Shown here one piece after another: positions 1 to 61,249 of a stretch of 61,249 bases of DNA (the stretch's first letter is position 1; each line of letters opens with the position of its first letter). The notes beneath the pieces were generated by a model. It saw nothing but the letters and a program-made list of their open reading frames with translations, made no database searches and was not told the origin of the DNA. The translations under genes were made by a program, and so were the position numbers. Source of the stretch: a virus (taxonomy: Duplodnaviria > Caudoviricetes); IMG/VR virus record IMGVR_UViG_3300009419_000019, positions 1-61,249 of that record; one strand, 5' to 3'.

Positions 1-13
1 CCCTCATACCCCC

Positions 14-32
14 ATATATTCAGTGAATATAT
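14..32. promoter_or_regulatory. 19-bp palindrome ATATATTCA-G-TGAATATAT, copy 1
   Basis: Perfect dyad; identical copy at 13327-13345, one-mismatch copy at 56449-56467. Confidence 0.75.
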
Positions 33-409
33 CGCCTGGGTTGAACTAACTTTTTGTGGGGCACCCCCATGAGACCCAAGTAACTTCCACGCATCCTGGG
101 TCGATCTCGCAAGCCGCCGAACACGGTTGTGCGGAAGTCACTTCCAACCCGATGATCGTCGGTGGGTGAAAGTTAGATTTCAGGTTAGAACGTGGGGGTG
201 GCCACCTCGAAGTGACGAGATTGACTAGGAGTGTTTATAAGCTCGCGGAGGGGCCTGGGTAGGCCGCGTATCGGTCTTTGGATTTCACGAGATTAAGAAC
301 TGATCTGTGAGATCCTAACAACACTGGCAGTTGAGGGGTCAACCCGATGTTGAGGGGTCAGTGGTCGGCCAAGTCGTCGTCGCCGGTCGAATGTCCGAAA
401 AACCGGGCC

Positions 410-522
410 TGGACAGCATAGGTCTGAATAAGTCGTTTTTTCCCTTTATGTATAGGTAGACTTTTATAAACCTTCTCGTAGCACATAGTCAAAAAAGCCC
501 TTATCCAGACCTATGCTGTCCA
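410..522. repeat. 23-bp inverted repeat flanking an AT-rich spacer; candidate replication origin
   Basis: TGGACAGCATAGGTCTGAATAAG (410-432) vs CTTATCCAGACCTATGCTGTCCA (500-522), one mismatch; just downstream of the primase/helicase gene. Confidence 0.6.
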
Positions 523-638
523 AATGGGGGTAAAAGCAAGGGTAAACCCTTAAAACTTTTCTTTAGACTCGGCGGCGATCCATGGCCGATGTAAAACCGA
601 TTTTTAGGCGTCATGCTGGCAATCTGCGACATAGAACG

Positions 639-659
639 AAAAAACCGCCCGAAGGCGGC
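639..659 (-). terminator. Rho-independent terminator of primase/helicase gene
   Basis: Minus strand CCGCC-TTCG-GGCGG followed by a T run, just after the stop at 675. Confidence 0.8.
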
Positions 660-674
660 TTGTAAAAAGGTTTT

Positions 675-3197
675 TTAGAGACCTTCACACTCTTCTTGGC
701 GTTTTCGCAGCCAATCCCGCACCTTGATCTTGTAGTCAACTTCTCCCTGAGAGCCGACGTATTCGAACATCTGAGGGTCTCGCACATACACCCTGGCCTT
801 GTCAGAACCAGTGATTCGCATGCGTCCGAGAGCCTCATAACCGTCCCGTTCGAGCATGAAATTGAGGGTCTTTCCAGGGGGTATCGCCGCGCCACGGGCA
901 GCAACCGCTTCCATCAGTGAGCCCAACTCGATCAGTTCCCACGACACACCCGGCACATCGTTTTCACGGATGATTTCGTCGAGCACTTGGATGAACTCGG
1001 GCTTCGAACGGGCGATCATCTGGCGACGTGCTTCGGTCTCAGGCGCGTCACCCATAGGGTCAAAGGCATCGGATTGCTCATGGTCGAGCAGCCACGCACG
1101 CAACGCGGGAGCGCACTCTGAGATGGTCTCGTAGAGCTTGGCGTAGTAGTCCCGGTTCTCGGCCTTGAACGCCTTGATGTCGTCGCGCTTTTGCCACCGT
1201 GAGAACAAGATCAGGTAGCGACGGTCGGTGTCGTCCAGGGGGAGAGCGTCTTTGTAGTTGGTGAACAGGAGGTAGTTGGTCGTGTTGATGCAGTTGTAGA
1301 CAGCCTTGCCCTTGGGATGCACCTCGATCACCGTGTTGGTGATGTAGGGCTTGATCCGGTTGATCACCTCGTACTTGTTCTTGTCGTTGATCAGGCGCAC
1401 TTCCTCGACGCACGCAACGCACTGGCCAGCACACCAGTCAGTGAAGTCGTTGTGAAGGATCTGCGCGTTCAGCATGGTCACGTTGCTCACGCCCATGACC
1501 GCACGCAGCATTTCGGCAAAGAACGTCTTGCCGTCACCCTGAACGCCTTGCAACAAGATCGCGTAATTGGCGTGCTTGCCTGGGTTTTGCACCACCCAGG
1601 AGAGCCAGTCCAAAAGCATGGCCTGTTCATCGGGTCGCTCCAACAGGTGCGCGATGTGGGCCTTGACCCGCTCGACGGCACGCTTGTCACGGGGCAGCAT
1701 CTTCTCGGGACGCTCGGGAATCTCGTGCTCTGCGTAGGTGTTGGCAAACACACCATCGGGCTCGTGGAAGATCGGATCACGACCGGGCATGTACCGACGC
1801 CCACCAACCGTATGGATCTTGTAGATGTTCAGTGCCAGTGAAGAAGCATTGGACGACGGTGTTGTGCGCCCTTCCAGTGCGTCCTTCTTGGTCAGAGCAT
1901 TGCGGTCGTACATCGCGTTGAAGCCTTGTTGCGACGTGGCGATCTTGTTGTTCGTGTTGAAGAAGCGGTCATCGCTGGTGTCGTACACCCAATTGACAGC
2001 CCACTTGGGCGTCTTCTCTTGCTTCTTCGGTGCGTAGGCCAAAGCCTTCTTGATCTCAACCAGCGATGTCTTGGTGCCGGTGATCGAGTCACGACGCTCC
2101 TTGGCCACCACGGCAAGCGCAGAACGCGAGAGACCGTCGATTTCGGCCTCACGAACCATCTGCCTTGCCTTCTCCCACGACTGAATATCTTTGGCTTCGA
2201 GGAATGCGTCACGCAACTTGATGGTCAACTCAGCCGTCGTGTTCTCGACAGCTTCCTTGGCCAAGCGCAAGATGTACCGTGCGGTAATGGGTGCCCGCTT
2301 TTTGCCTTGGACGTTGAAATCTTTCCAGCGTCGATCAAGCGCATCACCGTCGTAGTTGTCAGCGGTCTCAGACCACTCATGCCACAACTCATGGCCGGAC
2401 TCATCACCATCGAACTGATGGAACAAGGCCATGCCAACCTGCACCCACGTCTCGTAGTCGTCGGGGTTGGGCACCAGCAGCAAGCGTGAACGCAACTCAT
2501 CTGTGGTGATGTCGATGGGGTCGGTGTCTTCAAGCCAGGGGTTGTCGGCAAGCGTGCCTGCACCGGCTGAGCCAGCAAGACCGCTTCGGGCTTTCTTGAC
2601 GAGCTTCCAGCCTTCCTCTTGCGCGACTTCCTCGAAGTAGGCGATGAACTCTTGCGCCTTTTCTTCTGTCAGCAAGGGCAGCTTGTCAGCCGGTGTGTCC
2701 GTTGGCCCATTGAAGTCAGGCCACAGATAGGGGCGCTTCGTCTCAGGGTGAATGTGGTACGCGACGAACTGTTGGCCATCACCGAGGATCTCGATGCGGT
2801 GCTCCTGACCCCATTCATCGGCGTACTTCGATGATGTGATCTTGCGGAAGGGCTCGTCACAGCGAAAGACGAAAAGACGCTTGGGCGGCATGCCGATGCG
2901 CATCGGTGCATCTGCGATGTTGTCGATCACCCACTGCCCCAGCTTCTTCGATACATCTTCGTCGTACACGTCGATGTCGATGGCCGGTGTGTGCTTGGTG
3001 ATCACGCCCACGCCTGAGTTCTTGTGCCCGTGTTCGAGCCAGTCTTTCAGTTGTGCCTTGGTCGAGCGCGACTTCTGCCATCCGTCAAAGCCTGGGGCCT
3101 TCTTGCCACGTTGAATCGGGACGATGTTGTACCCGTTGTCGATCAACGTCTCACCGCATGCTGCTAGGAAGTCGCCTTGTTGCTTAAATTCACTCAT
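675..3197 (-). CDS. DNA primase/helicase (prim-pol N-terminus, PriCT-2, SF3/D5-like helicase)
   Basis: N-terminal PIQRGKKAP...DIDVYD prim-pol motifs; YETWVQVGMAL..WHEWS PriCT-2; Walker A GVQGDGKT and Walker B VEEV. Confidence 0.9.
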   Translation of the reverse strand: MSEFKQQGDFLAACGETLIDNGYNIVPIQRGKKAPGFDGWQKSRSTKAQLKDWLEHGHKNSGVGVITKHTPAIDIDVYDEDVSKKLGQWVIDNIADAPMRIGMPPKRLFVFRCDEPFRKITSSKYADEWGQEHRIEILGDGQQFVAYHIHPETKRPYLWPDFNGPTDTPADKLPLLTEEKAQEFIAYFEEVAQEEGWKLVKKARSGLAGSAGAGTLADNPWLEDTDPIDITTDELRSRLLLVPNPDDYETWVQVGMALFHQFDGDESGHELWHEWSETADNYDGDALDRRWKDFNVQGKKRAPITARYILRLAKEAVENTTAELTIKLRDAFLEAKDIQSWEKARQMVREAEIDGLSRSALAVVAKERRDSITGTKTSLVEIKKALAYAPKKQEKTPKWAVNWVYDTSDDRFFNTNNKIATSQQGFNAMYDRNALTKKDALEGRTTPSSNASSLALNIYKIHTVGGRRYMPGRDPIFHEPDGVFANTYAEHEIPERPEKMLPRDKRAVERVKAHIAHLLERPDEQAMLLDWLSWVVQNPGKHANYAILLQGVQGDGKTFFAEMLRAVMGVSNVTMLNAQILHNDFTDWCAGQCVACVEEVRLINDKNKYEVINRIKPYITNTVIEVHPKGKAVYNCINTTNYLLFTNYKDALPLDDTDRRYLILFSRWQKRDDIKAFKAENRDYYAKLYETISECAPALRAWLLDHEQSDAFDPMGDAPETEARRQMIARSKPEFIQVLDEIIRENDVPGVSWELIELGSLMEAVAARGAAIPPGKTLNFMLERDGYEALGRMRITGSDKARVYVRDPQMFEYVGSQGEVDYKIKVRDWLRKRQEECEGL

Positions 3198-3481
3198 GCG
3201 GCAACCTTGATCTTCAAAGGGTCAGTGAGGTATTCGGCACGCACGACAGCACGGCCAACGGCTTGCTCGATGGCAATGGCCATGGGCACTGTCAGGTAGC
3301 CGCGACGGATGGCGAAAGAAAGAGATGAATGATCCATCTCAATCTTCGCTGCAAGTGCTCGTACACTCTGCTTCCCGGTCGCCTCAATGGCCGCTCGTGA
3401 GATCAGGTAACGCAAGCGTGCCGTAGCACGGTGTTCATCTTTTTTGTGGGTGTCCACCCACGCTGGGAAACGCACAGCCAT
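3194..3481 (-). CDS. Cro-like HTH transcriptional regulator
   Basis: SVRALAAKIEMDHSSLSFAIRRG HTH-like segment; GGAG RBS before ATG at 3481; position as in Chi-like phages. Confidence 0.6.
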   Translation of the reverse strand: MAVRFPAWVDTHKKDEHRATARLRYLISRAAIEATGKQSVRALAAKIEMDHSSLSFAIRRGYLTVPMAIAIEQAVGRAVVRAEYLTDPLKIKVAA

Positions 3482-3522
3482 AGGTTCTCCTAAGTTGTTG
3501 CTAAAAAGTGTACGCCAACTTG

Positions 3523-3551
3523 TTGACAGCTTCAACCAAATGTGGAAAATA
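3523..3551 (+). promoter_or_regulatory. Sigma70-like rightward promoter with an operator-like site (TCAACCAAATGTGGA, 3532-3546) in its spacer
   Basis: TTGACA at 3523-3528, weak -10 near 3545-3551, in the divergent intergenic region. Confidence 0.55.
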
Positions 3552-3613
3552 GAGTCCTGTTGAGCGATCAACCTGAAACCGCGAAACCGCTAACCCACTC
3601 TTAGGAGAAACCC

Positions 3614-4126
3614 ATGAGCAGCAATGCCGACAAACCCTTCGACTTGATCCAAAGCGTCCGTCGCTTCATGGAGATCCCCGGCCAGTACAAAGGCCACGGC
3701 GAACTTGCCATGTACGGCTTTTACTTCGGCATGCAGCTTGAGGAACTCTCCGAGAAGCTCGAACGCATTGCTTCGGCCTGCCCGGTCACTGATGACCGTG
3801 TTCGCATGCAGCACTTCGCAGCAATCATGAAGGTGCTCGCCAACGAGTTCAAAGCTGGTATGCACCGTTCTGCGCTGGGTTTTGCAAACCTGGGTGACAT
3901 GATCGACGACGACATCGACATGGCCTGGGTCTCCATCGCGGCTGCGCACTTTGCAGCCAAAGACGAAGTGAACGCACAACTCGCCATCGAGCACGTTGCA
4001 GAACGCAACCACGCGAAGTACCCCAACGGTCAAGTGCTGCTCGACGCCAACGGCAAGGTTGTGAAACCTGAAGGTTGGACACCGCCCGACCACAGCAACT
4101 TCGTCACGTCCTTCCGGGCTGACTGA
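3614..4126 (+). CDS. MazG-like / PRA-PH-like nucleoside triphosphate pyrophosphohydrolase
   Basis: EELSE, DDDID, N-x-x-K and C-terminal NGKVVKPEGWTPPD typical of phage all-alpha NTP-PPases. Confidence 0.7.
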   Translation: MSSNADKPFDLIQSVRRFMEIPGQYKGHGELAMYGFYFGMQLEELSEKLERIASACPVTDDRVRMQHFAAIMKVLANEFKAGMHRSALGFANLGDMIDDDIDMAWVSIAAAHFAAKDEVNAQLAIEHVAERNHAKYPNGQVLLDANGKVVKPEGWTPPDHSNFVTSFRAD

Positions 4127-4206
4127 TTTTCCCCTCGTTTTCCACATCCTGTTGTGCCGCCCACACAACGGGCTTCCTTTACCTTGGGCAAACACCGGAG
4201 CTTCAC

Positions 4207-4581
4207 ATGAGCAACCAAAAAATCGCTTACACGCAATACTTCGAAACCAACGCCGAACTGGCCGCTTTCCTGGCCAAACTGGACGGTGCTGCTGATGGTG
4301 CGAAGACCACCAAGGCCGAGACATCCAAGGCCGAGACCACCAAGCCTGCCGCCAAGGCCGCTTCCAAGCCCAAGGTCACCAAGGAGCAGATGCAAGCTGC
4401 CCTGACCGAAGTGAAGGACACCCTGGGCGTGCCTGACGCCAAGGCGTTGATCACCGAAGTGGGTGGCGTCAAGAAGATGGACGACATCCCCGAAGACAAG
4501 TTCGAAGCCGTGCTGAAGGCCGCTCAAGAAAAGCTGGCCGAAGCTGAAGCCGGTGGTGGCGACGACGACAGCGGCATCTGA
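4207..4581 (+). CDS. Hypothetical replication-module protein (Ala/Lys-rich linker, acidic tail)
   Basis: Good RBS and codon usage; occupies the position before DUF2800 seen in related phages. Confidence 0.7.
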   Translation: MSNQKIAYTQYFETNAELAAFLAKLDGAADGAKTTKAETSKAETTKPAAKAASKPKVTKEQMQAALTEVKDTLGVPDAKALITEVGGVKKMDDIPEDKFEAVLKAAQEKLAEAEAGGGDDDSGI

Positions 4582-4610
4582 TTGGCCGAACCCAGGATCA
4601 GAGAGCCAGC

Positions 4611-5930
4611 ATGACGGAACATCGAATCGACTTGAAGCAGCTTGAGAGCATCCGTGACGGATCGGGACACTCGATCTTCGGAGCTTCAGGTTCTTCGATG
4701 TTCTTGAACTGCCCTGGCTCGCTGATCCCCAACCTGCTTGCACCTGACGACGCTGGCGAGGACGCTGCCTACGGGACAGTGGCTCACGCTCTTGGCGAAG
4801 AATGGCGCAAGTCAGGTGTGAAGCCTGTTCACCGTGTGGGCACGAAGCAGTTCGTACCTGCTGGTGAGTGGGGCTTCATGATCGAGATCGACGACGCGAT
4901 GCTCGACTATGTGCAGATGTCCGTTGACTGGTCATCACTTCTCCCCGGAGATCACATAGTCGAGGTTCGAGTGAACTACTCCGACCTCACCCCAATCAAG
5001 AACCAAGGTGGCACCCTGGACTTCGGTGCCATGCGCCACGGTGTCTGTGTCATCCAAGACGAGAAGTACGGCAAGAGCGAAGAAATCCTGGCCGAAGAGA
5101 ACACCCAACTCATGCTGTATGCCTATGGCGTCTACCGTGAGTGGGATTGGCTGTACGGCTTCAAAGAGTTTGTGATCCGCATTTCGCAGCCCCGTCTCAA
5201 CCACTTCGACGAGTGGACGGTGAGCACGGAACGCTTGCTTGAGTTTGCCGCTTGGGCCAAAGAGCGCATGCATCTGGCATGGTCGCCCGACGCGCCTCGC
5301 GTCCCTGGTCACAAGCAATGTAAGTGGTGCAAGGTCAAGTCGTCTTGCGCTGCTGCTGCGAAGTTGGAGAACGATCTGGTGACGCAAGCGTTTGCCGGGA
5401 TCGTTGAGTACGACGAGAGCGATATTGAGCAGTTCAAGTCCGAGTTGGACATTGGCATGCTCACACGCCCGTTGAGCATCATGACCTTGAGCACAGAGCA
5501 GATGGCCACGCTCAAGCAGTACCGCAAGTTCAGTGAGGCGTTCTGGAAGTCACTCGACAAAGAACTCATGCGCCGAGCCATTGTGCTCGACGAGAAGATC
5601 CCTGGGATGAAGCTGGTCGAAGGCCGCTCCTATCGCCAGTTCAAAAGTAAACAGGAGACGATCAAGACCCTCGTTGGCCTTGGTTGCTCCGTCAAAGATG
5701 TTGTGGTCGAGTCCTTGGTCAGCCCAGCCGAGTCGGAGAAGTTACTTCGCAAAGCTGGTCACCGGCACAAGGACATTCCACGACTGCTTGCCGAACTGGT
5801 TGAAAAGCCGCCCGGTAAGCCCACCCTCGTGCCGTTGAGTGATCGACGGAGCGAGATCAAAGACATCACGGCAGACGCTTTCCAAAGTCTTGCCGCCGAT
5901 GAAGACGATGAAACCCTCGAAACCGATTAA
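4611..5930 (+). CDS. DUF2800-family Cas4-like PD-(D/E)xK exonuclease
   Basis: HS..GAS...CPGS, GTVAH, GTLD, DEKYG, NTQLMLYA, QPR and CKWC motifs. Confidence 0.85.
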   Translation: MTEHRIDLKQLESIRDGSGHSIFGASGSSMFLNCPGSLIPNLLAPDDAGEDAAYGTVAHALGEEWRKSGVKPVHRVGTKQFVPAGEWGFMIEIDDAMLDYVQMSVDWSSLLPGDHIVEVRVNYSDLTPIKNQGGTLDFGAMRHGVCVIQDEKYGKSEEILAEENTQLMLYAYGVYREWDWLYGFKEFVIRISQPRLNHFDEWTVSTERLLEFAAWAKERMHLAWSPDAPRVPGHKQCKWCKVKSSCAAAAKLENDLVTQAFAGIVEYDESDIEQFKSELDIGMLTRPLSIMTLSTEQMATLKQYRKFSEAFWKSLDKELMRRAIVLDEKIPGMKLVEGRSYRQFKSKQETIKTLVGLGCSVKDVVVESLVSPAESEKLLRKAGHRHKDIPRLLAELVEKPPGKPTLVPLSDRRSEIKDITADAFQSLAADEDDETLETD

Positions 5931-5940
5931 AGGTGAAACC

Positions 5941-6597
5941 ATGTCCCAACTGACTGTTGTCAAAGAGTTCAAAAACGGCGCGATGATGAAAGACGCGAAG
6001 GGGGAGATCCTCTTCCGCATCGACCGCATCCGTGCCTCATACCCGTTCATTGGCACACCTTCTGTTGATGAAGGCGACGATGGCAGCAAGCGTCAGAACT
6101 GGCGCATTGTTGGCATGCTGCCCAAGGCCACGCACGTCGAAATCAAAGACGCGTTGAAGGCCCACATCCAGCAGTTGATGAAGACCAACGAAGCCAAGGT
6201 TCCAGCAGACAAGTGGTTCCTGACGAACGGCGACGACAAGGAAGACGAAGAGATGGCCGGTCACTTCCTCGTGACTGCTGCTGACTCGAAGAAGCGTCCC
6301 AAGGTTCGTGACCGCAAGGGTGTGATCATGGACGACATTGCCAAGATCGACGACACCTTCTACGGTGGCTGCTGGGTCAGCATCTTGATCCGTCCTTGGT
6401 ACTTCAACGGCAAGGCCAAGTCTTCGTCGAAGAGTTACCCCAAGCGCATCTCTGCGAACCTCGTCGGTGTGATGTTCTACAAGGACGACACCCCGTTCGG
6501 CTCCGGTCGCATTGACGACGACGGCGCATGGGGCGATACCGACAATGATGATGACGGTATGAACCAGCATGACAGCGACGACGATTCTGGCCTTTGA
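5941..6597 (+). CDS. Single-stranded DNA-binding protein (DUF2815 / T7 gp2.5-like)
   Basis: RASYP, FYGGCWV, ISANLVGVMFYKDDTPFG and an acidic tail; ATG at 5941 after an AAGG RBS. Confidence 0.85.
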   Translation: MSQLTVVKEFKNGAMMKDAKGEILFRIDRIRASYPFIGTPSVDEGDDGSKRQNWRIVGMLPKATHVEIKDALKAHIQQLMKTNEAKVPADKWFLTNGDDKEDEEMAGHFLVTAADSKKRPKVRDRKGVIMDDIAKIDDTFYGGCWVSILIRPWYFNGKAKSSSKSYPKRISANLVGVMFYKDDTPFGSGRIDDDGAWGDTDNDDDGMNQHDSDDDSGL

Positions 6598-6654
6598 TTC
6601 ACCCCGAGTCCACATCCTGTGGGCTCATCCACCCCTCGCTATCAGGAGAACACC

Positions 6655-6849
6655 ATGAGCGAATTGAACCCGCTGGCCAAGGCCGGTAAGAAAGTTGAAA
6701 TCACCCGACGCAACGGCATCGTGGCCAAGGGCACCGTCGATACCGTTGACAGCACCGAGAAGGGTGTTTGGGTCGGCGTGAACATCGGTGAGAAGAAGGC
6801 ACCGAAGATCGTCAAGGTGCGTGCTTCGCAACTGCGCAAGCCTTCCTGA
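6655..6849 (+). CDS. Small basic hypothetical protein
   Basis: AGGAG RBS, ATG at 6655, followed by a terminator. Confidence 0.7.
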   Translation: MSELNPLAKAGKKVEITRRNGIVAKGTVDTVDSTEKGVWVGVNIGEKKAPKIVKVRASQLRKPS

Positions 6850-6854
6850 TCGAC

Positions 6855-6881
6855 CCAGGCCCTTCGGGGCTTGGGCTTTTT
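6855..6881 (+). terminator. Rho-independent terminator
   Basis: CCCAGGCCC-TTCG-GGGCTTGGG stem-loop followed by CTTTTT. Confidence 0.8.
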
Positions 6882-6961
6882 GGTGGTGAGGCTGTGGGTG
6901 AGCACACCTTCTACAAAGCTGCCGGTACTGCTGAGAGCAGCACAGCAGCCCCACCACCAAA

Positions 6962-9031
6962 ATGCCTAAGTACGCAACACAACGATCTGAAGCAGTCTTC
7001 GACCTCGAAGTCTTCTACAACTACTTCTCGGTGGCTTTCAAGTGCTGCACAACTGGTCGTTGGCGGCGCTTCGAACTTCTCCCAGGCACGACCCTAGATC
7101 GCAAGGGTGTTGCCAAGGTCTTGCGTAACTTCCGCATCTACGGCTTCAACAGCAATAACTTCGACATGCCGATCCTGATGGCGGCACTCGATGGGTTCCG
7201 CAACGAGCAACTCAAGCTCGTGTGCGACACGATCATTGGCGAGAACCTCCCTGCCTTCAAGACCTATGAGCGGTTCGGCATCACCAAGCCGCCCGTGTTC
7301 ATCGACCATGTTGATCTGATGAACGTCTCGCCTGGGGCTGCGCAGAAGCCAAGCCTCAAGCTCTTGGCCGGTCGCCTACACAGCAAGCACATCATGGAGT
7401 TGCCCGTCGATGTGAACGCGGAACTCAACAACCGCCAGATCGAGAAGATCCGCACGTACCACATCATTGACCTCGACGACACCATTGATCTGAAGAACGA
7501 TCTGAAGTCGCAGATCGAGATCCGTGCGTTCATGTCAGATCAGTACAGCGTCGATCTTCGTTCACGCTCTGATGCGCAAATTGCAGAAGCCGTGATCAAG
7601 GCTGAAGTTGAACGGCTCAGTGGCCAGAAGATCCAGAAGCCACAGGTCGTCTCGGGCAAGTTTCAATACAAAGCTCCCTCGTTCATCGTCTACAAGACGG
7701 AGGTGCTTCAGAAGTTACTTTCGACTGTCTGCGATGCGAAGTTTGTCATCGGCTATGACGGCAAGGTCTATGAGCCTGCTGAGATCGAGACGATGACGAT
7801 CTCCCTGGGCATTCAGAAGTACACCTTCGGCATCGGTGGCCTGCACTCGACAGAGAAGCGGGTTTCATACGTTGCCGATGAGACGTTCTCCTTGCGAGAC
7901 CGTGACGTGACGAGCTACTACCCTCGCACGATTCTGAACACGGGCCTGTTCCCCAAGCAGCTTGGAATGTACTTCCCTCAGGTCTACGAGAGCATCCTTG
8001 TGCGTCGCGTGTCAGCGAAAGACGCCGGCGACAAGAACACCGCTGAGACGCTGAAGATTGTTCTCAACGGGACGTTCGGCAAGCTGGGTCAAAGCACATC
8101 GCTGTTGTATGCACCGAACCTGTTGATTCAGACGACGATCACAGGCCAGCTTGCGATCCTCATGCTCATTGAGCGTCTCGAACTGGCTGGCATCACCGTG
8201 ATCTCAGCCAACACAGACGGCATTGTCAGCAAGGTTCCTAAGCACCTCGAAGGCACGTTCTTCTGGATCTGCCACGATTGGGAAGTTGATACCGGCTACG
8301 GCACTGAGGAAGTTCAGTACACCGCTGTCTACTCGCGGGACGTGAACAACTACCTCGCCTTCTATCAAGAGAAGGACAAGGCCACTGGTGAGATGAAGAC
8401 CAAGGTCAAGCGCAAGGGAGCCTACGGTGAACGTGGCCCAGGCCAAGCCGGCGCTGCTGGTCAGAAGCACAACCCTGACGCTGAAATCTGCTCCCTGGCT
8501 GTCATCGAGTACCTAAAGAACGGTACGCCGATGGAGACCACCATTGAGGACTGCGATGACTTCCGCAAGTTCGTGATCGTGCGTCGCGTCAAGGGTGGCG
8601 CCGTGCTTGGTGAGGAATACATCGGCAAGGTTGTTCGCTGGTATCAAGCCGTGGGCATGGACGACTGTCTGCGCTACGCATCGAACAACAACAAGGTGCC
8701 ATCGTCGCAAGGTGCTAAGCCAGCGATGGTCATGCCTGATGAACTGCCTGATGACATCGACTATCAGTGGTACATCTCAGAGGCATACGCGATCCTCTCC
8801 GACATTGGTGCCAGTGAGGGCGATCCAGCCCTGGCCGGTCGCACTGGTTGGATGCTGGCTCGTGCGCCTGATCAGAAGACCATCCACAAGGTGAAGCTGC
8901 CAACAGGCATAGCCGCATGTTTCAAGGAACTCGCCAACGTGCGAGACAAGTGGGTTGAGTACAGCGTTGTTCCGAACGGCATGCGCTTTTGCTCGAAGTG
9001 TGCAAGAGCCGTTGACGCTGATGAGCTATGA
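6962..9031 (+). CDS. DNA polymerase, family-B-like, with 3'-5' exonuclease
   Basis: Exo motifs FDLEVF and GFNSNNFD; polymerase motifs DVTSYYP, KIVLNGTFGK, NTDG. Confidence 0.9.
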   Translation: MPKYATQRSEAVFDLEVFYNYFSVAFKCCTTGRWRRFELLPGTTLDRKGVAKVLRNFRIYGFNSNNFDMPILMAALDGFRNEQLKLVCDTIIGENLPAFKTYERFGITKPPVFIDHVDLMNVSPGAAQKPSLKLLAGRLHSKHIMELPVDVNAELNNRQIEKIRTYHIIDLDDTIDLKNDLKSQIEIRAFMSDQYSVDLRSRSDAQIAEAVIKAEVERLSGQKIQKPQVVSGKFQYKAPSFIVYKTEVLQKLLSTVCDAKFVIGYDGKVYEPAEIETMTISLGIQKYTFGIGGLHSTEKRVSYVADETFSLRDRDVTSYYPRTILNTGLFPKQLGMYFPQVYESILVRRVSAKDAGDKNTAETLKIVLNGTFGKLGQSTSLLYAPNLLIQTTITGQLAILMLIERLELAGITVISANTDGIVSKVPKHLEGTFFWICHDWEVDTGYGTEEVQYTAVYSRDVNNYLAFYQEKDKATGEMKTKVKRKGAYGERGPGQAGAAGQKHNPDAEICSLAVIEYLKNGTPMETTIEDCDDFRKFVIVRRVKGGAVLGEEYIGKVVRWYQAVGMDDCLRYASNNNKVPSSQGAKPAMVMPDELPDDIDYQWYISEAYAILSDIGASEGDPALAGRTGWMLARAPDQKTIHKVKLPTGIAACFKELANVRDKWVEYSVVPNGMRFCSKCARAVDADEL

Positions 9032-9321
9032 GCAAGCCATTCTTCGAACGCGCAGAGCGCGAACGTGCTGACGTTGAGGAACCCGCAATCAGCTTCGCAC
9101 AGAAGCGCGGTTGGTGGCACACGAAAGTAACTTCTCCAACGCGAGACTCGCTGCCTGACGACTTGTTCGTTCGGGCTGGTGTCTACGTCTGGTGGGAGTT
9201 CAAGGCCCCTGGGAAAGAGCCAACACCGAAGCAGACCAAGCGGCACCGCGACATGCGTGCTCGCGGCATGGACGTTCGTTGGACTGACAACCTCGACACG
9301 TTCAAGGCGCAGATGCAATGA
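9028..9321 (+). CDS. VRR-NUC domain nuclease
   Basis: LPDDLF..EFKAPGKEPTPKQ motif; lies between polymerase and SNF2 helicase. Confidence 0.85.
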   Translation: MSKPFFERAERERADVEEPAISFAQKRGWWHTKVTSPTRDSLPDDLFVRAGVYVWWEFKAPGKEPTPKQTKRHRDMRARGMDVRWTDNLDTFKAQMQ

Positions 9322-10916
9322 AGTTCAACCTCCTTGAGCACATTGCTCTGAAGTTTGCCGATGTCGAGTTCACTCGTGAGCAGATGCACGCGTATCAGCG
9401 CGAGGCTTATGAGTTCTTGAAGAAGAACCCGTACTCTGCGTTGTTCATCGACATGGGCATGGGAAAAAGCGTCACGTCACTCACGCTGATCGTGGATCTT
9501 CTGTTGTCCTTCGAGACAGAGAAGGTGCTTGTGATCGGCCCCTTGAAGGTGGCAACCGACACATGGCCGAACGAGATCCGCAAATGGGCACACACCGCTG
9601 TGCTCAATCACACGTTGATCCGCTGTGAGGACGACAACCCCGAGGTCATTGCTGCGGTGAAGGCCATGCGCCAGCGTGGTCGGCTGCTTGGTTGGTCAAA
9701 GGAAGAGATCAACAAGCGTTGCTTGGAAGTGCAAGCTGACACGAAAGAGAAGATCAAGCGTGCCAAAGCCTTGAGTGGCGCATCTGTTCACATCATCAAC
9801 CGTGAGCAGATCGAATGGCTGGTCAACTTCTACGGTCGCAAGTGGCCATACCGCACCGTCTTCATTGATGAGTCCAGTGCATTCAAGGATCACCGCACGA
9901 ACCGCTTCAAGGCTCTTGCCAAGGTGCGTGCGACACCTGGGCTGATCACGCGCATGCACCTCCTGACTGCTACGCCAGCAGCCGAGACATACGAGCACCT
10001 GTTCGCTCAGATTTTCTTGCTCGACGGTGGCGAACGCTTTGGTCGCCACATCACTCGCTTCCGAAACAATTACTTCAGCTACAACCAGTATTCACGCAAG
10101 TACAAGCTGCGCCCTGGGTGTGAGGAAATCATTCTCGATAAGATCAAAGACATCTGCCTCGTGATGAAGGCCAAGGACTACCTGAACTTGGCTGAGCCTA
10201 CGATTGCACCCCGTCAGGTGACTCTCTCAGACGATCAGATGGTGCTCTACAAGAGCATGGAGGAAGAGGGATACGTCAAGCTACCGGACGGCACTGAGAT
10301 CGACGCGGAGACCGCTGCTGCGCTTTCCGGGAAGTTACTTCAGATGTCGTCGGGGGTGCTCTACGAAACGTATGAGCTTGGCGATTGGGAGACCGAGGAT
10401 GTTCGCAAGGTCAAGCGGGTTCACCACTTGCATGACCACAAGATCGAGATGCTTCGCCAGATCGTCGAAGAATGCCCAGGTGAACCGCTCTTGGTCGGAT
10501 ACCACTTCAAGTCGTCTCTCGACCGTCTGAAGAAAGCATTTCCCAAAGCCGTGGCCATGGACAAAGAAGGCCGCTGCATCAAGGATTGGAATGCTCGCAA
10601 AATCCCCATGCTGTTCATCCATCCCCAATCCGGTGGCCACGGTCTGAACATGCAAAAGGGTGGGCACAACCTGATCTTCTTCGATCTGCCCTGGTCGCTT
10701 GAGCTATACCTGCAACTGATCGGTCGCTTGGCACGTCAAGGTCAGAAGCACCCGGTGTTGGTTCAACCCTTGATCGCTAAGGGTACTCTTGACGAACTGG
10801 TCTTCCGCTCACTCGTGGCTAAGCAGGACGCACAAGAAAAGTTGTTCCGCATGCTGAAGAAGATGATCAAGAAAGCACAGGAGAAAGCAAGTCAAGCATT
10901 GGAAGAGACGCTCTAG
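9318..10916 (+). CDS. SNF2-family DNA helicase
   Basis: DMGMGKS, DESS, LTATP, GHGLNMQ and QLIGRLARQGQ motifs. Confidence 0.9.
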   Translation: MKFNLLEHIALKFADVEFTREQMHAYQREAYEFLKKNPYSALFIDMGMGKSVTSLTLIVDLLLSFETEKVLVIGPLKVATDTWPNEIRKWAHTAVLNHTLIRCEDDNPEVIAAVKAMRQRGRLLGWSKEEINKRCLEVQADTKEKIKRAKALSGASVHIINREQIEWLVNFYGRKWPYRTVFIDESSAFKDHRTNRFKALAKVRATPGLITRMHLLTATPAAETYEHLFAQIFLLDGGERFGRHITRFRNNYFSYNQYSRKYKLRPGCEEIILDKIKDICLVMKAKDYLNLAEPTIAPRQVTLSDDQMVLYKSMEEEGYVKLPDGTEIDAETAAALSGKLLQMSSGVLYETYELGDWETEDVRKVKRVHHLHDHKIEMLRQIVEECPGEPLLVGYHFKSSLDRLKKAFPKAVAMDKEGRCIKDWNARKIPMLFIHPQSGGHGLNMQKGGHNLIFFDLPWSLELYLQLIGRLARQGQKHPVLVQPLIAKGTLDELVFRSLVAKQDAQEKLFRMLKKMIKKAQEKASQALEETL

Positions 10917-10932
10917 GGGAAAGCTGCACTAT

Positions 10933-10947
10933 TCCACCAGTTGTGGA
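10933..10947. promoter_or_regulatory. Operator-like palindrome TCCACCAGTTGTGGA upstream of the repressor
   Basis: Fully symmetric-armed member of the TCMAC-N5-GTKGA family, in the intergenic region before the repressor. Confidence 0.6.
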
Positions 10948-10989
10948 GAGTGATGTGATATGCTCCTACATCGTTGACTGAGGTGCATA

Positions 10990-11670
10990 GTGGGCTCAAC
11001 CCTAGAGTTCCGAGTAGCATTCGTTTCCCGATTGAAGCAAGCGTGTGATGAATCCGCGCTGATTCCACCGCCCCACAAGGGTCGTCAGCAGATGATTGCT
11101 GATCGGTTGGGGGTTGCTCCCGAGGCTGTGAGCAAGTGGTTCAAGGCTGTTGCCATGCCACGGCCCGACAAGATGGAGAACTTGGCCGAGATGCTCGGCG
11201 TCGATCAATCTTGGTTGGCGTTCGGCATCTCCCCTGAGATGGATCGTGGTGAGCGCAAGGCTCACGCCCGTCAGGTGGACGGTGCTGTCTACCTCACCAT
11301 GGGCTTGATTACCCTGGGTGGGGGCCTCGTGGGCATGCCGTCAAAGAATGACCCCAGGAAACACTACGTTGACTTTTACGCAACCATCCGTGGATCGGTG
11401 TACCCGATGCACATTGCGTTGGCGAGAGAAACGTCGAAGGGCACTTACGAGGCATTGCTGCCGAAGGAGTATGCGGATACCCGGTGCCTGACCGTTGTGC
11501 CTGCTCCTGCACACAGGTATCACATCCTGTTCATGCCATTGAACATGGTCGAAGAACACAAGCGTCGCAAGAGCGGGCATGTGCAGATTGGCTTTGGTCG
11601 GATGGACAGCCGGTACATCACCGGCTCCGACGTTTGGCCGCAAATTCGTGACTTTACGGAGTTCGTATGA
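10990..11670 (+). CDS. XRE-family HTH repressor
   Basis: QQMIADRLGVAPEAVSKWF...LAEMLGVDQSWLAFG; adjacent to excisionase-like gene and integrase. Confidence 0.8.
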   Translation: MGSTLEFRVAFVSRLKQACDESALIPPPHKGRQQMIADRLGVAPEAVSKWFKAVAMPRPDKMENLAEMLGVDQSWLAFGISPEMDRGERKAHARQVDGAVYLTMGLITLGGGLVGMPSKNDPRKHYVDFYATIRGSVYPMHIALARETSKGTYEALLPKEYADTRCLTVVPAPAHRYHILFMPLNMVEEHKRRKSGHVQIGFGRMDSRYITGSDVWPQIRDFTEFV

Positions 11671-11879
11671 CCGATGTGCCCTGGGTAGCAGTGAAGGACG
11701 TGTGCCATATGTACGGAGTTACTTTCGAGACTGCCAAGAACAAGATCCACGCGGGCACCTTCGACGTGGACACCTACAAGGTCGGCAAGGTCTTGGTCAT
11801 CGACAGGGAGGTTCACGAAACTTACTTCCGTCTTGCCCGTGAGCGTGGCCTTGCGGCATTGAAATCCACAACGGGTTGA
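11667..11879 (+). CDS. Excisionase-like small DNA-binding protein
   Basis: 70-aa winged-helix-like pattern (VKDVCHMYGV...YKVGKVLVID) next to the integrase. Confidence 0.65.
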   Translation: MTDVPWVAVKDVCHMYGVTFETAKNKIHAGTFDVDTYKVGKVLVIDREVHETYFRLARERGLAALKSTTG

Positions 11880-11990
11880 CGAGCCCCCGAAAAAGCGATT
11901 ACACTGCCTTCGCTCAGTGCGGGGTTGTATTGAGTGGGAAGCGAGCGGTGCCAGAGGGGCGCAGAGGGAAACTTCTGCGCCCTTTCTGCT

Positions 11991-13010
11991 TTACGCCGCC
12001 AACTCCCGAAGTCGCTTCTCCTTCTCGACAAGGCTCGTGGGCTTGAGGTGGGTGTATCTAGCTAAGGTCTTCCAGTTGGTGTGCCCCGAGACCAGACATA
12101 CCTCCTGAATCGCAAACCCAAGCTCGAACAAGCGGCTGATCCCCTCGTGCCGTAGATCGTGCAGCACCACGTCGGGCACCCCAGCCTTGACCGAGGTCTC
12201 GTGGAAGACCCGGCTCATGTAGTTCTTGCACCTGGGGAAGATGCGCTCGTTGACCCTTGGCTGTCGTGCCGCGATCTCGAACGCACCGTTGAGCAGCGGC
12301 ACCGTCTGGTGGTTGCCGAACTTCTTTCTCGGGTGCTTGCGATCCCTGACGATCACCGTCCGGTTCTTCTCGTCGAAGTCACTCCACGTGATGCGAACAA
12401 CCTCGCTGATCCGCATGGCTGACGCAAGGCAGAAGTCCAAGGTGTCAGCGATGGGTTGGAGCGTGTTCGGGCTCAGCTTGCTCTTGATCAGAGTGAGTTC
12501 TTCGTCCGTGACCCGACGATCCCGCTCATTGGCCAGTGCAAGGTAGCCAAGCTCCCACAGACGGTCTCGGCACGTCTTCATGTCCTTCCAGGGGATAGCA
12601 ATGCCCCAATGGCTTTCAGCTTGCCGTAGCACGCCAAAGAGCCGTGCGATGTGCCAGTTGGTCGTTGAGGGTGCTACGTCGTTGCGCTTCAACACCCACT
12701 CCATCAGGCCGCGTCCCTGTAGGTCGCTCATCCTCATGTCGCTGAAGGCTCGCTTGATCGAGGGTATGTCGTGCTTGAGGTGGCTGTCTGCCATCTTGCG
12801 CTTTGGGGCAACCTCGGCAACATACTTGTCAACGAGATCCATGATCTTGATGCGGGGGTTGGTGATCGTCTTCTCTTCAATCTCCTTCTCCGTGTCCCTG
12901 ACCCAATCCTTTGCTTCCTTGTGCGTCTTGAACGTCTCGTACATCGGCTCGTGGCCAACCTTACGGATCATTGCCCTGTACGACGTGCCTCTCTTGGCGA
13001 CTGTGCCCAT
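11991..13010 (-). CDS. int: Tyrosine integrase
   Basis: MRISE, HDLRHEG, SGH and RYTH catalytic motifs; N-terminal arm-binding domain. Confidence 0.93.
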   Translation of the reverse strand: MGTVAKRGTSYRAMIRKVGHEPMYETFKTHKEAKDWVRDTEKEIEEKTITNPRIKIMDLVDKYVAEVAPKRKMADSHLKHDIPSIKRAFSDMRMSDLQGRGLMEWVLKRNDVAPSTTNWHIARLFGVLRQAESHWGIAIPWKDMKTCRDRLWELGYLALANERDRRVTDEELTLIKSKLSPNTLQPIADTLDFCLASAMRISEVVRITWSDFDEKNRTVIVRDRKHPRKKFGNHQTVPLLNGAFEIAARQPRVNERIFPRCKNYMSRVFHETSVKAGVPDVVLHDLRHEGISRLFELGFAIQEVCLVSGHTNWKTLARYTHLKPTSLVEKEKRLRELAA

Positions 13011-13040
13011 GGTTCCTCCGTGCGGGAGGACAAGGTATCT

Positions 13041-13282
13041 CGCGGCACAGTTTTGGCACAGTGACGAAAGTCCTCCATCACCGTTCTCAATGAAATCAAA
13101 GGCTTAGAAGTCTTGCAAAGTTGTTGAAAATTTAGAGGCTCCGTCAGGGCAGTACAACGAAATCAAGCACTTAGCCATTGGCCGGTGGTGAACACATGGG
13201 GATGATCGAATACCGGCATGTCTGAAACTTCCTCAATGAAATCAGGAAGTTAGTTTCTGCTGGCACATTCGCTGGCACAAAC
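13041..13282. other. Putative attP
   Basis: Paired GGCACA arm-like repeats at both ends (13044/13055, 13262/13274); three IHF-consensus sites WATCAR-N4-TTR (13094, 13161, 13240); directly upstream of int. Confidence 0.7.
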
Positions 13283-13326
13283 AGTGGGGCATTGAGCAAC
13301 ACTTTTGGCAACGCGGGGGACATGCG

Positions 13327-13345
13327 ATATATTCAGTGAATATAT
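13327..13345. promoter_or_regulatory. 19-bp palindrome ATATATTCAGTGAATATAT, copy 2, overlapping the start codon of the small HTH gene
   Basis: Identical to 14-32; ATG at 13344. Confidence 0.75.
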
Positions 13346-13583
13346 GCGTGCGTCTGCCCCCAACCCGTTGCTAGTTGCCTTTGAGAGCCGAACCGGCCTC
13401 GGGCCTACCTACGCCGCCTCTCTCCTGGGCATGCCGTACATCACCTACTCACAGTACCGCTCGGGCTCAAGACCGCTCAAGCCGACCGTGCTTCGGCACA
13501 TCGAGCTTGTGCTGTTCCTTGAGCCGCATCAACTCCTGCACTGGATCGAAAAGTATGGTCACCCCCGTATCAACCAAGCGTAA
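13344..13583 (+). CDS. Small HTH DNA-binding protein upstream of the terminase genes
   Basis: GLGPTYAASLLGMPYITYSQYRSG HTH-like segment; overlaps the small terminase start. Confidence 0.6.
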   Translation: MRASAPNPLLVAFESRTGLGPTYAASLLGMPYITYSQYRSGSRPLKPTVLRHIELVLFLEPHQLLHWIEKYGHPRINQA

Positions 13584-14157
13584 CCAACGCAGCCTGGATG
13601 ACGAGAGTCAGATCGCCCTCTACGAAGGGCTGAACCAGTCTCAGCTTGCCGTGGCCTTCGGGATGGACATCCGAACGATCCAACGCAAGATCCACGGTCT
13701 GCACCCCTCGGGTATTCGCAACGGCTCGAAGGTGTGGAAGCTCGCTGATGTAACTCCGTACCTCGTCAAGCCACGAGTGGACATCGAGACCTACATCAAG
13801 AACATGAACCACAACGAGCTACCCAAGCACTTGACCAAGGAGTTTTGGGCAGGGCAGCGGGCTCGTCAGGACTACCTTCTGAAAGAGGGGGACTTGTGGC
13901 CAACGACGCAAGTGGTCGAGAAGGTGAGCGAACTCATGAAGCTCATGTCGATGTCGCTCAAGCTGTTGGCAGACACCGTTGATCGTCAGAGCGAACTCAC
14001 AGAGAAGCAGCGCAAGGTGATCTTGTCCATCGTGGACTCAACTCAGACGGACTTGGTTCGCACTGTGCAGGAGCACTTCTCCAAGGTCGAGCCCAAGCAA
14101 CAACCAAAGGTCGAGTCAGAAGTGACTTTCAATGACGATGAAGACGACTCGCTATAA
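13555..14157 (+). CDS. terS: Terminase small subunit (Nu1/DUF1441-like)
   Basis: N-terminal HTH NQSQLAVAFGMDIRTI, coiled C-terminal half; directly before the large terminase. Confidence 0.8.
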   Translation: MVTPVSTKRNQRSLDDESQIALYEGLNQSQLAVAFGMDIRTIQRKIHGLHPSGIRNGSKVWKLADVTPYLVKPRVDIETYIKNMNHNELPKHLTKEFWAGQRARQDYLLKEGDLWPTTQVVEKVSELMKLMSMSLKLLADTVDRQSELTEKQRKVILSIVDSTQTDLVRTVQEHFSKVEPKQQPKVESEVTFNDDEDDSL

Positions 14158-16210
14158 CCACCTCGGTGAAATCTTCATCGAGCTTGCGACGATTCTCAAG
14201 CCGCCCGAGCGCATGTCGCCATCGAAGGCGGCTGAGAAGTATCGCTACGTCAACTCCCCTGGTGCGTACATCGGCCCGTGGCTCAACCGAACCGTGCCCT
14301 ACATGGTCGAACCCCAGGACGTGTACGCCTCTTTGCGCTACTCGGGTGAAATCTTCGTTGGCCCTGCTCAGTGCGGCAAGACCGACTCCCTGGTCTTGAA
14401 CAGCGTTGTCTACTCGATCAAGGTCGAGCCAATGGACACCATGGTCGTGTGCCCAACGATGCTGGCTGCGCGTGACTTCTCGATGCGTCGTATCGACCGT
14501 CTGCATCGCCACAGTGTTGATGTCGGCAAGATGCTGCTGCCCGGTGCTGACAACAACAACACGTTCGACAAGCACTACCGCACGGGCATGCTGCTCTCGC
14601 TGTCATGGCCAACACCAACCGAGCTTGCCGGTAAGCCAATTGGTCGGGTGATCCTGACTGACCGGGATCGGATGCCTGACGACGTTGACGGTGACGGCGA
14701 ACCTTTCGACTTGGCATCCAAGCGCACAACCACGTTCGGCTCTTACGCAATGACCGTGGCTGAGTCGTCACCATCTCGTGAGGTGGACAACCTGAAGTGG
14801 ATTCGCTCATCTCCCCATGAGGCACCGCCGTGCAAGGGCATCTTGGCGCTCTACAACCGGGGTGACCGCCGTCGCTGGTATTGGCCATGCCCGAACTGTG
14901 ATCGTTACTTCGAAGGTAACTTCACGATGCTCACGTGGGACAAGCAGCCTGGGATGACCAACCTCGAAGCTGCCGAAAGCACGCGCATGGTTTGCCCGCA
15001 CTGCGCACACAAGATCCACCCCGATGACCGTGATGACATGCAGCAGTGGGGCATGTGGGTCAAGGATGGTCAGTCTGTCGATGAGTTCGGTCGGATCATC
15101 GGGCCGGTGCCTCGAACGATGATCGCCTCGTTCTGGCTCAACGGCGTGGCCGCTGCCTTTACCAACTGGCGCAAGCTGGTTGCTCTGTTCCTCGACGCCA
15201 ACGATGAGTACGAACGCACGGGCTCAGAAGAAGGCTTGACCAAGTTCTACAACAACGACTTGGGCGAACCCTACTATCCCAAGTCAATGCTCGACATGGG
15301 TCGTCTGCCTGAGACCCTCAAGGGTCGTGCAGAGGCTTTGCCTGAACGCGAGGTGCCCGAGGGTGTTCGCTTCCTGATCGCCAACGTGGACGTGCAGAAG
15401 AACAGCTTTGTTGTCCAAGTCCACGGTGTCATGCCGGGATCTCCGTTCGACACCGTGATCATCGACCGCTTCGAGATCCGCAAGTCAAAGCGCACCGACG
15501 CTGACGGGGACGTGGAATGGATTCGACCGCATGCCTATGCCGAAGATTGGCACGAGATCACAGAGCATGTGCTTGAGAAGGAATACCCCCTGGCCGATGG
15601 CTCCGGTCGCATGATGTCGATTAAGTTCACCACTTGCGACTCCGGTGGTAAGGAAGGCGTGACGACTCGGGCTTATGAGTATTACCGCTCGCTGCGTGAG
15701 CAGAACAAGCACCGTCGATTCATTCTGGTCAAGGGTGAAACCCTGCCGAACCAGCCTCGCACCCGGATCAGTTACCCGGACGCCAGCCGCCGAGATTCAA
15801 AGTCGGGTGCCCGTGGTGACGTGCCAGTTTTGATCCTGAACTCGAACATGCTCAAAGACGACCTCAATGGTCGCCTCGATTGCATTACCCCAGGTAAGGG
15901 CCTGTTCAGGTTTCCAAACTGGTTGTCCGACAGTTTCTTTGCCGAAATGTGCAGTGAGTACCGCACGCCGAAAGGCTGGGAAAAGGCGCACGGGGTTCGA
16001 AACGAAGGCTGGGACTTGGCGTATTACTTCCTGGGCGTGTGTGTCTCTGAACTGCTCCGGGTCGAGCACGTGGATTGGGCAAACCCGCCCTCTTGGGCAC
16101 GAGATTGGGACAAGAACGACTTGGTTCGCTCAGCAGATAAAACTAAGCCTTTTGCTCCTGCCGTAGAATCCGCGTATGATTTCAGGCAACTTGGGAAAGC
16201 CCTAGCCTAA
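14132..16210 (+). CDS. terL: Terminase large subunit, lambda gpA family
   Basis: GPAQCGKT Walker A, YWPCPNC and CPHC Zn motifs, NVDVQ, DSGG and RNEGWD nuclease motifs. Confidence 0.95.
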   Translation: MTMKTTRYNHLGEIFIELATILKPPERMSPSKAAEKYRYVNSPGAYIGPWLNRTVPYMVEPQDVYASLRYSGEIFVGPAQCGKTDSLVLNSVVYSIKVEPMDTMVVCPTMLAARDFSMRRIDRLHRHSVDVGKMLLPGADNNNTFDKHYRTGMLLSLSWPTPTELAGKPIGRVILTDRDRMPDDVDGDGEPFDLASKRTTTFGSYAMTVAESSPSREVDNLKWIRSSPHEAPPCKGILALYNRGDRRRWYWPCPNCDRYFEGNFTMLTWDKQPGMTNLEAAESTRMVCPHCAHKIHPDDRDDMQQWGMWVKDGQSVDEFGRIIGPVPRTMIASFWLNGVAAAFTNWRKLVALFLDANDEYERTGSEEGLTKFYNNDLGEPYYPKSMLDMGRLPETLKGRAEALPEREVPEGVRFLIANVDVQKNSFVVQVHGVMPGSPFDTVIIDRFEIRKSKRTDADGDVEWIRPHAYAEDWHEITEHVLEKEYPLADGSGRMMSIKFTTCDSGGKEGVTTRAYEYYRSLREQNKHRRFILVKGETLPNQPRTRISYPDASRRDSKSGARGDVPVLILNSNMLKDDLNGRLDCITPGKGLFRFPNWLSDSFFAEMCSEYRTPKGWEKAHGVRNEGWDLAYYFLGVCVSELLRVEHVDWANPPSWARDWDKNDLVRSADKTKPFAPAVESAYDFRQLGKALA

Positions 16211-16229
16211 TTTTTGCGAAAGAATCCAC

Positions 16230-16457
16230 ATGCCGTTGACGACCGAACAGAAACTTGAGGAAGCCGAGAAGGCTTATCACGCACTGGTCACGGGGACGAG
16301 CCCACGTGTGATCGTTGATCGCAATGGTGAGCGTGTCGAGTTCACAGCGGCAAACCGCCAAGGTCTCGCCTCGTACATCACCGAGTTGAAGCTGAGCCTC
16401 GGTTTGCTGACCCCGAGCTTCGCGCCATCGAACGGGCCAGCTACTTTCATCTTCTGA
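16230..16457 (+). CDS. Head-to-tail joining protein (gpW-like)
   Basis: AYHALVTG...DRNGERVEFTAAN; between terminase and portal. Confidence 0.85.
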   Translation: MPLTTEQKLEEAEKAYHALVTGTSPRVIVDRNGERVEFTAANRQGLASYITELKLSLGLLTPSFAPSNGPATFIF

Positions 16458-16459
16458 CC

Positions 16460-18088
16460 ATGACAAAACAACCTACGACCGAAGTCGCGCCTGTCACGCA
16501 AAAAGCCATCGGTGGTGGGTTGGAGGGTGCCGAACGAACGACTCGTGAGACGTTCAATTGGAGCCCCGCGATCATCTCCCCTGATCGCCAGATCAACCCG
16601 AGCAAAGAGCTTGCCGATGCTCGCGTGCTCGACACGATCCAGAACGACGGCTTCGCCATGGGTGCCGTTGGCACGCACCGCGACAGCATTGTTGGAAATC
16701 AGTTCCGACTCAACGCTCAGCCCAACATCGACGTTCTCGGCGCAGATGAAGCATGGGCAGAAGAGTTTCAGGTTCAGGTTGAGGCCCGCTTCAACCTGAT
16801 GGCTGACAGCGAAGAGTGCTGGTTCGATGCTGCCGGTGCCAACACCTTCACCAACTTGATTCGTCTTGCCGTGGTCGGCGAGGTGATCACAGGTGAAGTG
16901 CTGGCAACGGCTGAATGGCTGCGTTCTGTGACCCGCCCATTCAGCACGGCGATCCAGATGATCTCCCCGAGCCGTCTGTCCAACCCGAACGATGTGCCCG
17001 ATGACCGCTATCTGCGTCGTGGCGTGGCCAAGGATCGCTTCGGCAAGGCGTTGGGCTATCACATTCGTGCGTCGCACCCCACCGACTACTACACCGACTT
17101 CGAGACCTCGCGTTGGGTGTACGTGCCTGCTCGCAAGCCTTGGGGTCGTCGTCAGGTGATCCACATCATTCAGCAGATGCGCCCGGATCAAACCCGTGGC
17201 ATCAGCGACATGGTGACGGTGCTCAAGAACATGAAGATGACCCGCAAGTTCCGCGACGTGGTGTTGCAGAACGCAGTGGTCAACGCGAGCTACGCTGCTG
17301 CCATCGAATCCGAACTCCCCAAGGAAGTTGTTTTCGGTGCATTGGGCGCAGGGCAACCCGGCTTTGGTCAGATGCTCGGTGACTTCATGACATCGCTCAA
17401 CAGCTATGTCTCGGCGTCCGACAACATTGCCATCGACGGGGTGAAGATCCCACACCTGTTCCCTGGCACGAAGCTCTCGCTCAAGCCGATGGGTACCCCA
17501 GGTGGTATCGGTGGTGAGTTCGAAGAGTCGCTTCTTCGCCACACCGCAGCAACGCTTGGTCTGAGCTACGAGCAGTTCGCACGGGATTACTCCAAGACGA
17601 ACTACTCGTCTGCCCGTGCGTCCATGGGCGAGACCGAGAAGCACATGCAGTCGCGCAAGAAAGCCGTGGCTGACCGCTTCGCCACGATGATCTACACGCT
17701 GTGGCTCGAAGAAGAGATCAACGCCGGGAACGTCCCCATGCCCAATGGCAAAGGCGCAGAACTGTTCTACGACCCTGTGATGCGCGAGGCACTGATCAAC
17801 TGCACGTGGATCGGCGCTGGCCGTGGCCAGATCGACGAGAAGAAGGAAACTGAGTCGGCTGTGCTGCGGATTCAGAACAACCTTTCGACCCTGGAATTGG
17901 AGTGCGCTCGCTTGGGTCAGGACTACCGTCGCATTCTTCGCCAACGTCTGCGCGAAGAAGAATTGAAGAAGAAGTACAACCTCGTCGATCCCGTACCCGG
18001 TGCGATGGGGCAAAATGCGGGCAACAATTCCACGAACGGTTCGTCGGATAACCAATCCGACAATGAGAACGGAGATTCCAATGTCTGA
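16460..18088 (+). CDS. Portal protein, lambda family
   Basis: RPDQTRGIS, DYSKTNYSSARAS and GRGQIDEKKE motifs. Confidence 0.95.
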   Translation: MTKQPTTEVAPVTQKAIGGGLEGAERTTRETFNWSPAIISPDRQINPSKELADARVLDTIQNDGFAMGAVGTHRDSIVGNQFRLNAQPNIDVLGADEAWAEEFQVQVEARFNLMADSEECWFDAAGANTFTNLIRLAVVGEVITGEVLATAEWLRSVTRPFSTAIQMISPSRLSNPNDVPDDRYLRRGVAKDRFGKALGYHIRASHPTDYYTDFETSRWVYVPARKPWGRRQVIHIIQQMRPDQTRGISDMVTVLKNMKMTRKFRDVVLQNAVVNASYAAAIESELPKEVVFGALGAGQPGFGQMLGDFMTSLNSYVSASDNIAIDGVKIPHLFPGTKLSLKPMGTPGGIGGEFEESLLRHTAATLGLSYEQFARDYSKTNYSSARASMGETEKHMQSRKKAVADRFATMIYTLWLEEEINAGNVPMPNGKGAELFYDPVMREALINCTWIGAGRGQIDEKKETESAVLRIQNNLSTLELECARLGQDYRRILRQRLREEELKKKYNLVDPVPGAMGQNAGNNSTNGSSDNQSDNENGDSNV

Positions 18089-19397
18089 ACATGCAGCCCG
18101 CCAAGCGATCACGCGCATGCACCACCGCGAAGTGGCCGTGGCTGCACACCTGACGACATTGGGTGCTGACATTCGCCAGATGGCCGATGCCAACCCGACA
18201 CAGCAGCAAGAGCAGTTCATGGCCCGTCGTGCCGAACTGTGCCAAGCCTTCGGTTTGTCGGTGACCACGCAGAGCAAGCCGTTCGCCTTCTCGCAAGGCA
18301 TTGCGGTGATCCCCGTGACGGGTTCTCTGGTCAACCGCTTCGGTCAGTCCTACGGCTTTGTCACCGGCTACAACTTCATTCGCTCTCAGGTTGCCGCTGC
18401 TGGCCTCGACCCTGATGTCACAGCCATCGTGTTCGACATGAACAGCTACGGTGGTGAAGCCGCTGGCTGCTTCGAATGCGCTGCTGACATCCCTCGCTTG
18501 GCCAACGGCAAGCCCACCCTGGCAGTGGTTGACTCGAACTGCTACTCGGCGTGCTACGCCTTGGCCAGTCAGTGCGACAAGATCGTCTGCACACCCTCGG
18601 GTGGCGTGGGTTCTGTCGGTGTCGTGGCCATGCACGTTGACATGAGCAAGATGCTCGACAAGTGGGGCATCGACGTGACGTTCATCTACAGCGGTGATCA
18701 CAAGGTCGATGGCAACCAGTTCGAACCGCTGCCTGCCGAAGTCAAAGCTGAGATCAAAGCCAGCGTTGACAAGTCCCGCAAGAACTTCGCAGAACTCGTG
18801 GCCACGGGTCGCAAGATGGACGTGAAAGCCATCATGGACACCGAGGCCCGTACCTATCGTGCCGACGACGCTTTGAGTCTCGGCCTCATCGACGCTGTTG
18901 CAACGCCTCAGATGGCGGTGCAAGCGTTTCTCGACGAGCTATCCGGCTCGACTGTTCAACTGTCCACAACCAAGGAGCCTGAAATGGCAGACCAAGAAAC
19001 GACGAAGCCGGGTGCCGATAACGCAAGCACCCAACAACAAGCCGCCGACGCGGCCCAAGTCCGTGCTGCTGAGCGTGCCCGTATCTCGGGTATCCAAGGC
19101 AGCGAAGAGGCCAAGGGTCGTGAAAAGCTGGCTTCCCACTTGGCCATGAACACCGAAATGTCGGTGGACGATGCCAAGGCCATCCTGGCTGCTGCCCCTG
19201 CCGAAAAGCAGGAAGCCGCTGCCCCTGCCGTCAATGCCTTCCAGCAAGCCATGGACGCATCCAAGCACCCTGAAGTGGGTGCCGATGGTGCCGGTGGTGA
19301 CGCGCAAGCCAATGGCTCTGTCAGCTTGGCTTCGAGCATCCTGAAGGATTTCAGCTTGGCATCTGGCCGCAAGGTCGATCTGCCTGCCAAGCAGTGA
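18081..19397 (+). CDS. Prohead protease (S49, lambda gpC-like) with C-terminal scaffolding region
   Basis: DMNSYGGE, YSACYALAS, GVGSVGV, GLIDAV motifs; ATG at 18081 after GGAG. Confidence 0.9.
   Translation: MSEHAARQAITRMHHREVAVAAHLTTLGADIRQMADANPTQQQEQFMARRAELCQAFGLSVTTQSKPFAFSQGIAVIPVTGSLVNRFGQSYGFVTGYNFIRSQVAAAGLDPDVTAIVFDMNSYGGEAAGCFECAADIPRLANGKPTLAVVDSNCYSACYALASQCDKIVCTPSGGVGSVGVVAMHVDMSKMLDKWGIDVTFIYSGDHKVDGNQFEPLPAEVKAEIKASVDKSRKNFAELVATGRKMDVKAIMDTEARTYRADDALSLGLIDAVATPQMAVQAFLDELSGSTVQLSTTKEPEMADQETTKPGADNASTQQQAADAAQVRAAERARISGIQGSEEAKGREKLASHLAMNTEMSVDDAKAILAAAPAEKQEAAAPAVNAFQQAMDASKHPEVGADGAGGDAQANGSVSLASSILKDFSLASGRKVDLPAKQ
18984..19397 (+). CDS. Nested in-frame scaffolding protein (Nu3-like)
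   Basis: Internal AAGGAG RBS before in-frame ATG (MADQETTK); Ala-rich AERARISGI region; analogous to lambda C/Nu3. Confidence 0.65.
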   Translation: MADQETTKPGADNASTQQQAADAAQVRAAERARISGIQGSEEAKGREKLASHLAMNTEMSVDDAKAILAAAPAEKQEAAAPAVNAFQQAMDASKHPEVGADGAGGDAQANGSVSLASSILKDFSLASGRKVDLPAKQ

Positions 19398-19438
19398 TCC
19401 ACACCACATCACCAACATCTACCTGAAAGGACAACATC

Positions 19439-19801
19439 ATGGCTGTCAACGACATTGCTGCTGGCTCTTTGGTCGGCACCTGGGCACCCGAACAACTGTT
19501 CGCTGGTGAAGCACCTGTGACCACTGACGCGGCTCCTGCCCTGGCCGCGATCACGAAGTACCAACTGATCGCAGTGACCACCACTGGCGTCACCCCGTTC
19601 GTCTCGGGCACGCACACCGCCGATCAAGCGTTCGTGGCCGCGCAAGCCGCCAGCATTGGTCAGCAGACCCCGTACTACAAGTCGGGCTGCTTCAACCACG
19701 AAATCATCGGCTGGCCTGCCGGTACTGCCCTGGACACCTATGCCGAGCGCAAGGCGTTCTTCGGCAACCGTCCTCTGTCGGTCGGCAAGCTCCGCGCCTG
19801 A
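19439..19801 (+). CDS. Head decoration protein (gpD-like)
   Basis: QLFAGEAPVTT and YKSGCFNHE..WP; between protease and major capsid. Confidence 0.85.
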   Translation: MAVNDIAAGSLVGTWAPEQLFAGEAPVTTDAAPALAAITKYQLIAVTTTGVTPFVSGTHTADQAFVAAQAASIGQQTPYYKSGCFNHEIIGWPAGTALDTYAERKAFFGNRPLSVGKLRA

Positions 19802-19843
19802 TCGCACCGGCAACACAACATCTGAACAGAAAGGAAATTCATC

Positions 19844-20890
19844 ATGGCCTTCTACGACACGACCACCCTGTTGGAAGTGCTGCGCTACACCCGCCAGCCC
19901 ACCAACTTCTTCCTCGATCTGGCCTTCCAACGCCAGATCAACTTCGAGACCCCTTCGATCAGCTTCGATGTGGTCTACGGTGATGACCGCAAGCTGGCTC
20001 CCTTCGTGGTGCCGAACGTCCAAGGTCGTGGCTCCAAGATGGACGGCTACGAACAGCGTTCGTTCAAGCCAGCCTACGTCAAGCCCAAGGACGTGGTTGA
20101 CCCCAACATGCTGATCGAGCGTCAGCCGGGTGAAGCCCTGGGCACTGGCTCGCTGTCGAACGATCAACGTCGCAATGCCGTGATCGCGGAACTGCTGCGT
20201 CAGCACTACGTGCGTCACCGCAACACCCAAGAGTGGATGGCCGCTCGTGCGCTGATCGACGGCAAGGTCACCATCAAGGGTGAGGACTACCCCGAAACCC
20301 TGGTGGACTTCCGTCGCCACGCCTCGCTGAGCTACACGCTGACTGGCGGTGCCCTGTGGTCGGCTGGCACGGCTGATCCCCTGGCCAACCTGAAGGCCGC
20401 TCGCGTCAACGCCAACGTGCGTTCGGGTGCTCGCATCCAGAACCACGTTTTCGGTGGCGAGGCGTGGGACAAGTTCACCGCTCGCGTGAACCTGAAGGAT
20501 CTGCTGGACACCCGCTACAAGGACAGCCAATCCGAGATCAAGACCATGACCGATGGTTACGAAGGCGTCGAGTTCATCGGCACCATCCGTTCCCTGAACG
20601 ACGGTGGTCGCATGAACGTGTGGGTCCACACCGGCAAGTACATCGACGAGACTGGCTCCGAGCAGTACATGATGGATCAGAACACCGTGGTCGGTATCTC
20701 GCCTGAGACCGTCCAAGGCGTGCGCTGCTTCGGTGCCATCAAGGACGCCAAGGCCAACTACCGGGCCATCGAAATCTTCCCGAAGAATTGGGAAAACGAA
20801 GACCCGAGCTTGGAATACCTGATGACCCAATCGGCCCCTCTGATGGTGCCCAAGCAGCCTGACGGCACCTTCTCGATCAAGGTGGCCTAA
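19844..20890 (+). CDS. Major capsid protein, lambda gpE family
   Basis: LAPFVVP, FKPAYVKPKD, TQSAPLMVP; strongly biased codon usage. Confidence 0.95.
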   Translation: MAFYDTTTLLEVLRYTRQPTNFFLDLAFQRQINFETPSISFDVVYGDDRKLAPFVVPNVQGRGSKMDGYEQRSFKPAYVKPKDVVDPNMLIERQPGEALGTGSLSNDQRRNAVIAELLRQHYVRHRNTQEWMAARALIDGKVTIKGEDYPETLVDFRRHASLSYTLTGGALWSAGTADPLANLKAARVNANVRSGARIQNHVFGGEAWDKFTARVNLKDLLDTRYKDSQSEIKTMTDGYEGVEFIGTIRSLNDGGRMNVWVHTGKYIDETGSEQYMMDQNTVVGISPETVQGVRCFGAIKDAKANYRAIEIFPKNWENEDPSLEYLMTQSAPLMVPKQPDGTFSIKVA

Positions 20891-20958
20891 GCCCCGACCG
20901 CTTCCCTCTCAGACAACCCCCACCCAACCTCATTCTTCAATCATCCTCGGAGCCCATC

Positions 20959-21210
20959 ATGAGCAACCTGATCACCCTTATCCCTCTGAAGTCCATCGTC
21001 GTCGTGCGTGACAACAAGATGGTCGTTCCTCCTGTGGACAAGCCCTTTGGCTTCACTGAGTCCGAAGTGGCCGACGCCGGTCCCGACGCCTTCCGCAAGC
21101 CCGTCAACGAAGCTCCTGCTGAAGCAGAAGAAGTTGCCGAGAAGCCCGTATCCAAGCCAGCCGCCAAGACCGCTGGTAAGGGTGCCAAGAACGCCGACGA
21201 AGGTCTGTGA
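20959..21210 (+). CDS. Hypothetical head-associated protein (gpFI position)
   Basis: GGAG RBS; follows the major capsid gene. Confidence 0.65.
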   Translation: MSNLITLIPLKSIVVVRDNKMVVPPVDKPFGFTESEVADAGPDAFRKPVNEAPAEAEEVAEKPVSKPAAKTAGKGAKNADEGL

Positions 21211-21560
21211 TGCCTTTTGACTTTGCATCAGCAAAGGCGAACGCACGCCGAGTGATCCACGCGACACTCGGCGTGTCTGCGTTCATCAAGGTCAATTCGA
21301 CCAGCACGCCAGAGCCCATCACGGCACGCCTGCACGAAGCCAGCACCGTCTACGGTGACTTGCTCAACCAGGGCTACGCCGAGACCGTGGAGGCTGTTGA
21401 TCGAATTGTCTTTTTCCCCGAGGACATTGCACCCGAGCATCGTCCTCGCAAGCTCGCGGAAGTTACTTTCCCGCATCGAGCCGGTATCACGTTTGTTCTT
21501 CAGACCAAAGATGTCAGCGATGGCCCGTCTGAAGAGGTGTGGCAGGTAACTCGAAAATGA
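21207..21560 (+). CDS. Head-tail adaptor (gpFII-like)
   Basis: Position and size; FASAKANARRVIHATLGV N-terminus. Confidence 0.65.
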   Translation: MMPFDFASAKANARRVIHATLGVSAFIKVNSTSTPEPITARLHEASTVYGDLLNQGYAETVEAVDRIVFFPEDIAPEHRPRKLAEVTFPHRAGITFVLQTKDVSDGPSEEVWQVTRK

Positions 21561-22153
21561 GTGCATCAATCGTTGCGCAAGCCTTGGACGATGTTGTCAG
21601 GTACTTCGAAGAGTTGCCTGAAGTCGCCACGCAAGCCGCAGCATTGGCCATCAACACCGTCAGTCAGCGTCAAGCCTTGCCTGAGATCCGCAAGGTCATG
21701 CGTGAACAGTTGGACTTCCCTGAAGGCTACCTTGAGTCACCAAAGCGTCTGCGCGTAGCACGCAAGGCTACAAGGAACGTCCTGCAAGCCACCATCCGTG
21801 GTCGTGACGAGCCCACCTCGCTTGCCCGGTTCCGCACCCCTGGGCAGGACGTAAAGAACACCCGTGGTCGCGGTGTGCGCGTCAAGCTCAAGCGTGGTCA
21901 AACCCGCCTGCTGCGCAAAGGCTTCTTGGTCAATCTGCGTGGCGGCAATACCGGGCTCGCCGTGCGCCTCAAGCCGGGTGAAGCCCTGACGAACTCATCG
22001 GCTGCTGTTGAGCTTGCGAACAACGTCTACCTGCTGTACGGGCCATCGGTCGATCAAGTCTTCCGCACGGTCTCGTCTGACGTTGCCCCGTCCGTCACGA
22101 AGAACGTCACCACCGAGTTCTTCCGTCAATTTTCGAGGTTAAGCCGTGGCTAA
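21557..22153 (+). CDS. Neck / tail completion protein (gpZ-like)
   Basis: Basic protein with AALAIN, PTSLARF and LYGPSVDQVF. Confidence 0.7.
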   Translation: MSASIVAQALDDVVRYFEELPEVATQAAALAINTVSQRQALPEIRKVMREQLDFPEGYLESPKRLRVARKATRNVLQATIRGRDEPTSLARFRTPGQDVKNTRGRGVRVKLKRGQTRLLRKGFLVNLRGGNTGLAVRLKPGEALTNSSAAVELANNVYLLYGPSVDQVFRTVSSDVAPSVTKNVTTEFFRQFSRLSRG

Positions 22154-22646
22154 CTCACCCCGCCTGAACGTCCTGATCGCGTTGAGTGATCTGCTCAAGA
22201 CCATCACGCCTGCCAATGGCTACACCTACGACGTGAGCACTGCTGTGTTCCGTGGTGTCTCGCGCTTTGGTGATGAGTCCCCCGAGACCATGATCTCGTT
22301 GCTCGAAGCACCCAAGCCCGACTACGGCTCGTTCGCTGGCGAGAACAATGGCCATCGCAAGGAAGAGTGGAACTTACTTTTGCAAGGCTGGTGCCCTGAG
22401 AACGCTGAGAATCCGTCCGACAATGCACACGAGATGATGTGGGACGTTGAGCAGTGCTTGAACCGGGTGATTGCCGTCAACACGCGCAACGGCAACCCGC
22501 TTTACCCCGAGCACTACATGCTCGACAAAACCATTTCCAGTTTTGCCTTCGGGCCGGGTGTTGTTCGCCCTGCTACCGAGGGCATTTCCAACAGGGCCTT
22601 TTTCTACCTGCCGGTGCGAATTGGTCTTGTCACCCGCAACGGTTGA
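22146..22646 (+). CDS. Tail terminator protein
   Basis: LKTITPANGY..VFRG..FGD motif; precedes the tail tube gene. Confidence 0.7.
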   Translation: MANSPRLNVLIALSDLLKTITPANGYTYDVSTAVFRGVSRFGDESPETMISLLEAPKPDYGSFAGENNGHRKEEWNLLLQGWCPENAENPSDNAHEMMWDVEQCLNRVIAVNTRNGNPLYPEHYMLDKTISSFAFGPGVVRPATEGISNRAFFYLPVRIGLVTRNG

Positions 22647-22703
22647 CACTATTCTCGCGGATAATTTCAACCGTTTGTTCATCGTTCCACAAGGAGCTAC
22701 ATC

Positions 22704-23516
22704 ATGCCTTTGACTTCCGATCTCGGCGGCAAGAACTACATCCTCGGTCGAGGCCGGGTGTTCTTCGACCGCTTCGCTTCCAACGTGTCCGTGACCGCTG
22801 CCACCCGTGGCGAAGGTGAACGCTACCTGGGCAACACCCCGGAGCTTTCGACCAACTCGTCCACGGAAAACCTCGACCACTACGACTCTGACGGTGGCGT
22901 CAAGAGCAAGGACGGTTCTGTTCAGTTGAGCTTGGATCGCTCCGGTGCTTTCACCTGCGACAACATCACCAGCGAAAACTTGGCCTTGTTCTTCCAGGGC
23001 AACGCATCGACCCTGACACAGACTGCACAGACCGCCGTGGTCGAAGTGCTGACTGGTGCCAAGCGTGATCGCTTCTACCAACTCGGCGTGAGCACCGCCA
23101 CTCCCTCGGGTGTGCGCAAGGTCACCAACGTGGTCGTCAAGAAGGGCGCTGGTTTCACGACCACCGTCGCTGAAGCTGGCAACTATGAAGTCGATGAAGT
23201 CACTGGCCGCATCTACGTGCTGCCCGGCTCCGTCGGCATCCCTGACAACACCGACATCCAAGTGACCTACGACGTGCAGGCTTCGACCCGCTCGTTGGTG
23301 GTCTCGAAGAACCAGTCGATCTACGGTGCTCTGCGTTTCGTGTCTGACAACCCTGTCGGCAACAACAACGACATCTACATGCCCTACGTCAAGTTGTCGC
23401 CTGACGGTGACTACCAACTCAAGGGTGATGACTGGCAAGTCATGGGCTTCACGGTCGAGATCCTCAAGAAGACCTCGAACATCGAAGCCATCTACATCGA
23501 CGGTCGCCCCGTCTGA
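22704..23516 (+). CDS. Major tail tube protein
   Basis: NYILGRGRVFF..GERYLGNTPE...LSPDGDYQLKGDDWQ, Chi-like tail tube pattern. Confidence 0.85.
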   Translation: MPLTSDLGGKNYILGRGRVFFDRFASNVSVTAATRGEGERYLGNTPELSTNSSTENLDHYDSDGGVKSKDGSVQLSLDRSGAFTCDNITSENLALFFQGNASTLTQTAQTAVVEVLTGAKRDRFYQLGVSTATPSGVRKVTNVVVKKGAGFTTTVAEAGNYEVDEVTGRIYVLPGSVGIPDNTDIQVTYDVQASTRSLVVSKNQSIYGALRFVSDNPVGNNNDIYMPYVKLSPDGDYQLKGDDWQVMGFTVEILKKTSNIEAIYIDGRPV

Positions 23517-23529
23517 TCGAAAGTAGAGC

Positions 23530-23988
23530 ATGTCCCTCGCTTCCTATACCCCCGAAACCCGCGAAGTACCGCTCGGACGTGGCAACACGTTTTCCGTGTC
23601 CGGGCTGTCACTTCAACACATCGAAATCCTCGTTCGCACACACCTCGAAGACATCGAGGCGTTGTTCGATCTCATTGCCGACGGCGCTGGCAACTTCGAG
23701 CCCGACGACCTCAAGAAGTTGGCGATCTCCCTGGCCACGCGTGCTCCCGGCTTCGTGGCCAACGTGATTGCCCTGGCCGCTGGTGAGCACGATGCGACTG
23801 CCAACGCAGCACGCTTGCCGATGCCCGTGCAGATCCAGGCCATCCATGACATCGGTGAGTTGACGTTCACCGAGGTGGGCGGCATAAAAAAATTCATGGA
23901 GACCGTCGCGGCTCTCCTGGGAACAATGTCGGCAACAATGCCCAAGAAGCTCAGCAAGGTAACAACCCGGATGATGAATCCAGGGTAA
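23530..23988 (+). CDS. Tail assembly chaperone (gpG-like)
   Basis: Between tail tube and tape measure genes; contains an A7 slippery site. Confidence 0.85.
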   Translation: MSLASYTPETREVPLGRGNTFSVSGLSLQHIEILVRTHLEDIEALFDLIADGAGNFEPDDLKKLAISLATRAPGFVANVIALAAGEHDATANAARLPMPVQIQAIHDIGELTFTEVGGIKKFMETVAALLGTMSATMPKKLSKVTTRMMNPG

Positions 23989-24227
23989 TCCGGTTTTACC
24001 GGGGCCTTCGCCGCGATGTGAGCTTGCTCTTGTCGGAAGGCCATCAGGACGCAAGGAAGTATCCAGTTGCGTTCGCATGGTCGGAAGCTCGAATCGTTAG
24101 GCAGCGCAATGCGTTTCGACGACGAGAGGAAACGGCGCTGCTTCAAATGGCTGTAGCGTCCGTCCTCTCAGATAAAGCGGGTAAGCAACTCGCAAAACTG
24201 ATGGAAAGGATGGACGAAAGTGACTGA
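23530..24227 (+). CDS. Tail assembly chaperone, -1 frameshifted form (gpGT-like)
   Basis: GGC ATA AAA AAA at 23881-23892; the -1 frame is open from the slip site to the stop at 24227. Confidence 0.8.
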
Positions 24228-27200
24228 CCAAAAGACCATTGACCTGATCATCCGGGCAAGCCTGGAAGGTAAGGCTGATCTCAACACTGTCACCAAAGCC
24301 ATCAAGGGTCTTGAGTCGGCACTGGATGCTCAGACTCAAGCGGCAAAGAAGGGTGAGTCTTCAATCGACGAGTTGAAGGCCACCCTTTTGTCGTTGGAGC
24401 AGGTTCAACGCAACCTCACTCGCAACTCGTCCCTGGTCAAAGAGTTCGACGCACTGCCTACCAAGGTTGATCGTGCCTCGCGCTCGGTCGAGAAGGCCAA
24501 GACCGCATACGAGAAGCTCGCTGAAGAACAGAAGAAGTCTGCGACGGTCACCGAGGAACAGAGCCAAAAGCTGTTCGACCTGTCTGCGAAGTACGAGAAC
24601 GCACAGAAGCGTCTTGACACGCTGATCACCCGTCAAGGGGCACTGCGTACCGAACTGCAAGCCCTTGGTGCCGACACCAACGATCTGAGCACCTTCCAGC
24701 AGCGGCTTGTTCAGACATCGGCTGACCTGGGTGTCGTGTACGCCAAGACCAAGCAAAGCATCGCCTCGTATGCCGACGACGTGCGCAGTGCCCGTGAGGC
24801 GCAACGAGCCCTGGCTGCTGAGCAAGCCGCTGCTGCCAAAGAAGCCCAGCAGTTCGAAGCTGCCGAGAAGCGTGCGACGGCTGCTGCCAATGCTCGTGCT
24901 GCCGCTGCACAAGAGGTGGCCGATGCGCTCTCGAACCGTCGCTCGGAAAGTGCTGCTGCTGGAAATCAGTTCAACAACGATGCGGCTGACGCTGCACGTG
25001 CGCGTGAGCTTGCCCAACTGCGGGCTGACATCACCCAACGCTCAGAAGAACAACTCGCCGTCGAGAAGCAACTTGCCAAGAACAGTGCCTTGGCCAAGAC
25101 CGCTGACGACGCGCAACAAGCTGCTCGCCAGTACACCTCGTTGGCCCGTGCATCGGCTGACCTCGCGCCCAAGATCATCAGCGTGCGCTCTGCCGTTGAA
25201 GACATCCTGAACCCAACCAAGGCTGCGAACTCAACCCTGGATGGCTTGGAGACACGCATCTCCGATCTGGCTGGCACCATCGGCAAGATCAACGGCCCGG
25301 TGAAGGACTACCGCGAAACCCTGGTGCAGTTGAACGAGACACAGAAGTCACTCGCCACTCAGGCCAACTTGGTCGATGTCTACCAGCGTCAGGTTGCCGC
25401 CTTGCGCTCTGCCCGTGACGAGTTCACAACCGCACGAGCCAAGGTCGCTGAGTACGCTGCTGCCGTTCGCCAAGGTGGCGACAGTGGTCAACAGTTCACC
25501 GCATCGCTCACCCAGGCACAAGCCGCAGCCCAACGTGCTGCACAGGCCCTTCAGGCGCAGCTACAAAGCACGCGAGATGCTCGGGAAGCCCTGCGTACTG
25601 CCGGGATCGCTACGAATGATCTGACGACCGCTCAAGCCCGTCTGGTGGGCAGCAGCCAGCAAGCCAAGCAAGCGGCTGACGACTTGGGCAAGGCCGTCAA
25701 GGAATACGGGCTTGAGTCTGAGAAGGCAGGGGGCAAGTCGGGCAAGGGGATCTTCGGTGATGAAGGTCGTACCACCCTGTCGCTCGCACAGCGCATCCGT
25801 GGTGAGATCCTCGCGCTGACGGCTTCCTACGTTGGCTTGCAGGGTGCGATCTCCCTGGCCACGAGTTCATTGGACTCGTTCAACAGCCGTGCTGCCACAC
25901 GCACGGTCATTGGCGTTGGCCTGCAAAGCACCGACAAGGCTCAGATCGACGCCGAGTACGCGTACATCAAGGGTCAGGCCGACCGCATCGGCTTGGTCTT
26001 TGCCGACACCGCCAAGCAGTACAGCAAGTTCGCAGCCGCAGCAGCTTTTGCCGGTCGCCCTCGGGAAGAGATCAAGTTCATCTTCGAGTCGTTCTCCGAA
26101 GCTGGCCGAGTGCTCAACTTGACGCAAGACAATCTCAACGGCGTCTTCCTCGCGCTTGAACAGATTTTCTCCAAAGGAAAGATCAGTGCTGAAGAACTGC
26201 GTCAGCAGTTGGGCGAACGCCTGCCTGCTGTGTTCCAAGTCGCACAAGAGGCGCTCAAGGGGCAGTTCCCCGATCTGAACAAGGCCATCGAGAAGGGTCA
26301 GGTTGGCGCAGAGAACCTTGTGCTGATCGCACAAAAGTACCGTGAGATGGTTGGCTCGCAACTGCCCGGTGCAACGCAGAGCTTCGCAGCCTCGCAAGCC
26401 CGTCTGACCAATGCCATCGAAGACTTCAAACTGGCCATTGCTGACGCCGGGTTTGTCGATGCTTACGCGCAGGCCATCGGTGAGGTCACGAAGTTTCTCC
26501 AAAGCTCTGACGGTCAGAAGTTCGCAGAAGGTCTTGCGCAGTCCTTCCAAGCTGTTCTGAACGTCGTGCTGCTGATCGTCAAGAACTTCGACGAGTTTGG
26601 TGCGGTGCTTGGCACCATCGCAGCACTCGGCGCGGTCAAGCTGTTCACTGACATGGCGCAAAGCCTTGTGACCTTGGGCGTGGCCGCTCGTGGTGCCGCT
26701 GTCGCGTTGACGGGCATCCAGAAGGCGGCATTGGTGCTCAGCGCATTCATCGTCGGCTGGCAGATCGGTCGTTACCTAAACGAGAAGTTCGTCGAGGTGC
26801 AAGCCTTCGGTGTTGCCCTGGTGACAGGGATGGACATCGTTTGGACGAACATCAAGTACGGCGCACAGATCATGTTTGCCGAACTGCCCAAGTACGCTGA
26901 GAACGCGGGCATCGCCATTGAGAACACGCTGCTCAAGATGGTCAGGGGTGTGATGCGGGCCTTGGCCAACATCGCATCTGCTGTCGGCTCGGAAGACTTC
27001 GCCAAGCTCTACAACAAGATTGCTGACGGTCTGATCGAAAAGAGCTACAAGACCACGACCGACAAGGCGGTGGCGTTGCGCAAGGAGATGGAAGACGAGA
27101 TCGCCAAGATCAAGAAGATCCAAGGTGAGATGTTCGACGACATCATTGCCGGTCAGAAGAAACTTGATTCTGCGAAGAAGCCAGCATCTAGCACAGGGTT

Positions 27201-28692
27201 CCCAGGCTTGAACGCAAAGAGCAACAAGACTGGCCCAACCGAAGCCGAGTTGGCCAAGTCTGCTCGTGAGGTCGAGGCTCTTGAAGATCGCGTGCTCGCG
27301 CTCGAAGGCCGCATCGAGCGTGCGGCATCGCAGACCTTGGACACACAGCTTCAAGGCGTGGACAAGAGCACGAAGGATCTGCGTGACGACATCACCACCA
27401 AGGTCAAGGATCTCCAAAAGCGCAACGAACTCCTGGCACGCGTGGACGAAGCCAACAAGGCCCTGCGTCTGCAAACGACCGAGAAGTTCAACAAGGAGAT
27501 CGCAACCGCCGAAGAGTCGTTGCAGCGTCAACTTGAGCAAGCCGAAGCTGCTGCTGGCCGCAAGTCCAAGGCAAGCCTCGATGACCGTCTGAATGCCGTC
27601 AAGCAGTCCTACGCGAAATACTTCCGCGAGGTGGACGACCTCATCGCCAAGCAACAGGCCAATGGTCTCGACACCACACAGACCCAGGCATCCCGCGACA
27701 AGATGGGCGGCATCGTCGGTGAGCTTCAAGGTCTTGAGGCCAAGAAGTTCTACGAAGAACGCATCAACGAGGTGATCAAGCAGCGTGCTCAGCTTGTTGC
27801 GGCAGTACGCGCACAACAGCAAGCGGGCACGATTGATCAGGACACGGCTGCTCAACGCATCAACGAGATCAACGCACAGTCACTTCCAACGATCACTGCG
27901 ATCAAGGATCAAGCTGTTGCTTGGGCTCAAGCCAACCAGCAGATTTTCGGCACACCTGAGTTGCAGCAGGCGTTCATCGCCAACATGCAGGCCATCTCGA
28001 CCGAGGCAAGCAACACGAAGAGTGAAATGACCTTGCTCCAAGAGAGCATGAAGAAGGGTCTGATCGAAGGCGTGGGCAAGGGACTGGATACCGTGATGCA
28101 GACCTTCGGTGAGGTCGCAGCAGGGCAGATGTCGTTGCGTGAAGGCTTCAACAGCTTGGGTACATCTGTGGCCCTGTTTGCTGCGCAGTTCATCCGTCAG
28201 ATCGCCATGGCCATCTTGCAAGCGATGGTGCTCAAAGCAATCATGGCCACGATCCCAGGCTTGAACGTGGCATCTGCTGCTTCGTCTGCTGGTGGTGTTG
28301 CCACTGCTGGTACTGCAAGCATCCCCGCCAACGTAGCTCACACAGGTGGCACAGTGGGCTCGCTTCAGCGTTCACGTTCTGCCCCGAGTGCTTGGTTCGC
28401 CAACGCACCGAAGTACCACACGGGTGGCATTGCTGGTCTCGCGCCATCCGAGTACCCCGCGATCTTGCAAAAGAACGAAGAGGTGCTCAAGGCGTCTGAC
28501 CCTCGCAACATCCTCAACGGTGGTGCTGCTGCCGGTGGTGGGCAACCTGCTGAACAAGCCCCTGTGCGCTTCGTGCTCGTGGATGACCGCAGCAAGATCC
28601 CTGATGCGATGAACAGTGCTGACGGTGAGCGGGTGATCCTGCAAACCCTGGTGCGCAACGCATCGACCGTTCGTAGTGTCCTGGGTCGCTGA
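24220..28692 (+). CDS. Tape measure protein
   Basis: 1490 aa, Ala-rich helical; QIFSKGKISAEELRQQLGERLP tape-measure domain; C-terminal YHTGG motif. Confidence 0.95.
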   Translation: MTDQKTIDLIIRASLEGKADLNTVTKAIKGLESALDAQTQAAKKGESSIDELKATLLSLEQVQRNLTRNSSLVKEFDALPTKVDRASRSVEKAKTAYEKLAEEQKKSATVTEEQSQKLFDLSAKYENAQKRLDTLITRQGALRTELQALGADTNDLSTFQQRLVQTSADLGVVYAKTKQSIASYADDVRSAREAQRALAAEQAAAAKEAQQFEAAEKRATAAANARAAAAQEVADALSNRRSESAAAGNQFNNDAADAARARELAQLRADITQRSEEQLAVEKQLAKNSALAKTADDAQQAARQYTSLARASADLAPKIISVRSAVEDILNPTKAANSTLDGLETRISDLAGTIGKINGPVKDYRETLVQLNETQKSLATQANLVDVYQRQVAALRSARDEFTTARAKVAEYAAAVRQGGDSGQQFTASLTQAQAAAQRAAQALQAQLQSTRDAREALRTAGIATNDLTTAQARLVGSSQQAKQAADDLGKAVKEYGLESEKAGGKSGKGIFGDEGRTTLSLAQRIRGEILALTASYVGLQGAISLATSSLDSFNSRAATRTVIGVGLQSTDKAQIDAEYAYIKGQADRIGLVFADTAKQYSKFAAAAAFAGRPREEIKFIFESFSEAGRVLNLTQDNLNGVFLALEQIFSKGKISAEELRQQLGERLPAVFQVAQEALKGQFPDLNKAIEKGQVGAENLVLIAQKYREMVGSQLPGATQSFAASQARLTNAIEDFKLAIADAGFVDAYAQAIGEVTKFLQSSDGQKFAEGLAQSFQAVLNVVLLIVKNFDEFGAVLGTIAALGAVKLFTDMAQSLVTLGVAARGAAVALTGIQKAALVLSAFIVGWQIGRYLNEKFVEVQAFGVALVTGMDIVWTNIKYGAQIMFAELPKYAENAGIAIENTLLKMVRGVMRALANIASAVGSEDFAKLYNKIADGLIEKSYKTTTDKAVALRKEMEDEIAKIKKIQGEMFDDIIAGQKKLDSAKKPASSTGFPGLNAKSNKTGPTEAELAKSAREVEALEDRVLALEGRIERAASQTLDTQLQGVDKSTKDLRDDITTKVKDLQKRNELLARVDEANKALRLQTTEKFNKEIATAEESLQRQLEQAEAAAGRKSKASLDDRLNAVKQSYAKYFREVDDLIAKQQANGLDTTQTQASRDKMGGIVGELQGLEAKKFYEERINEVIKQRAQLVAAVRAQQQAGTIDQDTAAQRINEINAQSLPTITAIKDQAVAWAQANQQIFGTPELQQAFIANMQAISTEASNTKSEMTLLQESMKKGLIEGVGKGLDTVMQTFGEVAAGQMSLREGFNSLGTSVALFAAQFIRQIAMAILQAMVLKAIMATIPGLNVASAASSAGGVATAGTASIPANVAHTGGTVGSLQRSRSAPSAWFANAPKYHTGGIAGLAPSEYPAILQKNEEVLKASDPRNILNGGAAAGGGQPAEQAPVRFVLVDDRSKIPDAMNSADGERVILQTLVRNASTVRSVLGR

Positions 28693-28694
28693 TC

Positions 28695-29618
28695 ATGATC
28701 TACACACCATTCGAGTTCCCCGTACCTGCACCGCACTCAGCCTCTTTCACCGATGGTGAGAAGGCTGTCTCCGTGGCCACGCCGCTCGCGTCTGCACCGG
28801 CTCGCTCTGAACGCATGATCAGCCGTTGGATCTACCTCGCGCCTGGGTTCTACACGATGCACGGCATCACGAAGACCTCGGGCACTTGGTTGCTCAACAG
28901 CGTGCGTCAGGCAGGCTCTACCCTGGTCGAAGAGAAGCAACTTCTGTTCACCACCCTCGCATCGCAAGGCGTGGTTGACCGGGAGTTCTACGTCAGCCGT
29001 GGTGGTGTCAAGAAGCTCGACATCATCTTGCGCAACATCTCAACGTCTGCCGGTGAGTGCTACGCCGCTTTCAACATCAAGCGCAGTGGGAATCTGATCT
29101 ACGCATCAGACAACGAAGGTTGGGTGGCCAGTGACACCAACAAGGTTCTCACGAGCCAGATGCCCGCCTTGCCCGATTACCGAAAGTCACTTCCGGTTTT
29201 CACGCTCACCCCGAACTGGCAAGGCGGCATCCTCGAAAAGCTGGAATACCTGACGAACGTGTTGCCTAGCAGCACGGACGCTGAGCAACGCCGGATGCTG
29301 CGTGTTCACCCACGGCGTTCGTTCGAGGTGTCGTTCTTGCGTGAGAAGGACGAGCGTGCTCGCCTTGACTCGTTCGTCTCGGGTCATGGGCATGAGCCGT
29401 TCCTTGTGCCCTTGTGGCATGAGGCAGTCCGCTTGCCGTATGGCGATCCAAAGGAAACCGCTGAGATTCCTTTCGATGGCTACAATCTCATCTCAAATGG
29501 CGCACACCTAAGCAACGGCTCTCAGATGTCTTGCGGCTTAGACCTGCTGTTTGACCTGATCTCCGATGGCTCCGTCACCTCTGACGGGACACAACTTTCT
29601 GACGGCTACGAGGATTGA
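28695..29618 (+). CDS. Distal tail structural protein, N-terminal half, fused to a short xDG-repeat tail
   Basis: PNWQGGILEKLEYLT..EQRRMLR.HPRRSFE...VPLWHE pattern of siphovirus distal-tail proteins, ending in SNG/SDG repeats. Confidence 0.65.
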   Translation: MIYTPFEFPVPAPHSASFTDGEKAVSVATPLASAPARSERMISRWIYLAPGFYTMHGITKTSGTWLLNSVRQAGSTLVEEKQLLFTTLASQGVVDREFYVSRGGVKKLDIILRNISTSAGECYAAFNIKRSGNLIYASDNEGWVASDTNKVLTSQMPALPDYRKSLPVFTLTPNWQGGILEKLEYLTNVLPSSTDAEQRRMLRVHPRRSFEVSFLREKDERARLDSFVSGHGHEPFLVPLWHEAVRLPYGDPKETAEIPFDGYNLISNGAHLSNGSQMSCGLDLLFDLISDGSVTSDGTQLSDGYED

Positions 29619-29620
29619 AC

Positions 29621-30304
29621 ATGGCCAACTTGACACCTACCCCCGACGAGAACGCAGATGTCTTCCAGTGGGATGGCCAAACGCCACTTATCGGTGGCTC
29701 GCCTACGGCACCGTTGAACCGTCAGGCACAAGCACTGCTGAATCGCATCGCTGGTGTGAAGGCGACACTGACGACAGCGATTGCCACAGTTGCATCGGCA
29801 GCACAGTCGGCTCAAGACGCAGTGCAACTGTTCCTTGGTTACCGGCAACTTGCGCAGATTCAGCGGTTCTCAACAGGTGCATTTGCATCCGGGACAACCC
29901 GTTTCAATTACGACAACACCGTTCCTCTGAGCAACGAAGGTGATCAGTACCTAAGTGTGACGATCCCGCCTCAAGACGCGAACAGTACATTGACGGTGAA
30001 GGTTCTGCTGAACTTCGGCATTAACGTCAGCGCCACAGCGGCAGTTGCCTTGTATGTTGACGACGAAACAGAAGCTCGTGCTGTGACAGCGAAGACATTG
30101 CCCAACAACGGGGACTCTGCCGGTCAGATGCTTCTCAGCTTCTCGATGGTTGCTGGTTCAACGTCTCCGAAGACGTTTAAGGTTCGCGCTGGTATTTTGG
30201 GTGCGCCTGTAGGCACTTTCTCAATCAACGGACTACCGAACCTTGGCGCGACATTTGGCGGGAAGATGATTTCATCCATCGAAGTTAAGGAGTATTTGCC
30301 ATGA
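29621..30304 (+). CDS. Tail fibre protein with myovirus-type N-terminus
   Basis: MANLT...Q...GG....NRQAQALLNR matches the common myovirus fibre N-terminal pattern; beta-rich C-terminus. Confidence 0.65.
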   Translation: MANLTPTPDENADVFQWDGQTPLIGGSPTAPLNRQAQALLNRIAGVKATLTTAIATVASAAQSAQDAVQLFLGYRQLAQIQRFSTGAFASGTTRFNYDNTVPLSNEGDQYLSVTIPPQDANSTLTVKVLLNFGINVSATAAVALYVDDETEARAVTAKTLPNNGDSAGQMLLSFSMVAGSTSPKTFKVRAGILGAPVGTFSINGLPNLGATFGGKMISSIEVKEYLP

Positions 30305-30567
30305 GCTACAAAGTCGTGATCGCCCAAGATGGTTCGGTGAAAGCATGTGGGCCAAACGTGCCTGAGTACGCACCCCATGTCCCAGCGGGTTGCCAGCTTG
30401 TTGTGCGTGACACAGTGAGCCTCGTCACCCTTGACCCGACTGCGCAGATCGCAGCCATCGAGGCAACGATCACACCTCGTCGCATGCGTGAAGCTGTGCT
30501 TGGCACAGACAACGGTTGGCTTGCCGCCGTGGATGCACAGATCGCTTCTTTGCGTTCACAGCTTTGA
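30301..30567 (+). CDS. Putative tail fibre assembly chaperone
   Basis: QIAAIEA..TPRRMREAVLG...WLAAVDAQIASLR; directly follows the fibre gene. Confidence 0.6.
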   Translation: MSYKVVIAQDGSVKACGPNVPEYAPHVPAGCQLVVRDTVSLVTLDPTAQIAAIEATITPRRMREAVLGTDNGWLAAVDAQIASLRSQL

Positions 30568-30587
30568 ACTGAGTCAGGGTCTAGCCT

Positions 30588-32291
30588 GTGGCCAATCGCA
30601 TCATCCACACCAACTACGGACTGCGGGCGCTGGGTCGTGCCTTGCCATCCCTGACCCCTATCACTGTTGCCAACGTAGCCGTTGGTGCGGGTGTCACAGA
30701 TCCAGATCGTGCAGCTACCGGGCTTGTCGATGAACGCTTTCGCTTGCCACCAGCGTTCGTGTACTACGCCGACAGCGAGACGCTCGAAGTCATCATCGAA
30801 GTGATCCTGCCGGTGACGACAACGCAGTTCACCCCGCGTGAAGTTGCTCTGTTCGATTCAACAGGCGGTTGCCTCGCGGTCGGTGAGTTGAATCGCTTTA
30901 CCAAGCTGCCTGATGACCGCATGCGCATTCGCATGCACTTGGCCTTGCCGAAGAACGGTCTGATCGCAACCAGCAGCGGTGTCGTTGGTGACCCCAAGCG
31001 CATCGAGTTCGCACCGGGCACCCTGGTTGATCGTGAGTTCGTGGCCAACACGATGGCACTGCTCTACAACCGCGATGCCGTCACACCGGAGGTGGTCAAG
31101 ATCGAGAGCGTCACCGACAGCGCGATCACCCTCACTGACGCACCAACACGCTTTTGGCCCTCTGGCTCACGGCTTGCGCCACTGCGCGTTGCACGGTTCG
31201 ATGCGCTGCCACAGATCGCCAATATGACGGATCGTGTGGGCACAAGCACTGCCCGCTTTGAGTTGCTTGAGAACTCGCCATACGAGCCGGTTGAGGATTG
31301 GGGCTACTGCGCACCCGTCTTCAACTTCCCGCTTGATTGGGCGGACTCCGTGACCGTGAGCCACGACCGCAACGTCAGCATGGTTGAGAGCGTCATGGGT
31401 GATCGGCACATTGTCGATCCAGGCCAGCGTGATCGAGTGATGACGCGTGCTGGTCTCAAGCTCATTGGTCGTGAGCAGGCTTGGGCCTTCCGTCGCTTCC
31501 TCTCGGCTGCACGCGGCAAGACCGTTCGTTTTTGGGCACCGTCGTTCACCATGGACATCGAGCCCATCGGTGCCATCAGTGGTGACTCCTTCGTTGCACG
31601 AGACACCGGCTTTACCGAAGCCTTCGTCAAGCCACAAGACAGCCGCTTGATGATCGCCATCGTCTTCACGGACGGTCGGCCCACGCTGTACCGCAAGCTC
31701 ACTGGCGTCGTGCGCGTGCTCACGGGTGAGCGGTTCTACCTCGAAGTGCCGCTGCCGCTGATCAAGCGTGAGGACATCGACAGCGTGCAGTTCATGATCC
31801 CCTCGCGCTTCGATCAAGACACGTTCGAGTTCCGCCACCACGTCGATGACAGCAAAGCCGTGTCCACGTCTGTCGTGCTCAAGTCGTGCGATGTGACGGG
31901 CATGCCGGTCATCGAGTGCTTCACGACATCGAAGCCGTACCCGATCCATTCGAGCGAGATGATCGTAAGTGGCATGACGGTCACAGGCGGCTTGCTGCAA
32001 GAGGTGGCACCACCGTTCGCCGGTATCGCGCCAAACATGAACGTCTCAGGTGGCCAGCTTGTCGAGCCCCTGACGGACATGAGCTTCGAGCCTGAAGCCA
32101 TGGACGTTGGCGTCAGCGTCACAGGCGGCACGCTCGCGGCATCGCTCACGCAGATCACGGCAGAGCCAGATGGCATCGTCGTCCTCATGGACGTGTCGAG
32201 CGGTCAACTCAAGAACGCCCTCATCACGATCACCGACGAGCCACACGGGCTCGAAACTTCTCTCAGCGTTACCGGAGGTACATTGGAATGA
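30588..32291 (+). CDS. Fusion: P2 gpH-like collar domain (DUF3751-like) plus C-terminal half of distal tail protein
   Basis: N-terminal TNYG..AVGAG...REVALFD..G...AVG; then EVVKIESV..WPSGSRLAPLRVAR..ARGKTVRFWAPS..RFDQDTFE. Confidence 0.65.
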   Translation: MANRIIHTNYGLRALGRALPSLTPITVANVAVGAGVTDPDRAATGLVDERFRLPPAFVYYADSETLEVIIEVILPVTTTQFTPREVALFDSTGGCLAVGELNRFTKLPDDRMRIRMHLALPKNGLIATSSGVVGDPKRIEFAPGTLVDREFVANTMALLYNRDAVTPEVVKIESVTDSAITLTDAPTRFWPSGSRLAPLRVARFDALPQIANMTDRVGTSTARFELLENSPYEPVEDWGYCAPVFNFPLDWADSVTVSHDRNVSMVESVMGDRHIVDPGQRDRVMTRAGLKLIGREQAWAFRRFLSAARGKTVRFWAPSFTMDIEPIGAISGDSFVARDTGFTEAFVKPQDSRLMIAIVFTDGRPTLYRKLTGVVRVLTGERFYLEVPLPLIKREDIDSVQFMIPSRFDQDTFEFRHHVDDSKAVSTSVVLKSCDVTGMPVIECFTTSKPYPIHSSEMIVSGMTVTGGLLQEVAPPFAGIAPNMNVSGGQLVEPLTDMSFEPEAMDVGVSVTGGTLAASLTQITAEPDGIVVLMDVSSGQLKNALITITDEPHGLETSLSVTGGTLE

Positions 32292-33187
32292 ACCATGCAA
32301 ACGTCAATTTCGCAGGACGCTACAAGCTCACTGCCACCAAGCCCGATGGCACTCAACGAGTTCTGTCCGATTGGTTCAACAACCTTGTGCTGCTCAACGG
32401 TCTGAACCGCATCGGCACTGGCGGCATCATGTCGATGGCCCATGTCGGTTCAGGCTCGTCAGCACCGGCCTTCGGTGAGAGCTTGCTGAGCAACCTCATC
32501 GGTACATCCGAGAACGTGCCGGGTGCTGACATCACGGGCACGAACCTCGGTGAAGGCTATGCCTACTGCCGACGCACCTTCCGCTTCCCGGCTGGCACGG
32601 CCACGGGGAACATCTCGGAGGTGGGCGTGGGCTGGGCATCCAACCAACTGTTCAGTCGTGCCCTGGTCAAAGACGGTGCTGGTGATCCAACCACGGTGAC
32701 CGTGCTTGCCGATGAGGTGCTCGACCTCGTGTACGAGCTTCGGGTCTACTGGCCAACGACAGACAACACCACGACCGTGACCCTCGGTGGCGTGGGCTAC
32801 AGCGTCACGGTGCGTGCAAGCGACGTTGACCAGTGGGCGACAGGCACGTCCATGTTTGCTTACCTGTTGGCCAACGGTGTGACCAACGGGCTTCAAGACG
32901 TGTTGGGCTACAACGGGAGCTTGGGCACGATCACAGAAGGCCCCGGTGGTGACTTCGTTGGTCGCCCTGCCGTGAAGACCTTCGACGGCTCGTACTCGAA
33001 CAACAGCCAAGAGCGCAACATGAAGCTGGTCGCTGGCCTGGGTGACATCACCGAGTCGGTCAGTGCGTTCAACGTGATCTGCCCATTGGGTGTGTTCAAG
33101 ATGGGCTTCACCCCGCCGATCCCCAAGACCGGCAGCAACATCCTGACGATCAACTTCCGCCTGTCCTGGGCTCAGAAGGAAATCTGA
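32288..33187 (+). CDS. Minor tail structural protein
   Basis: DWFNNLVL.NGLNRIG, RFPAGTATGNISEVG, LFSRALVKD..GDPTTVTVL.DEVLD. Confidence 0.75.
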   Translation: MNHANVNFAGRYKLTATKPDGTQRVLSDWFNNLVLLNGLNRIGTGGIMSMAHVGSGSSAPAFGESLLSNLIGTSENVPGADITGTNLGEGYAYCRRTFRFPAGTATGNISEVGVGWASNQLFSRALVKDGAGDPTTVTVLADEVLDLVYELRVYWPTTDNTTTVTLGGVGYSVTVRASDVDQWATGTSMFAYLLANGVTNGLQDVLGYNGSLGTITEGPGGDFVGRPAVKTFDGSYSNNSQERNMKLVAGLGDITESVSAFNVICPLGVFKMGFTPPIPKTGSNILTINFRLSWAQKEI

Positions 33188-33780
33188 TGCTGCCGTCAAA
33201 CGCACCATCTGCCTTCCCACTGCCGGGGCGCTTCTTGAGCCCCGATGATCGCGTCACGGGTGATCTGATTGACCATGAGCGGGGCGGCATCGGATTGAAC
33301 GACGCCAGCCTTGGTCGTGACGTGCAGGAGTGGTCTTGTTGGTACGACGGCGTTGAGGTGATCGCTGCCCCTGACGGTGGCCAGCAGTACCAGCTTTTCA
33401 CGCATGCCGGGATCGAGCAACTGAGCTTCACGTTCGATCAGAACATGCGCCCCCTGGTTGTGTTCATCGCCGCTGGCGAGACTAAGTTGTGGTGGTATGA
33501 CCCGATGGCATCGGCCTACGTGTCCACCAGCTTTGGCACCAGCTTCAAGAGCCCACGCTTGGCCATGGATGACAAACGTGCGATGGCCACAAGCACATCG
33601 GACGTGATCTTCGCTTACATTCGCTATGACAGCGGTTCATCCTCCCACGCTCTGTGTTACCGGCAGCAGCGGGATCGCTATCAGACCGAGCGTGTACTGC
33701 GCACGGGCCTCTCGTCGAGGACGCGCTTGAAGAACATCGGCATGTCCTCAAACCTGCGCTTCCAGTTTGAGTTGGTGTGA
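33187..33780 (+). CDS. Minor tail structural protein
   Basis: FTFDQNMRP, LWWYD, DDKR and YRQQRDRY motifs of siphovirus tail-tip modules. Confidence 0.75.
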   Translation: MLPSNAPSAFPLPGRFLSPDDRVTGDLIDHERGGIGLNDASLGRDVQEWSCWYDGVEVIAAPDGGQQYQLFTHAGIEQLSFTFDQNMRPLVVFIAAGETKLWWYDPMASAYVSTSFGTSFKSPRLAMDDKRAMATSTSDVIFAYIRYDSGSSSHALCYRQQRDRYQTERVLRTGLSSRTRLKNIGMSSNLRFQFELV

Positions 33781-33783
33781 CCC

Positions 33784-34617
33784 ATGACCTTCAACGCCTA
33801 CGAAACATCCACAGAGGGTGGACGCCCCATCCGGTGTTACCGCTTCATGTTCGACGATCTGAGCAAGGTCTTCGGCTACACCTCATGCGACACCGAGCAG
33901 TTCATTGACGACGGCACCACGCAAGTGTGGTGCGTGCCCGTGGCCATCAAGGACGACGGTGTGAAGTTCTCGGGCGACAAGGTGGCCGACACGATCAACA
34001 TCACAGCGGCATCGGAGATTGAGCCCGCACAGTGGTTCCGTCGCACCCCACCCTCGACAGCCGTGCGCGTGACGATCCACGACCGGCACGTTGGCGACAA
34101 CGAGTTCACGATCACCTACGTCGGTGAGATCCGTGAGGCCAGCTTCGACAGCCCTGGCCAAGTCAAGTTCGCAGTCAGCGAGATCGGTGCGTCCCTGGAT
34201 CGAGAAGGCTTGCGTCTGTGCTGGCAACGCACCTGTCCTCACACCGTCTACGACCCCACCAACTGCAAAGTCAACCCGGTGCTCTGGCAGACCTCCATCG
34301 TGGTCACCGACATCTCGGCATCAGGCATCACCGTTGAGGGGCTTGGTGGTCTCCCTGATCACAAATTCGACGGTGGTTTCATCACGTTTGAGCACCCGGT
34401 CAAAGGGTCGATGAGCCTGACGGTGCGCTCGCATGTCGGGAACACGCTTCAGATTTTCGAGGGCACGGGTGACATCCTCCCTGGCGTCTCGGCTTTCGTG
34501 CACCCCGGATGCAACCACACACCCGATGCCTGCACAGCGTTTGGGAACTACCCCAATTACGGTGGCGTGCGCTCTCTTCCCGGCAAGTCACCGTTCGACG
34601 GCAACCCCGTGTTCTAA
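33784..34617 (+). CDS. Baseplate hub protein (DUF2163/BR0599-like, Cys-rich)
   Basis: WQRTCPHTVYD..C, PGCNH...C..FGN..NYGG...PGKSPF. Confidence 0.85.
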   Translation: MTFNAYETSTEGGRPIRCYRFMFDDLSKVFGYTSCDTEQFIDDGTTQVWCVPVAIKDDGVKFSGDKVADTINITAASEIEPAQWFRRTPPSTAVRVTIHDRHVGDNEFTITYVGEIREASFDSPGQVKFAVSEIGASLDREGLRLCWQRTCPHTVYDPTNCKVNPVLWQTSIVVTDISASGITVEGLGGLPDHKFDGGFITFEHPVKGSMSLTVRSHVGNTLQIFEGTGDILPGVSAFVHPGCNHTPDACTAFGNYPNYGGVRSLPGKSPFDGNPVF

Positions 34618-34626
34618 GGAGCCATC

Positions 34627-34866
34627 ATGCATATTGCAATCTACGTGGCCATCGTCATTGCCACATACCTCATCACTGCGGCGCTGACGCCCAAGGCAAA
34701 GCCGCAGCCCCCCACAGCGTTCGAGGACATCGACTTCCCCCAGGTTGACGAGGGCACACCGCAAGCTGTGATCTTCGGTGATTGCTGGTCAGGCGATTGG
34801 GTCGTGCTTGCCGTTGGCAACTACCGCACTGAGGCTGTGCGTTCCAGCGGTGGGGGCAAGAAGTGA
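34627..34866 (+). CDS. Small tail assembly protein
   Basis: Hydrophobic N-terminus, FPQVDEGTPQAVIFGDCW. Confidence 0.8.
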   Translation: MHIAIYVAIVIATYLITAALTPKAKPQPPTAFEDIDFPQVDEGTPQAVIFGDCWSGDWVVLAVGNYRTEAVRSSGGGKK

Positions 34867-35075
34867 GCGAGCCAATCATCGTGACCGTTGCCGACGTGCG
34901 TGCGTGCAACCTGTGCGTGCGTGGTGCCCGTCAGTGGTTCAGCCTGCATGGTTTGGACTTCTCGACGTTCCTCATCCACGGCTACCCCATTGAAACCATC
35001 GAAGCCACGAACGATGCCTTGGGCACGAAAGTGGCCACGTATGCACGTGCTCGTGCAGCAGGAGAAGAAGCATGA
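34863..35075 (+). CDS. Small tail assembly protein
   Basis: CVRGARQWF..HGLDFSTFL..G pattern. Confidence 0.8.
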   Translation: MSEPIIVTVADVRACNLCVRGARQWFSLHGLDFSTFLIHGYPIETIEATNDALGTKVATYARARAAGEEA

Positions 35076-36664
35076 GCCGTTGGCATCGTCATGAGTGGGA
35101 CATGCTGCCCGAGCGGGCTTTCCAACCCCGTGGGCCACATGGCCAGATGACCCTTGAAGGTGGGGGCGGTGGTGGCGGTGGCTCACAAGTCATTGGCTAT
35201 CGCTACTCCTTTGGCATCCACATGGGTGTGTGCCGTGGCCCTGTTGATGAACTCGTGGCCATCCGTGTCGGTGACAAGTCGGCATGGACAGGCAGTGTCA
35301 CGGGCTCAGGTTACTTCCCGATCAACAACTACAACCTGTTCGGTGGTGACAAGGGCGAGGGTGGCATCCAGGGTGAGGCCCATGCGATGTTCGGTCATCC
35401 TGCCCAATCGAGCTTGCCCCAGCTTGAGGCAATGACGGGTGTGGCACAGCCTGCCTTTCGCGGCATGTTCACCTTCTTCTTCGACGGCATCATCTCTGCG
35501 ATCAACCCGTACCCGAAAGCGTGGAAGCTGCGCGTTCGCCGGATCATCCAGGGCTGGCAAGCTGACACGCTGCCCACCTGGGCCTTGAGCTACGCCAAGA
35601 TCGTCATGGTGCCGTCTGACGCTGCTGCGTTGGGCACCGGCTACGGGGACACGGACATCCATGCGATGAACCCTGCCCTGATCATCTACGAGTGCCTGAC
35701 CAACCGTGAGTGGGGTCGAGGTTTTCACCCAAGCGCACTCGACACCGAGGGCACGTTCCGCCAAGCCGCACAGACCTTGTACGAAGAAGGCTTCGGCATG
35801 TGCATCAAGTGGTCGCGCAAGGACTCGATCAAGTCGTTCATTCAGGGTGTGCTCGATCACATTGCAGGCACGCTCTACACGGATCGCACGAGCGGTCTGA
35901 TCAAGCTGCGGCTGATCCGTGACGACTATGACCGTGACACGTTGCCGCTGTTCACACCCGAGAGCGGGTTGTTGGAGATCACAGGCAACACGGTCAGCAA
36001 CAGCGGTGAGTCGGTCAACGAGATCCAAGTCAAGTACCGGCACCCGGTGACCAACGAGATGCGGATCGTTCGCACTGACAGCCTCGGTGCGATCCGTGCT
36101 GCCGGTGGCGTCAACAACCCGAGCACCCGTGACTACCCTGGCTTGCCGACAGCAGAGCTTGCCTTGCGCGTGGCTGAGCGTGACTTGCGCACCGTGGCCA
36201 CCTCGCTTCGCCGCTACTCCTTCACGCTAGATCGCCGGGGCTACGCGATCTACCCTGGCCAAGCCATTCGCATCGCTGACCCGTCAACGCTGGTGCCCGA
36301 CACCGTGGTGCGCGTTGGCAAGCTCGACGACGACTTCGAGAGTGGTCGCATCAAGGTCACAGCCGTGCAAGACGTGTTCGGTCTGCCGTCTGAGAGCTTT
36401 GGTGGCACGGTGGGTCAGACGTGGACGCCACCTGACAACAAGCCCTGCTTGTCGTATCACCGTGTTGTCGAGGCTCCGTACTTCATGGTTGCCCGCAACA
36501 CGTCGGCTGCTGACTTCGCCTACGTCGATACAACGTCGGCGGGCATGCTGACGATGTGCAACGAAGGCAAGCCACTCAACGGTGCTTATGACATGGCCGT
36601 TCGCATCGGTGGCTCCACCACGGACGACAACCCGCCTGATGGCTCCTACAACTGCCCGATCTGA
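35072..36664 (+). CDS. Central tail tip protein, N-terminal part
   Basis: GYRY.FGIHMG..RGPVD, LFGGDKGEGG, NPYPKAW, MNPALIIYECLTNREWG, LIRDDYD. Confidence 0.85.
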   Translation: MSRWHRHEWDMLPERAFQPRGPHGQMTLEGGGGGGGGSQVIGYRYSFGIHMGVCRGPVDELVAIRVGDKSAWTGSVTGSGYFPINNYNLFGGDKGEGGIQGEAHAMFGHPAQSSLPQLEAMTGVAQPAFRGMFTFFFDGIISAINPYPKAWKLRVRRIIQGWQADTLPTWALSYAKIVMVPSDAAALGTGYGDTDIHAMNPALIIYECLTNREWGRGFHPSALDTEGTFRQAAQTLYEEGFGMCIKWSRKDSIKSFIQGVLDHIAGTLYTDRTSGLIKLRLIRDDYDRDTLPLFTPESGLLEITGNTVSNSGESVNEIQVKYRHPVTNEMRIVRTDSLGAIRAAGGVNNPSTRDYPGLPTAELALRVAERDLRTVATSLRRYSFTLDRRGYAIYPGQAIRIADPSTLVPDTVVRVGKLDDDFESGRIKVTAVQDVFGLPSESFGGTVGQTWTPPDNKPCLSYHRVVEAPYFMVARNTSAADFAYVDTTSAGMLTMCNEGKPLNGAYDMAVRIGGSTTDDNPPDGSYNCPI

Positions 36665-36666
36665 TC

Positions 36667-37489
36667 ATGGCCACCTCCGACTACACCGTCACCGCTACCT
36701 CGATCCCGTTCTGCCCGAACGCGGCCTTGTCGTCTGCCATTGCCCCACTGACCACGGTCATCCCGATCACGGGCTACCGATCTGCCGGCATTGAGGAAGT
36801 CGTTGCCGGTGAGGCTGCGATGATCAACGACGAGATCGTTCGCATCGAGAGCTTCAGCCCTGTCTCGATCACCGTGGCCCGTGGCTGCGCTGACACGATC
36901 CCCCAGGCGCACGCAGCAGGCTCGACCATCTGGTTCTTCGACGACAGCTTCGGCAATGACGCTCGTGAGTACGCCGGGTCTGAGACCATCGCTGTGAAGT
37001 TGCTTCCGAAAACGGCCAGTGCCCAGGTGCCCATTGCCAACAGCACACCGGCCAATGTGACGTTCAACTTCCGCTTTGCCCGTCCTTACGCACCCGGCAA
37101 GGTCGAGGTCGATGGTGAGCCGTTCACTGCCGTGAGCATCGTTGGCCCTGCCAATCCTGCTTTGAACCTGACCTGGGCGCACCGTGATCGCGTCAGCCAG
37201 TTTGACCAGTTGATCGACCACAGCATGAGCAGCGTCGGCCCCGAGGCTGGCACGACGTATGTTGTGAAGGTCTACAAGGCTGACAACACGCTCGTGCGCA
37301 CCGTCTCAGCCATCACCGGGACATCCTGGGGATTACCCCTTGGCCACGGCGAGAAGTGACTTCGGGATCACGGTGGGTGCCGGTGCTGCGTTGACAGCCG
37401 GCTACCTCACGCTTGAGTCCGTGCGCGACGGCTACGTCTCGTGGCAGAAATACCGGGTTGAGTTCCAAGTCAGTAACGCCGCAAGTTGA
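36667..37489 (+). CDS. Tail tip protein, C-terminal part; frameshifted at the G4 run 37328-37331
   Basis: ARGCADTIP..H and LTWAHRDR; ORF stops at 37359, but the +1 frame continues to the expected LESVRDGYVSWQ C-terminus and TGA at 37489. Confidence 0.75.
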
Positions 37490-37573
37490 TTTTTGCGGGT
37501 GTTGGAAAAACGCAGCTTGTGCGTACAATGAGCGTCCAAATGGTTGATTCGTCAACATAACTTTGGAACGCCT

Positions 37574-37996
37574 ATGCAAAACAGCCAGCTTAATCCGGTG
37601 GAAGCGATGGTGGCGTTGCTCTTGCTGGTCTTCTCACCGGAAGCTGCCAAGATCATCGGCCCCTACGCAGTGATCATCCTCTCCGCGACGACGGGAGCCG
37701 CTTGGTCTCTCGGTCGCAGGCAACCGACAGAGCGCAATGGGGCGCTGTTCTTCATCTGCAAGATCATCTTCACGGCTTGCTTGATCACCGTGGCCCTGGC
37801 TGTACTGCTGACGGGCTACTTCAAACTCAACATCGACATCACTTGGTTGCTTGCCCCCATCGGCTTGCTCATCGGCGGTGTTGGCGAGGATTGGAATGAT
37901 CTGATCAAGTGGGTTTGGAGCAAGGTCAAGAACAACATTCCGGGTTTGAAATCGGATGTTCAGGGTGCCACAGGAGATGACAATGCACAGCGTTGA
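37574..37996 (+). CDS. Holin-like membrane protein
   Basis: Several hydrophobic segments; first gene of the lysis cassette. Confidence 0.65.
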   Translation: MQNSQLNPVEAMVALLLLVFSPEAAKIIGPYAVIILSATTGAAWSLGRRQPTERNGALFFICKIIFTACLITVALAVLLTGYFKLNIDITWLLAPIGLLIGGVGEDWNDLIKWVWSKVKNNIPGLKSDVQGATGDDNAQR

Positions 37997-38282
37997 ACTT
38001 TGGGCCTCTGCGAATCTGACCATCTGTGCAGGCTGCTTTTGGGCTTGCGTGTGCCGCCTCAACACGATGACGTGTGCGGTGCCCAAGAAGGTCCGACTCC
38101 AATTCGTCTTGATTCTCGTCGGTGCGATGGCCAGTGGCCTTCAGCCGGTGTTGTTTCAACAGTGGCCGGGAGTGGGGCAAACCCTGTTCTCGGCTGCTGT
38201 CTTTCTCGGTCTGCTGTTGTCCATGTCGAGATGGCGTGACGGGCCACCTGAAGACCTCATCTGCAAGGGAGAGCGCAAATGA
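37983..38282 (+). CDS. Second holin / antiholin-like membrane protein
   Basis: About three hydrophobic segments; directly before the endolysin. Confidence 0.6.
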   Translation: MHSVELWASANLTICAGCFWACVCRLNTMTCAVPKKVRLQFVLILVGAMASGLQPVLFQQWPGVGQTLFSAAVFLGLLLSMSRWRDGPPEDLICKGERK

Positions 38283-38710
38283 CTCAGATCACCTTGGCCC
38301 AGTACTGGATGGGTCGTGATGGCACAAACCCGTTCGATCTCAGCACGCAGATCCGCAAGAACGCTGAAGTGCTGCTGGCGCTGGTCAACAAACTCATCGC
38401 TGTGGCCGAAGCTGACGGTGTGCAGTTCCACATCAACCCGGTGCGCAAGAGCAATTTGACGAGCGGTTGGCGTCCACCATCGGTTAACGCCACCACCAAG
38501 GGTGCGGCTGTGAACTCACTTCACATGACCGGCCAAGCGGTTGACGTGTACGACCCTGACGGTGACTTCGACGAGTGGCTCATGAGTGACCGTGGCCAGC
38601 AAGCGATGAAAGACCTGGGAATTTGGCATGAGCATCCAGCCGCCACAAAAGGCTGGACGCATTTGCAATCCAAGCCGCCCAAGTCCGGTCGTCGCACCTT
38701 CTACCCATGA
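38279..38710 (+). CDS. Endolysin, peptidase M15 family
   Basis: SGWRP..N....GA..S.H..G.AVD and W.H Zn-peptidase motifs. Confidence 0.85.
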   Translation: MTQITLAQYWMGRDGTNPFDLSTQIRKNAEVLLALVNKLIAVAEADGVQFHINPVRKSNLTSGWRPPSVNATTKGAAVNSLHMTGQAVDVYDPDGDFDEWLMSDRGQQAMKDLGIWHEHPAATKGWTHLQSKPPKSGRRTFYP

Positions 38711-38718
38711 GACCAACC

Positions 38719-39042
38719 ATGAGCTACAAAGGCAAAGGTGTCTATCACGCTGGCCCTGGTGGCATTGAAAAGCCGGGTGACTTTGGTTGGCGAATTGATA
38801 TTGGCCGCGAACAAGTGGATGGCATTCAGCGAGACGCTGTTGCCCAGGTGACATTTGTGCAGCACTGCCCGAAGTATGGAGTGTGCATGATCAAGGTTCA
38901 TCAAGCTCCACCAGATCAGGCTAAAGCCATTTGGCAGTGGGACGGCAATTGGGAAGCTCCTACGATTAACCCATCTATCGGGTGTGACAACGCACCGCGA
39001 TGTGGATCACACCGAACCATTGTGTGCGGTGTACCAACCTGA
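38719..39042 (+). CDS. DUF6527-like Cys/His protein
   Basis: HCP..G, WQWDGNWEAPTINPSI, C..H...G pattern. Confidence 0.55.
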   Translation: MSYKGKGVYHAGPGGIEKPGDFGWRIDIGREQVDGIQRDAVAQVTFVQHCPKYGVCMIKVHQAPPDQAKAIWQWDGNWEAPTINPSIGCDNAPRCGSHRTIVCGVPT

Positions 39043-39050
39043 GACCAACC

Positions 39051-39554
39051 ATGCTGATCCCCACCGGATACAAGGTTCTCGCTGGTGCCGCTCTTGCGGC
39101 CCTTTGCGCTTTTGGCATCTGGTCTTATGGCGAGATGCGCTACGCCGATGGCCAGCAGTTCGAGAAGTCAGTCAACGACGCATTGGCCCTGACCAAGAGC
39201 GAAGACGAACGCCACCTCGAAGCCAACGTGACCACTGACAAGGATGACCGCTATGACGAATACATCGAAGCACGGGATCGTGCGATTGATGCTGCCGCTG
39301 CTGCTCACACTGAGCTTGGTCGGTTGCGCAACGACCTCGCCCGTTACCAGCGTGGAGCCAGCCAAAGCACCGGAACCCAATGCCGAGTTGATGAAGCAGC
39401 CGCGCTCGCTGAAAGCCTCGCAAGCTGCGCAGAACGACATCAAGCAGTGGCGAGAGACGCTGAACTCGACGCAGAGCAAGTGATCGGCTTGCAGCAGTAC
39501 ATCGAGACGATTGCCCCGATCTGCATCCGTGGTGTAACGCCACTTCCAAACTAA
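39051..39554 (+). CDS. Inner-membrane spanin (Rz-like)
   Basis: N-terminal TM segment, coiled periplasmic domain, QVIGLQQYI near the C-terminus. Confidence 0.85.
   Translation: MLIPTGYKVLAGAALAALCAFGIWSYGEMRYADGQQFEKSVNDALALTKSEDERHLEANVTTDKDDRYDEYIEARDRAIDAAAAAHTELGRLRNDLARYQRGASQSTGTQCRVDEAAALAESLASCAERHQAVARDAELDAEQVIGLQQYIETIAPICIRGVTPLPN
39253..39483 (+). CDS. Outer-membrane spanin lipoprotein (Rz1-like), embedded in Rz
   Basis: Signal peptide with lipobox LVGC, Pro-rich mature part, alternative frame inside Rz. Confidence 0.8.
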   Translation: MTNTSKHGIVRLMLPLLLTLSLVGCATTSPVTSVEPAKAPEPNAELMKQPRSLKASQAAQNDIKQWRETLNSTQSK

Positions 39555-39574
39555 CTTCTGAAAGGACTTACACC

Positions 39575-41194
39575 ATGCCACCCATCGGACAACGCGAGGT
39601 AACTGCGAATGGCCTGACCATGCCCAATGGTCTCGGTGATGAACAGGACGACATCAAGAACTGGCGTGCTTTGGATCAGATGATCTCGGGCACTCACCCG
39701 ACTGTTCAACTGCACAGCAACTTGAATCCGGGTGCTGCCGCTGCTGCACCCACGTTGCCCGCACCGGCACTGTTGGAGAGCTTTGATTCGACAACGGGCT
39801 TCACGGCATCCGGTGGCGCAACCATTGCACTTGACACGACCAACAAGGTGCAGGGCTCCGGTGGCCTGTCTTTGCGCGGTGGTGGCGTGTTGAACAACAA
39901 CTCCATTGCAACGAAGTCATTGGCTGTGCCGCTGCCCAAGGACGCGCTGGGCGTGGTTGCGTTCTACGTCAACAAGCGACTGCCACGGGTCACACAGAAC
40001 GCGGCCATGCGTTTCGGCGCTGGTGGCACGTACTCTGCGATGACCAACAAGGTCTCCGAAGCAAACATCGGCCTTGATTCTGAACCCGGTGGCTACTGGC
40101 AAGCCTTCCACCAGAGCGAGATTTCCGACATCCCTGTAACCATCGACGCCATTCAGGTGCGTGCGAACCATGGTGCGTCGAACTTCCCCTATGACGGTTA
40201 CCTGACCTACGACGCTCTGTACTTCAACGCCAAAGGTCGTCCAACCTGGGTCATTGGCTTTGACGACGGTGAAGACACAACACACGACATCGCCTTGCCC
40301 ATCATGCAAGCAGCGGGCTTCAAGGGCACGGTCTACATCCCAACCGCACAGATCGGCGTCTCCGACTCGATGACCTGGGATGAGGTTCGTGTCTTGCGTG
40401 ACGCTGGTTGGGCGATCTGCCTCGACGGCTCACCTGATGACGCTGAGATGACCTTGGCTGCTTCTGTGCAAGCTGCCGTGGACAACTGCAAGAGCCAGTG
40501 GGTGAAGTTGATCCAAGAGGGTTGTGCCTCTTCAGCGATGTATCACATCTGCTACCCGAACGGCACCGCACACGTTTCACCCACGCCAGTGCAGATCGCA
40601 GCCATGACGGGCAACGGCACGACGGCTGTGACGTTTGGTGCTGCGGCTGCTGTGACCAACGGCATGGAGATTTACGGTGCGGGTGTACCTGAAGGAACCG
40701 TGGTCGTCAGTGGCGGCGGTGCCAGCGTGACAGGTGTCACTCTGAACAACGTGATCCCGACTCAAACCAAACCGGCCATTGCTCAAGACACGTCGGGCAC
40801 CTTCTACATGGGCAAGCTGCCTGCTGCACTGAAGGCTGCTGGCTTCAAGTCGGCACGCCGCACGATTGGTGCTCCGGTGTTCTCGCGCTTCGGCTTCGCT
40901 GGTCGTGAGATGTACCACGCTGGTCAGGGTGTGTCGTCCATGACGTTGAACCAAGCTCTTGCACTCTTGGCTCAAGACGTGCTGCGTGGTCAGACGCGTG
41001 AGTTCTACTTCCACAAGATTCAAGAAGATCCTGTTGGTTGGACGCCTGACACGCAGAACGTGAGCATCAATATGTATCGCAGCTTCTTCGCTGGTCTCGT
41101 GGCTGCGATGAAGGCGTACACCGATGCCGGTGTTGCTGACGTTCTGACCAAGTCCCAATGGTACGAGCGCGACATCAAAGCGACGCTGCCTTGA
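39575..41194 (+). CDS. Shared-N-terminus protein with polysaccharide deacetylase (NodB/CE4-like) domain
   Basis: GFDDG, GFKGTVYI, MTWDEVRVLRDAGW, YPNG and YFH motifs. Confidence 0.75.
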   Translation: MPPIGQREVTANGLTMPNGLGDEQDDIKNWRALDQMISGTHPTVQLHSNLNPGAAAAAPTLPAPALLESFDSTTGFTASGGATIALDTTNKVQGSGGLSLRGGGVLNNNSIATKSLAVPLPKDALGVVAFYVNKRLPRVTQNAAMRFGAGGTYSAMTNKVSEANIGLDSEPGGYWQAFHQSEISDIPVTIDAIQVRANHGASNFPYDGYLTYDALYFNAKGRPTWVIGFDDGEDTTHDIALPIMQAAGFKGTVYIPTAQIGVSDSMTWDEVRVLRDAGWAICLDGSPDDAEMTLAASVQAAVDNCKSQWVKLIQEGCASSAMYHICYPNGTAHVSPTPVQIAAMTGNGTTAVTFGAAAAVTNGMEIYGAGVPEGTVVVSGGGASVTGVTLNNVIPTQTKPAIAQDTSGTFYMGKLPAALKAAGFKSARRTIGAPVFSRFGFAGREMYHAGQGVSSMTLNQALALLAQDVLRGQTREFYFHKIQEDPVGWTPDTQNVSINMYRSFFAGLVAAMKAYTDAGVADVLTKSQWYERDIKATLP

Positions 41195-41229
41195 ACTAAG
41201 TTCCACATCCAATTGAAAGGAAAACCATC

Positions 41230-42561
41230 ATGCCTCCTATCGGACAACGCGAAGTCACTGCCAACGGTTTGACCATGCCCAACGGGCTTGGCGACGAGCA
41301 GGACGACATCAAGAACTGGCGTGCCCTGGATCAGATGATCTCGGGTACTCATCCCACGGTGCAACTTCGCAGCAACTTGAATCCGGGTTCTGTTGTGACC
41401 AGCCCTTACGGTTCACGAAAGTCTGGTCGCTCAGCATTTCAGGCCCGTGTGGCACCAAGCTCGCGTGCAGCGGCCAACAGCACGATTGCCCTGGCGATCA
41501 GCCAAGCGGGCGGCTTCCGCGCATTCCGACTTGTCGTGCGCAACGCCAACACGACCGTGCCGCTGAACATCACGGCAAAAGCTGGGGTATCGGCTACAGC
41601 AACGCCATCCGGCTCAGGCATCAGCCCTGTCAACGTGACCTGGGGTCGAGACAACGCAGGCGCGTTGATCACATCCAAGACTGTCCCTGTTGGCTCCACT
41701 GCAAACATGATCGGTGGCCAAGCTGCTTCTGGCGTGGCAGTCTCAGACTGGATCGGGCTCGAAAGCATTGCCCGGACAGACGTGGTGGGCGCTGATCCGA
41801 TCTTGTACTTGCGCATCGCATCACCAGACGGACTCTTGTACGACCCGATCGACTGGACTGCTGCGCTGCCTGTTTCCACTGGCCGCGTGCTGCGCTCGTC
41901 CTTTGCAAGCGGGGTTGACAACGTGGCTTCTTGGGCCACAGCAATGGCGCTGAGTGCCGCCAACTCGAACATCCTTCCGGACGTTTGTGTCGAGTTTTTG
42001 AGCGGCGGGCGCACAGCGTCAGTGGCTGTTTTTGCTGACTCACTCGCTGCCGGTGGGGCCTCCCCGACTGTCAACTACATCTTGGCAACGCAAGCCAAGC
42101 TCGCCACTGCTGGCGTTACCGCTGGCATCGGGATGTATGCTGTCGGCGGGCAACGTCGTCAAACGACGTCGGCAAACTTGCAGGCCGTAGTAGCTCTGCA
42201 AAAGCCTGACTTTGTTGTGATGCACGATTACTCGGTCAACTCTGCGGCCGCTCCGGCCATCGCGGCAAACGAGCAGTGGACGTACCTGTGCAATGACATT
42301 GCAGCGGTCGTTGCCAATGGTGGCATCCCGATCATCGTGACCATGCACACGAATGACACCTATGCTGCGCGAACCCGTGCAGCGTTCGGAGGCATTTACC
42401 CAATCGTGGACATGGCTGCGCTGCTCTCAAATGGTGCGGGTGGCATCCAAGATCAGTATTGCGCTGACCCTGTGTCGGATCGCACCCACATCTCTGCTCT
42501 CGCGTGCGACGTGGTTGGGACAGCACTTTCGGATGTGCTCGTTTCGCTGATCCCTGCGTAA
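41230..42561 (+). CDS. Shared-N-terminus protein with SGNH/GDSL esterase domain
   Basis: FADSL (block I), AVGG, SVNS (block III), DRTH (block V). Confidence 0.7.
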   Translation: MPPIGQREVTANGLTMPNGLGDEQDDIKNWRALDQMISGTHPTVQLRSNLNPGSVVTSPYGSRKSGRSAFQARVAPSSRAAANSTIALAISQAGGFRAFRLVVRNANTTVPLNITAKAGVSATATPSGSGISPVNVTWGRDNAGALITSKTVPVGSTANMIGGQAASGVAVSDWIGLESIARTDVVGADPILYLRIASPDGLLYDPIDWTAALPVSTGRVLRSSFASGVDNVASWATAMALSAANSNILPDVCVEFLSGGRTASVAVFADSLAAGGASPTVNYILATQAKLATAGVTAGIGMYAVGGQRRQTTSANLQAVVALQKPDFVVMHDYSVNSAAAPAIAANEQWTYLCNDIAAVVANGGIPIIVTMHTNDTYAARTRAAFGGIYPIVDMAALLSNGAGGIQDQYCADPVSDRTHISALACDVVGTALSDVLVSLIPA

Positions 42562-42580
42562 CACCACAACCCACCAAAAC

Positions 42581-42604
42581 AAAAGGCCCCAAGCGGGGCC
42601 TTTC
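42581..42604. terminator. Bidirectional terminator between convergent late and early transcripts
   Basis: AAAAGGCCCC-AAGC-GGGGCCTTT. Confidence 0.85.
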
Positions 42605-42629
42605 TTCATTGCGCCTGACCGCTCAACGG

Positions 42630-42950
<321 letters not shown>

Positions 42951-42985
42951 CGCGCTTTCCTTCTTCTGGTGGTTGGGTTGTTGGT

Positions 42986-43249
42986 TTAATCGAGACCCGT
43001 TTCTGGCGGGGCTGTGCGGAAGATGTGAGCAATCGTCTCGAATGCCCTGGCCATCTCTTCGCGACGTTGCTGTGACTTCGGCAACCAGAAGGTCACAGCA
43101 CTGCGGTCGTCGTCTTCAGGTGGGTGGTGCAGGCGAGGTGACGAGTGCAAGATCAGTTGCGCAGCGTGGTAGGTGACACCCGTGTTGCTCGGCTTCTCGA
43201 CGATCTGAACTTCACTGGTGAGTTCTTGGCTGTAGACGTTGATACGCAT
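42986..43249 (-). CDS. Hypothetical protein
   Basis: MRINVYSQEL start after a GAGG RBS. Confidence 0.7.
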   Translation of the reverse strand: MRINVYSQELTSEVQIVEKPSNTGVTYHAAQLILHSSPRLHHPPEDDDRSAVTFWLPKSQQRREEMARAFETIAHIFRTAPPETGLD

Positions 43250-43257
43250 CACACACC

Positions 43258-44199
43258 TCACAGAGCTTCGTCGTCTTCAGCCGCAGCAGCCTTGGGCACG
43301 TCACCCAGGATGCTCAGCGTGACCCGCTTGCCGTCCACGGCATCGGCGTGCTCGCGTGGCACGCGAATCAAGAACACCACGTAGTCGTTGTCCTCGTGGT
43401 CTTGGTAGGGGGCATGGAAGTCAGCCACGATCTCGGCGCTGGGCTCTGGTGTGGTTTTGAGCTTCTTCTTGCCACCGTTCAAGGTCTTCTGAGTCACCTT
43501 GCCCTTGCCGGTGCTCTTGGCCACTTCTGCGGCCTCTGTGAGCTTCTTGGCAGCACCCTTGGGATCTTTCTTGATCTCGCTGATGGCCAGCGTCGCAGAG
43601 ACCTTGCCCTGCTCGACGAGCTTGCGCACAGCCGAAGGTGCTGACAGGAGACCCAGGAGGTCTTCAACGTACTTCTTGGTGTAGCCCAACTTGGCCGCGA
43701 TACCCTTCTCGTCTTGGCCAAAGCCCAGCAGACGCTTGCAGACCACAGCGATCTCAATGGGGCTCAAGGGACGACCGGAGTTGCCGGTGACCAGGGCAAC
43801 GGTGAGGTCTTCTTGTGAGGTGCCAGCGGGCTTGACGATCACCGGCAGGGCGACGATCTCGTGGCCCTCTGCGATGGCCAGTCCAGCGGCCTCGTGACGC
43901 GTGTGGCCACCCGTGATGTAGATGACGTTCTGGCCATCTTCCTTGGCCACGTAGCCTTCGAGCGGCTTGTCGCGGTAGAACCCGTTGGCGATGATCGAGT
44001 TCTTGATGTCCTGCACGTGCGCGAGGTACTCGGCGTTGCGCGTGCGGACGTTGAAGCCCTCGATCACACGGATGTTCTCGTAAGGCACCATCCAGAGGTC
44101 AGACGACGATGCGCCTGCCTCCTTCATTGCAGCTTTGACGCTGCCTGGGGCGAGGTTGTCAATCACAAGGTCTGTGGTTGGGGTTGCGGCGGTGCTCAT
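43258..44199 (-). CDS. ParB-like protein (ParB N-terminal domain plus HTH)
   Basis: GFNVR, GGHTRHEA (GxxRxxA), LSPIE, HTH GIAAKLGYTKKYVEDLL. Confidence 0.8.
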   Translation of the reverse strand: MSTAATPTTDLVIDNLAPGSVKAAMKEAGASSSDLWMVPYENIRVIEGFNVRTRNAEYLAHVQDIKNSIIANGFYRDKPLEGYVAKEDGQNVIYITGGHTRHEAAGLAIAEGHEIVALPVIVKPAGTSQEDLTVALVTGNSGRPLSPIEIAVVCKRLLGFGQDEKGIAAKLGYTKKYVEDLLGLLSAPSAVRKLVEQGKVSATLAISEIKKDPKGAAKKLTEAAEVAKSTGKGKVTQKTLNGGKKKLKTTPEPSAEIVADFHAPYQDHEDNDYVVFLIRVPREHADAVDGKRVTLSILGDVPKAAAAEDDEAL

Positions 44200-44231
44200 G
44201 GCGGAAGTTCCTTCTCAGGGTTGATGGCCGA

Positions 44232-44468
44232 TCAGATGGCCGTGGGTTGCGGTTGGCGAGAGAGGTAGCGGTGGGAGATCAGTGCATCAAGCAGTTCGTC
44301 AACCTGATCGTCAGGCAGCACCAGGGTCGAGGTCTGCGTGCCGTTGAGGCCCGGTGTGCGAACGGTGACAACGGTTTGCTTCTCGGCGTCTTCCTTCACG
44401 TTGAGGTAGCCGGGGTAGCTGCTGTTCGAGGCTTCGGTGTAGGCGAAGATGGTTTGCTCTTGGCTCAT
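44232..44468 (-). CDS. Hypothetical protein
   Basis: AGGAG RBS; operon packing. Confidence 0.7.
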   Translation of the reverse strand: MSQEQTIFAYTEASNSSYPGYLNVKEDAEKQTVVTVRTPGLNGTQTSTLVLPDDQVDELLDALISHRYLSRQPQPTAI

Positions 44469-44512
44469 GGTCTGCTCCTAAGCAGGTGTTGATGGAGTGA
44501 TCAGTGTAGTGG

Positions 44513-45049
44513 TCACACCGTGGGCAGGAAGGGCCGGATCGCAGCCATTCGCTTGCGCACAGAGACCCGATAGCGGTTGGTCTTCTCCGTGGCCGTCAGC
44601 GGTGCAATGGGCTCAGCGTGCGCCTTGGCACCGAGCATGTAGAACGGCTTGGTGTGCAGCTTGCGGCCTTCGGCAATGCGGTCGAAGTAGGCGATGTAGA
44701 CCTGCTGTGGGAACTCCCGCGATGCACTGCTCATCATGGCCAGGGTGTTGCGAGCGGTGTTCTCAACAAGCCCAAGTTCTTCAGCGATCTCGATGGCGCT
44801 GAACGCCTGAGTCGGGTGCTCACTGAGGAAGGCCATGATCGCCTCACGGGCGGTGGTCTTGCCGGTGCGCAGACGGAGCACCTCGCGCTGAGCCCGGTAC
44901 TCGGCATTGCGAAGGCTGGCGTGCTTGTCGAGCAGCTTGCCCAACTCGATGTCAGCCTTTGCGATGGCCATCTCGACTTCAGCGAGATCGGCTTGCACGC
45001 TCTTGAGACGATCAGCGGCAGGCAGCTTGAGGTACTTCTTCGTGTCCAT
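44513..45049 (-). CDS. Coiled-coil plus winged-helix DNA-binding protein
   Basis: AIMAFL...FSAIEIAEELGLVENTARNTLAMM. Confidence 0.6.
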   Translation of the reverse strand: MDTKKYLKLPAADRLKSVQADLAEVEMAIAKADIELGKLLDKHASLRNAEYRAQREVLRLRTGKTTAREAIMAFLSEHPTQAFSAIEIAEELGLVENTARNTLAMMSSASREFPQQVYIAYFDRIAEGRKLHTKPFYMLGAKAHAEPIAPLTATEKTNRYRVSVRKRMAAIRPFLPTV

Positions 45050-45051
45050 GG

Positions 45052-45357
45052 TCAGAGATCCTTGACCTCGCAGATCACGCCCAAGCCCTGTATCTGCCAG
45101 TGCTCGGGGAACGTGTCAGGGCCTTCCGATGAGAGCCGCCATGCCCATTTGTGCTTGCCGTCAACTGGTTGTGGACGACCACGCCACGCGACGGCAACAC
45201 CATCGTGCGTGAAGCGTTTGGCCTCGAAGTCGAACTCCTGTTCATCGGCACGACGGCCAACGATGCACATGGAGATGAACATCACACCGAGCACGGCACC
45301 GAGCGTCAGGCACGAGACGGCGACAAGGAGAACTTGGCTTGATGTCCACATGATCAC
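45052..45357 (-). CDS. Hypothetical membrane-anchored protein
   Basis: N-terminal hydrophobic segment; overlaps the stop of the preceding gene. Confidence 0.6.
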   Translation of the reverse strand: MIMWTSSQVLLVAVSCLTLGAVLGVMFISMCIVGRRADEQEFDFEAKRFTHDGVAVAWRGRPQPVDGKHKWAWRLSSEGPDTFPEHWQIQGLGVICEVKDL

Positions 45358-46142
45358 TCCCCTTGGTCGGCTTGCTCGTCTTCATCCAGCATGGCCACGC
45401 GACGTTGCAGCGTGTCGATGGCCTCGGTCAGATCCTTGCGGAAGTCCTTCTGGCCACGGGTGCCGGTACACAAGAGCTTCTTGGCAGCATGGCCAATGGC
45501 TTGGTCGGTGACATTGAACAGATCGAGCACCCGGTACACGTCGATCTCGTCGAGGTGTGACACGTCCTTGAAGTAATGCGCGTGCTTGCGCTGGGCGCGG
45601 AACTGCGCTTGCCGCAGAGAGATCAACGTGTCGGCGGAAGGCTCGGTGGCTTGGGCGACGGAGCAGCCTTCAGGGAACACCAAGTCAGAGACCATGCCAC
45701 CACAGTGTTGCTTAGGCAGACCGAGCGACTTGGCGATGCTTTCGAGGCTCTTGTTCACGAACTGCGCGAACGTCGTGTCTTGCTGCTCATCTTCAGCATC
45801 GAGCATGAACACATGCAGCGATGGGTGAGTCTTGGGAGACACACCGGAGAACGTCAACTTCGCAAAATGAACAAACTCTTTGTCCTTCACGTTCGTGGGC
45901 ACGTCGAACGGGCTGCGCACACCGGCACGGCAGATCCAGAACTTATCCACTTGTGACCATGCGACGTTCTTGGCCAACAAGCGATGAGCCCTCTCTGCCT
46001 TGGGGTGTGCGTGGTACAGCACCTCGACAAAGGTGTTGTCGGGATCAGTGATGGCGGGTGGCACACCGTGAAAGAACATCCAGTTGGTCAGGACGTAGAC
46101 TTCGGGGTGCTCACTGTGATTGAATTGTGTTCCTTGGGTCAT
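45354..46142 (-). CDS. Hypothetical protein with C-terminal DUF3310-like domain
   Basis: HYFKDV...IDVYRVL.LF.V....GHAAKKLL..G.RG.KD..KDL.EA. Confidence 0.6.
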   Translation of the reverse strand: MTQGTQFNHSEHPEVYVLTNWMFFHGVPPAITDPDNTFVEVLYHAHPKAERAHRLLAKNVAWSQVDKFWICRAGVRSPFDVPTNVKDKEFVHFAKLTFSGVSPKTHPSLHVFMLDAEDEQQDTTFAQFVNKSLESIAKSLGLPKQHCGGMVSDLVFPEGCSVAQATEPSADTLISLRQAQFRAQRKHAHYFKDVSHLDEIDVYRVLDLFNVTDQAIGHAAKKLLCTGTRGQKDFRKDLTEAIDTLQRRVAMLDEDEQADQGE

Positions 46143-46216
46143 CTCATCTCTCCTGTTGTGTTGGCGCGATCTTAAATCAGAATCAACCAAATGTGGAAGT
46201 AACTTCCAAAGAAAAT

Positions 46217-46471
46217 TCAGAGTTCTTCGTCTTCTAGGATCACCTTGTTGGCTTGAAGCAGCACCACGCTGTAGATCAACTTCTGTTCGAGCTTCTCACC
46301 TGGGTACAGGCTTTCGTAAGCTCGATTCAACGTAGCGTCATCTTTGGCCATGATGGCGAACTCTTCGAACTCATGGGTGCTGATCGAGACCGCACGAGCG
46401 AACACGCCGAGTGTGCTGTCACCAACGATCCCGCTCACGTTCTCACGCAGCATTCTCTTCTTGAGGCTCAT
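46217..46471 (-). CDS. Hypothetical protein
   Basis: ATGA overlap with the upstream gene. Confidence 0.65.
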   Translation of the reverse strand: MSLKKRMLRENVSGIVGDSTLGVFARAVSISTHEFEEFAIMAKDDATLNRAYESLYPGEKLEQKLIYSVVLLQANKVILEDEEL

Positions 46472-46725
46472 AGCTCACTTTCGAAGTCAAGGTGTTTGGG
46501 GTTGGCCATGGCGACGTCCATCATCTTGGCCGGGTCGAGCACGCACCGCTCGCTCATGCTCGTGGCCAGTTGATCGACCACGTACTGCACGTCGCTGTCC
46601 ACCCTGGCCATGATGATGACCTCGGTGCCATCGCGCAGCCGCACAGCCGCAGCACGACCCCGGTAGGCCATGCTCTTGCCGTTAGCAAGTAGCTCGCGCT
46701 TGAGGGTCTTGATCCGGTTGGACAT
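46468..46725 (-). CDS. Hypothetical protein
   Basis: Operon packing and codon usage. Confidence 0.65.
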   Translation of the reverse strand: MSNRIKTLKRELLANGKSMAYRGRAAAVRLRDGTEVIIMARVDSDVQYVVDQLATSMSERCVLDPAKMMDVAMANPKHLDFESEL

Positions 46726-46834
46726 GAGGTTTGTCTTTCTGTGGGATGGGCTCAGCACGCACACGCTCGGCATACGTGAAGCCGGTGTAGACGCCGAACA
46801 GGAACACGGTGGTGAGGAAGAGTGGCTTCAGCAT
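46682..46834 (-). CDS. Small membrane protein (50 aa, MLKPLFLTT...)
   Basis: AGGAG RBS; translated by hand, not in the ORF track. Confidence 0.5.
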   Translation of the reverse strand: MLKPLFLTTVFLFGVYTGFTYAERVRAEPIPQKDKPHVQPDQDPQARATC

Positions 46835-47268
46835 GGGTGGTTCTCCTGGGCGGTGGCGGGCCAGATGTCATCAAGGATGGCCTCGATAACGTGAGTCTTG
46901 ACTTCTGAGCGTTCCCAGGCACCACCCCGCCCCCAACGCCCAGGGTTGATGTCGCTGATACAGCGATTGGTCAACGAGTAGCTGTATTGCCAGCGAGGGC
47001 TCTCGCGGTACTCCAACTCGCCGTTGCTCAAGCGGCCACGGTCGAGCACGCGCTCGCGGTACAGACGGAGGGCGACGGCGCGCAGAACTCGCTGCATCGC
47101 AGGCGTAGAGCTTGGCTCCCAGCCGGCGTCTTTGCAGATGTCGTTCATGAACTCGAACGGGTCATCCATGCAGCAGAACTCGATTGTTGGGAGGCTCGTC
47201 TGCGTCCAGTTCTCAGCCAGGGCGGTAATCATGGCTCTGGCAATTCGGCGGTCACGAAGTTCGGCCAT
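46828..47268 (-). CDS. Hypothetical protein
   Basis: GGAG RBS, 146-aa ORF. Confidence 0.65.
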   Translation of the reverse strand: MAELRDRRIARAMITALAENWTQTSLPTIEFCCMDDPFEFMNDICKDAGWEPSSTPAMQRVLRAVALRLYRERVLDRGRLSNGELEYRESPRWQYSYSLTNRCISDINPGRWGRGGAWERSEVKTHVIEAILDDIWPATAQENHPC

Positions 47269-47334
47269 ATCAGCGGCTCCCTTCTACCTGAACGCCTTGG
47301 TTGGACTCCTGGGCGGTGGTGAGGAAGAGTGGCT

Positions 47335-47514
47335 TCAGCATTGCTCGGGTTCTTTCTGTGGCTTGGGGGTGAACGATGGGCAACTCTCACCCTTGGCTTC
47401 TGGCAAGCAGTACCAGGGGTCATCGACCTCCGGTGGCACGGGCTCACTGCGCTTGCAGGTTGCACACACGGGAGCACCGTTGCCCATGCAGTAGGTGAAG
47501 TGGGGGTTGTTCAT
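47335..47514 (-). CDS. Small Cys-rich protein
   Basis: C..G....CATC.R pattern; ATGA overlap. Confidence 0.55.
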   Translation of the reverse strand: MNNPHFTYCMGNGAPVCATCKRSEPVPPEVDDPWYCLPEAKGESCPSFTPKPQKEPEQC

Positions 47515-48068
47515 GCTGCACCGCCTTGCGCAGCTTTCATCACTGCTTGCACGATGCACACGGCTTGGTCTTCGGTGTTCTCACCGTTGGCGAAGTTGCG
47601 CAGGGCTTCGTCCACCTCTGGCACCTCGGAGATGCGTAGGGCCTCGTCCCAGGTGGGTGCGGCGGGTGCTGCTACTGTGTCACGTGGCTTTTGTTCGGCT
47701 TTAGAGCGAACACGCTCACGTAAACGCGCCTCGATGCACTGGTTCAGTTGTGCGTTGTCTCCGGCTACGCCGCAGTTCCACCCAAACTTTGCGCCAGAAA
47801 TCCATGCGCTGTCGTAAAGGCGGTCGGCAACGTCATCTGCCGATGCCCCCACAGACTGCGCGGGTGCTGGGCGCAGTGCCCACAGGCGGCGCTCGATGAT
47901 CCCGGCGATGGCCTTGGTTCGGCGCTCATCGCCCATCGCATGAATGTCGTCAGAGCCTTCCATGCCGATCCAGCCACTCACCATGCCAGCCACGTACTCG
48001 CACCACTTGGACTGCTCATCAGACACAGGCGCGGCGGGTGCCTCGCGCAGTTGGTTCTCGTTGCTCAT
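47511..48068 (-). CDS. Hypothetical protein (mosaic early-region type)
   Basis: ATGA overlaps at both ends. Confidence 0.65.
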   Translation of the reverse strand: MSNENQLREAPAAPVSDEQSKWCEYVAGMVSGWIGMEGSDDIHAMGDERRTKAIAGIIERRLWALRPAPAQSVGASADDVADRLYDSAWISGAKFGWNCGVAGDNAQLNQCIEARLRERVRSKAEQKPRDTVAAPAAPTWDEALRISEVPEVDEALRNFANGENTEDQAVCIVQAVMKAAQGGAA

Positions 48069-48244
48069 CGTCTGCCCTTCTGCACCTTGCGTGCGTTCTG
48101 CTTGTGCGTGCTGTGGGCACGACGAGTCTTGGTTGCTTTGGTGTTGCTGGGCTTAGCTGGCCAGTAGTTACCGTGTGCCAGATCACCCACGGCACCAGCA
48201 CTCATGGCCAGTGCGCTTGCCATCAGGCTCATTGTTCGGTTCAT
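48065..48244 (-). CDS. Small basic hypothetical protein
   Basis: Coupled to both neighbours. Confidence 0.55.
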   Translation of the reverse strand: MNRTMSLMASALAMSAGAVGDLAHGNYWPAKPSNTKATKTRRAHSTHKQNARKVQKGRR

Positions 48245-48657
48245 CACGGTTGTTCCCCCTTTGGCTCTTGCTTGGTGTCCCATTGCGGATCACCTTGCAG
48301 GCGCCAGAAGTCTTCGTAGGTGGTCTCGATCCAGTCATCACCTTCACCGATCTCACGCTTGACGTAACGCATCGTGGCGGCGTTCTTCTGTTTCTCCTGA
48401 TGGTGCTTGTGGGTCTCGATGGCCTGATGCACATCACGAGATGCCAGCACAAGCACAACATCGGTGTCGCCCTTGCTCTTGAAGAACTCAAAGAGTCCGC
48501 TGTTCTGTACGTCGGCCACGTACATCTGGCTACCGTTGGCACCGCCACGCAGATGCTTGATCGGCCCGAGTTCACCCATGACGCACATGCCAGGGAACTC
48601 GACGCCTTCGACGGTCACGGTGTAGATCGTCTGTTCGTGTTTGAGAGTTGCTTTCAC
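48244..48657 (-). CDS. Hypothetical protein
   Basis: GTGA overlap with the upstream gene. Confidence 0.65.
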   Translation of the reverse strand: MKATLKHEQTIYTVTVEGVEFPGMCVMGELGPIKHLRGGANGSQMYVADVQNSGLFEFFKSKGDTDVVLVLASRDVHQAIETHKHHQEKQKNAATMRYVKREIGEGDDWIETTYEDFWRLQGDPQWDTKQEPKGEQP

Positions 48658-48923
48658 AGTTCTTCATCCTCATCATCGTTGAGTGGGTCGATGGCCTTGG
48701 TGGGTTTGGCCTTGTAGCCAACGGGCGGGTGCCAGCGGTACACCCACTCTTGCGTGGCTTGGTCGGAAGTGATTTCCAAGTAGCCATGCTCAACACCTTC
48801 AAGCACGCTGTGGCCAACGACGGGAACACCTTTGCCCTTGAGTTGCTTGACCACATCCAGGGCAAAGAAGATGGGGTTGTTGAGCCATTCCCGGTGGCTC
48901 TTGCTGACGCGATGTTCAACCAT
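48654..48923 (-). CDS. Hypothetical protein with DPLNDDEDEEL tail
   Basis: GAGG RBS; operon packing. Confidence 0.65.
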   Translation of the reverse strand: MVEHRVSKSHREWLNNPIFFALDVVKQLKGKGVPVVGHSVLEGVEHGYLEITSDQATQEWVYRWHPPVGYKAKPTKAIDPLNDDEDEEL

Positions 48924-49782
48924 TGCTGAGCACCTCGCGTATCACGTTCAGGGCTTCAGCCACGCGCAGCAGTTCGACGTTTGCCTTGGCAACGCTCTCA
49001 CGCATCTTGTCGAGCTTGGGGACGTGATCGCTGCTGCCTTTGGACAGACGCACACCAACGGCTTCGGGCTTCATGATGTAGCGAGGTGGGTAGAAGCACT
49101 CTTCGAGTTCGGAGCGGGTCATGCGCATCGTGTTGCCCATGTCGGTGACGACGTGTGCCAACGTGCCGAGACCGTGCTTTGCGACGGAGAAGTCTGTGAT
49201 CACAGCGTTGCCCATGCGGCGACCGTCACGTGTCAGGAGTTGTGCGTACTGGCACTGGTAACCATCGGTGCCAGAGAGCAACTCGAAATCGGCCCACTCT
49301 GGCAACTGCGCTGGCAGATCGGTCTCGCCACCGAACGTGTCACGCAAATCACGACGGTCATTGATGTCAGGTTCAGGCAAGACCATGGGTGGCTTGTTAA
49401 CCACTTGCACATCGCGTTCTGCGATCAACTCCGTGTTGAGGCACGGGACAACCGTCGGATCGCTCTCACGACGAACCATCCGATGTGAGTAGCCCAGCAC
49501 CTTCATCAGTCGGTACAGGTTCTCGGTGCTGGCTGCGATCACGGTGAGGTCATCGTCAAAGTGCTTGAAGCCGAAGTGCATGGCCAGTTCTTCAGCCCAG
49601 GACTTCTCTTCTTCGACGCTGGTGGTGGGCAGCTTGTCGAGGTCTTCGAGTTGATCTGCGAGTTCGAACAACCACTGTGGGCCTTCGTCCCAGGTGTTCA
49701 ACGCACGGTTGAGTGCGAGCTTGAAGTCAGCCAAGCGGTCAGAGTGAATGTTGAGGTGGATCATGGTGCGGGGTGCTTTCAC
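48916..49782 (-). CDS. Hypothetical protein
   Basis: 288 aa; LLTRDGRRMGNAV segment; codon usage. Confidence 0.7.
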   Translation of the reverse strand: MKAPRTMIHLNIHSDRLADFKLALNRALNTWDEGPQWLFELADQLEDLDKLPTTSVEEEKSWAEELAMHFGFKHFDDDLTVIAASTENLYRLMKVLGYSHRMVRRESDPTVVPCLNTELIAERDVQVVNKPPMVLPEPDINDRRDLRDTFGGETDLPAQLPEWADFELLSGTDGYQCQYAQLLTRDGRRMGNAVITDFSVAKHGLGTLAHVVTDMGNTMRMTRSELEECFYPPRYIMKPEAVGVRLSKGSSDHVPKLDKMRESVAKANVELLRVAEALNVIREVLSNG

Positions 49783-50216
49783 AGTGAGTTGCGGTCAATG
49801 ATGATGGGCGGGAAGGTCTTGCCTCGGATGCGCAGCGAGGCTTGTTGGTACTCGGGGGTGTCTCGGTCTTGCTCGTCGCCCACCCACAGGATGCGGTCGG
49901 CGTAGGCGTACCAGCCAACCATGCATGTCGGCAGTTGCGGCAGGATGAGCACACCACTGACACACATTGTGGTGATGCGTTGCCAGTGCCGCAGCAGAGA
50001 TTGGATCGAGACATGCCCGTGGTAATCAACGATGGGCATGTTCACGGAGTCGCAATACTTCGCTACGGCGAGACCTTGAGAGATCGTCTCAACGAAGATG
50101 ATGGACAAGCCGGTGGCGGCAACTTGGGCGAGCGTGGTCATGATGAGGTGAGGTTCAAAAGCAAATCTGCGGTTATTGATCTGTGCGAGGTACGGTGCTG
50201 CGTGGTCAGAGCGCAT
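49779..50216 (-). CDS. Hypothetical protein
   Basis: Fills the gap between coupled genes; start uncertain. Confidence 0.5.
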   Translation of the reverse strand: MRSDHAAPYLAQINNRRFAFEPHLIMTTLAQVAATGLSIIFVETISQGLAVAKYCDSVNMPIVDYHGHVSIQSLLRHWQRITTMCVSGVLILPQLPTCMVGWYAYADRILWVGDEQDRDTPEYQQASLRIRGKTFPPIIIDRNSL

Positions 50217-50547
50217 TGGCATCCCGCAGCTTCTTGAGTTGGGCGAGTCCGATGTCGAGGATCTTGTCGCTGTGCAACCGTGTGTCGAGGATCTGTTGCG
50301 AACGCATGGCGGCGAAGCACACAAGACGCTCTTGCTCGGTGCAATCAGGGTGAATCTGAAGCAAGGCCACACGGGCCACGGCTTGAGCACACCATTCAAC
50401 CGCTTGTGGATACGACGCACATGCGTGATGGCTTGGATCGCTTGCAGGGTCAGCCATGGTGGTCGGGAACACCACGTACCAAGGGCCGATCTGACGACCA
50501 ATGCGGCAGACGCGACGGGCAGCGATGAGGGCGAGTTGCTTGTTCAT
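50206..50547 (-). CDS. Hypothetical protein
   Basis: AAAGCACCATG start context. Confidence 0.6.
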   Translation of the reverse strand: MNKQLALIAARRVCRIGRQIGPWYVVFPTTMADPASDPSHHACASYPQAVEWCAQAVARVALLQIHPDCTEQERLVCFAAMRSQQILDTRLHSDKILDIGLAQLKKLRDANAL

Positions 50548-50885
50548 GGTGCTTTAGGCACTGGTCGTGCTTTGTGATGCTCGATGAACTCCATGGGGGT
50601 GGAGAAGACGGCTTCGTGGTCTTTAGGCAGCTTGTGTTCAGGAGGTTGGAACTTGGCGACGTTGCTGCGGTAGATCGCCAATCCCGCACACCGGCTACCG
50701 GCATGCACGTGACACTCAACCACTTGATCAGAGTGGCACAGACGTGCGTACTCTTCAGGGCTCGCCCCACCCAGCCAACCGTTCAAAGCGTCACGACGCA
50801 GAGGGCAGTCTGTGCATGCCTTGGCGAGTTGTTTCTTGGCCGGTGCTGCCTCACCTCGTGCCACAAGTTTTCCGAGTTTGTTCAT
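50544..50885 (-). CDS. Cys/His-rich protein (DUF6283-like)
   Basis: C..CP.RRD, CH and CAG pattern. Confidence 0.55.
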   Translation of the reverse strand: MNKLGKLVARGEAAPAKKQLAKACTDCPLRRDALNGWLGGASPEEYARLCHSDQVVECHVHAGSRCAGLAIYRSNVAKFQPPEHKLPKDHEAVFSTPMEFIEHHKARPVPKAP

Positions 50886-50892
50886 GGTGCTT

Positions 50893-51216
50893 TCAGTCTT
50901 TGACGTACCCGTAGCTGATGCCACGTTGAATGTTGAGTACGGTGTTGACGCTGATGCCGGTGATCGCAGCAACGTCACTGCCACGGTTGGTCTTGAGCAG
51001 TGTGCGGATCTCGCGCACTTGGTCGTCTGTCAGGGAGCCTCGGCGGCCACGGATCTTGACTTCCTTTGGCTGCATGCGAGCCTGGGTCTTCTCGCGCTGC
51101 TCTTTGTAGTAATGAGCCTCGTCTGCCTTGGAGATGTTGAGGTGAGGCATGCCGAACTCGTAGGACGCTGGTGACGCGACCTTGCTGTCTCGGCTGGGCT
51201 GGTGACGTTTGGCCAT
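50893..51216 (-). CDS. HTH DNA-binding protein
   Basis: LTDDQVREIR...VAAITGISVNTVLNIQRG. Confidence 0.6.
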   Translation of the reverse strand: MAKRHQPSRDSKVASPASYEFGMPHLNISKADEAHYYKEQREKTQARMQPKEVKIRGRRGSLTDDQVREIRTLLKTNRGSDVAAITGISVNTVLNIQRGISYGYVKD

Positions 51217-51223
51217 GGTGCTT

Positions 51224-51421
51224 TCAGTTGTTAACTGGTTTCCAACGACCCTTGGCAGACTTGCGTTGCCACACGCTGACGTTGGGTGCGCACTTGCTGT
51301 GGTTGTAGCCACAAAGCAAGTCGATGACGATCTGCCAGTTGTCCCAAAAAGAGACCATGGGGCCATCGCATGTGTGCGTGAGCACGGCAAATCGTGACGT
51401 GGGTTGGACGATGTATGCCAT
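51224..51421 (-). CDS. Hypothetical protein
   Basis: TGAAAGCACCATG start context. Confidence 0.55.
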   Translation of the reverse strand: MAYIVQPTSRFAVLTHTCDGPMVSFWDNWQIVIDLLCGYNHSKCAPNVSVWQRKSAKGRWKPVNN

Positions 51422-51428
51422 GGTGCTT

Positions 51429-51659
51429 TCAGGCGATCTTGGGGATGCGGGCAAGCACGTCACGCAACTCGACATGGCCGACGTAGCGTGCTCCATCACC
51501 CGTGGCCTTGCGAGCATCTTCCAGCAGCTTGTCTGCCACTTCGAGTTGCTTGGCCAGTTCGGCATACGTGGGCACGTCGGTGAGGTGCGAGCGGTTGAAC
51601 ATGCGGATCTCGGTGTCGTTGTCTTCAATCAAGCACGACTTGTTTTCTTCGAGGTTCAT
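51429..51659 (-). CDS. Hypothetical protein
   Basis: GGAG RBS downstream of a promoter. Confidence 0.65.
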   Translation of the reverse strand: MNLEENKSCLIEDNDTEIRMFNRSHLTDVPTYAELAKQLEVADKLLEDARKATGDGARYVGHVELRDVLARIPKIA

Positions 51660-51696
51660 GGCGGGGTTCTCCGGTATTGCGTGTTGCGATGTAGCA

Positions 51697-51726
51697 ATTA
51701 TTGACGATAGACGCGGCGTCTGTCAA
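51697..51726 (-). promoter_or_regulatory. Sigma70-like leftward promoter
   Basis: Minus strand TTGACA-N18-AATAAT in an intergenic gap. Confidence 0.65.
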
Positions 51727-51731
51727 CAACC

Positions 51732-52043
51732 CTACGTCGCAGTAGGAGATTCGCTTCCGTTGAGTTTGTAGCACCACACCCAGGAAGGAAAGCCCCTGCT
51801 GTGCATGTCACCCAGGCCAATGCGGCAACGAGAAAGTCGCCCATTCTTCTGCATCATGCTTAGGTCTTTACCGAGTTGACGACAACGATGTGCCCCGTAA
51901 ACCTGAGGAACAAAGTTGGCACCTGTCGCTTCAATGTACGCATCGACAAAATGCTGTGCGCATACGTCTACTGTGTACATGACACTGAACGAACGAACCT
52001 TCAGGTACGACTCGATCCATGCATAGCGATCAGCCGGTTTCAT
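51732..52043 (-). CDS. Hypothetical protein
   Basis: AGGAG RBS. Confidence 0.65.
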   Translation of the reverse strand: MKPADRYAWIESYLKVRSFSVMYTVDVCAQHFVDAYIEATGANFVPQVYGAHRCRQLGKDLSMMQKNGRLSRCRIGLGDMHSRGFPSWVWCYKLNGSESPTAT

Positions 52044-52252
52044 GTCGTCTCCTTGACGTGCTTGTTGCCATCCTCAACAGCAACGCGCACGCACTGCCCG
52101 TGAACCCGATGGTCGGTGCCACCAGGGTCACGAACGAGGTCGAAGTAGAAGAGGCCCAAGCCCTTGCCTGGGGCACGTTGAAGCTGCTTGAGACAAACCC
52201 AACAGATCGACGGTGCCCCTGACCCCTGACGTGATCGGGCCTTGCTCATCAC
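52040..52252 (-). CDS. Small Cys/His protein
   Basis: CWVC...VH..C pattern; coupled to neighbours. Confidence 0.6.
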   Translation of the reverse strand: MMSKARSRQGSGAPSICWVCLKQLQRAPGKGLGLFYFDLVRDPGGTDHRVHGQCVRVAVEDGNKHVKETT

Positions 52253-53325
52253 AGGCTCTCGTCGTCGTCTTCGTTGAGGGGATCGACGGCATTGGCCTTG
52301 ACCGCAGCTTTGGCTTCTTCCTTGGCCTCGCGCTTGAGGTCAGAGAGGGACTTGTAGCCGCCGAACTCGGCCATCAGGGCCACCAGCATGTCGGCGTAGG
52401 TGCGAGCGGTCAGCCACATCACAGCGGCGATCTGGTCGTCCTTGGTCTCGGTCTCGCCGTACTCGATCTTGGCGGCACCGTCGTCGAACTTCAGACGCTT
52501 GAAGACCATCTTGTCGCTGAGCGTGAACGACAGCAGGCGGCTCTCGTCGTTGCCGGTGGGGTCGTAGCTCAGCCCGAGTTCATGCACGTCGTAGGCTTGC
52601 TTGAGCAGTTGCACAACGTCGTGCCCTTCAACGTCCTTGTCCTTGATGCGGATCGTCTGCTTGCCCTCACCACGCAGCACCGCGTTGTCGGTGATCATGA
52701 ACTGCTGGTGCTCGTCGCTGTTGAAGCCGTCCTTGGCCACAGCGGTCATCTGGCCAACCAGGGAGTTCTCAGGGGTGACGAAGGCCCACGTGGTTGCGGT
52801 CTGCGACTGAGCATCGAACAGGGCACGCAGGATGGCCACTGTGTCTTCAGCACGCTTGGGCGATGTGGTGCAGATCAGCACCAGCTTTTGCTTGGCGATG
52901 AAGATCACGGGTGTGACCGAGCGACGCAAGAACGCCTTGGGCAGCAGCGAGAACTCGACCTCTTCCTTGAGCATCGCGTAGTCCTTCTTGCCGATGGCAC
53001 GACCCTCGCGTTCGTTGAACTTCTGCACCTCTTTGGCGAGGTACTCATCCCGCACGGTCGAGGGCAGGATGCGTTCGTTGAACTGCACGGCCATCAGGTG
53101 CTTGCCCGGTTCGATCTCGTAGATCAGATCGTCCTTGAACGCGTTGATCAGGCCCGCCGAACGCCATGAAGTAGGGGAGGGGTCTTGTGACAGGAAGGGT
53201 TCGATGGAAACACCCTTGTCTCGGATGCCCTGAGCAATCAGGTTGAGGTTGTTGTCCTTGAGCACGTTGAAGACCGCAGGCTGTGTCAGCACAGGGATGA
53301 AGGAGGTGAACTTGAGTTTGGCCAT
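52249..53325 (-). CDS. rdgC: Recombination-associated protein RdgC
   Basis: ERILPSTV, EGRAIGKKD...LKEEV...LLPKAF, SPKRAED and LSFTL motifs. Confidence 0.85.
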   Translation of the reverse strand: MAKLKFTSFIPVLTQPAVFNVLKDNNLNLIAQGIRDKGVSIEPFLSQDPSPTSWRSAGLINAFKDDLIYEIEPGKHLMAVQFNERILPSTVRDEYLAKEVQKFNEREGRAIGKKDYAMLKEEVEFSLLPKAFLRRSVTPVIFIAKQKLVLICTTSPKRAEDTVAILRALFDAQSQTATTWAFVTPENSLVGQMTAVAKDGFNSDEHQQFMITDNAVLRGEGKQTIRIKDKDVEGHDVVQLLKQAYDVHELGLSYDPTGNDESRLLSFTLSDKMVFKRLKFDDGAAKIEYGETETKDDQIAAVMWLTARTYADMLVALMAEFGGYKSLSDLKREAKEEAKAAVKANAVDPLNEDDDESL

Positions 53326-53363
53326 GATGGTGTGTTGTGGTTGGGTGAACAGGATGTGGAGAC

Positions 53364-53771
53364 TCAGGGCAAGAGAACGCCCGACTGAGCCAACGAGATG
53401 CCCAGGGCGATGCCGACGACCATGCCCGTGCTGAATGCTGCCCAGGCCAAGCGGTTGATCGCGTCATCGTTGATGCCCGTGGGCTTGGGGAACAGGTAGC
53501 CGTGCAGGTCAGCATGGTCAGAGGGTTGCTCGACCCACTTGATGTAGTGATCACGCTCACCGTTGATGCGACCGAGTTCGGTGATCGAGATGACACGGCC
53601 ATCGCGGCGGTGCCGGTCGATCTTGGAAAGCTCTTGCCACACGGGTGACAGCGGCCCTTCGGACTGCGCGATGTTGCGAGCCTTGTGCTCGATGTCGCGG
53701 GATTCACGGTCGGTGATGCGACGTGCGTGCTCGGTGAAGTTGTAGAGGTTGGTGGTCTCGGGTTTGTTCAT
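53364..53771 (-). CDS. Hypothetical protein with C-terminal TM segment
   Basis: GGAG RBS; hydrophobic C-terminus. Confidence 0.6.
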   Translation of the reverse strand: MNKPETTNLYNFTEHARRITDRESRDIEHKARNIAQSEGPLSPVWQELSKIDRHRRDGRVISITELGRINGERDHYIKWVEQPSDHADLHGYLFPKPTGINDDAINRLAWAAFSTGMVVGIALGISLAQSGVLLP

Positions 53772-53880
53772 GGGAGGCTCCAAAGTGAGAAGTTGTAGCG
53801 GAGAACGTCGATCAGGTGAGTGCGGTTCAGACGCGTTTGCCGGTGCGCGTTGAGCAGCCAGTACATGATTTCGAGTTCGG

Positions 53881-54459
53881 TCATTTGCGCAAGTTCTCTT
53901 TGCTGTACTCAACGTCGAGGTGCAGCAGTTCTTCTTGGCTTTCGCTGTAGCACCAGTCGAACTTGGTTGTCAGTGGCAGCGACAACACCTCGCACAAGAG
54001 CTTTTCGATGTGACCGATGCTGATGCGACCGGAGATGGTGGTCTTCTCGGTGACGACGGTCTCGCGCTTGATGGAGTTGACCAAGGCGACTTGGGCGTTG
54101 AGAGTTGGCGTGGCGTCAGGGATGGGGTTGTAGGGCGTGGCCATGGTGTTCTCCGTTGGTTGTTGTTCACTGTCGATGTTCATGAGGGCTTCTCGGCATG
54201 CTTCTCCAACTTTGTGGAGGCTATGTGTCAACACCTCAGAGACCCTCGAACAGCCACCGTGTGTCTTCAGGATGCTCTTCGCTGCATTTTTTCCAATCTT
54301 GCTGCACACGAGCACGATCAGTAGTTCAACGTCGTTATGGTCTGGAAACAAGGCAGTGCGAATGAAATCTCGCTCTTCGTCTGTGAACGTGACAGGCTTC
54401 GGTCTTGCGATACCGAAGGCTTCTTCATCAATGGGGGGCATAGGGGCCATGGTGGGCAT
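53881..54459 (-). CDS. Hypothetical protein; possible internal start at 54145
   Basis: AAGGA RBS; internal in-frame GGAG...ATG (MATPYN). Confidence 0.6.
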   Translation of the reverse strand: MPTMAPMPPIDEEAFGIARPKPVTFTDEERDFIRTALFPDHNDVELLIVLVCSKIGKNAAKSILKTHGGCSRVSEVLTHSLHKVGEACREALMNIDSEQQPTENTMATPYNPIPDATPTLNAQVALVNSIKRETVVTEKTTISGRISIGHIEKLLCEVLSLPLTTKFDWCYSESQEELLHLDVEYSKENLRK

Positions 54460-54529
54460 CCTTAAAAAGTTTGGAACGGGCGAGGGTCACAAAGTAAGAA
54501 CGGGTTGCGGGTCAACCGTTTGTGGAATC

Positions 54530-54558
54530 ATTGTAGATGAGAAATCTGTCACCGACAA
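54530..54558 (-). promoter_or_regulatory. Sigma70-like leftward promoter with an operator-like site at 54512-54526
   Basis: Minus strand TTGTCG-N17-TACAAT. Confidence 0.6.
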
Positions 54559-54583
54559 TAGTTCCAGAGCACAAATTGAGAAG

Positions 54584-54850
54584 TTAGTTTGTTCGGGTGA
54601 TCAGCACGACCACGTAGATGTTGCCCATGGACGTGAGGGTCTCCGTCGTCTCCATGGTGTACTCATAGCCCGTGGCATCTTTGGCACGTTTGACCGCAGG
54701 GCTGAAGTTCTGGCGCAGCGTGCTCTTGGTCTCGTTGAGCAGATGCAGATCAGTCGGTGCGAACTGCTGAGCATGGCTGAAGGTCTCGCCCACTTCCAGG
54801 GCTGCGATCATGGCTCGAATGGAGGGCTTGGTTGTTTGGTCTTGGCTCAT
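54584..54850 (-). CDS. Hypothetical protein
   Basis: ATGA overlap; IAALEVGETFS. Confidence 0.65.
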   Translation of the reverse strand: MSQDQTTKPSIRAMIAALEVGETFSHAQQFAPTDLHLLNETKSTLRQNFSPAVKRAKDATGYEYTMETTETLTSMGNIYVVVLITRTN

Positions 54851-55149
54851 GATGGGTCTTTCTTCGTGATCATCGTTTTGAGTTTGTACTTCAGCGAGTC
54901 GCACATGAACGCTTCGGTCTTGGTGCTCGGGTTGTGCCATCGCACAGGCAGCAACGGCTGTTGTCGCGTAAGGGACTCGACGAAGAGACGCTGATACGGG
55001 AACGGGCTTGTTCGCAGTGCAGCGATGTCCCACTGGCCAATGGGCAACCACATACCAAAGCCCCAGGTGGCGAAGTTGCGCTGCATCACGATGTCCGTGA
55101 ACGCGCTGAGCTTGCGAGTGCTCGCGTAGATGTCGTCGATGTCGATCAT
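54847..55149 (-). CDS. Hypothetical protein (MIDIDDIY start)
   Basis: GAGG RBS; coupled to neighbours. Confidence 0.6.
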   Translation of the reverse strand: MIDIDDIYASTRKLSAFTDIVMQRNFATWGFGMWLPIGQWDIAALRTSPFPYQRLFVESLTRQQPLLPVRWHNPSTKTEAFMCDSLKYKLKTMITKKDPS

Positions 55150-55475
55150 TTGCGATACCTCTTCTGCTCGTTCTTCCATTGAGCGGTTTTGCGGGTGACA
55201 GTGAAGGTTGGGTAGAACCGTTCGCTGGCTTTGGCGAATTGATCATTCACCTGACCAAACCCTCGGTGAGCGAAAGCCATCTGCTCAATGTCATTCAACA
55301 ACCGTGCTGTTGGTGCTGCCCAAGATGAGGCAGATGGTTGAACGAACATAGGCACCCAACCTCGCATCGCACAGGAGAAGATCGCCATGTTCACCTGAAG
55401 TAACACCTTGTTGGTGAGATCCTTTTGCGAACCTGCTGCGTGGATCGCCTCGTAGATGTCGTCGATGTCGATCAT
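55146..55475 (-). CDS. Hypothetical protein (MIDIDDIY start)
   Basis: AAGGA RBS; coupled to neighbours. Confidence 0.6.
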   Translation of the reverse strand: MIDIDDIYEAIHAAGSQKDLTNKVLLQVNMAIFSCAMRGWVPMFVQPSASSWAAPTARLLNDIEQMAFAHRGFGQVNDQFAKASERFYPTFTVTRKTAQWKNEQKRYRK

Positions 55476-55906
55476 GATGGAAGCAAGTCCTTGAGGTTGT
55501 ACGGGTTGCGCAGGAGCACGATCTGGCATGGGCAATAGAACACGCTCATGCAGTCACGGATCGAGAACAACATCTGCCCCAGGTCTTTCTTGTTGTAGCG
55601 ATCACAGTCGTCGATCACGACCAGGGATGCGACACGCTGGGGAGGGTCTTTCATGATCTGCCGTGGCCATGTGACGCACTGAGGGTCGAGGCCGCGATGC
55701 TGAACCATGAACTTGCTCATCTGCTGGTTGATTGCGATGAACAGCGGCACCGTGAGACCTTGTGCGTGAAAGCCGTTGACCATGGCGCAACCGAGTGAGG
55801 TCACGCCGGTTTGACGTTCACCGGCTGTGCCGATGTTGATGATGGCAATGTTGGTCATAGGGTGGTACGGGTAAAAGGGTGGTAGGGCTTTTCTGAGAGG
55901 GGTCAA
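55472..55906 (-). CDS. Hypothetical protein, possibly a degenerate P-loop fold
   Basis: GERQTGVT and LVVIDD resemble Walker A and B. Confidence 0.5.
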   Translation of the reverse strand: MTPLRKALPPFYPYHPMTNIAIINIGTAGERQTGVTSLGCAMVNGFHAQGLTVPLFIAINQQMSKFMVQHRGLDPQCVTWPRQIMKDPPQRVASLVVIDDCDRYNKKDLGQMLFSIRDCMSVFYCPCQIVLLRNPYNLKDLLPS

Positions 55907-56430
55907 CCCTGGGTAGGTTGCTGGGCCTCGATATTGGCCAGGAGGGCGCGTGCGCGTTCCATGCTCTCGAAAGCCTGAGCACCTGTGCTGGTGAGTTCGC
56001 GCAGCAGGTTGAACATGCGCTGAGCGTTAATGATCAATGCGACGTTCTGCCGCATGCGCTGAACATGCTCGGGCTTATGTTGAACCTTCTCACCAAAGAA
56101 GCCAGCAATATGACCATAGGGTTGAGCGTGAACTGCTGCGACTCGTGCGCCAGTGTTGTCGATAATTCGACACCCAAGATCAGTCTCCATACCAATGCGC
56201 CACCCGTCATCGTTAGGCACGCTTGAACCTTGGATGCGCTCGCAGCGATCAACGATGTCCTGCATGTCCGACGTGCGAGGCACAGCAGGGTTGTCGGTGG
56301 TGAGGTAGACCGTGGTGTTGGTCTTGAGGTCTTTGGGCAGGCTGCTTGCGCCGTCCTTGAGGTGCAGCAGCACAGCATTGGACAGGTGGTACAGGGTCGA
56401 GACGTTGAACGCCTGAGTGGTGAAGGTCAT
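55903..56430 (-). CDS. Hypothetical protein, first gene of the leftward operon
   Basis: AAGGAG RBS after a promoter. Confidence 0.7.
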   Translation of the reverse strand: MTFTTQAFNVSTLYHLSNAVLLHLKDGASSLPKDLKTNTTVYLTTDNPAVPRTSDMQDIVDRCERIQGSSVPNDDGWRIGMETDLGCRIIDNTGARVAAVHAQPYGHIAGFFGEKVQHKPEHVQRMRQNVALIINAQRMFNLLRELTSTGAQAFESMERARALLANIEAQQPTQG

Positions 56431-56448
56431 CTGGTGCTCCTTGGTGCG

Positions 56449-56501
56449 ATGTATTCAGTGAATATATCGACGATCATCGTTGTAGATGTACCCTCTGTCA
56501 A
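56449..56501 (-). promoter_or_regulatory. Leftward sigma70-like promoter with copy 3 of the 19-bp palindrome at the expected start site
   Basis: Minus strand TTGACA-N17-GATGAT, then ATATATTCACTGAATACAT (56449-56467). Confidence 0.65.
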
Positions 56502-56888
56502 CACCCTGATTGCATTTTGTCGTCGAAAGTTCCTTCGATGTTTGGAACAGGCCAGGGTCACAAAGTAAGGCATGGCCAGGATTGGGCTTTCAGCCAGGGC
56601 CTTGCGTGGCCGGTCGTTCGATTTCAACGGCTGGCACGTCAGAAAATTTTGGAACGGGCCAGGGTCACAAAGTAAGGAAAGGGTTCGTGGTTGTTGCCGG
56701 GGTTGCGACGGGGGTGGAAGTTACTTCTGAAGCTGGCACGGTGGCGCCCTCTCACGTGCGAGATGTTCGCCTGCTTTTTCTGATCTGTTGCGCACAATCT
56801 AATCGCGTGCGGCTTGATCGTGTGCGGCTTGCCTATATAAGAATGTCGGCAGATGCGGCATGTGTCACACTTGCTTACACTTACCCGC

Positions 56889-56919
56889 TTGTCAGTGTTC
56901 GCATCTGGCATGCTAGAAT
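56889..56919 (+). promoter_or_regulatory. Rightward promoter with extended -10
   Basis: TTGTCA...TGcTAGAAT upstream of the gene at 56969. Confidence 0.55.
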
Positions 56920-56968
56920 CCAATCTAGCCAAGGCATCCCGCCTTGAATCCCTCAGTTAGGACTGAAC

Positions 56969-57568
56969 ATGGCAAACGCAAACACCCCCCGCGCCTATCG
57001 TGGCAAGTACCCGCACCGCATCAAAGCGGTTGTGTCGCATTCGTCCGATAAGGGCATGGTTCGCATTGAATCGAACGATGGCCAAACGTTTGGCTTTATC
57101 ACGGCCAAAGCCGCCACGTGGGCGCACGGTCAAGCCCGCATGCCTAAGCTGGGCGAAGACGCACGCGAATGGAATACGGTGCAAGACGCCTACGATGCCT
57201 TGGTTGCAAACGTGCGTTTGGGTTTGAAATGGGGCATTGAGGGTGCATTGTCGCAACCTTCCCCCATGTTTCAAGACACCGACCCATCTGGCAAAGTGAC
57301 TGCCTGCTTTGTGGCTTGCGCTATCACTCTTGGCCGTGAGGCGGCAACGCAAAACAAACCCGGTAACCCATTCAAAACCGCCGATGGTGCATTCAAGGCA
57401 TCGGGCCTTGAGTTTTGCCGGGATATGTTTGTGGCCGGTTTTCTCATGCACATGAGGGAGGTATACCCTAGCGGCGTGCCGGTTTGCCGTGATTCTGGTT
57501 TCGTACTGGTTGACGGTGTGAAACACGTTAACGCTGTGCGCGTTGTCGGTGTTGGTCTCATTGCATAA
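56969..57568 (+). CDS. Hypothetical protein
   Basis: AGGA RBS; first gene of the rightward operon. Confidence 0.7.
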   Translation: MANANTPRAYRGKYPHRIKAVVSHSSDKGMVRIESNDGQTFGFITAKAATWAHGQARMPKLGEDAREWNTVQDAYDALVANVRLGLKWGIEGALSQPSPMFQDTDPSGKVTACFVACAITLGREAATQNKPGNPFKTADGAFKASGLEFCRDMFVAGFLMHMREVYPSGVPVCRDSGFVLVDGVKHVNAVRVVGVGLIA

Positions 57569-57700
57569 GAGGCCCCCAAATGATCCCCCTCATTCTCACT
57601 TTGTGCGTTATCGGTGGCTGGGTTATCTCGCGCCCCGTTGTTCGCATGCTTGGCGTTTGAACGCCTATCAATTCCACAAACAGTTAAGAGGTGAACCGAA

Positions 57701-58429
57701 ATGATGACTCCTGAACAATTCGCAGAAAAACAAGCAAAAGAACGCGCAGCATTTGAGCTTGAACAATCACGGGCCAATATTTTTATCGAAGCGGGTTTAC
57801 CCGTGCCTGATTACATATCAAGCGGGCACTTGCACGGTGCAGTATACGTGACATATCGAAACGATGCATTAAACCCTCACGGTATCCGGGGGGCCATTGA
57901 TATTTTCAAACAATTCCCCGTGATTGTGCCGTGCAATGTCTTGCGCTCAAGCTGCACCATGATTCACCCTGAAAAACACTTACCCGAAAAGGAACAAAAA
58001 CAAGGTTACAAACGGGGGGGTTGTCAAAATGGCGACTATGCCGCTTACGTCAAAGTCGATCACATTCGAAACAGTCAAACAAAAGCATCTATTGAGTTTT
58101 TCGCCATTGTCGGGGGTAAATTGTTCGATGTTTCGGTTGAGTTTGGCCGTGACTATATCGGGAACTGTGGCCGCTTGGCCCCTAATCCCGTCGAAACCCG
58201 TGGACGTGGTGGCCGTTTGGAGTCGCGTACATTCAATGCATCGCCCCTCATGAATGGTATGTTCGATACTTTCATTTCTTATGCATCGGGCGATATCGGG
58301 CCGATCAAAGAATCAGCATCCCATTGTTATTTTTTGAGTGCAGAAAATGGGGAGGAAAACAAACCCCCTTCCGATTGTTCGCATGCACTTGGCATGCTTG
58401 AAAATCTGGCCGATGCATTGGGGGAATAA
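57701..58429 (+). CDS. Hypothetical protein
   Basis: GAGGT RBS; AT-richer codons. Confidence 0.75.
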   Translation: MMTPEQFAEKQAKERAAFELEQSRANIFIEAGLPVPDYISSGHLHGAVYVTYRNDALNPHGIRGAIDIFKQFPVIVPCNVLRSSCTMIHPEKHLPEKEQKQGYKRGGCQNGDYAAYVKVDHIRNSQTKASIEFFAIVGGKLFDVSVEFGRDYIGNCGRLAPNPVETRGRGGRLESRTFNASPLMNGMFDTFISYASGDIGPIKESASHCYFLSAENGEENKPPSDCSHALGMLENLADALGE

Positions 58430-58431
58430 TC

Positions 58432-58623
58432 ATGGCAAAGCACAGAGGCCGATTGTTTGAAATGCTGGAATCCGGCGAGATTGACGCATTCACGCTAGCC
58501 CGTGACCTCATGGGTTATCTGAGTGATGACGAATGTGCAGACTTCGCACACAAAAACGATATTCAATTGTTCCCTGACGAAGACGAAGACGAAGACGAAG
58601 ACGAAGACGAATACAACGAATAA
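58432..58623 (+). CDS. Small acidic protein with (DE)n tail
   Basis: GACGAA microsatellite encoding DEDEDEDE. Confidence 0.7.
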   Translation: MAKHRGRLFEMLESGEIDAFTLARDLMGYLSDDECADFAHKNDIQLFPDEDEDEDEDEDEYNE

Positions 58624-58633
58624 GGGGCGCACC

Positions 58634-58843
58634 ATGCCAAGCTGCACAAAGTTTGAATTGAATATCGAATGCGTTAACGCCGCTTTTGACGAAAACACGG
58701 GGGCAGAGACAGCACGCATTTTGCGTGAGCTGGCCGATAAAATCGAGTTTTCCTACAATGGCCGGTTGCCTGACGAATATCCCGTGTGGGATTACAACGG
58801 TAACCGGGTAGGCGTAGGCCGGTTTTATCGTGGGCACAATTGA
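58634..58843 (+). CDS. Hypothetical protein
   Basis: AAGGGG RBS; NAAF...ARILRELADKI...D.NGNRVG. Confidence 0.7.
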   Translation: MPSCTKFELNIECVNAAFDENTGAETARILRELADKIEFSYNGRLPDEYPVWDYNGNRVGVGRFYRGHN

Positions 58844-58915
58844 ACGCCCACGAATCCACAAACCGTTATCCATTCAACCGGGCATTGTCCCGACTATCAA
58901 TTTAGGAATTGAAAA

Positions 58916-59671
58916 ATGCGAGTTATTCAAACCACGGTATATACGTTTGACGAATTGTCAGACAAGGCAAAAGAAAAAGCCCGCGAATGGTACAGAGGGC
59001 ACATCGGCACCGATCCCGATATGTTCGAATCGACCATTGAAGACTTTTGCGAGATTGTCGGGTTTCTCGGCGTCGATATTGGCACCAAGCCAGTGCGCCT
59101 CATGAATGGCAAAACACGGTACGAACCTATGGTCTATTGGTCTGGTTTCGGCTGTCAAGGTGACGGCGCATGTTTTGCGGGTTCGTTCAATCTGAGCACG
59201 TTTAAGCCCGTTTCACTGGCCGCATGGGGTGGCGGTGAGACAGTTGCCGAATGCCTCAAGGATGCCGCGTCAATGCGTGCCGACATTCTCACGTTCTATC
59301 GTGCCATTCTCAAATGCACACCGATGCAAGCATGGCCGGATGTGCGCCGTTTGTTCACCTCAGAATCAACCCGCGTCAATATTTCGCAAAGCGGACGGTA
59401 TACGCACCAATACACAATGTCGGTTAATGGCGCGGAGGACATTTACAATAACGTGGCGTATTACTGCGGTGATCGTATGTTTGACGAATCCGCATTAGCT
59501 CATGCTTGCGAAGTGTTCGCATCTGCCGTGCAAGAGTTTGTACGCGGACTGGCACATAACCTGTATCACGCTTTGGATCGTGAGAACGATCATCAAAACG
59601 AGGATTCGACCGTTGATGAAAACATCCGGGCGAATGAATACGAATTCACTATTGACGGCGCACGCGCATAA
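58916..59671 (+). CDS. Conserved-type phage early protein of unknown function
   Basis: VYTFDELSDKAKEKAREWY, YWSGF..QGDGACF, I.ANEYEF..DG. Confidence 0.7.
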   Translation: MRVIQTTVYTFDELSDKAKEKAREWYRGHIGTDPDMFESTIEDFCEIVGFLGVDIGTKPVRLMNGKTRYEPMVYWSGFGCQGDGACFAGSFNLSTFKPVSLAAWGGGETVAECLKDAASMRADILTFYRAILKCTPMQAWPDVRRLFTSESTRVNISQSGRYTHQYTMSVNGAEDIYNNVAYYCGDRMFDESALAHACEVFASAVQEFVRGLAHNLYHALDRENDHQNEDSTVDENIRANEYEFTIDGARA

Positions 59672-59681
59672 GGGGTAGGCC

Positions 59682-59969
59682 ATGATTAAAGTGAAGCAAA
59701 CCGGCAATGCTTCAGATGCGGGTTTTCAATCAATGGGTGAAGAAAACATGCGCCGCATTTCTGAGAAAACTGCACGGGCTTTGTGCGGCATGTACCCGAT
59801 GCCCGATATGGGGCGCGAAGTGTGCGTAGCGTTCGCATCAGATAAAGAATGGCCTACGTTCAAGCATCGGCTGAGCGTGCAAAACATTTCGGGTTTGTTC
59901 TTTCTCGCATGTTCTAGCGTTAGCGTCGATGCATGGCCAGATGTTTTTAAGGTTGAGGTGATCGCATGA
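59682..59969 (+). CDS. Hypothetical protein
   Basis: AAGGGG RBS; start could be later. Confidence 0.55.
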   Translation: MIKVKQTGNASDAGFQSMGEENMRRISEKTARALCGMYPMPDMGREVCVAFASDKEWPTFKHRLSVQNISGLFFLACSSVSVDAWPDVFKVEVIA

Positions 59970-60103
59970 AGCCCGCATATTGGATTGTCTTTGTTTCTGG
60001 CAAAGAATCTGCCCGATTCGAAACCCGCAAAAGCGCGAAACTCTACGCCATGGGGCAACGCATTGCGGGGCATGACGTGATCATTAAAACCATTGGAGCG
60101 TAA
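59966..60103 (+). CDS. Small hypothetical protein (45 aa)
   Basis: GAGGT RBS, ATGA overlap; translated by hand. Confidence 0.55.
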   Translation: MKPAYWIVFVSGKESARFETRKSAKLYAMGQRIAGHDVIIKTIGA

Positions 60104-60106
60104 ACC

Positions 60107-60286
60107 ATGCGCCCTTTTGAATTCAACAATTGGCACGCATGGGAAGGCACTAGCGGCGTTCTCTTGTCCGACGAATCCGTTAAGAAACTGCGTCAATTCT
60201 CAACGGTCGATGATGCTATTAACTGGCTTTTTATCAATGGCCACAAAGACGCAGCACGCGCATTGAACGCGCACAAGAAAGGGTAA
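60107..60286 (+). CDS. Small hypothetical protein (59 aa)
   Basis: GGAG RBS; translated by hand. Confidence 0.6.
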   Translation: MRPFEFNNWHAWEGTSGVLLSDESVKKLRQFSTVDDAINWLFINGHKDAARALNAHKKG

Positions 60287-60289
60287 ACC

Positions 60290-60637
60290 GTGAACCAACA
60301 CCAAGCATTGAGCGAAGCCGCAAAACACGTGGGTTTCTACGCACAGGGTACAGAATACATTGTGTATTCCCCTTACAAAGACTCAAACCCAAAAGGGGGG
60401 CGCACCGAATTTAAACGGCGGTCATATGCTGCGGCATTGCAGCATGCCGCGTTAAGACGTGCTTGCGTGGCCCTCACATTGTGGGCAGATGCGCACGGGT
60501 TGAGCTATGACGCTGAGACGTGGCTTTGCTGCGAATTCAAGATGCAAGACGCTCAGACCATGCGCAAGCTGAATGCACGTCAAATGCTGAGCATGGGCGC
60601 GGCATACCTCAAGGGGCAAACATGCGCCACGGACTGA
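60290..60637 (+). CDS. Hypothetical protein
   Basis: AAGGG RBS; operon packing. Confidence 0.6.
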   Translation: MNQHQALSEAAKHVGFYAQGTEYIVYSPYKDSNPKGGRTEFKRRSYAAALQHAALRRACVALTLWADAHGLSYDAETWLCCEFKMQDAQTMRKLNARQMLSMGAAYLKGQTCATD

Positions 60638-60855
60638 TGTTGTTTCGTCTTGCCCTTGGTCTGGTCTTGTCAGGCTATGGGCTCACGTGGGGGGCGTGGC
60701 TGTATATCGGCCAGAGCAAACCCGGTGAAGCATTGGCGCATGCTCTCATTTGGGGGCTATTCGGTGCCCTTGTCGCCCCACTGGCAGAGGATGTGGGCGC
60801 CATGGTTGAGCGCCTAGCCAAGCAAAAAGAGGCACGCGACACCGGATCACGTTAG
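60622..60855 (+). CDS. Small protein with two TM segments
   Basis: AAGGGG RBS; two hydrophobic segments; followed by a terminator. Confidence 0.6.
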   Translation: MRHGLMLFRLALGLVLSGYGLTWGAWLYIGQSKPGEALAHALIWGLFGALVAPLAEDVGAMVERLAKQKEARDTGSR

Positions 60856-60876
60856 CCCCTGAAGTTACTTCCAAAC

Positions 60877-60904
60877 AAGGCCCCCTAGTGGGGCCTTTCC
60901 TTTT
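60877..60904 (+). terminator. Rho-independent terminator
   Basis: AAGGCCCC-CTAGT-GGGGCCTT followed by TCCTTTT. Confidence 0.75.
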
Positions 60905-60960
60905 GCCCTCATGCGATGCCCCCGCATGGGGGCTTTGTCGTTTGTGGGGGTGTAGGGGGT

Positions 60961-61163
60961 GAGCATGGGCGCACGGTGTCAGGGTGTGACCCATAGCAGG
61001 GTGTGACCCATAGCAGGGGCAGACCAGTAGCAGGGTGTGACCCATAGCAGGGTGTGACCTAGAGCATGGGTGCACGGTGTGACCTAGAGCATGGGTGCAC
61101 GGTGTGACCTAGAGCATGGGCGCACGGTGCCATGGCATGCCCTTGAGCATGGGCGCACGGTGT
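60961..61163. repeat. Terminal tandem repeat array (17-bp CAGGGTGTGACCCATAG and 25-bp GGTGTGACCTAGAGCATGGGYGCAC units)
   Basis: 17-mer at 60980, 60997, 61031; 25-mer at 61051, 61076, 61101; partial copies at 60961 and 61145. Confidence 0.9.
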
Positions 61164-61249
61164 GGCCGTGCTGGCAGATTAGGGGCAAGAGAGGGTCAAA
61201 CGAGGGGGCGTTTGGGTCCCTCTTGGGGGCTTTTCTGGCACGGGGGTGC

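Follow-up and report, generated by a model that had tools for sequence, protein, structure and literature searches.

The window, i.e., the whole stretch of 61,249 nucleotides that was analyzed, comes from a tailed phage (G000) and contains 12 exact matches to the palindromic word RAAGTNACTTY, spread along its full length, together with an orphan gene of the ParB/KorB/Noc type. The preliminary description had listed these 12 matches and three near matches (at 77, 11715 and 12375), and all of them were found again where it had placed them. The core AAGTNACTT is present in 13 copies, i.e., in the 12 exact sites and in the near-consensus site at 77. The features are as follows (sites are given without strand).

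77..87: CAAGTAACTTC, a near-consensus site that retains the core AAGTNACTT; between genes at the left end
134..144: site GAAGTCACTTC; likewise intergenic and at the left end
5738..5748: site GAAGTTACTTC; in exonuclease gene, spelled AAG TTA CTT; orthologous place kept in G001, decayed in G004 and G005
7711..7721: site GAAGTTACTTT; in DNA polymerase gene, spelled AAG TTA CTT
9124..9134: site AAAGTAACTTC; in small endonuclease gene 9028-9321
10331..10341: site GAAGTTACTTC; in helicase gene, spelled AAG TTA CTT
11715..11725: one-mismatch copy GGAGTTACTTT
12375..12385: one-mismatch copy GAAGTCACTCC
14119..14129: site GAAGTGACTTT; end of terS, 3 bases ahead of the terL start codon
21459..21469: site GAAGTTACTTT; in 21207-21560; G001 ortholog with another central base, decayed in G004 and G005
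29183..29193: site AAAGTCACTTC; in tail gene 28695-29618
37353..37363: site GAAGTGACTTC; overlaps the stop codon of tail gene 36667-37359, where the tail and lysis regions meet
43258..44199, minus strand: orphan ParB/KorB/Noc-like gene, 313 aa; proposed reader of the word, recognition helix at about residues 175-185
44204..44214: one-mismatch copy GAAGTTCCTTC; 5 bases ahead of the parB start codon
46196..46206: site GAAGTAACTTC; between genes of the leftward early operon
56717..56727: site GAAGTTACTTC; noncoding or in the unsupported ORF 56639-56932, close to where the leftward early operon has its head
60861..60871: site GAAGTTACTTC; intergenic, directly left of iteron-like arrays at the right end

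Copies lie near both genome ends (77, 134 and 60861), as had been described, and when the ends are joined, three sites flank the iteron-like arrays. The copy GAAGTTCCTTC at 44204..44214 may be a ribosome-binding site and nothing more. The heads of transcription units in this phage carry a separate 15-bp palindrome.

The word is strongly enriched. Dinucleotide shuffles of the window gave a mean of 0.17 and at most 2 matches to RAAGTNACTTY, and none of 100 shuffles reached 12. When one mismatch was allowed, GAAGTNACTTC had 21 matches versus 1.47 expected, and AAGT-N1-ACTT was at the top of the enrichment ranking of all gapped palindromes with half-sites of 4 to 5 bases and gaps of 0 to 6. By our own ORF list, eight of the 13 copies lie wholly within ORFs, one lies over a stop codon (37353) and four are intergenic. 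This agrees with the eight coding copies counted earlier, although one of the ORFs (56639-56932) has no family support. Shuffling synonymous codons within genes left 0.33 genic copies on average and never more than 3, and 0 of 1,000 shuffles reached the 8 observed. The spelling AAG TTA CTT at 5738, 7711 and 10331 does use a rare codon, as had been suspected, TTA accounting for 14 of the 1,459 Leu codons in the genes of this phage. The Lys-Leu-Leu of the helicase is spelled AAG TTA CTT in G000, G001 and BcepNazgul, whereas the remaining 10 genomes in the alignment use common codons there. At the DNA level, G001 is about 70% identical; it has three sites at orthologous positions, the central base differing at one. 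These results indicate that selection at the DNA level maintains the sites, in part through rare synonymous codons inside genes, as had been suggested. The intergenic share of sites is 4 or 5 of 13, versus a noncoding fraction of 11 to 16% in the window; 30 to 58% of the sites in relatives lie outside called genes. The spacing of sites in the window was not significantly even (P = 0.19).

The assignment of gene 43258-44199 to the ParB family was confirmed by a match to phrog_1033 (1.7e-59) and by Pfam HTH_ParB (PF17762) on residues 145 to 205 (E value of 7.5e-7; 29.7 bits, cut-off of 22.6), indicating a central helix-turn-helix DNA-binding domain. Thermus Spo0J (1vz0) aligned by sequence to residues 88 to 234 (2.7e-6). 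Pfam ParBc gave no match at an E value of ≤0.01, and the match to Pfam KorB was weak and below the cut-off. In the AlphaFold model, the block pLDDT was 80 to 95 over residues 21 to 240 and 30 to 67 over the C-terminal part (residues 241 to 313), a tail whose conservation is limited to close relatives. The best solved match of the model in Foldseek was the KorB-KorA-DNA complex 8qa9 (E value of 2.5e-9; TM of 0.68 on the target). ParB, Noc and Spo0J ranked next, and sulfiredoxin matched the N-terminal part. The predicted structure therefore has an N-terminal fold of the ParB/sulfiredoxin type, and the protein is modeled to fold like KorB, ParB and Noc.

The nucleotide pocket appears to be altered. 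We take boxes of the GERRxRA and ENLQRE types to be the arginine-rich CTP-binding boxes of canonical ParB; in the alignment to Spo0J, the corresponding positions read GGHTRHEA and TGNSGR, so that the canonical boxes are absent, and only G98 and R101 are invariant across 19 family members. The CTP-dependent loading and sliding raised in the preliminary description thus finds no support in the sequence. According to a survey (PMC12704722), the ParB-type fold is also able to bind ATP or GTP.

The lack of a ParA partner was upheld: a six-frame search of the window found no AAA_31 or CbiA match at an E value of ≤0.01, and there was no ParA among the 83 ORFs scanned against PHROGs. The exact sites nearest to parB are about 2 kb and about 6 kb away, and the window contains an integrase. 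A ParABS partition system was rejected, since there is no Walker-type ParA and the sites extend over all 61 kb and are not clustered beside parAB.

Across relatives, the word was found together with the ParB family. Three of the seven ParB-bearing genomes in a panel chosen by terminase had 18, 22 to 24 and 9 copies of one class, versus none with at least 5 copies (maximum, 4) among the 20 rows without a strong ParB, i.e., 19 negative rows and one weak hit, G480 (Fisher P = 0.012). G002 and Salmonella phage SLP-22 had neither a tblastn match to the G000 ParB nor copies of the word, bringing the ParB-less relatives read to 22. BcepNazgul carries 18 copies, Erythrobacter phage R16L 25 and Sphingomonas phage Carli 16 to 39. 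ParB was the sole G000 gene found by tblastn in all six motif-bearing genomes compared, and no other gene cluster in an all-against-all BLAST clustering separated motif-bearing from motif-less genomes. In very different phages carrying the word or a one-base variant, ParB was the only gene clearly in common. The co-occurrence is biased because, apart from the TerL and portal panels, the genomes were mostly selected through their ParB homology.

ParB is not sufficient for the word, because many ParB-bearing genomes are without it: G007, ST79, RG-2014, Mano, PCA1, G489, G501 (2 copies), G505, G506 and the fragments G006 and G012. The closest relatives of G000, G004 and G005 (TerL, 83%; most proteins, 70 to 85%), have an intact ParB of 308 to 309 aa that is 69 to 73% identical. 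They hold one copy each, with decayed remnants at five orthologous places, and no replacement word was found in them. Of the expected association, the absence of an abundant word from ParB-less relatives held, but its presence in ParB-bearing phages did not hold for several, including G004 and G005.

Proviruses followed the same pairing. Among the Burkholderia provirus loci retrieved through ParB homology, 65 of 66 had 1 to 4 copies in 11 to 21 kb. Among 50 proviruses chosen by portal, all 45 with a strong ParB (E value of ≤1e-64) held 4 to 8 copies, and a divergent clade (n = 3; ParB weak or none) held none. Persistence of the motif without parB, which would speak against the link, was seen in a weak form only, in two incomplete provirus records (G034, 72% complete, with 7 copies; G057, 95% complete, with 4) and in a small, satellite-like integrase/primase island with 4 copies in a Burkholderia genome. 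These sites without ParB may be attributed to the incomplete records and to a helper prophage in the same genome.

The word might be read by another phage-encoded DNA-binding protein, such as a small regulator that evolves rapidly or a protein of replication or packaging, with ParB traveling along. That G004 and G005 kept ParB and lost the sites, that the word is missing in about half of the ParB-bearing genomes and that the satellite-like island has sites without ParB would all fit such a reader, but the gene comparisons make it improbable. Neither tblastn nor the clustering revealed a further gene exclusive to motif-bearing genomes. G001 lacks the CI-like regulator and the integrase but retains the sites, and the CI-like regulator is excluded as the reader on this ground. 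The only G000 gene present in G001 but not in G004 or G005, 47511-48068, matched no DNA-binding family and is absent from the remaining motif-bearing genomes. Moreover, the heads of transcription units are already marked by the 15-bp palindrome.

The words of related phages, whose hosts are Beta- and Alphaproteobacteria, share the scaffold AAxT-N-AxTT, in which x is G, C or A by lineage. The base is G in G000, G001, G009, G491, BcepNazgul, Erythrobacter phage R16L, the Burkholderia proviruses and HM795, C in AH2, G008, G010, G011 and G509, and A in Carli, Persinger, Mica and G490. On a quick ParB tree, the class changed 10 times versus 13.9 times with shuffled labels, and 0 of 200 shuffles were as low; class G accounts for at least three changes. 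All 10 genomes of the G class have Asp at ParB residue 180. At residue 179, Asn or Ser is found in all 5 genomes of the C class and in 0 of 10 of the G class, G491 and G509 having been scored after this rule had been stated. The A class has no consistent residue (G490 has Asp-Asp, as in class G), and the recognition helices vary widely among the G-class genomes. Overall, the site class tracks the ParB tree and recognition-helix residues.

The word is phage-specific and not host-wide. Five Burkholderia/Trinickia genomes (7 to 8.2 Mb) contained 12 to 19 copies each versus 32 to 53 of the reversed word. Within 21 to 32 kb around the best phrog_1033 ParB match, the five genomes had 5, 6, 8, 9 and at least 7 copies, and the site-rich region in each was one prophage with a homologous ParB. 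One of these genomes has a further prophage (portal at G019:C2:1189190), with no site nearby among the matches listed. Selection for the word by a host factor (a nucleoid protein, a Chi-like nuclease-control signal or a defense/modification system), with gain and loss upon host change, is accordingly quite unlikely. Such a factor could account for the scattered presence of the word on the ParB tree, its decay in a lineage that shows no apparent loss of genes and its occurrence on a satellite-like island in the same host. However, the word is rare in host chromosomes, below the reversed control and concentrated in one prophage, with no nearby site at the other prophage among the matches listed. 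The identical 11-mer GAAGTNACTTC also occurs in phages of Burkholderia and of the alphaproteobacterium Erythrobacter, and one-base variants in sister phages suit a private reader better than a shared host reader. It is very unlikely that the word, instead of being a structural docking site, is the target at which a DNA methyltransferase, a restriction-like enzyme or a nickase acts: the compact, odd-spaced palindrome is typical of type II recognition sites and AH2 encodes a DNA methyltransferase, but no methyltransferase or restriction enzyme family was found among 83 ORFs (PHROGs) or 53 ORFs (Pfam), nuclease targets are normally avoided and not 70-fold enriched, and a nick at a palindromic site would yield double-strand breaks.

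Given the observed enrichment, selection, phage specificity and co-occurrence with the ParB family, and the modeled protein fold, the sites are probably docking sites for the phage's own partner-less ParB/KorB/Noc-type protein and not a partition system; ParB as the reader is deduced from sequence comparison. The earlier proposal of parS-like sites for this ParB stands insofar as comparative evidence points to the link, but not in its CTP-dependent loading and sliding. In the 13 copies of (R)RAAGT-N-ACTTY(Y), each half-site would be read by one helix-turn-helix of a ParB dimer. Because the sites run along the entire chromosome, with clusters at its ends, we infer that they mark the whole phage chromosome, and not single promoters, as the ParB substrate. 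ParB may spread or bridge from the sites as nucleation points, and this coating could organize, shield or globally regulate phage DNA during infection.

Several known systems resemble this arrangement. KorB of the IncP-1 plasmid RK2 is described (PMC11790492) as a ParB-family CTPase clamp, demonstrated as such, that binds OB operators, acts at a distance from them and has KorA as its locking partner. As in RK2, a ParB-family protein (here a putative reader) is combined with a short palindrome scattered over a mobile genome of roughly 60 kb, and the RK2 KorB/KorA-DNA complex is the best structural match of the phage model. In contrast, OB sites lie upstream of promoters, whereas the sites of this tailed phage are mostly inside genes, no ParA was detected and the CTP boxes are changed. 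Noc of Bacillus subtilis, as described in 10.1101/2022.02.28.481274, is a partner-less ParB paralogue with its own palindrome (NBS) at many chromosomal sites. The phage protein is likewise partner-less with many sites, and Noc structures are among its top fold matches; Noc, however, is described there as chromosomal, membrane tethering and CTP binding and as controlling cell division, whereas nothing seen for the phage protein points to a membrane helix or a division role. BisD of ICEclc (PMC12409273) and VirB of Shigella (PMC10770331) are described as ParB-fold proteins that load at sites and act on long-range gene expression with no segregation role. They share with the phage a ParB-fold protein on a mobile element with specific sites (binding putative here), but both are described as binding CTP and as having a small number of sites close to their target genes, whereas in the phage family the sites are genome-wide and the nucleotide pocket is altered.

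Compared with the phage ParB, for which no ParA was detected, KorB has IncC as its ParA partner. The phage-plasmid N15, which is kept as a plasmid and has SopA, carries a few dispersed SopB centromere sites among its phage genes. Several palindromes of the ParB type (binding putative here) are similarly scattered among phage genes in the present family, but there is no ParA, an integrase is in the window and the sites number 13 to 39; relatives may be lytic. In cluster A mycobacteriophages, the immunity repressor binds stoperators, asymmetric words with an orientation bias that occur in dozens of copies, many inside genes. Both cases combine one short word with many copies dispersed through a phage genome, often within genes, but the present word is palindromic and the CI-like regulator is excluded as its reader.

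Scattered ParB-type palindromes are known from plasmids and, to our knowledge, have hardly been studied in phages. More tentatively, it is possible that a partner-less ParB-fold protein barcodes the whole viral chromosome via a private palindrome, even in coding sequence, in at least two unrelated groups of tailed phages, the Casjensviridae-like siphoviruses and the lambda-like Burkholderia prophages. Coating or gathering of this DNA during infection would then mark it as self versus host and serve its protection, compaction or packaging. Reader and site, as a pair, could switch between one-base classes (G, C and A) in sister phages, like immunity or incompatibility groups, and could be lost entirely, and satellites may copy the word to pass as phage DNA.

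The palindrome RAAGTNACTTY (the word) is private to the phages, is under selection at the DNA level, and is tied to genomes encoding the ParB family of the window. The window contains 12 exact copies, at 134, 5738, 7711, 9124, 10331, 14119, 21459, 29183, 37353, 46196, 56717 and 60861, as counted by eye in the preliminary description; 0.17 are expected. When the near match at 77 is counted, the core AAGTNACTT is present 13 times. The word ranks first among the gapped palindromes of this genome. With codon-preserving shuffling, 8 genic copies were observed versus 0.33 in the shuffles, and none of 1,000 shuffles reached at least 8. The impression that the TTA codon is rare in these genes was also correct (14 of 1,459 leucine codons), and 3 of the 14 fall inside the word. 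The flanks contribute weak extra symmetry, with a purine at -6, a pyrimidine at +6 and C at -7, indicating a full site of about 13 to 15 bp. Because a 5-bp stem with a 1-base loop cannot fold, the signal is a double-stranded one. Other enriched palindromes (CAAG-N5-CTTG, GTTGC-N5-GCAAC, TCGA-N2/N5-TCGA and the CGCG type) look like codon-period artefacts within genes and were rejected.

The window spans an entire IMG/VR virus record (61,249 bases), for which CheckV estimates 100% completeness. Its gene map is based on 83 ORFs compared with PHROG profiles, and the coordinates come from our own ORF heuristic with a family-match check rather than from a gene caller. The closest named relatives are Casjensviridae, namely, Burkholderia phage AH2 and a Salmonella Jacunavirus. 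The main features are the following.

675-3197, leftward: primase-polymerase (PHROG)
Replication block, rightward: exonuclease, gp2.5-like SSB, family A polymerase, small endonuclease and helicase (PHROG)
10990-11670: CI-like regulator (PHROG)
11991-13010: integrase (PHROG)
13.4-37.4 kb: lambda-like packaging/head/tail block, then lysis genes (PHROG)
About 42.4-56.9 kb, leftward: long early block, including the ParB-like gene (43258-44199) and an RdgC-like gene

None of the three nearest relatives (G001, G004 and G005) has the segment 10990-13010 (CI-like regulator, small ORF and integrase), whose genes are 54 to 71% identical to counterparts in the more distant G007; the segment looks like a lysogeny module acquired by exchange. 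After the lysis genes, 39575-42561 holds two large ORFs of 539 aa (weak polysaccharide deacetylase match) and 443 aa (no match), which are common only to the window and G004/G005 and look like accessory cargo. Pattern searches of genome contigs for the host with TerL and ParB gave no match, nor did a single-protein ParB scan of viral contigs. The capsid protein had matches in only 5 of 401 Burkholderiales genomes, at just 33 to 35% identity, and did not identify the host.

The ParB of the window matches phrog_1033 (1.7e-59), Pfam HTH_ParB and, by sequence, Thermus Spo0J. The AlphaFold model (19 family members) is confident across residues 21 to 240. Among solved structures, it matches the complex of RK2 plasmid KorB with KorA and DNA best, and ParB, Noc and Spo0J come next. 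No ParA was found in the window, in agreement with the preliminary description. The CTP-dependent sliding raised there is not supported and is not claimed here, since this protein has altered versions of the CTP-holding boxes of canonical ParB. A recent survey shows that the ParB fold can use other nucleotides; prophages commonly carry orphan proteins of this fold, whose roles the survey leaves open (PMC12704722).

One-base variants of the word occur in named phages with ParB homologues. BcepNazgul and Erythrobacter phage R16L have 18 and 25 copies, respectively, all of them GAAGTNACTTC (about 0.03 expected). In Sphingomonas phage Carli, GAAGTNACTTC is missing, but AAATNATTT occurs 16 times (13 times as the full GGAAATNATTTCC) and GAAA-N3-TTTC 39 times. 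AAATNATTT is also found in Persinger (5 copies) and Mica (4 copies), and GAAACTNAGTTTC in AH2 (5 copies) and in the viral genomes G008 (8 copies), G010 (6 copies) and G011 (3 copies), with about 0.3 or less expected. These phages thus have the scaffold AAxT-N-AxTT in common, in which x varies by lineage; genomes are classed here as G, C or A by this letter, and the window belongs to class G. The hosts of the scaffold-bearing phages span two proteobacterial classes. Among the phages with ParB homologues, no word of this type was found in ST79, RG-2014, Mano, PCA1 and G007 or in the fragments G006 and G012, and enrichment was weak in the Agrobacterium phages 7-7-1 and Milano.

Regular spacing of the word was not significant in the window (CV 0.72, P = 0.19). 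The sites of Carli are regularly spaced (CV 0.41, biggest gap of 3 kb, P < 1e-4), as are those of R16L (P = 0.005). A site lies 2 to 400 bp from a record end in seven genomes (the window, BcepNazgul, R16L, G491, G509, Carli and G009), and in four of these a site is near both record ends. If the record ends are physical ends, such sites would be relevant to packaging or end protection.

ParB-guided searches retrieved 66 provirus loci, all Burkholderia prophages, with a ParB about 33% identical; 65 of the 66 have 1 to 4 copies, and the local consensus is CAAAGTNACTTTG. Five whole genomes of 7 to 8.2 Mb have 12 to 19 copies each versus 32 to 53 for a reversed control word, and 5 to 9 of the copies fall in 21 to 32 kb beside the best ParB match. 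A second prophage in one of these five genomes has no site nearby among those listed. The word is thus a property of phages, not of hosts. Among 50 proviruses chosen by their portal protein, all 45 with a strong ParB have 4 to 8 copies, while three of a divergent clade, with a weak ParB or none, have no copies. The other two have copies and no ParB match; they are 72% and 95% complete, and the layout of a complete relative suggests that the ParB of the latter lies past the contig end.

A small Burkholderia island (G020:C3, approximately 2.556-2.573 Mb; L145:16000-20000 and L146:1-12700) contains CAAAGTNACTTTG at four sites, of which two adjoin each other, and a ParB match was not found in it. 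It encodes a tyrosine integrase, a PriCT-2/Toprim/DUF927 primase, a resolvase and small unknown genes. The same genome also houses a ParB-bearing prophage, which hints that the signal acts in trans; the island may be a satellite copying the signal of its helper.

Because the earlier genomes were mostly selected by ParB, relatives were chosen again by terminase. ParB was searched for in 36 newly met records of at least 45 kb and was strong in 9, weak in 1 and not found in 26. Site counts covered seven of the nine strong records, the weak record and 19 of the 26 without ParB; the remaining two strong records appeared to duplicate two in the set. Records of more than 60 kb were read as far as 60 kb, and one was read as far as 40 kb. 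One class was hugely enriched in three of the seven ParB-bearing genomes, with 18 copies of GAAGTNACTTC, 22 of GGAACTNAGTTCC (24 of a shorter form) and 9 of GAAATNATTTC. In the other 20 genomes analyzed, no class exceeded 4 copies, a maximum reached by class A in G493 and G500. The contrast is 3/7 versus 0/20 (Fisher p = 0.012, calculated by hand), and thus ParB seems to be necessary but not sufficient.

G001, whose TerL is 80% identical to that of the window, has 5 copies of the word. Three of them are orthologous to the copies at 5738, 10331 and 21459, in DNA that is merely about 70% identical, and one of the three differs in the central base. G004 and G005 are nearer to the window (TerL 83%, most proteins 70 to 85%) and have 1 copy each. 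Their orthologous places contain identical forms decayed by 1 to 3 bases, e.g., GAAGTGATTTC, GAAGTCAGTTC and GAAGTCACGTT, and the helicase site is spelled with the common codons AAG CTG CTC. The conservation in G001 and the matching decayed forms therefore indicate that the sites are ancestral to the clade and that the constraint was lost in the ancestor of G004 and G005. The ParB of these two phages is intact and 69 to 73% identical to that of the window; this loss of sites with ParB retained is the chief fact against a simple reading by ParB. A substitute word was looked for in G004 and G005 and was not found; their TTCA-N-TGAA belongs to a separate operator-like palindrome of 15 to 19 bp that is present in the window too.

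Other readers were considered. The gene at 47511-48068 is the only gene that the window has in common with G001 and that is missing from G004 and G005, yet it has no DNA-binding signature and is missing from the other motif-bearing genomes. The CI-like regulator (10990-11670) and the integrase were removed as readers since both are missing from G001, where the sites persist.

For ParB as the reader, site class was mapped onto a maximum-likelihood tree, built by a quick method from 26 ParBs. Class was clustered on the tree, requiring 10 changes versus 13.9 with shuffled labels (0 of 200 shuffles equally low); for class G the minimum is still 3 changes, and labels are shared among related sequences in any case. 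In the modelled recognition helix (residues 175 to 185), residue 180 is Asp in all 10 class G genomes. All five class C genomes, counted as about three independent lineages, have Asn or Ser at residue 179, which no class G genome has. These rules already stood when G491 and G509 were scored, and both fit. Class A has no consistent helix residue, and a simple rule of Asp180 for G and Asn/Gln180 for A is contradicted by the viral genome G490. At residues 180 (Asn) and 203 (Ser), the ParBs of G004 and G005 are unlike every class G protein, and their residue 186 is Ala, as in all class C and several word-less proteins. The covariation of class and residue is suggestive but falls short of proof.

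A second palindrome, ATATTCAGTGAATAT, has 3 copies in the window, one of them with one mismatch, versus 0.02 expected. Its copies and two tandem arrays are located as follows.

16-30: ATATTCAGTGAATAT, left end of the window
13329-13343: ATATTCAGTGAATAT, directly upstream of terS
56451-56465: ATATTCAGTGAATAT, head of the leftward early operon
60980-61072: iteron-like tandem array, 17 bp x 5.4
61047-61129: iteron-like tandem array, 25 bp x 3.3, adjoining the first

ATATTCAGTGAATAT is retained in G004 and G005 with 3 copies each, the element being lengthened to about 19 bp, and is probably an operator or promoter element for another regulator. Since it stands at three transcription-unit heads and is kept in G004 and G005, routine promoter control seems to be served separately from the word. 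When the window ends are joined, the sites at 60861, 77 and 134 surround the iteron-like arrays (60980-61129), with the primase gene adjacent; the arrays and flanking sites may constitute a replication origin.

Further dispersed palindromes were observed in other genomes. Those of the AACAACA-N3-TGTTGTT type occur in AH2 (L014; 5481, 13514, 21688 and 44038), in L015 (4563 and 4600) and in G009, and AACA-N6-TGTT has 8 copies in AH2 and 10 in G009. The AACAACA-N3-TGTTGTT-type palindromes are intergenic, two of them adjoining a Cro gene, and are a separate operator set. The terminase-chosen, ParB-less genomes G497 and G477 have 7 copies of TCAAC-N5-GTTGA (0.02 expected) and 5 copies of ACAAG-N7-CTTGT (0.03 expected), respectively.

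We propose that ParB dimers would dock on the palindrome and, more tentatively, that docking may nucleate spreading or bridging along the whole chromosome. The latter is suggested by the presence of sites in every module, mostly within genes, by the regular spacing in the site-richer relatives Carli and R16L, by the sites close to record ends in seven genomes and by promoter control seemingly being left to ATATTCAGTGAATAT. Such coating might organize replicating DNA, shield it against nucleases or silencers of the host, set when genes are expressed or mark DNA for packaging.

Phage N15 has dispersed SopB sites. These sites are like the word in kind, and the pair of Noc with NBS sites is like the ParB and word of the window. 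So is the pair of KorB with OB operators (PMC11790492). Unlike in these systems, the element here is a tailed phage, with an integrase in the window and none found in several relatives; its ParB has no ParA and has an altered nucleotide pocket, and its sites are embedded in coding sequence. In the literature, supplements aside, no genome-wide site system for a phage ParB was found, including in the accessible text of PMC12704722, PMC12185513 and PMC11790492; nor was the word found described for BcepNazgul, AH2 or the Erythrobacter phages, including in the accessible text of PMC12185513.

If this proposal is true, the class of orphan phage ParBs would gain a concrete substrate, together with a natural series of specificity variants that includes candidate determinant residues. 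Cultured phages with 18 to 39 sites (BcepNazgul, Erythrobacter phage R16L and Sphingomonas phage Carli) allow a direct test. Selection at the DNA level can override codon preference within phage genes, which bears on recoding and on phage genome engineering.

Follow-up and report, generated by a model that had tools for sequence, protein, structure and literature searches.

A distal tail protein divided between two polypeptides, probably by fibre-mounting parts of contractile-tail type, in a Chi-like siphophage

Tail-fibre genes are exchanged horizontally between unrelated phages (P2, Mu, P1, lambda, T4), and in the classical exchange it is the fibre genes or their distal parts that are swapped, at existing fibre loci. 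The distal tail protein (DTP) of the JBD30 type is described as a trimer that makes up the ring placed between tail tube and hub; each chain has two ring beta-sandwich domains, III and IV, and the trimer thereby mimics a hexamer (PMC11445458). In JBD30 gp49, domain III comprises residues 175–251 and 321–356 while OB domain V comprises residues 252–320, and the same account describes the DTP as helping to hold the side fibres gp47 and gp48 by an N-terminal loop of its own (PMC11445458). A different mounting is described for P2, where the flexible C-terminus of gpI tethers the N-terminal adaptor of gpH and is inserted between the gpH adaptor chains (bioRxiv 10.64898/2026.09.14.750843). The 'evolved' Dit proteins of lactococcal and streptococcal siphophages are described as carrying inserted carbohydrate-binding modules (PMC7533335, PMC9692632).

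The window analysed here, a stretch of 61,249 nucleotides, is the complete genome of a Chi-like siphophage. The locus of interest consists of four ORFs, A to D (Table 1). ORF A (28695–29618, 307 aa) begins 3 nt after the end of the tape-measure gene, and ORF A and ORF D (30588–32291, 567 aa) are followed by BR0599-type hub and Phage-tail_3 proteins, as in Chi. The pieces of the DTP are therefore in the gene position typical of the family, directly 3' of the tape-measure gene and 5' of the hub. ORFs E and F belong to annotated tail-fibre families which, in this subgroup, lie between the DTP and the hub; they were found in 13 of the 22 related IMG/VR loci, and a search for solved relatives of the two gave none.

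Table 1. Positions in the window of the divided DTP, the inserted parts and the neighbouring genes.
Feature	Coordinates	Strand	Basis
Tape-measure protein gene, 1490 aa	24220..28692	+	phrog_2335, E 4.9e-183; position as Chi gp25
ORF A residues 1-249: N-terminal DTP part, domains I-II and first segment of III	28695..29441	+	phrog_1082, Chi gp26, 8vjh_B, 8rk3_U
Left junction, ORF A residues 250-262 (GDPKETAEIPFDG)	29442..29480	+	comparison with unsplit P0009
ORF A residues 263-307 and stop: DG-repeat tail, two blocks of x-[DN]-G-x-x-x	29481..29618	+	hhalign against gpI tails; motif counts
ORF B, 227 aa from ATG: short fibre/receptor-binding protein, 42-residue N-anchor and variable remainder	29621..30304	+	anchor alignment, HMM
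ORF C, 88 aa: accessory, overlaps the stop of B (ATGA)	30301..30567	+	no Pfam/PHROG family
ORF D residues 1-133: P2 gpH-type fibre adaptor ('collar'), about residues 1-125, and short linker	30588..30986	+	PF12571
ORF D residues 134-440: remaining DTP, opening with the second GDPK	30987..31907	+	phrog_1082, Chi gp26, 8rk3_U
ORF D residues 441-567: C-terminal extension, VTGGTL-type repeats	31908..32291	+	alignment with unsplit relatives
ORFs E (299 aa) and F (197 aa)	32288..33780	+	phrog_4176, E 1.7e-64; phrog_4950, E 2.3e-47

An earlier note made from the sequence had read ORF A as a DTP that gives way to repeats and ORF D as a return to the distal-tail pattern, and profile searches agreed with both readings. 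Residues 164–260 of ORF A match phrog_1082 positions 505–601 (E 2.8e-27) and residues 20–258 match residues 22–250 of Chi gp26 (31% identity, E 4e-35); past LWHEAVRLPYGDPK the protein consists of SNG/SDG repeats up to the stop codon. Residues 147–432 of ORF D match phrog_1082 positions 604–892 (E 3.4e-56), and the DTP part of this ORF corresponds to Chi gp26 residues 301–551. Since the match ends at position 601 in A and starts at 604 in D, the two profile matches adjoin, and one family match is spread over two ORFs 969 nt apart. The solved chains were matched by both ORFs, 8vjh_B with E 1.5e-29 for A and 2.4e-16 for D, and 8rk3_U with E 5.5e-9 for A (8rk3_U residues 176–256) and 6.4e-18 for D (8rk3_U residues 274–556).

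In the alignment to JBD30, ORF A residues 168–248 correspond to residues 176–256 and ORF D residue 150 to residue 274. This alignment puts the break at the loop from which OB domain V branches off ring domain III in the solved homologue, a position which means that domain III must be rebuilt from both polypeptides. Domains III and IV are thus not found together on one chain in the window, the chain being broken inside domain III. The remaining domains fall in residues 134–440 of ORF D: both OB domains (V and VI), ring domain IV and the later of the two segments of domain III. The VTGGTL-type extension that follows is also present in unsplit relatives and so lies outside the insert.

The two halves had been supposed to form normally one polypeptide. 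This is the case in Chi (gp26, one gene, 562 aa), XAP3 (one ORF of 1,701 nt) and JBD30, the solved chains 8vjh_B and 8rk3_U being single polypeptides of 562 aa and 567 aa, and the DTP of BcepNazgul is also unsplit. Of the 22 related IMG/VR loci, 2 are interrupted by contig ends; a single ORF spans the junction in 18 of the others, and the remaining 2 have the divided form seen in the window. The architecture of ORF A was seen in 1 of the best 150 of 976 matches, the other 149 being single polypeptides, so that homologues are not routinely split at this position. Inspection of short matches showed that P0029, P0168 and P0024 run through the junction and that P0067 stops before it. The split architecture is common to the window and two other genomes, these being three independent genomes of 59–61 kb, and was found in 7 further D-type clusters and 8 further A-type clusters. 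A hub-protein tree with its root on Chi and XAP3 unites the three split genomes in one clade (SH-aLRT 100) and places this clade, together with unsplit lineages, inside a set of 21 rows (support 92). The split has a single origin and is nested among unsplit relatives.

These results bear on the possibility that the two-gene form is ancestral or an artefact, either an assembly chimera or a broken, non-functional pseudogene. Every record is a metagenomic assembly, and no isolate of the clade was present in the phage collection or the bacterial genomes searched, which speaks for this possibility. However, the same architecture recurs in the three independent genomes and in the further D-type and A-type clusters, the frames are open with low dN/dS, and Chi, XAP3, JBD30, BcepNazgul and the 18 loci are unsplit with the split clade nested among them. 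This explanation is hardly credible and has largely been refuted already.

The start of ORF D had been described as a P2 gpH-like collar domain, and residues 5–107 do match the phage tail-collar fibre N-terminal domain of Pfam (PF12571, E 1.1e-10, 42.1 bits against a gathering cut-off of 23 bits). The closest named matches were the fibre N-termini of Mica, Arya, ep3 and phiRSP; identity to the N-terminus of Mica gp16 was 36% (E 3e-10), and 30 columns, the whole of IHTNYGL among them, are invariant in an alignment with the Mica and Arya fibres. Mica and Arya have genes for sheath and tube, and for gpV/W/J/I, in their genomes. Within 5 kb, baseplate or sheath markers of Mica type were located in 68 of 78 IMG/VR loci containing relatives of the adaptor, and two of the loci without a marker, when checked, had baseplate-wedge genes. 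The inserted domains therefore have the affinity to contractile tails that was looked for. In ORF D, which starts in the window with a GTG behind a weak ribosome-binding site, the adaptor is followed by DTP domains (residues 134–440) and not by the shaft and tip of a gpH-type fibre, and the gene does not stand beside wedge genes of gpJ/gpI type. The adaptor is under purifying selection, its dN/dS between the relatives L004 and L005 being 0.073 against 0.066–0.078 for the DTP parts.

The stop of ORF A is separated by 2 nt from ORF B. The start of ORF B was listed as TTG at 29615, but the ATG at 29621, preceded by GAGGA, fits the MANL/MADL starts of relatives, in keeping with the fibre gene with a MANL start that had been noticed after the first ORF. 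The N-anchor has 15 invariant columns over three siphophage and four myophage proteins. In L004 and L005 the first 49–52 residues are 73–86% identical while the remainder of B and ORF C are unrelated, and the bodies in relatives differ, being either a phrog_4492 tail fibre or an RCC1 propeller. The body in the window matched no Pfam or PHROG family; for ORF B a structural lead in the Atlas pointed to Pgp3-C/TNF-like viral clusters (TM 0.67–0.70). An N-anchor common with annotated tailspike and tail-fibre proteins together with a variable body marks ORF B as a tail fibre or receptor-binding protein. Its description as a myovirus-type fibre is not upheld for the anchor, which is found in receptor-binding proteins of myophages and is not specific to them, as weak matches were also found to a podophage tailspike (E 2e-3) and to ORFs of jumbo phages. 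ORF C had been taken for a chaperone. This identification was not upheld, as ORF C matched nothing in Pfam and PHROG at E up to 1 and gave only Atlas leads of 0.87, under the threshold of 0.9, to Caudo_TAP and Phage_tail_APC clusters. Its position in L004 and L005 is taken by phrog_6034 proteins, and a role for ORF C in fibre assembly is a guess.

We interpret the DG-repeat tail of ORF A as a descendant of the C-terminal tether found on baseplate wedge proteins of gpI type. An hhalign comparison of this tail with the gpI tail gave an end-to-end alignment (score 20.1, P 2.2e-4), and none of 300 column shuffles reached this score, the highest being 15.1. Only the last 22 residues of ORF A align to gpI tails. 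An HMM search between the two had the gpI C-terminus of L106 as its top match with non-significant E-values (1.4, then 0.2), and the reverse search from the gpI tail to ORF A gave an E-value of 1.1 with no score for the window's own A. The likeness is short and repetitive, and convergence on the repeat motif may account for it. ORF A matched no Pfam family at E up to 1, hence no Tail_P2_I body (PF09684). Of the 1404 ORFs in the siphophage set, the only ones with [DN]G.{4}[DN]G at the C-terminus are the three A proteins and a single low-complexity ORF. The tail is conserved in 9 protein clusters, its repeat positions being kept down to 51% overall identity.

The insert between the DTP halves, about 1.5 kb long and in frame within the DTP gene, comprises the DG tail of A, the fibre gene B, ORF C and the PF12571 adaptor of D. 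In Mica-like myophages a gpI gene whose product ends in a DG tail precedes the gene of a receptor-binding protein with an N-anchor of B type, and the PF12571 fibre gene comes third; ORF A likewise ends in a DG tail and is followed at once by a gene with this anchor. The agreement in order points to a contiguous graft from the baseplate region of a contractile tail. An HMM of the B anchor, used on 9286 ORFs, matched, in five loci, the ORF that immediately precedes the PF12571 fibre (E-values 7e-7, 2e-5, 3e-5, 2e-3 and 0.04). The DG motif ends 5 of 76 gpI-like ORFs, exactly those of the same five loci, in a raw count uncorrected for kinship among loci, and was found at the C-terminus of only 5 of 2916 ORFs of at least 100 aa, all of them gpI. 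GC3 was 0.56–0.65 in the insert parts against 0.68–0.77 in the neighbouring tail genes. The window itself gave no match to gpV/W/J/I, sheath or tube of Mica (best E-value 0.14), and wedge (gpJ/gpI body), sheath and spike genes are absent from it. The proposal in the earlier note of contractile-tail parts grafted into a non-contractile tail is supported, both by the insert order shared with myophages and by the absence of the markers from the window. The likeness of the A tail to gpI and the shared gene order go beyond what that note contained.

At the left junction the DTP-derived sequence ends somewhere within residues 250–262 of ORF A. The tetrapeptide GDPK occurs at both junctions, in GGCGATCCAAAG at 29442 and in GGTGACCCCAAG at 30987, and had been likened to an aged duplication. 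The pair is present, with 9 of 12 bases shared and all three mismatches at third codon positions, and since GDPK is not conserved at the corresponding site of the unsplit P0009, P0010, P0011 and Chi it is not a family motif. A longer repeat is weak, however (ETAEIPFDG in ORF A against RIEFAPG in ORF D), and MAFFT on the junction DNA did not align the copies in register.

With moderate confidence, the explanation favoured for the whole locus is that a baseplate-fibre block from a contractile tail split the DTP, and that the tail of A and the adaptor of D now mount fibre B. One illegitimate recombination event would have moved a contiguous stretch of P2/Mica type that began at the 3' end of gpI and reached into the 5' end of a gpH-type fibre gene. 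From the alignment to JBD30 alone we infer that the ring would be assembled from three A–D pairs, the two chains of each pair making up domain III in trans, and that the two new termini, C-terminal in A and N-terminal in D, would emerge side by side at the ring rim. By analogy with P2, in which the gpI C-terminus tethers gpH, the gpI-type tail of A would tether the N-anchor of a B trimer, giving up to three side fibres, and the fibre probably docks on both the A tail and the D adaptor. The D adaptor may contribute to holding the tail or the fibre, this role being the least certain step. The body of B together with ORF C would form an exchangeable host-range cassette.

It could instead be that only the fibre cassette is functional and that the A tail and the D adaptor are mere leftovers of recombination with no part in mounting. 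Illegitimate recombination commonly leaves partial genes, and the A tail is less constrained than its flanks between L004 and L005 (dN/dS 0.31; amino acid identity 67% against 92%). Against this, purifying selection acts on the adaptor just as on the DTP core, the tail repeat positions are kept across the 9 clusters in spite of the low overall identity, and in myophages the DG tail goes together with the B anchor. Such leftovers are decidedly unlikely.

The selection on the adaptor would also be expected if the gpI-type tail of A and the gpH-type adaptor of D bound each other and held the split halves of the ring together, with B docking elsewhere or secondarily. The A tail and D adaptor flank the break exactly, and because the gpI tail of P2, inserted between gpH adaptor chains as described (bioRxiv 10.64898/2026.09.14.750843), binds the PF12571 adaptor itself, this arrangement fits at least as well. 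On the other hand, a PF12571 fibre is present in 64 of 64 loci with gpI-like ORFs, a count that follows from the use of that domain to find them, but the DG tail only in the five B-anchor loci; it is thus the B anchor, and not the adaptor, that the DG tail follows. The native adaptor moreover works as a trimer, whereas the trimeric ring implies that D would supply single copies 120 degrees apart. This alternative is considered unlikely.

If mounting of B by the A tail and the D adaptor is correct, this small Chi-like group reveals one route by which a complete fibre mounting can pass between tail types. It is also proposed, more tentatively, that the gpI DG-repeat tail and the 42-residue anchor make up a self-sufficient, portable socket and plug able to equip a structurally unrelated siphophage ring with side fibres, the ring tolerating a cut in a beta-sandwich and rebuilding from two polypeptides. 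On this more tentative reading the clade would be a natural experiment on fibre mounts crossing between contractile and non-contractile tails, and the DTP loop an insertion site for engineering the host range of laboratory phage strains.

The nearest known systems share parts of this arrangement. Chi gp26 (PDB 8vjh) and JBD30 gp49 (PDB 8rk3) have the same profile, the same position after the tape-measure gene and the same hub neighbours as A and D together, but they are single chains, whereas here the chain is broken in ring domain III with two foreign terminal additions; the JBD30 fibres gp47 and gp48 are unrelated to ORF B. The P2 baseplate fibre mounting, and its Mica-like variant with two receptor-binding proteins, resembles the locus in the gpH-type PF12571 start of D, the gpI-like DG tail of A and the order tail, receptor-binding protein, adaptor. 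There the tail and the adaptor are on the wedge protein and the fibre shaft, while here both are fused to a siphophage ring protein and the wedge, sheath and spike genes are absent. In the 'evolved' Dit proteins, as far as they are described in PMC7533335 and PMC9692632, a peripheral loop of the tail-tip ring protein likewise takes host-adhesion additions, but these are in-frame domains of one polypeptide, whereas here the insertion brings in whole genes and divides the ring protein into two chains. Classical fibre exchange has in common with this locus the conserved N-terminal anchor, the swappable receptor-binding body and transfer across morphotypes. It differs in that here the docking parts have apparently travelled with the fibre, and the recipient gene does not encode a fibre.

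By profile and pairwise alignment, the distal tail protein (DTP) of the window is divided between two ORFs, A and D, whose coordinates are collected in the table; each element of the observation in the earlier note was borne out. ORF A starts 3 nt past the tape-measure gene and its residues 164-260 matched positions 505-601 of PHROG 1082 in a profile search; residues 147-432 of D matched positions 604-892. Residues 22-250 of Chi gp26 (562 aa) align to A 20-258 and residues 301-551 to D 191-435. These alignments indicate that A and D are two parts of a single DTP. As the earlier note described, A follows the DTP pattern up to ...LWHEAVRLPYGDPK and then switches to SNG/SDG repeats, after which it stops. 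The P2 gpH-like collar domain which the note placed at the start of D is recognised as Pfam PF12571 (E 1.1e-10; score 42.1 bits, cut-off 23), and the DTP pattern resumes at ...GVVGDPKRIEF. Rejoining of A and D by frameshifting or splicing was ruled out because they are separated by 969 nt and two complete genes, B and C. GDPK occurs at both junctions, with 9 of 12 bases identical, and is not conserved at this place in unsplit relatives. Only this motif is clearly duplicated; a long, 13-codon target duplication was considered and set aside, as the remainder of the repeat is too weak to claim.

Coordinates of the ORFs and other features discussed in the text.
Feature	Record	Coordinates	Strand	Remarks
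ORF A	window	28695-29618	+	First part of DTP
GDPK, first junction	window	29442
ORF B	window	29621-30304	+	Candidate fibre
ORF C	window	30301-30567	+
ORF D	window	30588-32291	+	PF12571 adaptor and second part of DTP
GDPK, second junction	window	30987
C-terminal extension of D	window	31908-32291	+	D residues 441-567, VTGGTL-type repeats
ORFs E and F	window	32288-33780	+	phrog_4176 (E) and phrog_4950 (F)
Phage-tail_3 ORFs	window	35072-37359		530 and 230 aa, adjoining; phrog_1101 profile positions 73-545 and 546-763
Two unassigned small ORFs, then lysis genes	window	37544-39554		Right after the short second Phage-tail_3 ORF
Endolysin-like gene	window	38279-38710
Rz-like spanin gene	window	39000-39554
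Fibre at the B position	L005	6006-7682		RCC1-like beta-propeller
Extra residues in unsplit DTP	L017	8264-8580		About 105 residues

Start signals differ within the block. ORF D begins with GTG and a weak ribosome-binding site 21 nt past the stop of C, its relatives beginning with ATG; B and C have strong ribosome-binding sites (GAGGA and AAGGAG), with C overlapping the B stop codon. The copy number of the repeats in the C-terminal extension of D differs among relatives; D-type proteins have 514-567 aa and unsplit relatives up to 683 aa. The unsplit DTP of the related locus L017 has its extra residues between the equivalents of D residues 235 and 234, a second place of insertion tolerance in the DTP family.

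Chi and XAP3 each encode the DTP in one gene, and both solved homologues are single chains, which bears out the statement that the two halves are normally one polypeptide. An alignment-based scan of IMG/VR for DTP relatives returned 22 loci. One ORF of 498-683 aa runs across the junction in 18 of these; two loci, L004 and L005, are split like the window and the other two, L014 and L025, are cut by contig ends. A collection of 5.8 billion proteins held seven further proteins with the D architecture, PF12571 plus the C-terminal part of the DTP (53-60% identity), and eight further clusters with the A architecture including its tail (51-67% identity). A phmmer search with A against 1.84 billion representatives gave 976 matches at E up to 0.001 and, among the best 150, only P0014, the representative of the window's own clade, had 307 aa and matched to its end. 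Of four shorter matches inspected, three (P0029, P0168 and P0024) continue past the junction and one (P0067) stops before it. Homologues are not routinely split at this place. The hub protein was used as an independent marker, in a tree made by a quick method and rooted on Chi and XAP3. The three split genomes formed one clade (SH-aLRT 100) inside a 21-row set also holding unsplit lineages (support 92), with L025 labelled as unsplit though its DTP is cut. Taken together, the locus counts, protein searches and hub tree indicate that the split is rare and derived and that it arose once.

The DTP of phage JBD30 is described as a trimer (PMC11445458) whose chains each contain two beta-sandwich domains of the ring, III (residues 175-251 and 321-356) and IV, with an OB domain inserted in each; OB domain V comprises residues 252-320. 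In alignments, JBD30 176-256 corresponds to A 168-248 and JBD30 274 to D 150, which puts the break where the chain leaves domain III and enters OB domain V. Of domain III, A carries the first segment and D the second, and D also has OB V, domain IV and OB VI. Since domain III is divided between them, a ring would require A and D to complement each other. Given a break at the OB domain position, the new termini of both proteins would lie at the ring periphery, where this domain sits.

An alignment of the N-terminal domain of D to the tail-fibre N-termini of Mica (a Burkholderia phage) and Arya (an Enterobacter phage) has 30 invariant columns. This domain matched 21 phage records, in each case inside a protein annotated as tail or fibre. 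The best of these matches come from myophages with sheath, tube and gpV/W/J/I genes, in agreement with the myovirus affinity proposed in the earlier note. Relatives of the domain occur at 78 IMG/VR loci, and 68 of these have at least one such Mica-type marker within 5 kb; two of the marker-less loci were checked and both had baseplate-wedge genes. The window itself has none of the marker genes. By sequence, the adaptor profile found no solved PF12571 adaptor in the PDB, its matches to a thioesterase (E 0.012) and CheY (E 0.52) being taken as chance.

The gene order in Mica is gp13 (a gpI-like wedge protein with C-terminal LDG repeats), gp14 (tailspike), gp15 (41 aa) and gp16 (the PF12571 fibre). 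The first 42 residues of B, its anchor, share 15 invariant columns with the N-termini of four myophage proteins, Mica gp14 among them, and in a search of 9286 ORFs a profile of this anchor matched, at five loci, the ORF that immediately precedes the PF12571 fibre (E 7e-7 to 0.04). Of 76 gpI-like ORFs, exactly those in the five B-anchor loci end in the motif [DN]G.{4}[DN]G, and no other ORF does so among 2916 of at least 100 aa. The same ending in the siphophage set was confined to the three A proteins and one low-complexity ORF, of 1404. Profile-profile alignment of the A tail (residues 263-307, DG repeats) with the gpI tail covered 22 columns end to end (P 2.2e-4), and none of 300 column shuffles reached its score. 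Plain HMM searches between the two tails were non-significant, though the expected protein was the top match each time. With whole B as query, tblastn found nothing among phages at E up to 0.01, and with the A tail it gave one match at chance level (E 10). GC3 was 0.56-0.65 in the parts of the insert versus 0.68-0.77 in the flanking tail genes, which agrees, as weak evidence, with a foreign origin. Together, these results suggest that the insert is a single unbroken stretch of a Mica-like baseplate-fibre region, which would start in the 3' end of gpI and finish in the 5' end of a gpH-type fibre gene. The interpretation of the earlier note, fibre-attachment parts of a contractile tail grafted into a non-contractile one, is supported.

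Several genomes have kept the split arrangement, under purifying selection. In the closest pair, L004 and L005, the adaptor had a dN/dS of 0.073, similar to the DTP parts (0.066-0.078), and the A tail one of 0.31, values which are rough at a dS of 0.55-1.1. The repeat positions of the A tail are kept in 9 of 9 A-type clusters. The B anchor is kept in relatives at 73-86% identity and the B body and ORF C are replaced, with a phrog_4492 tail-fibre body at B in L004 and a phrog_6034 protein at the place of C in both L004 and L005, as is usual in host-range cassettes. For a receptor-binding body, the beta-propeller in the L005 fibre (PF25390, E 9.9e-32, below its cut-off; PF00415, E 4e-13) is unusual. 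As a lead only, the Atlas model of B resembles viral clusters with a Pgp3-C (TNF-like) head.

In P2, according to a preprint (bioRxiv 10.64898/2026.09.14.750843), each wedge has two gpJ and one gpI, and the flexible gpI C-terminus tethers the trimeric fibre via the N-terminal adaptor of the fibre. By analogy with P2, and because the DG tail co-occurs with a B-type anchor, we infer that the A tail may tether a B trimer at each of three A-D ring units; the D adaptor, beside the A tail, would help to grip or would bind the tail. Complex prediction of A 240-307 and D 1-140 with three copies of B as partner gave a score of 0.01, which speaks neither for binding nor against it.

The window is a complete-rated IMG/VR virus record of 61,249 bases whose tail module is collinear with those of Salmonella phage Chi and Xanthomonas phage XAP3 (Casjensviridae), in the order tape measure, DTP, BR0599-type hub, two small proteins and Phage-tail_3 protein. 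No near-identical record was present in the phage collection, megablast of 28000-33000 against phage records was without a match, and single-protein scans of viral and genome contigs found no close relatives of D. The Phage-tail_3 protein of the window stops early and lysis genes come next; the Chi gp31/gp32 fibre genes and the C-terminal part of Chi gp30 lack counterparts in the window. Lacking the latter part and a gp31 counterpart, the window likely has B, together with E and F, as its adhesins. ORFs E and F belong to annotated tail-fibre families, lie between DTP and hub in 13 of the 22 loci and are absent from Chi; E is in tandem duplicate in L006, L007 and L009, and no solved relatives of either were found by sequence. 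Chi gp30 is a single Phage-tail_3 (phrog_1101) protein of 1296 aa. The two-ORF form of the window recurs in every related locus examined (L004-L020), with second ORFs of 277 to 823 aa, that of the window being the shortest.

Tail-fibre genes are well known to be exchanged between phages; far less is understood of how a fibre finds a docking site on its new tail. In the window, the fibre seems to have moved with both adjoining attachment parts into the gene of an essential ring protein, making two proteins of one. If the proposed mechanism is true, it gives a concrete route for adhesion devices across the divide between myophage and siphophage tails, the DTP ring can assemble from split subunits, and the co-varying gpI tail and fibre anchor are a defined, directly testable interaction pair. 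A full-text literature search returned, among titles and abstract openings, no description of a split DTP. The parts are of known kinds, namely a Chi/JBD30-type DTP, a gpH-type adaptor and a receptor-binding protein with a modular anchor. What is new is the presence of whole genes within the DTP gene, the sharing out of a ring domain over two polypeptides and, apparently, the joint transfer, out of a contractile-tail baseplate, of a fibre and the attachment parts on either side of it. The 'evolved' Dit proteins have inserted domains and are still one chain, whereas in the window whole genes are inserted and the protein is made as two polypeptides.
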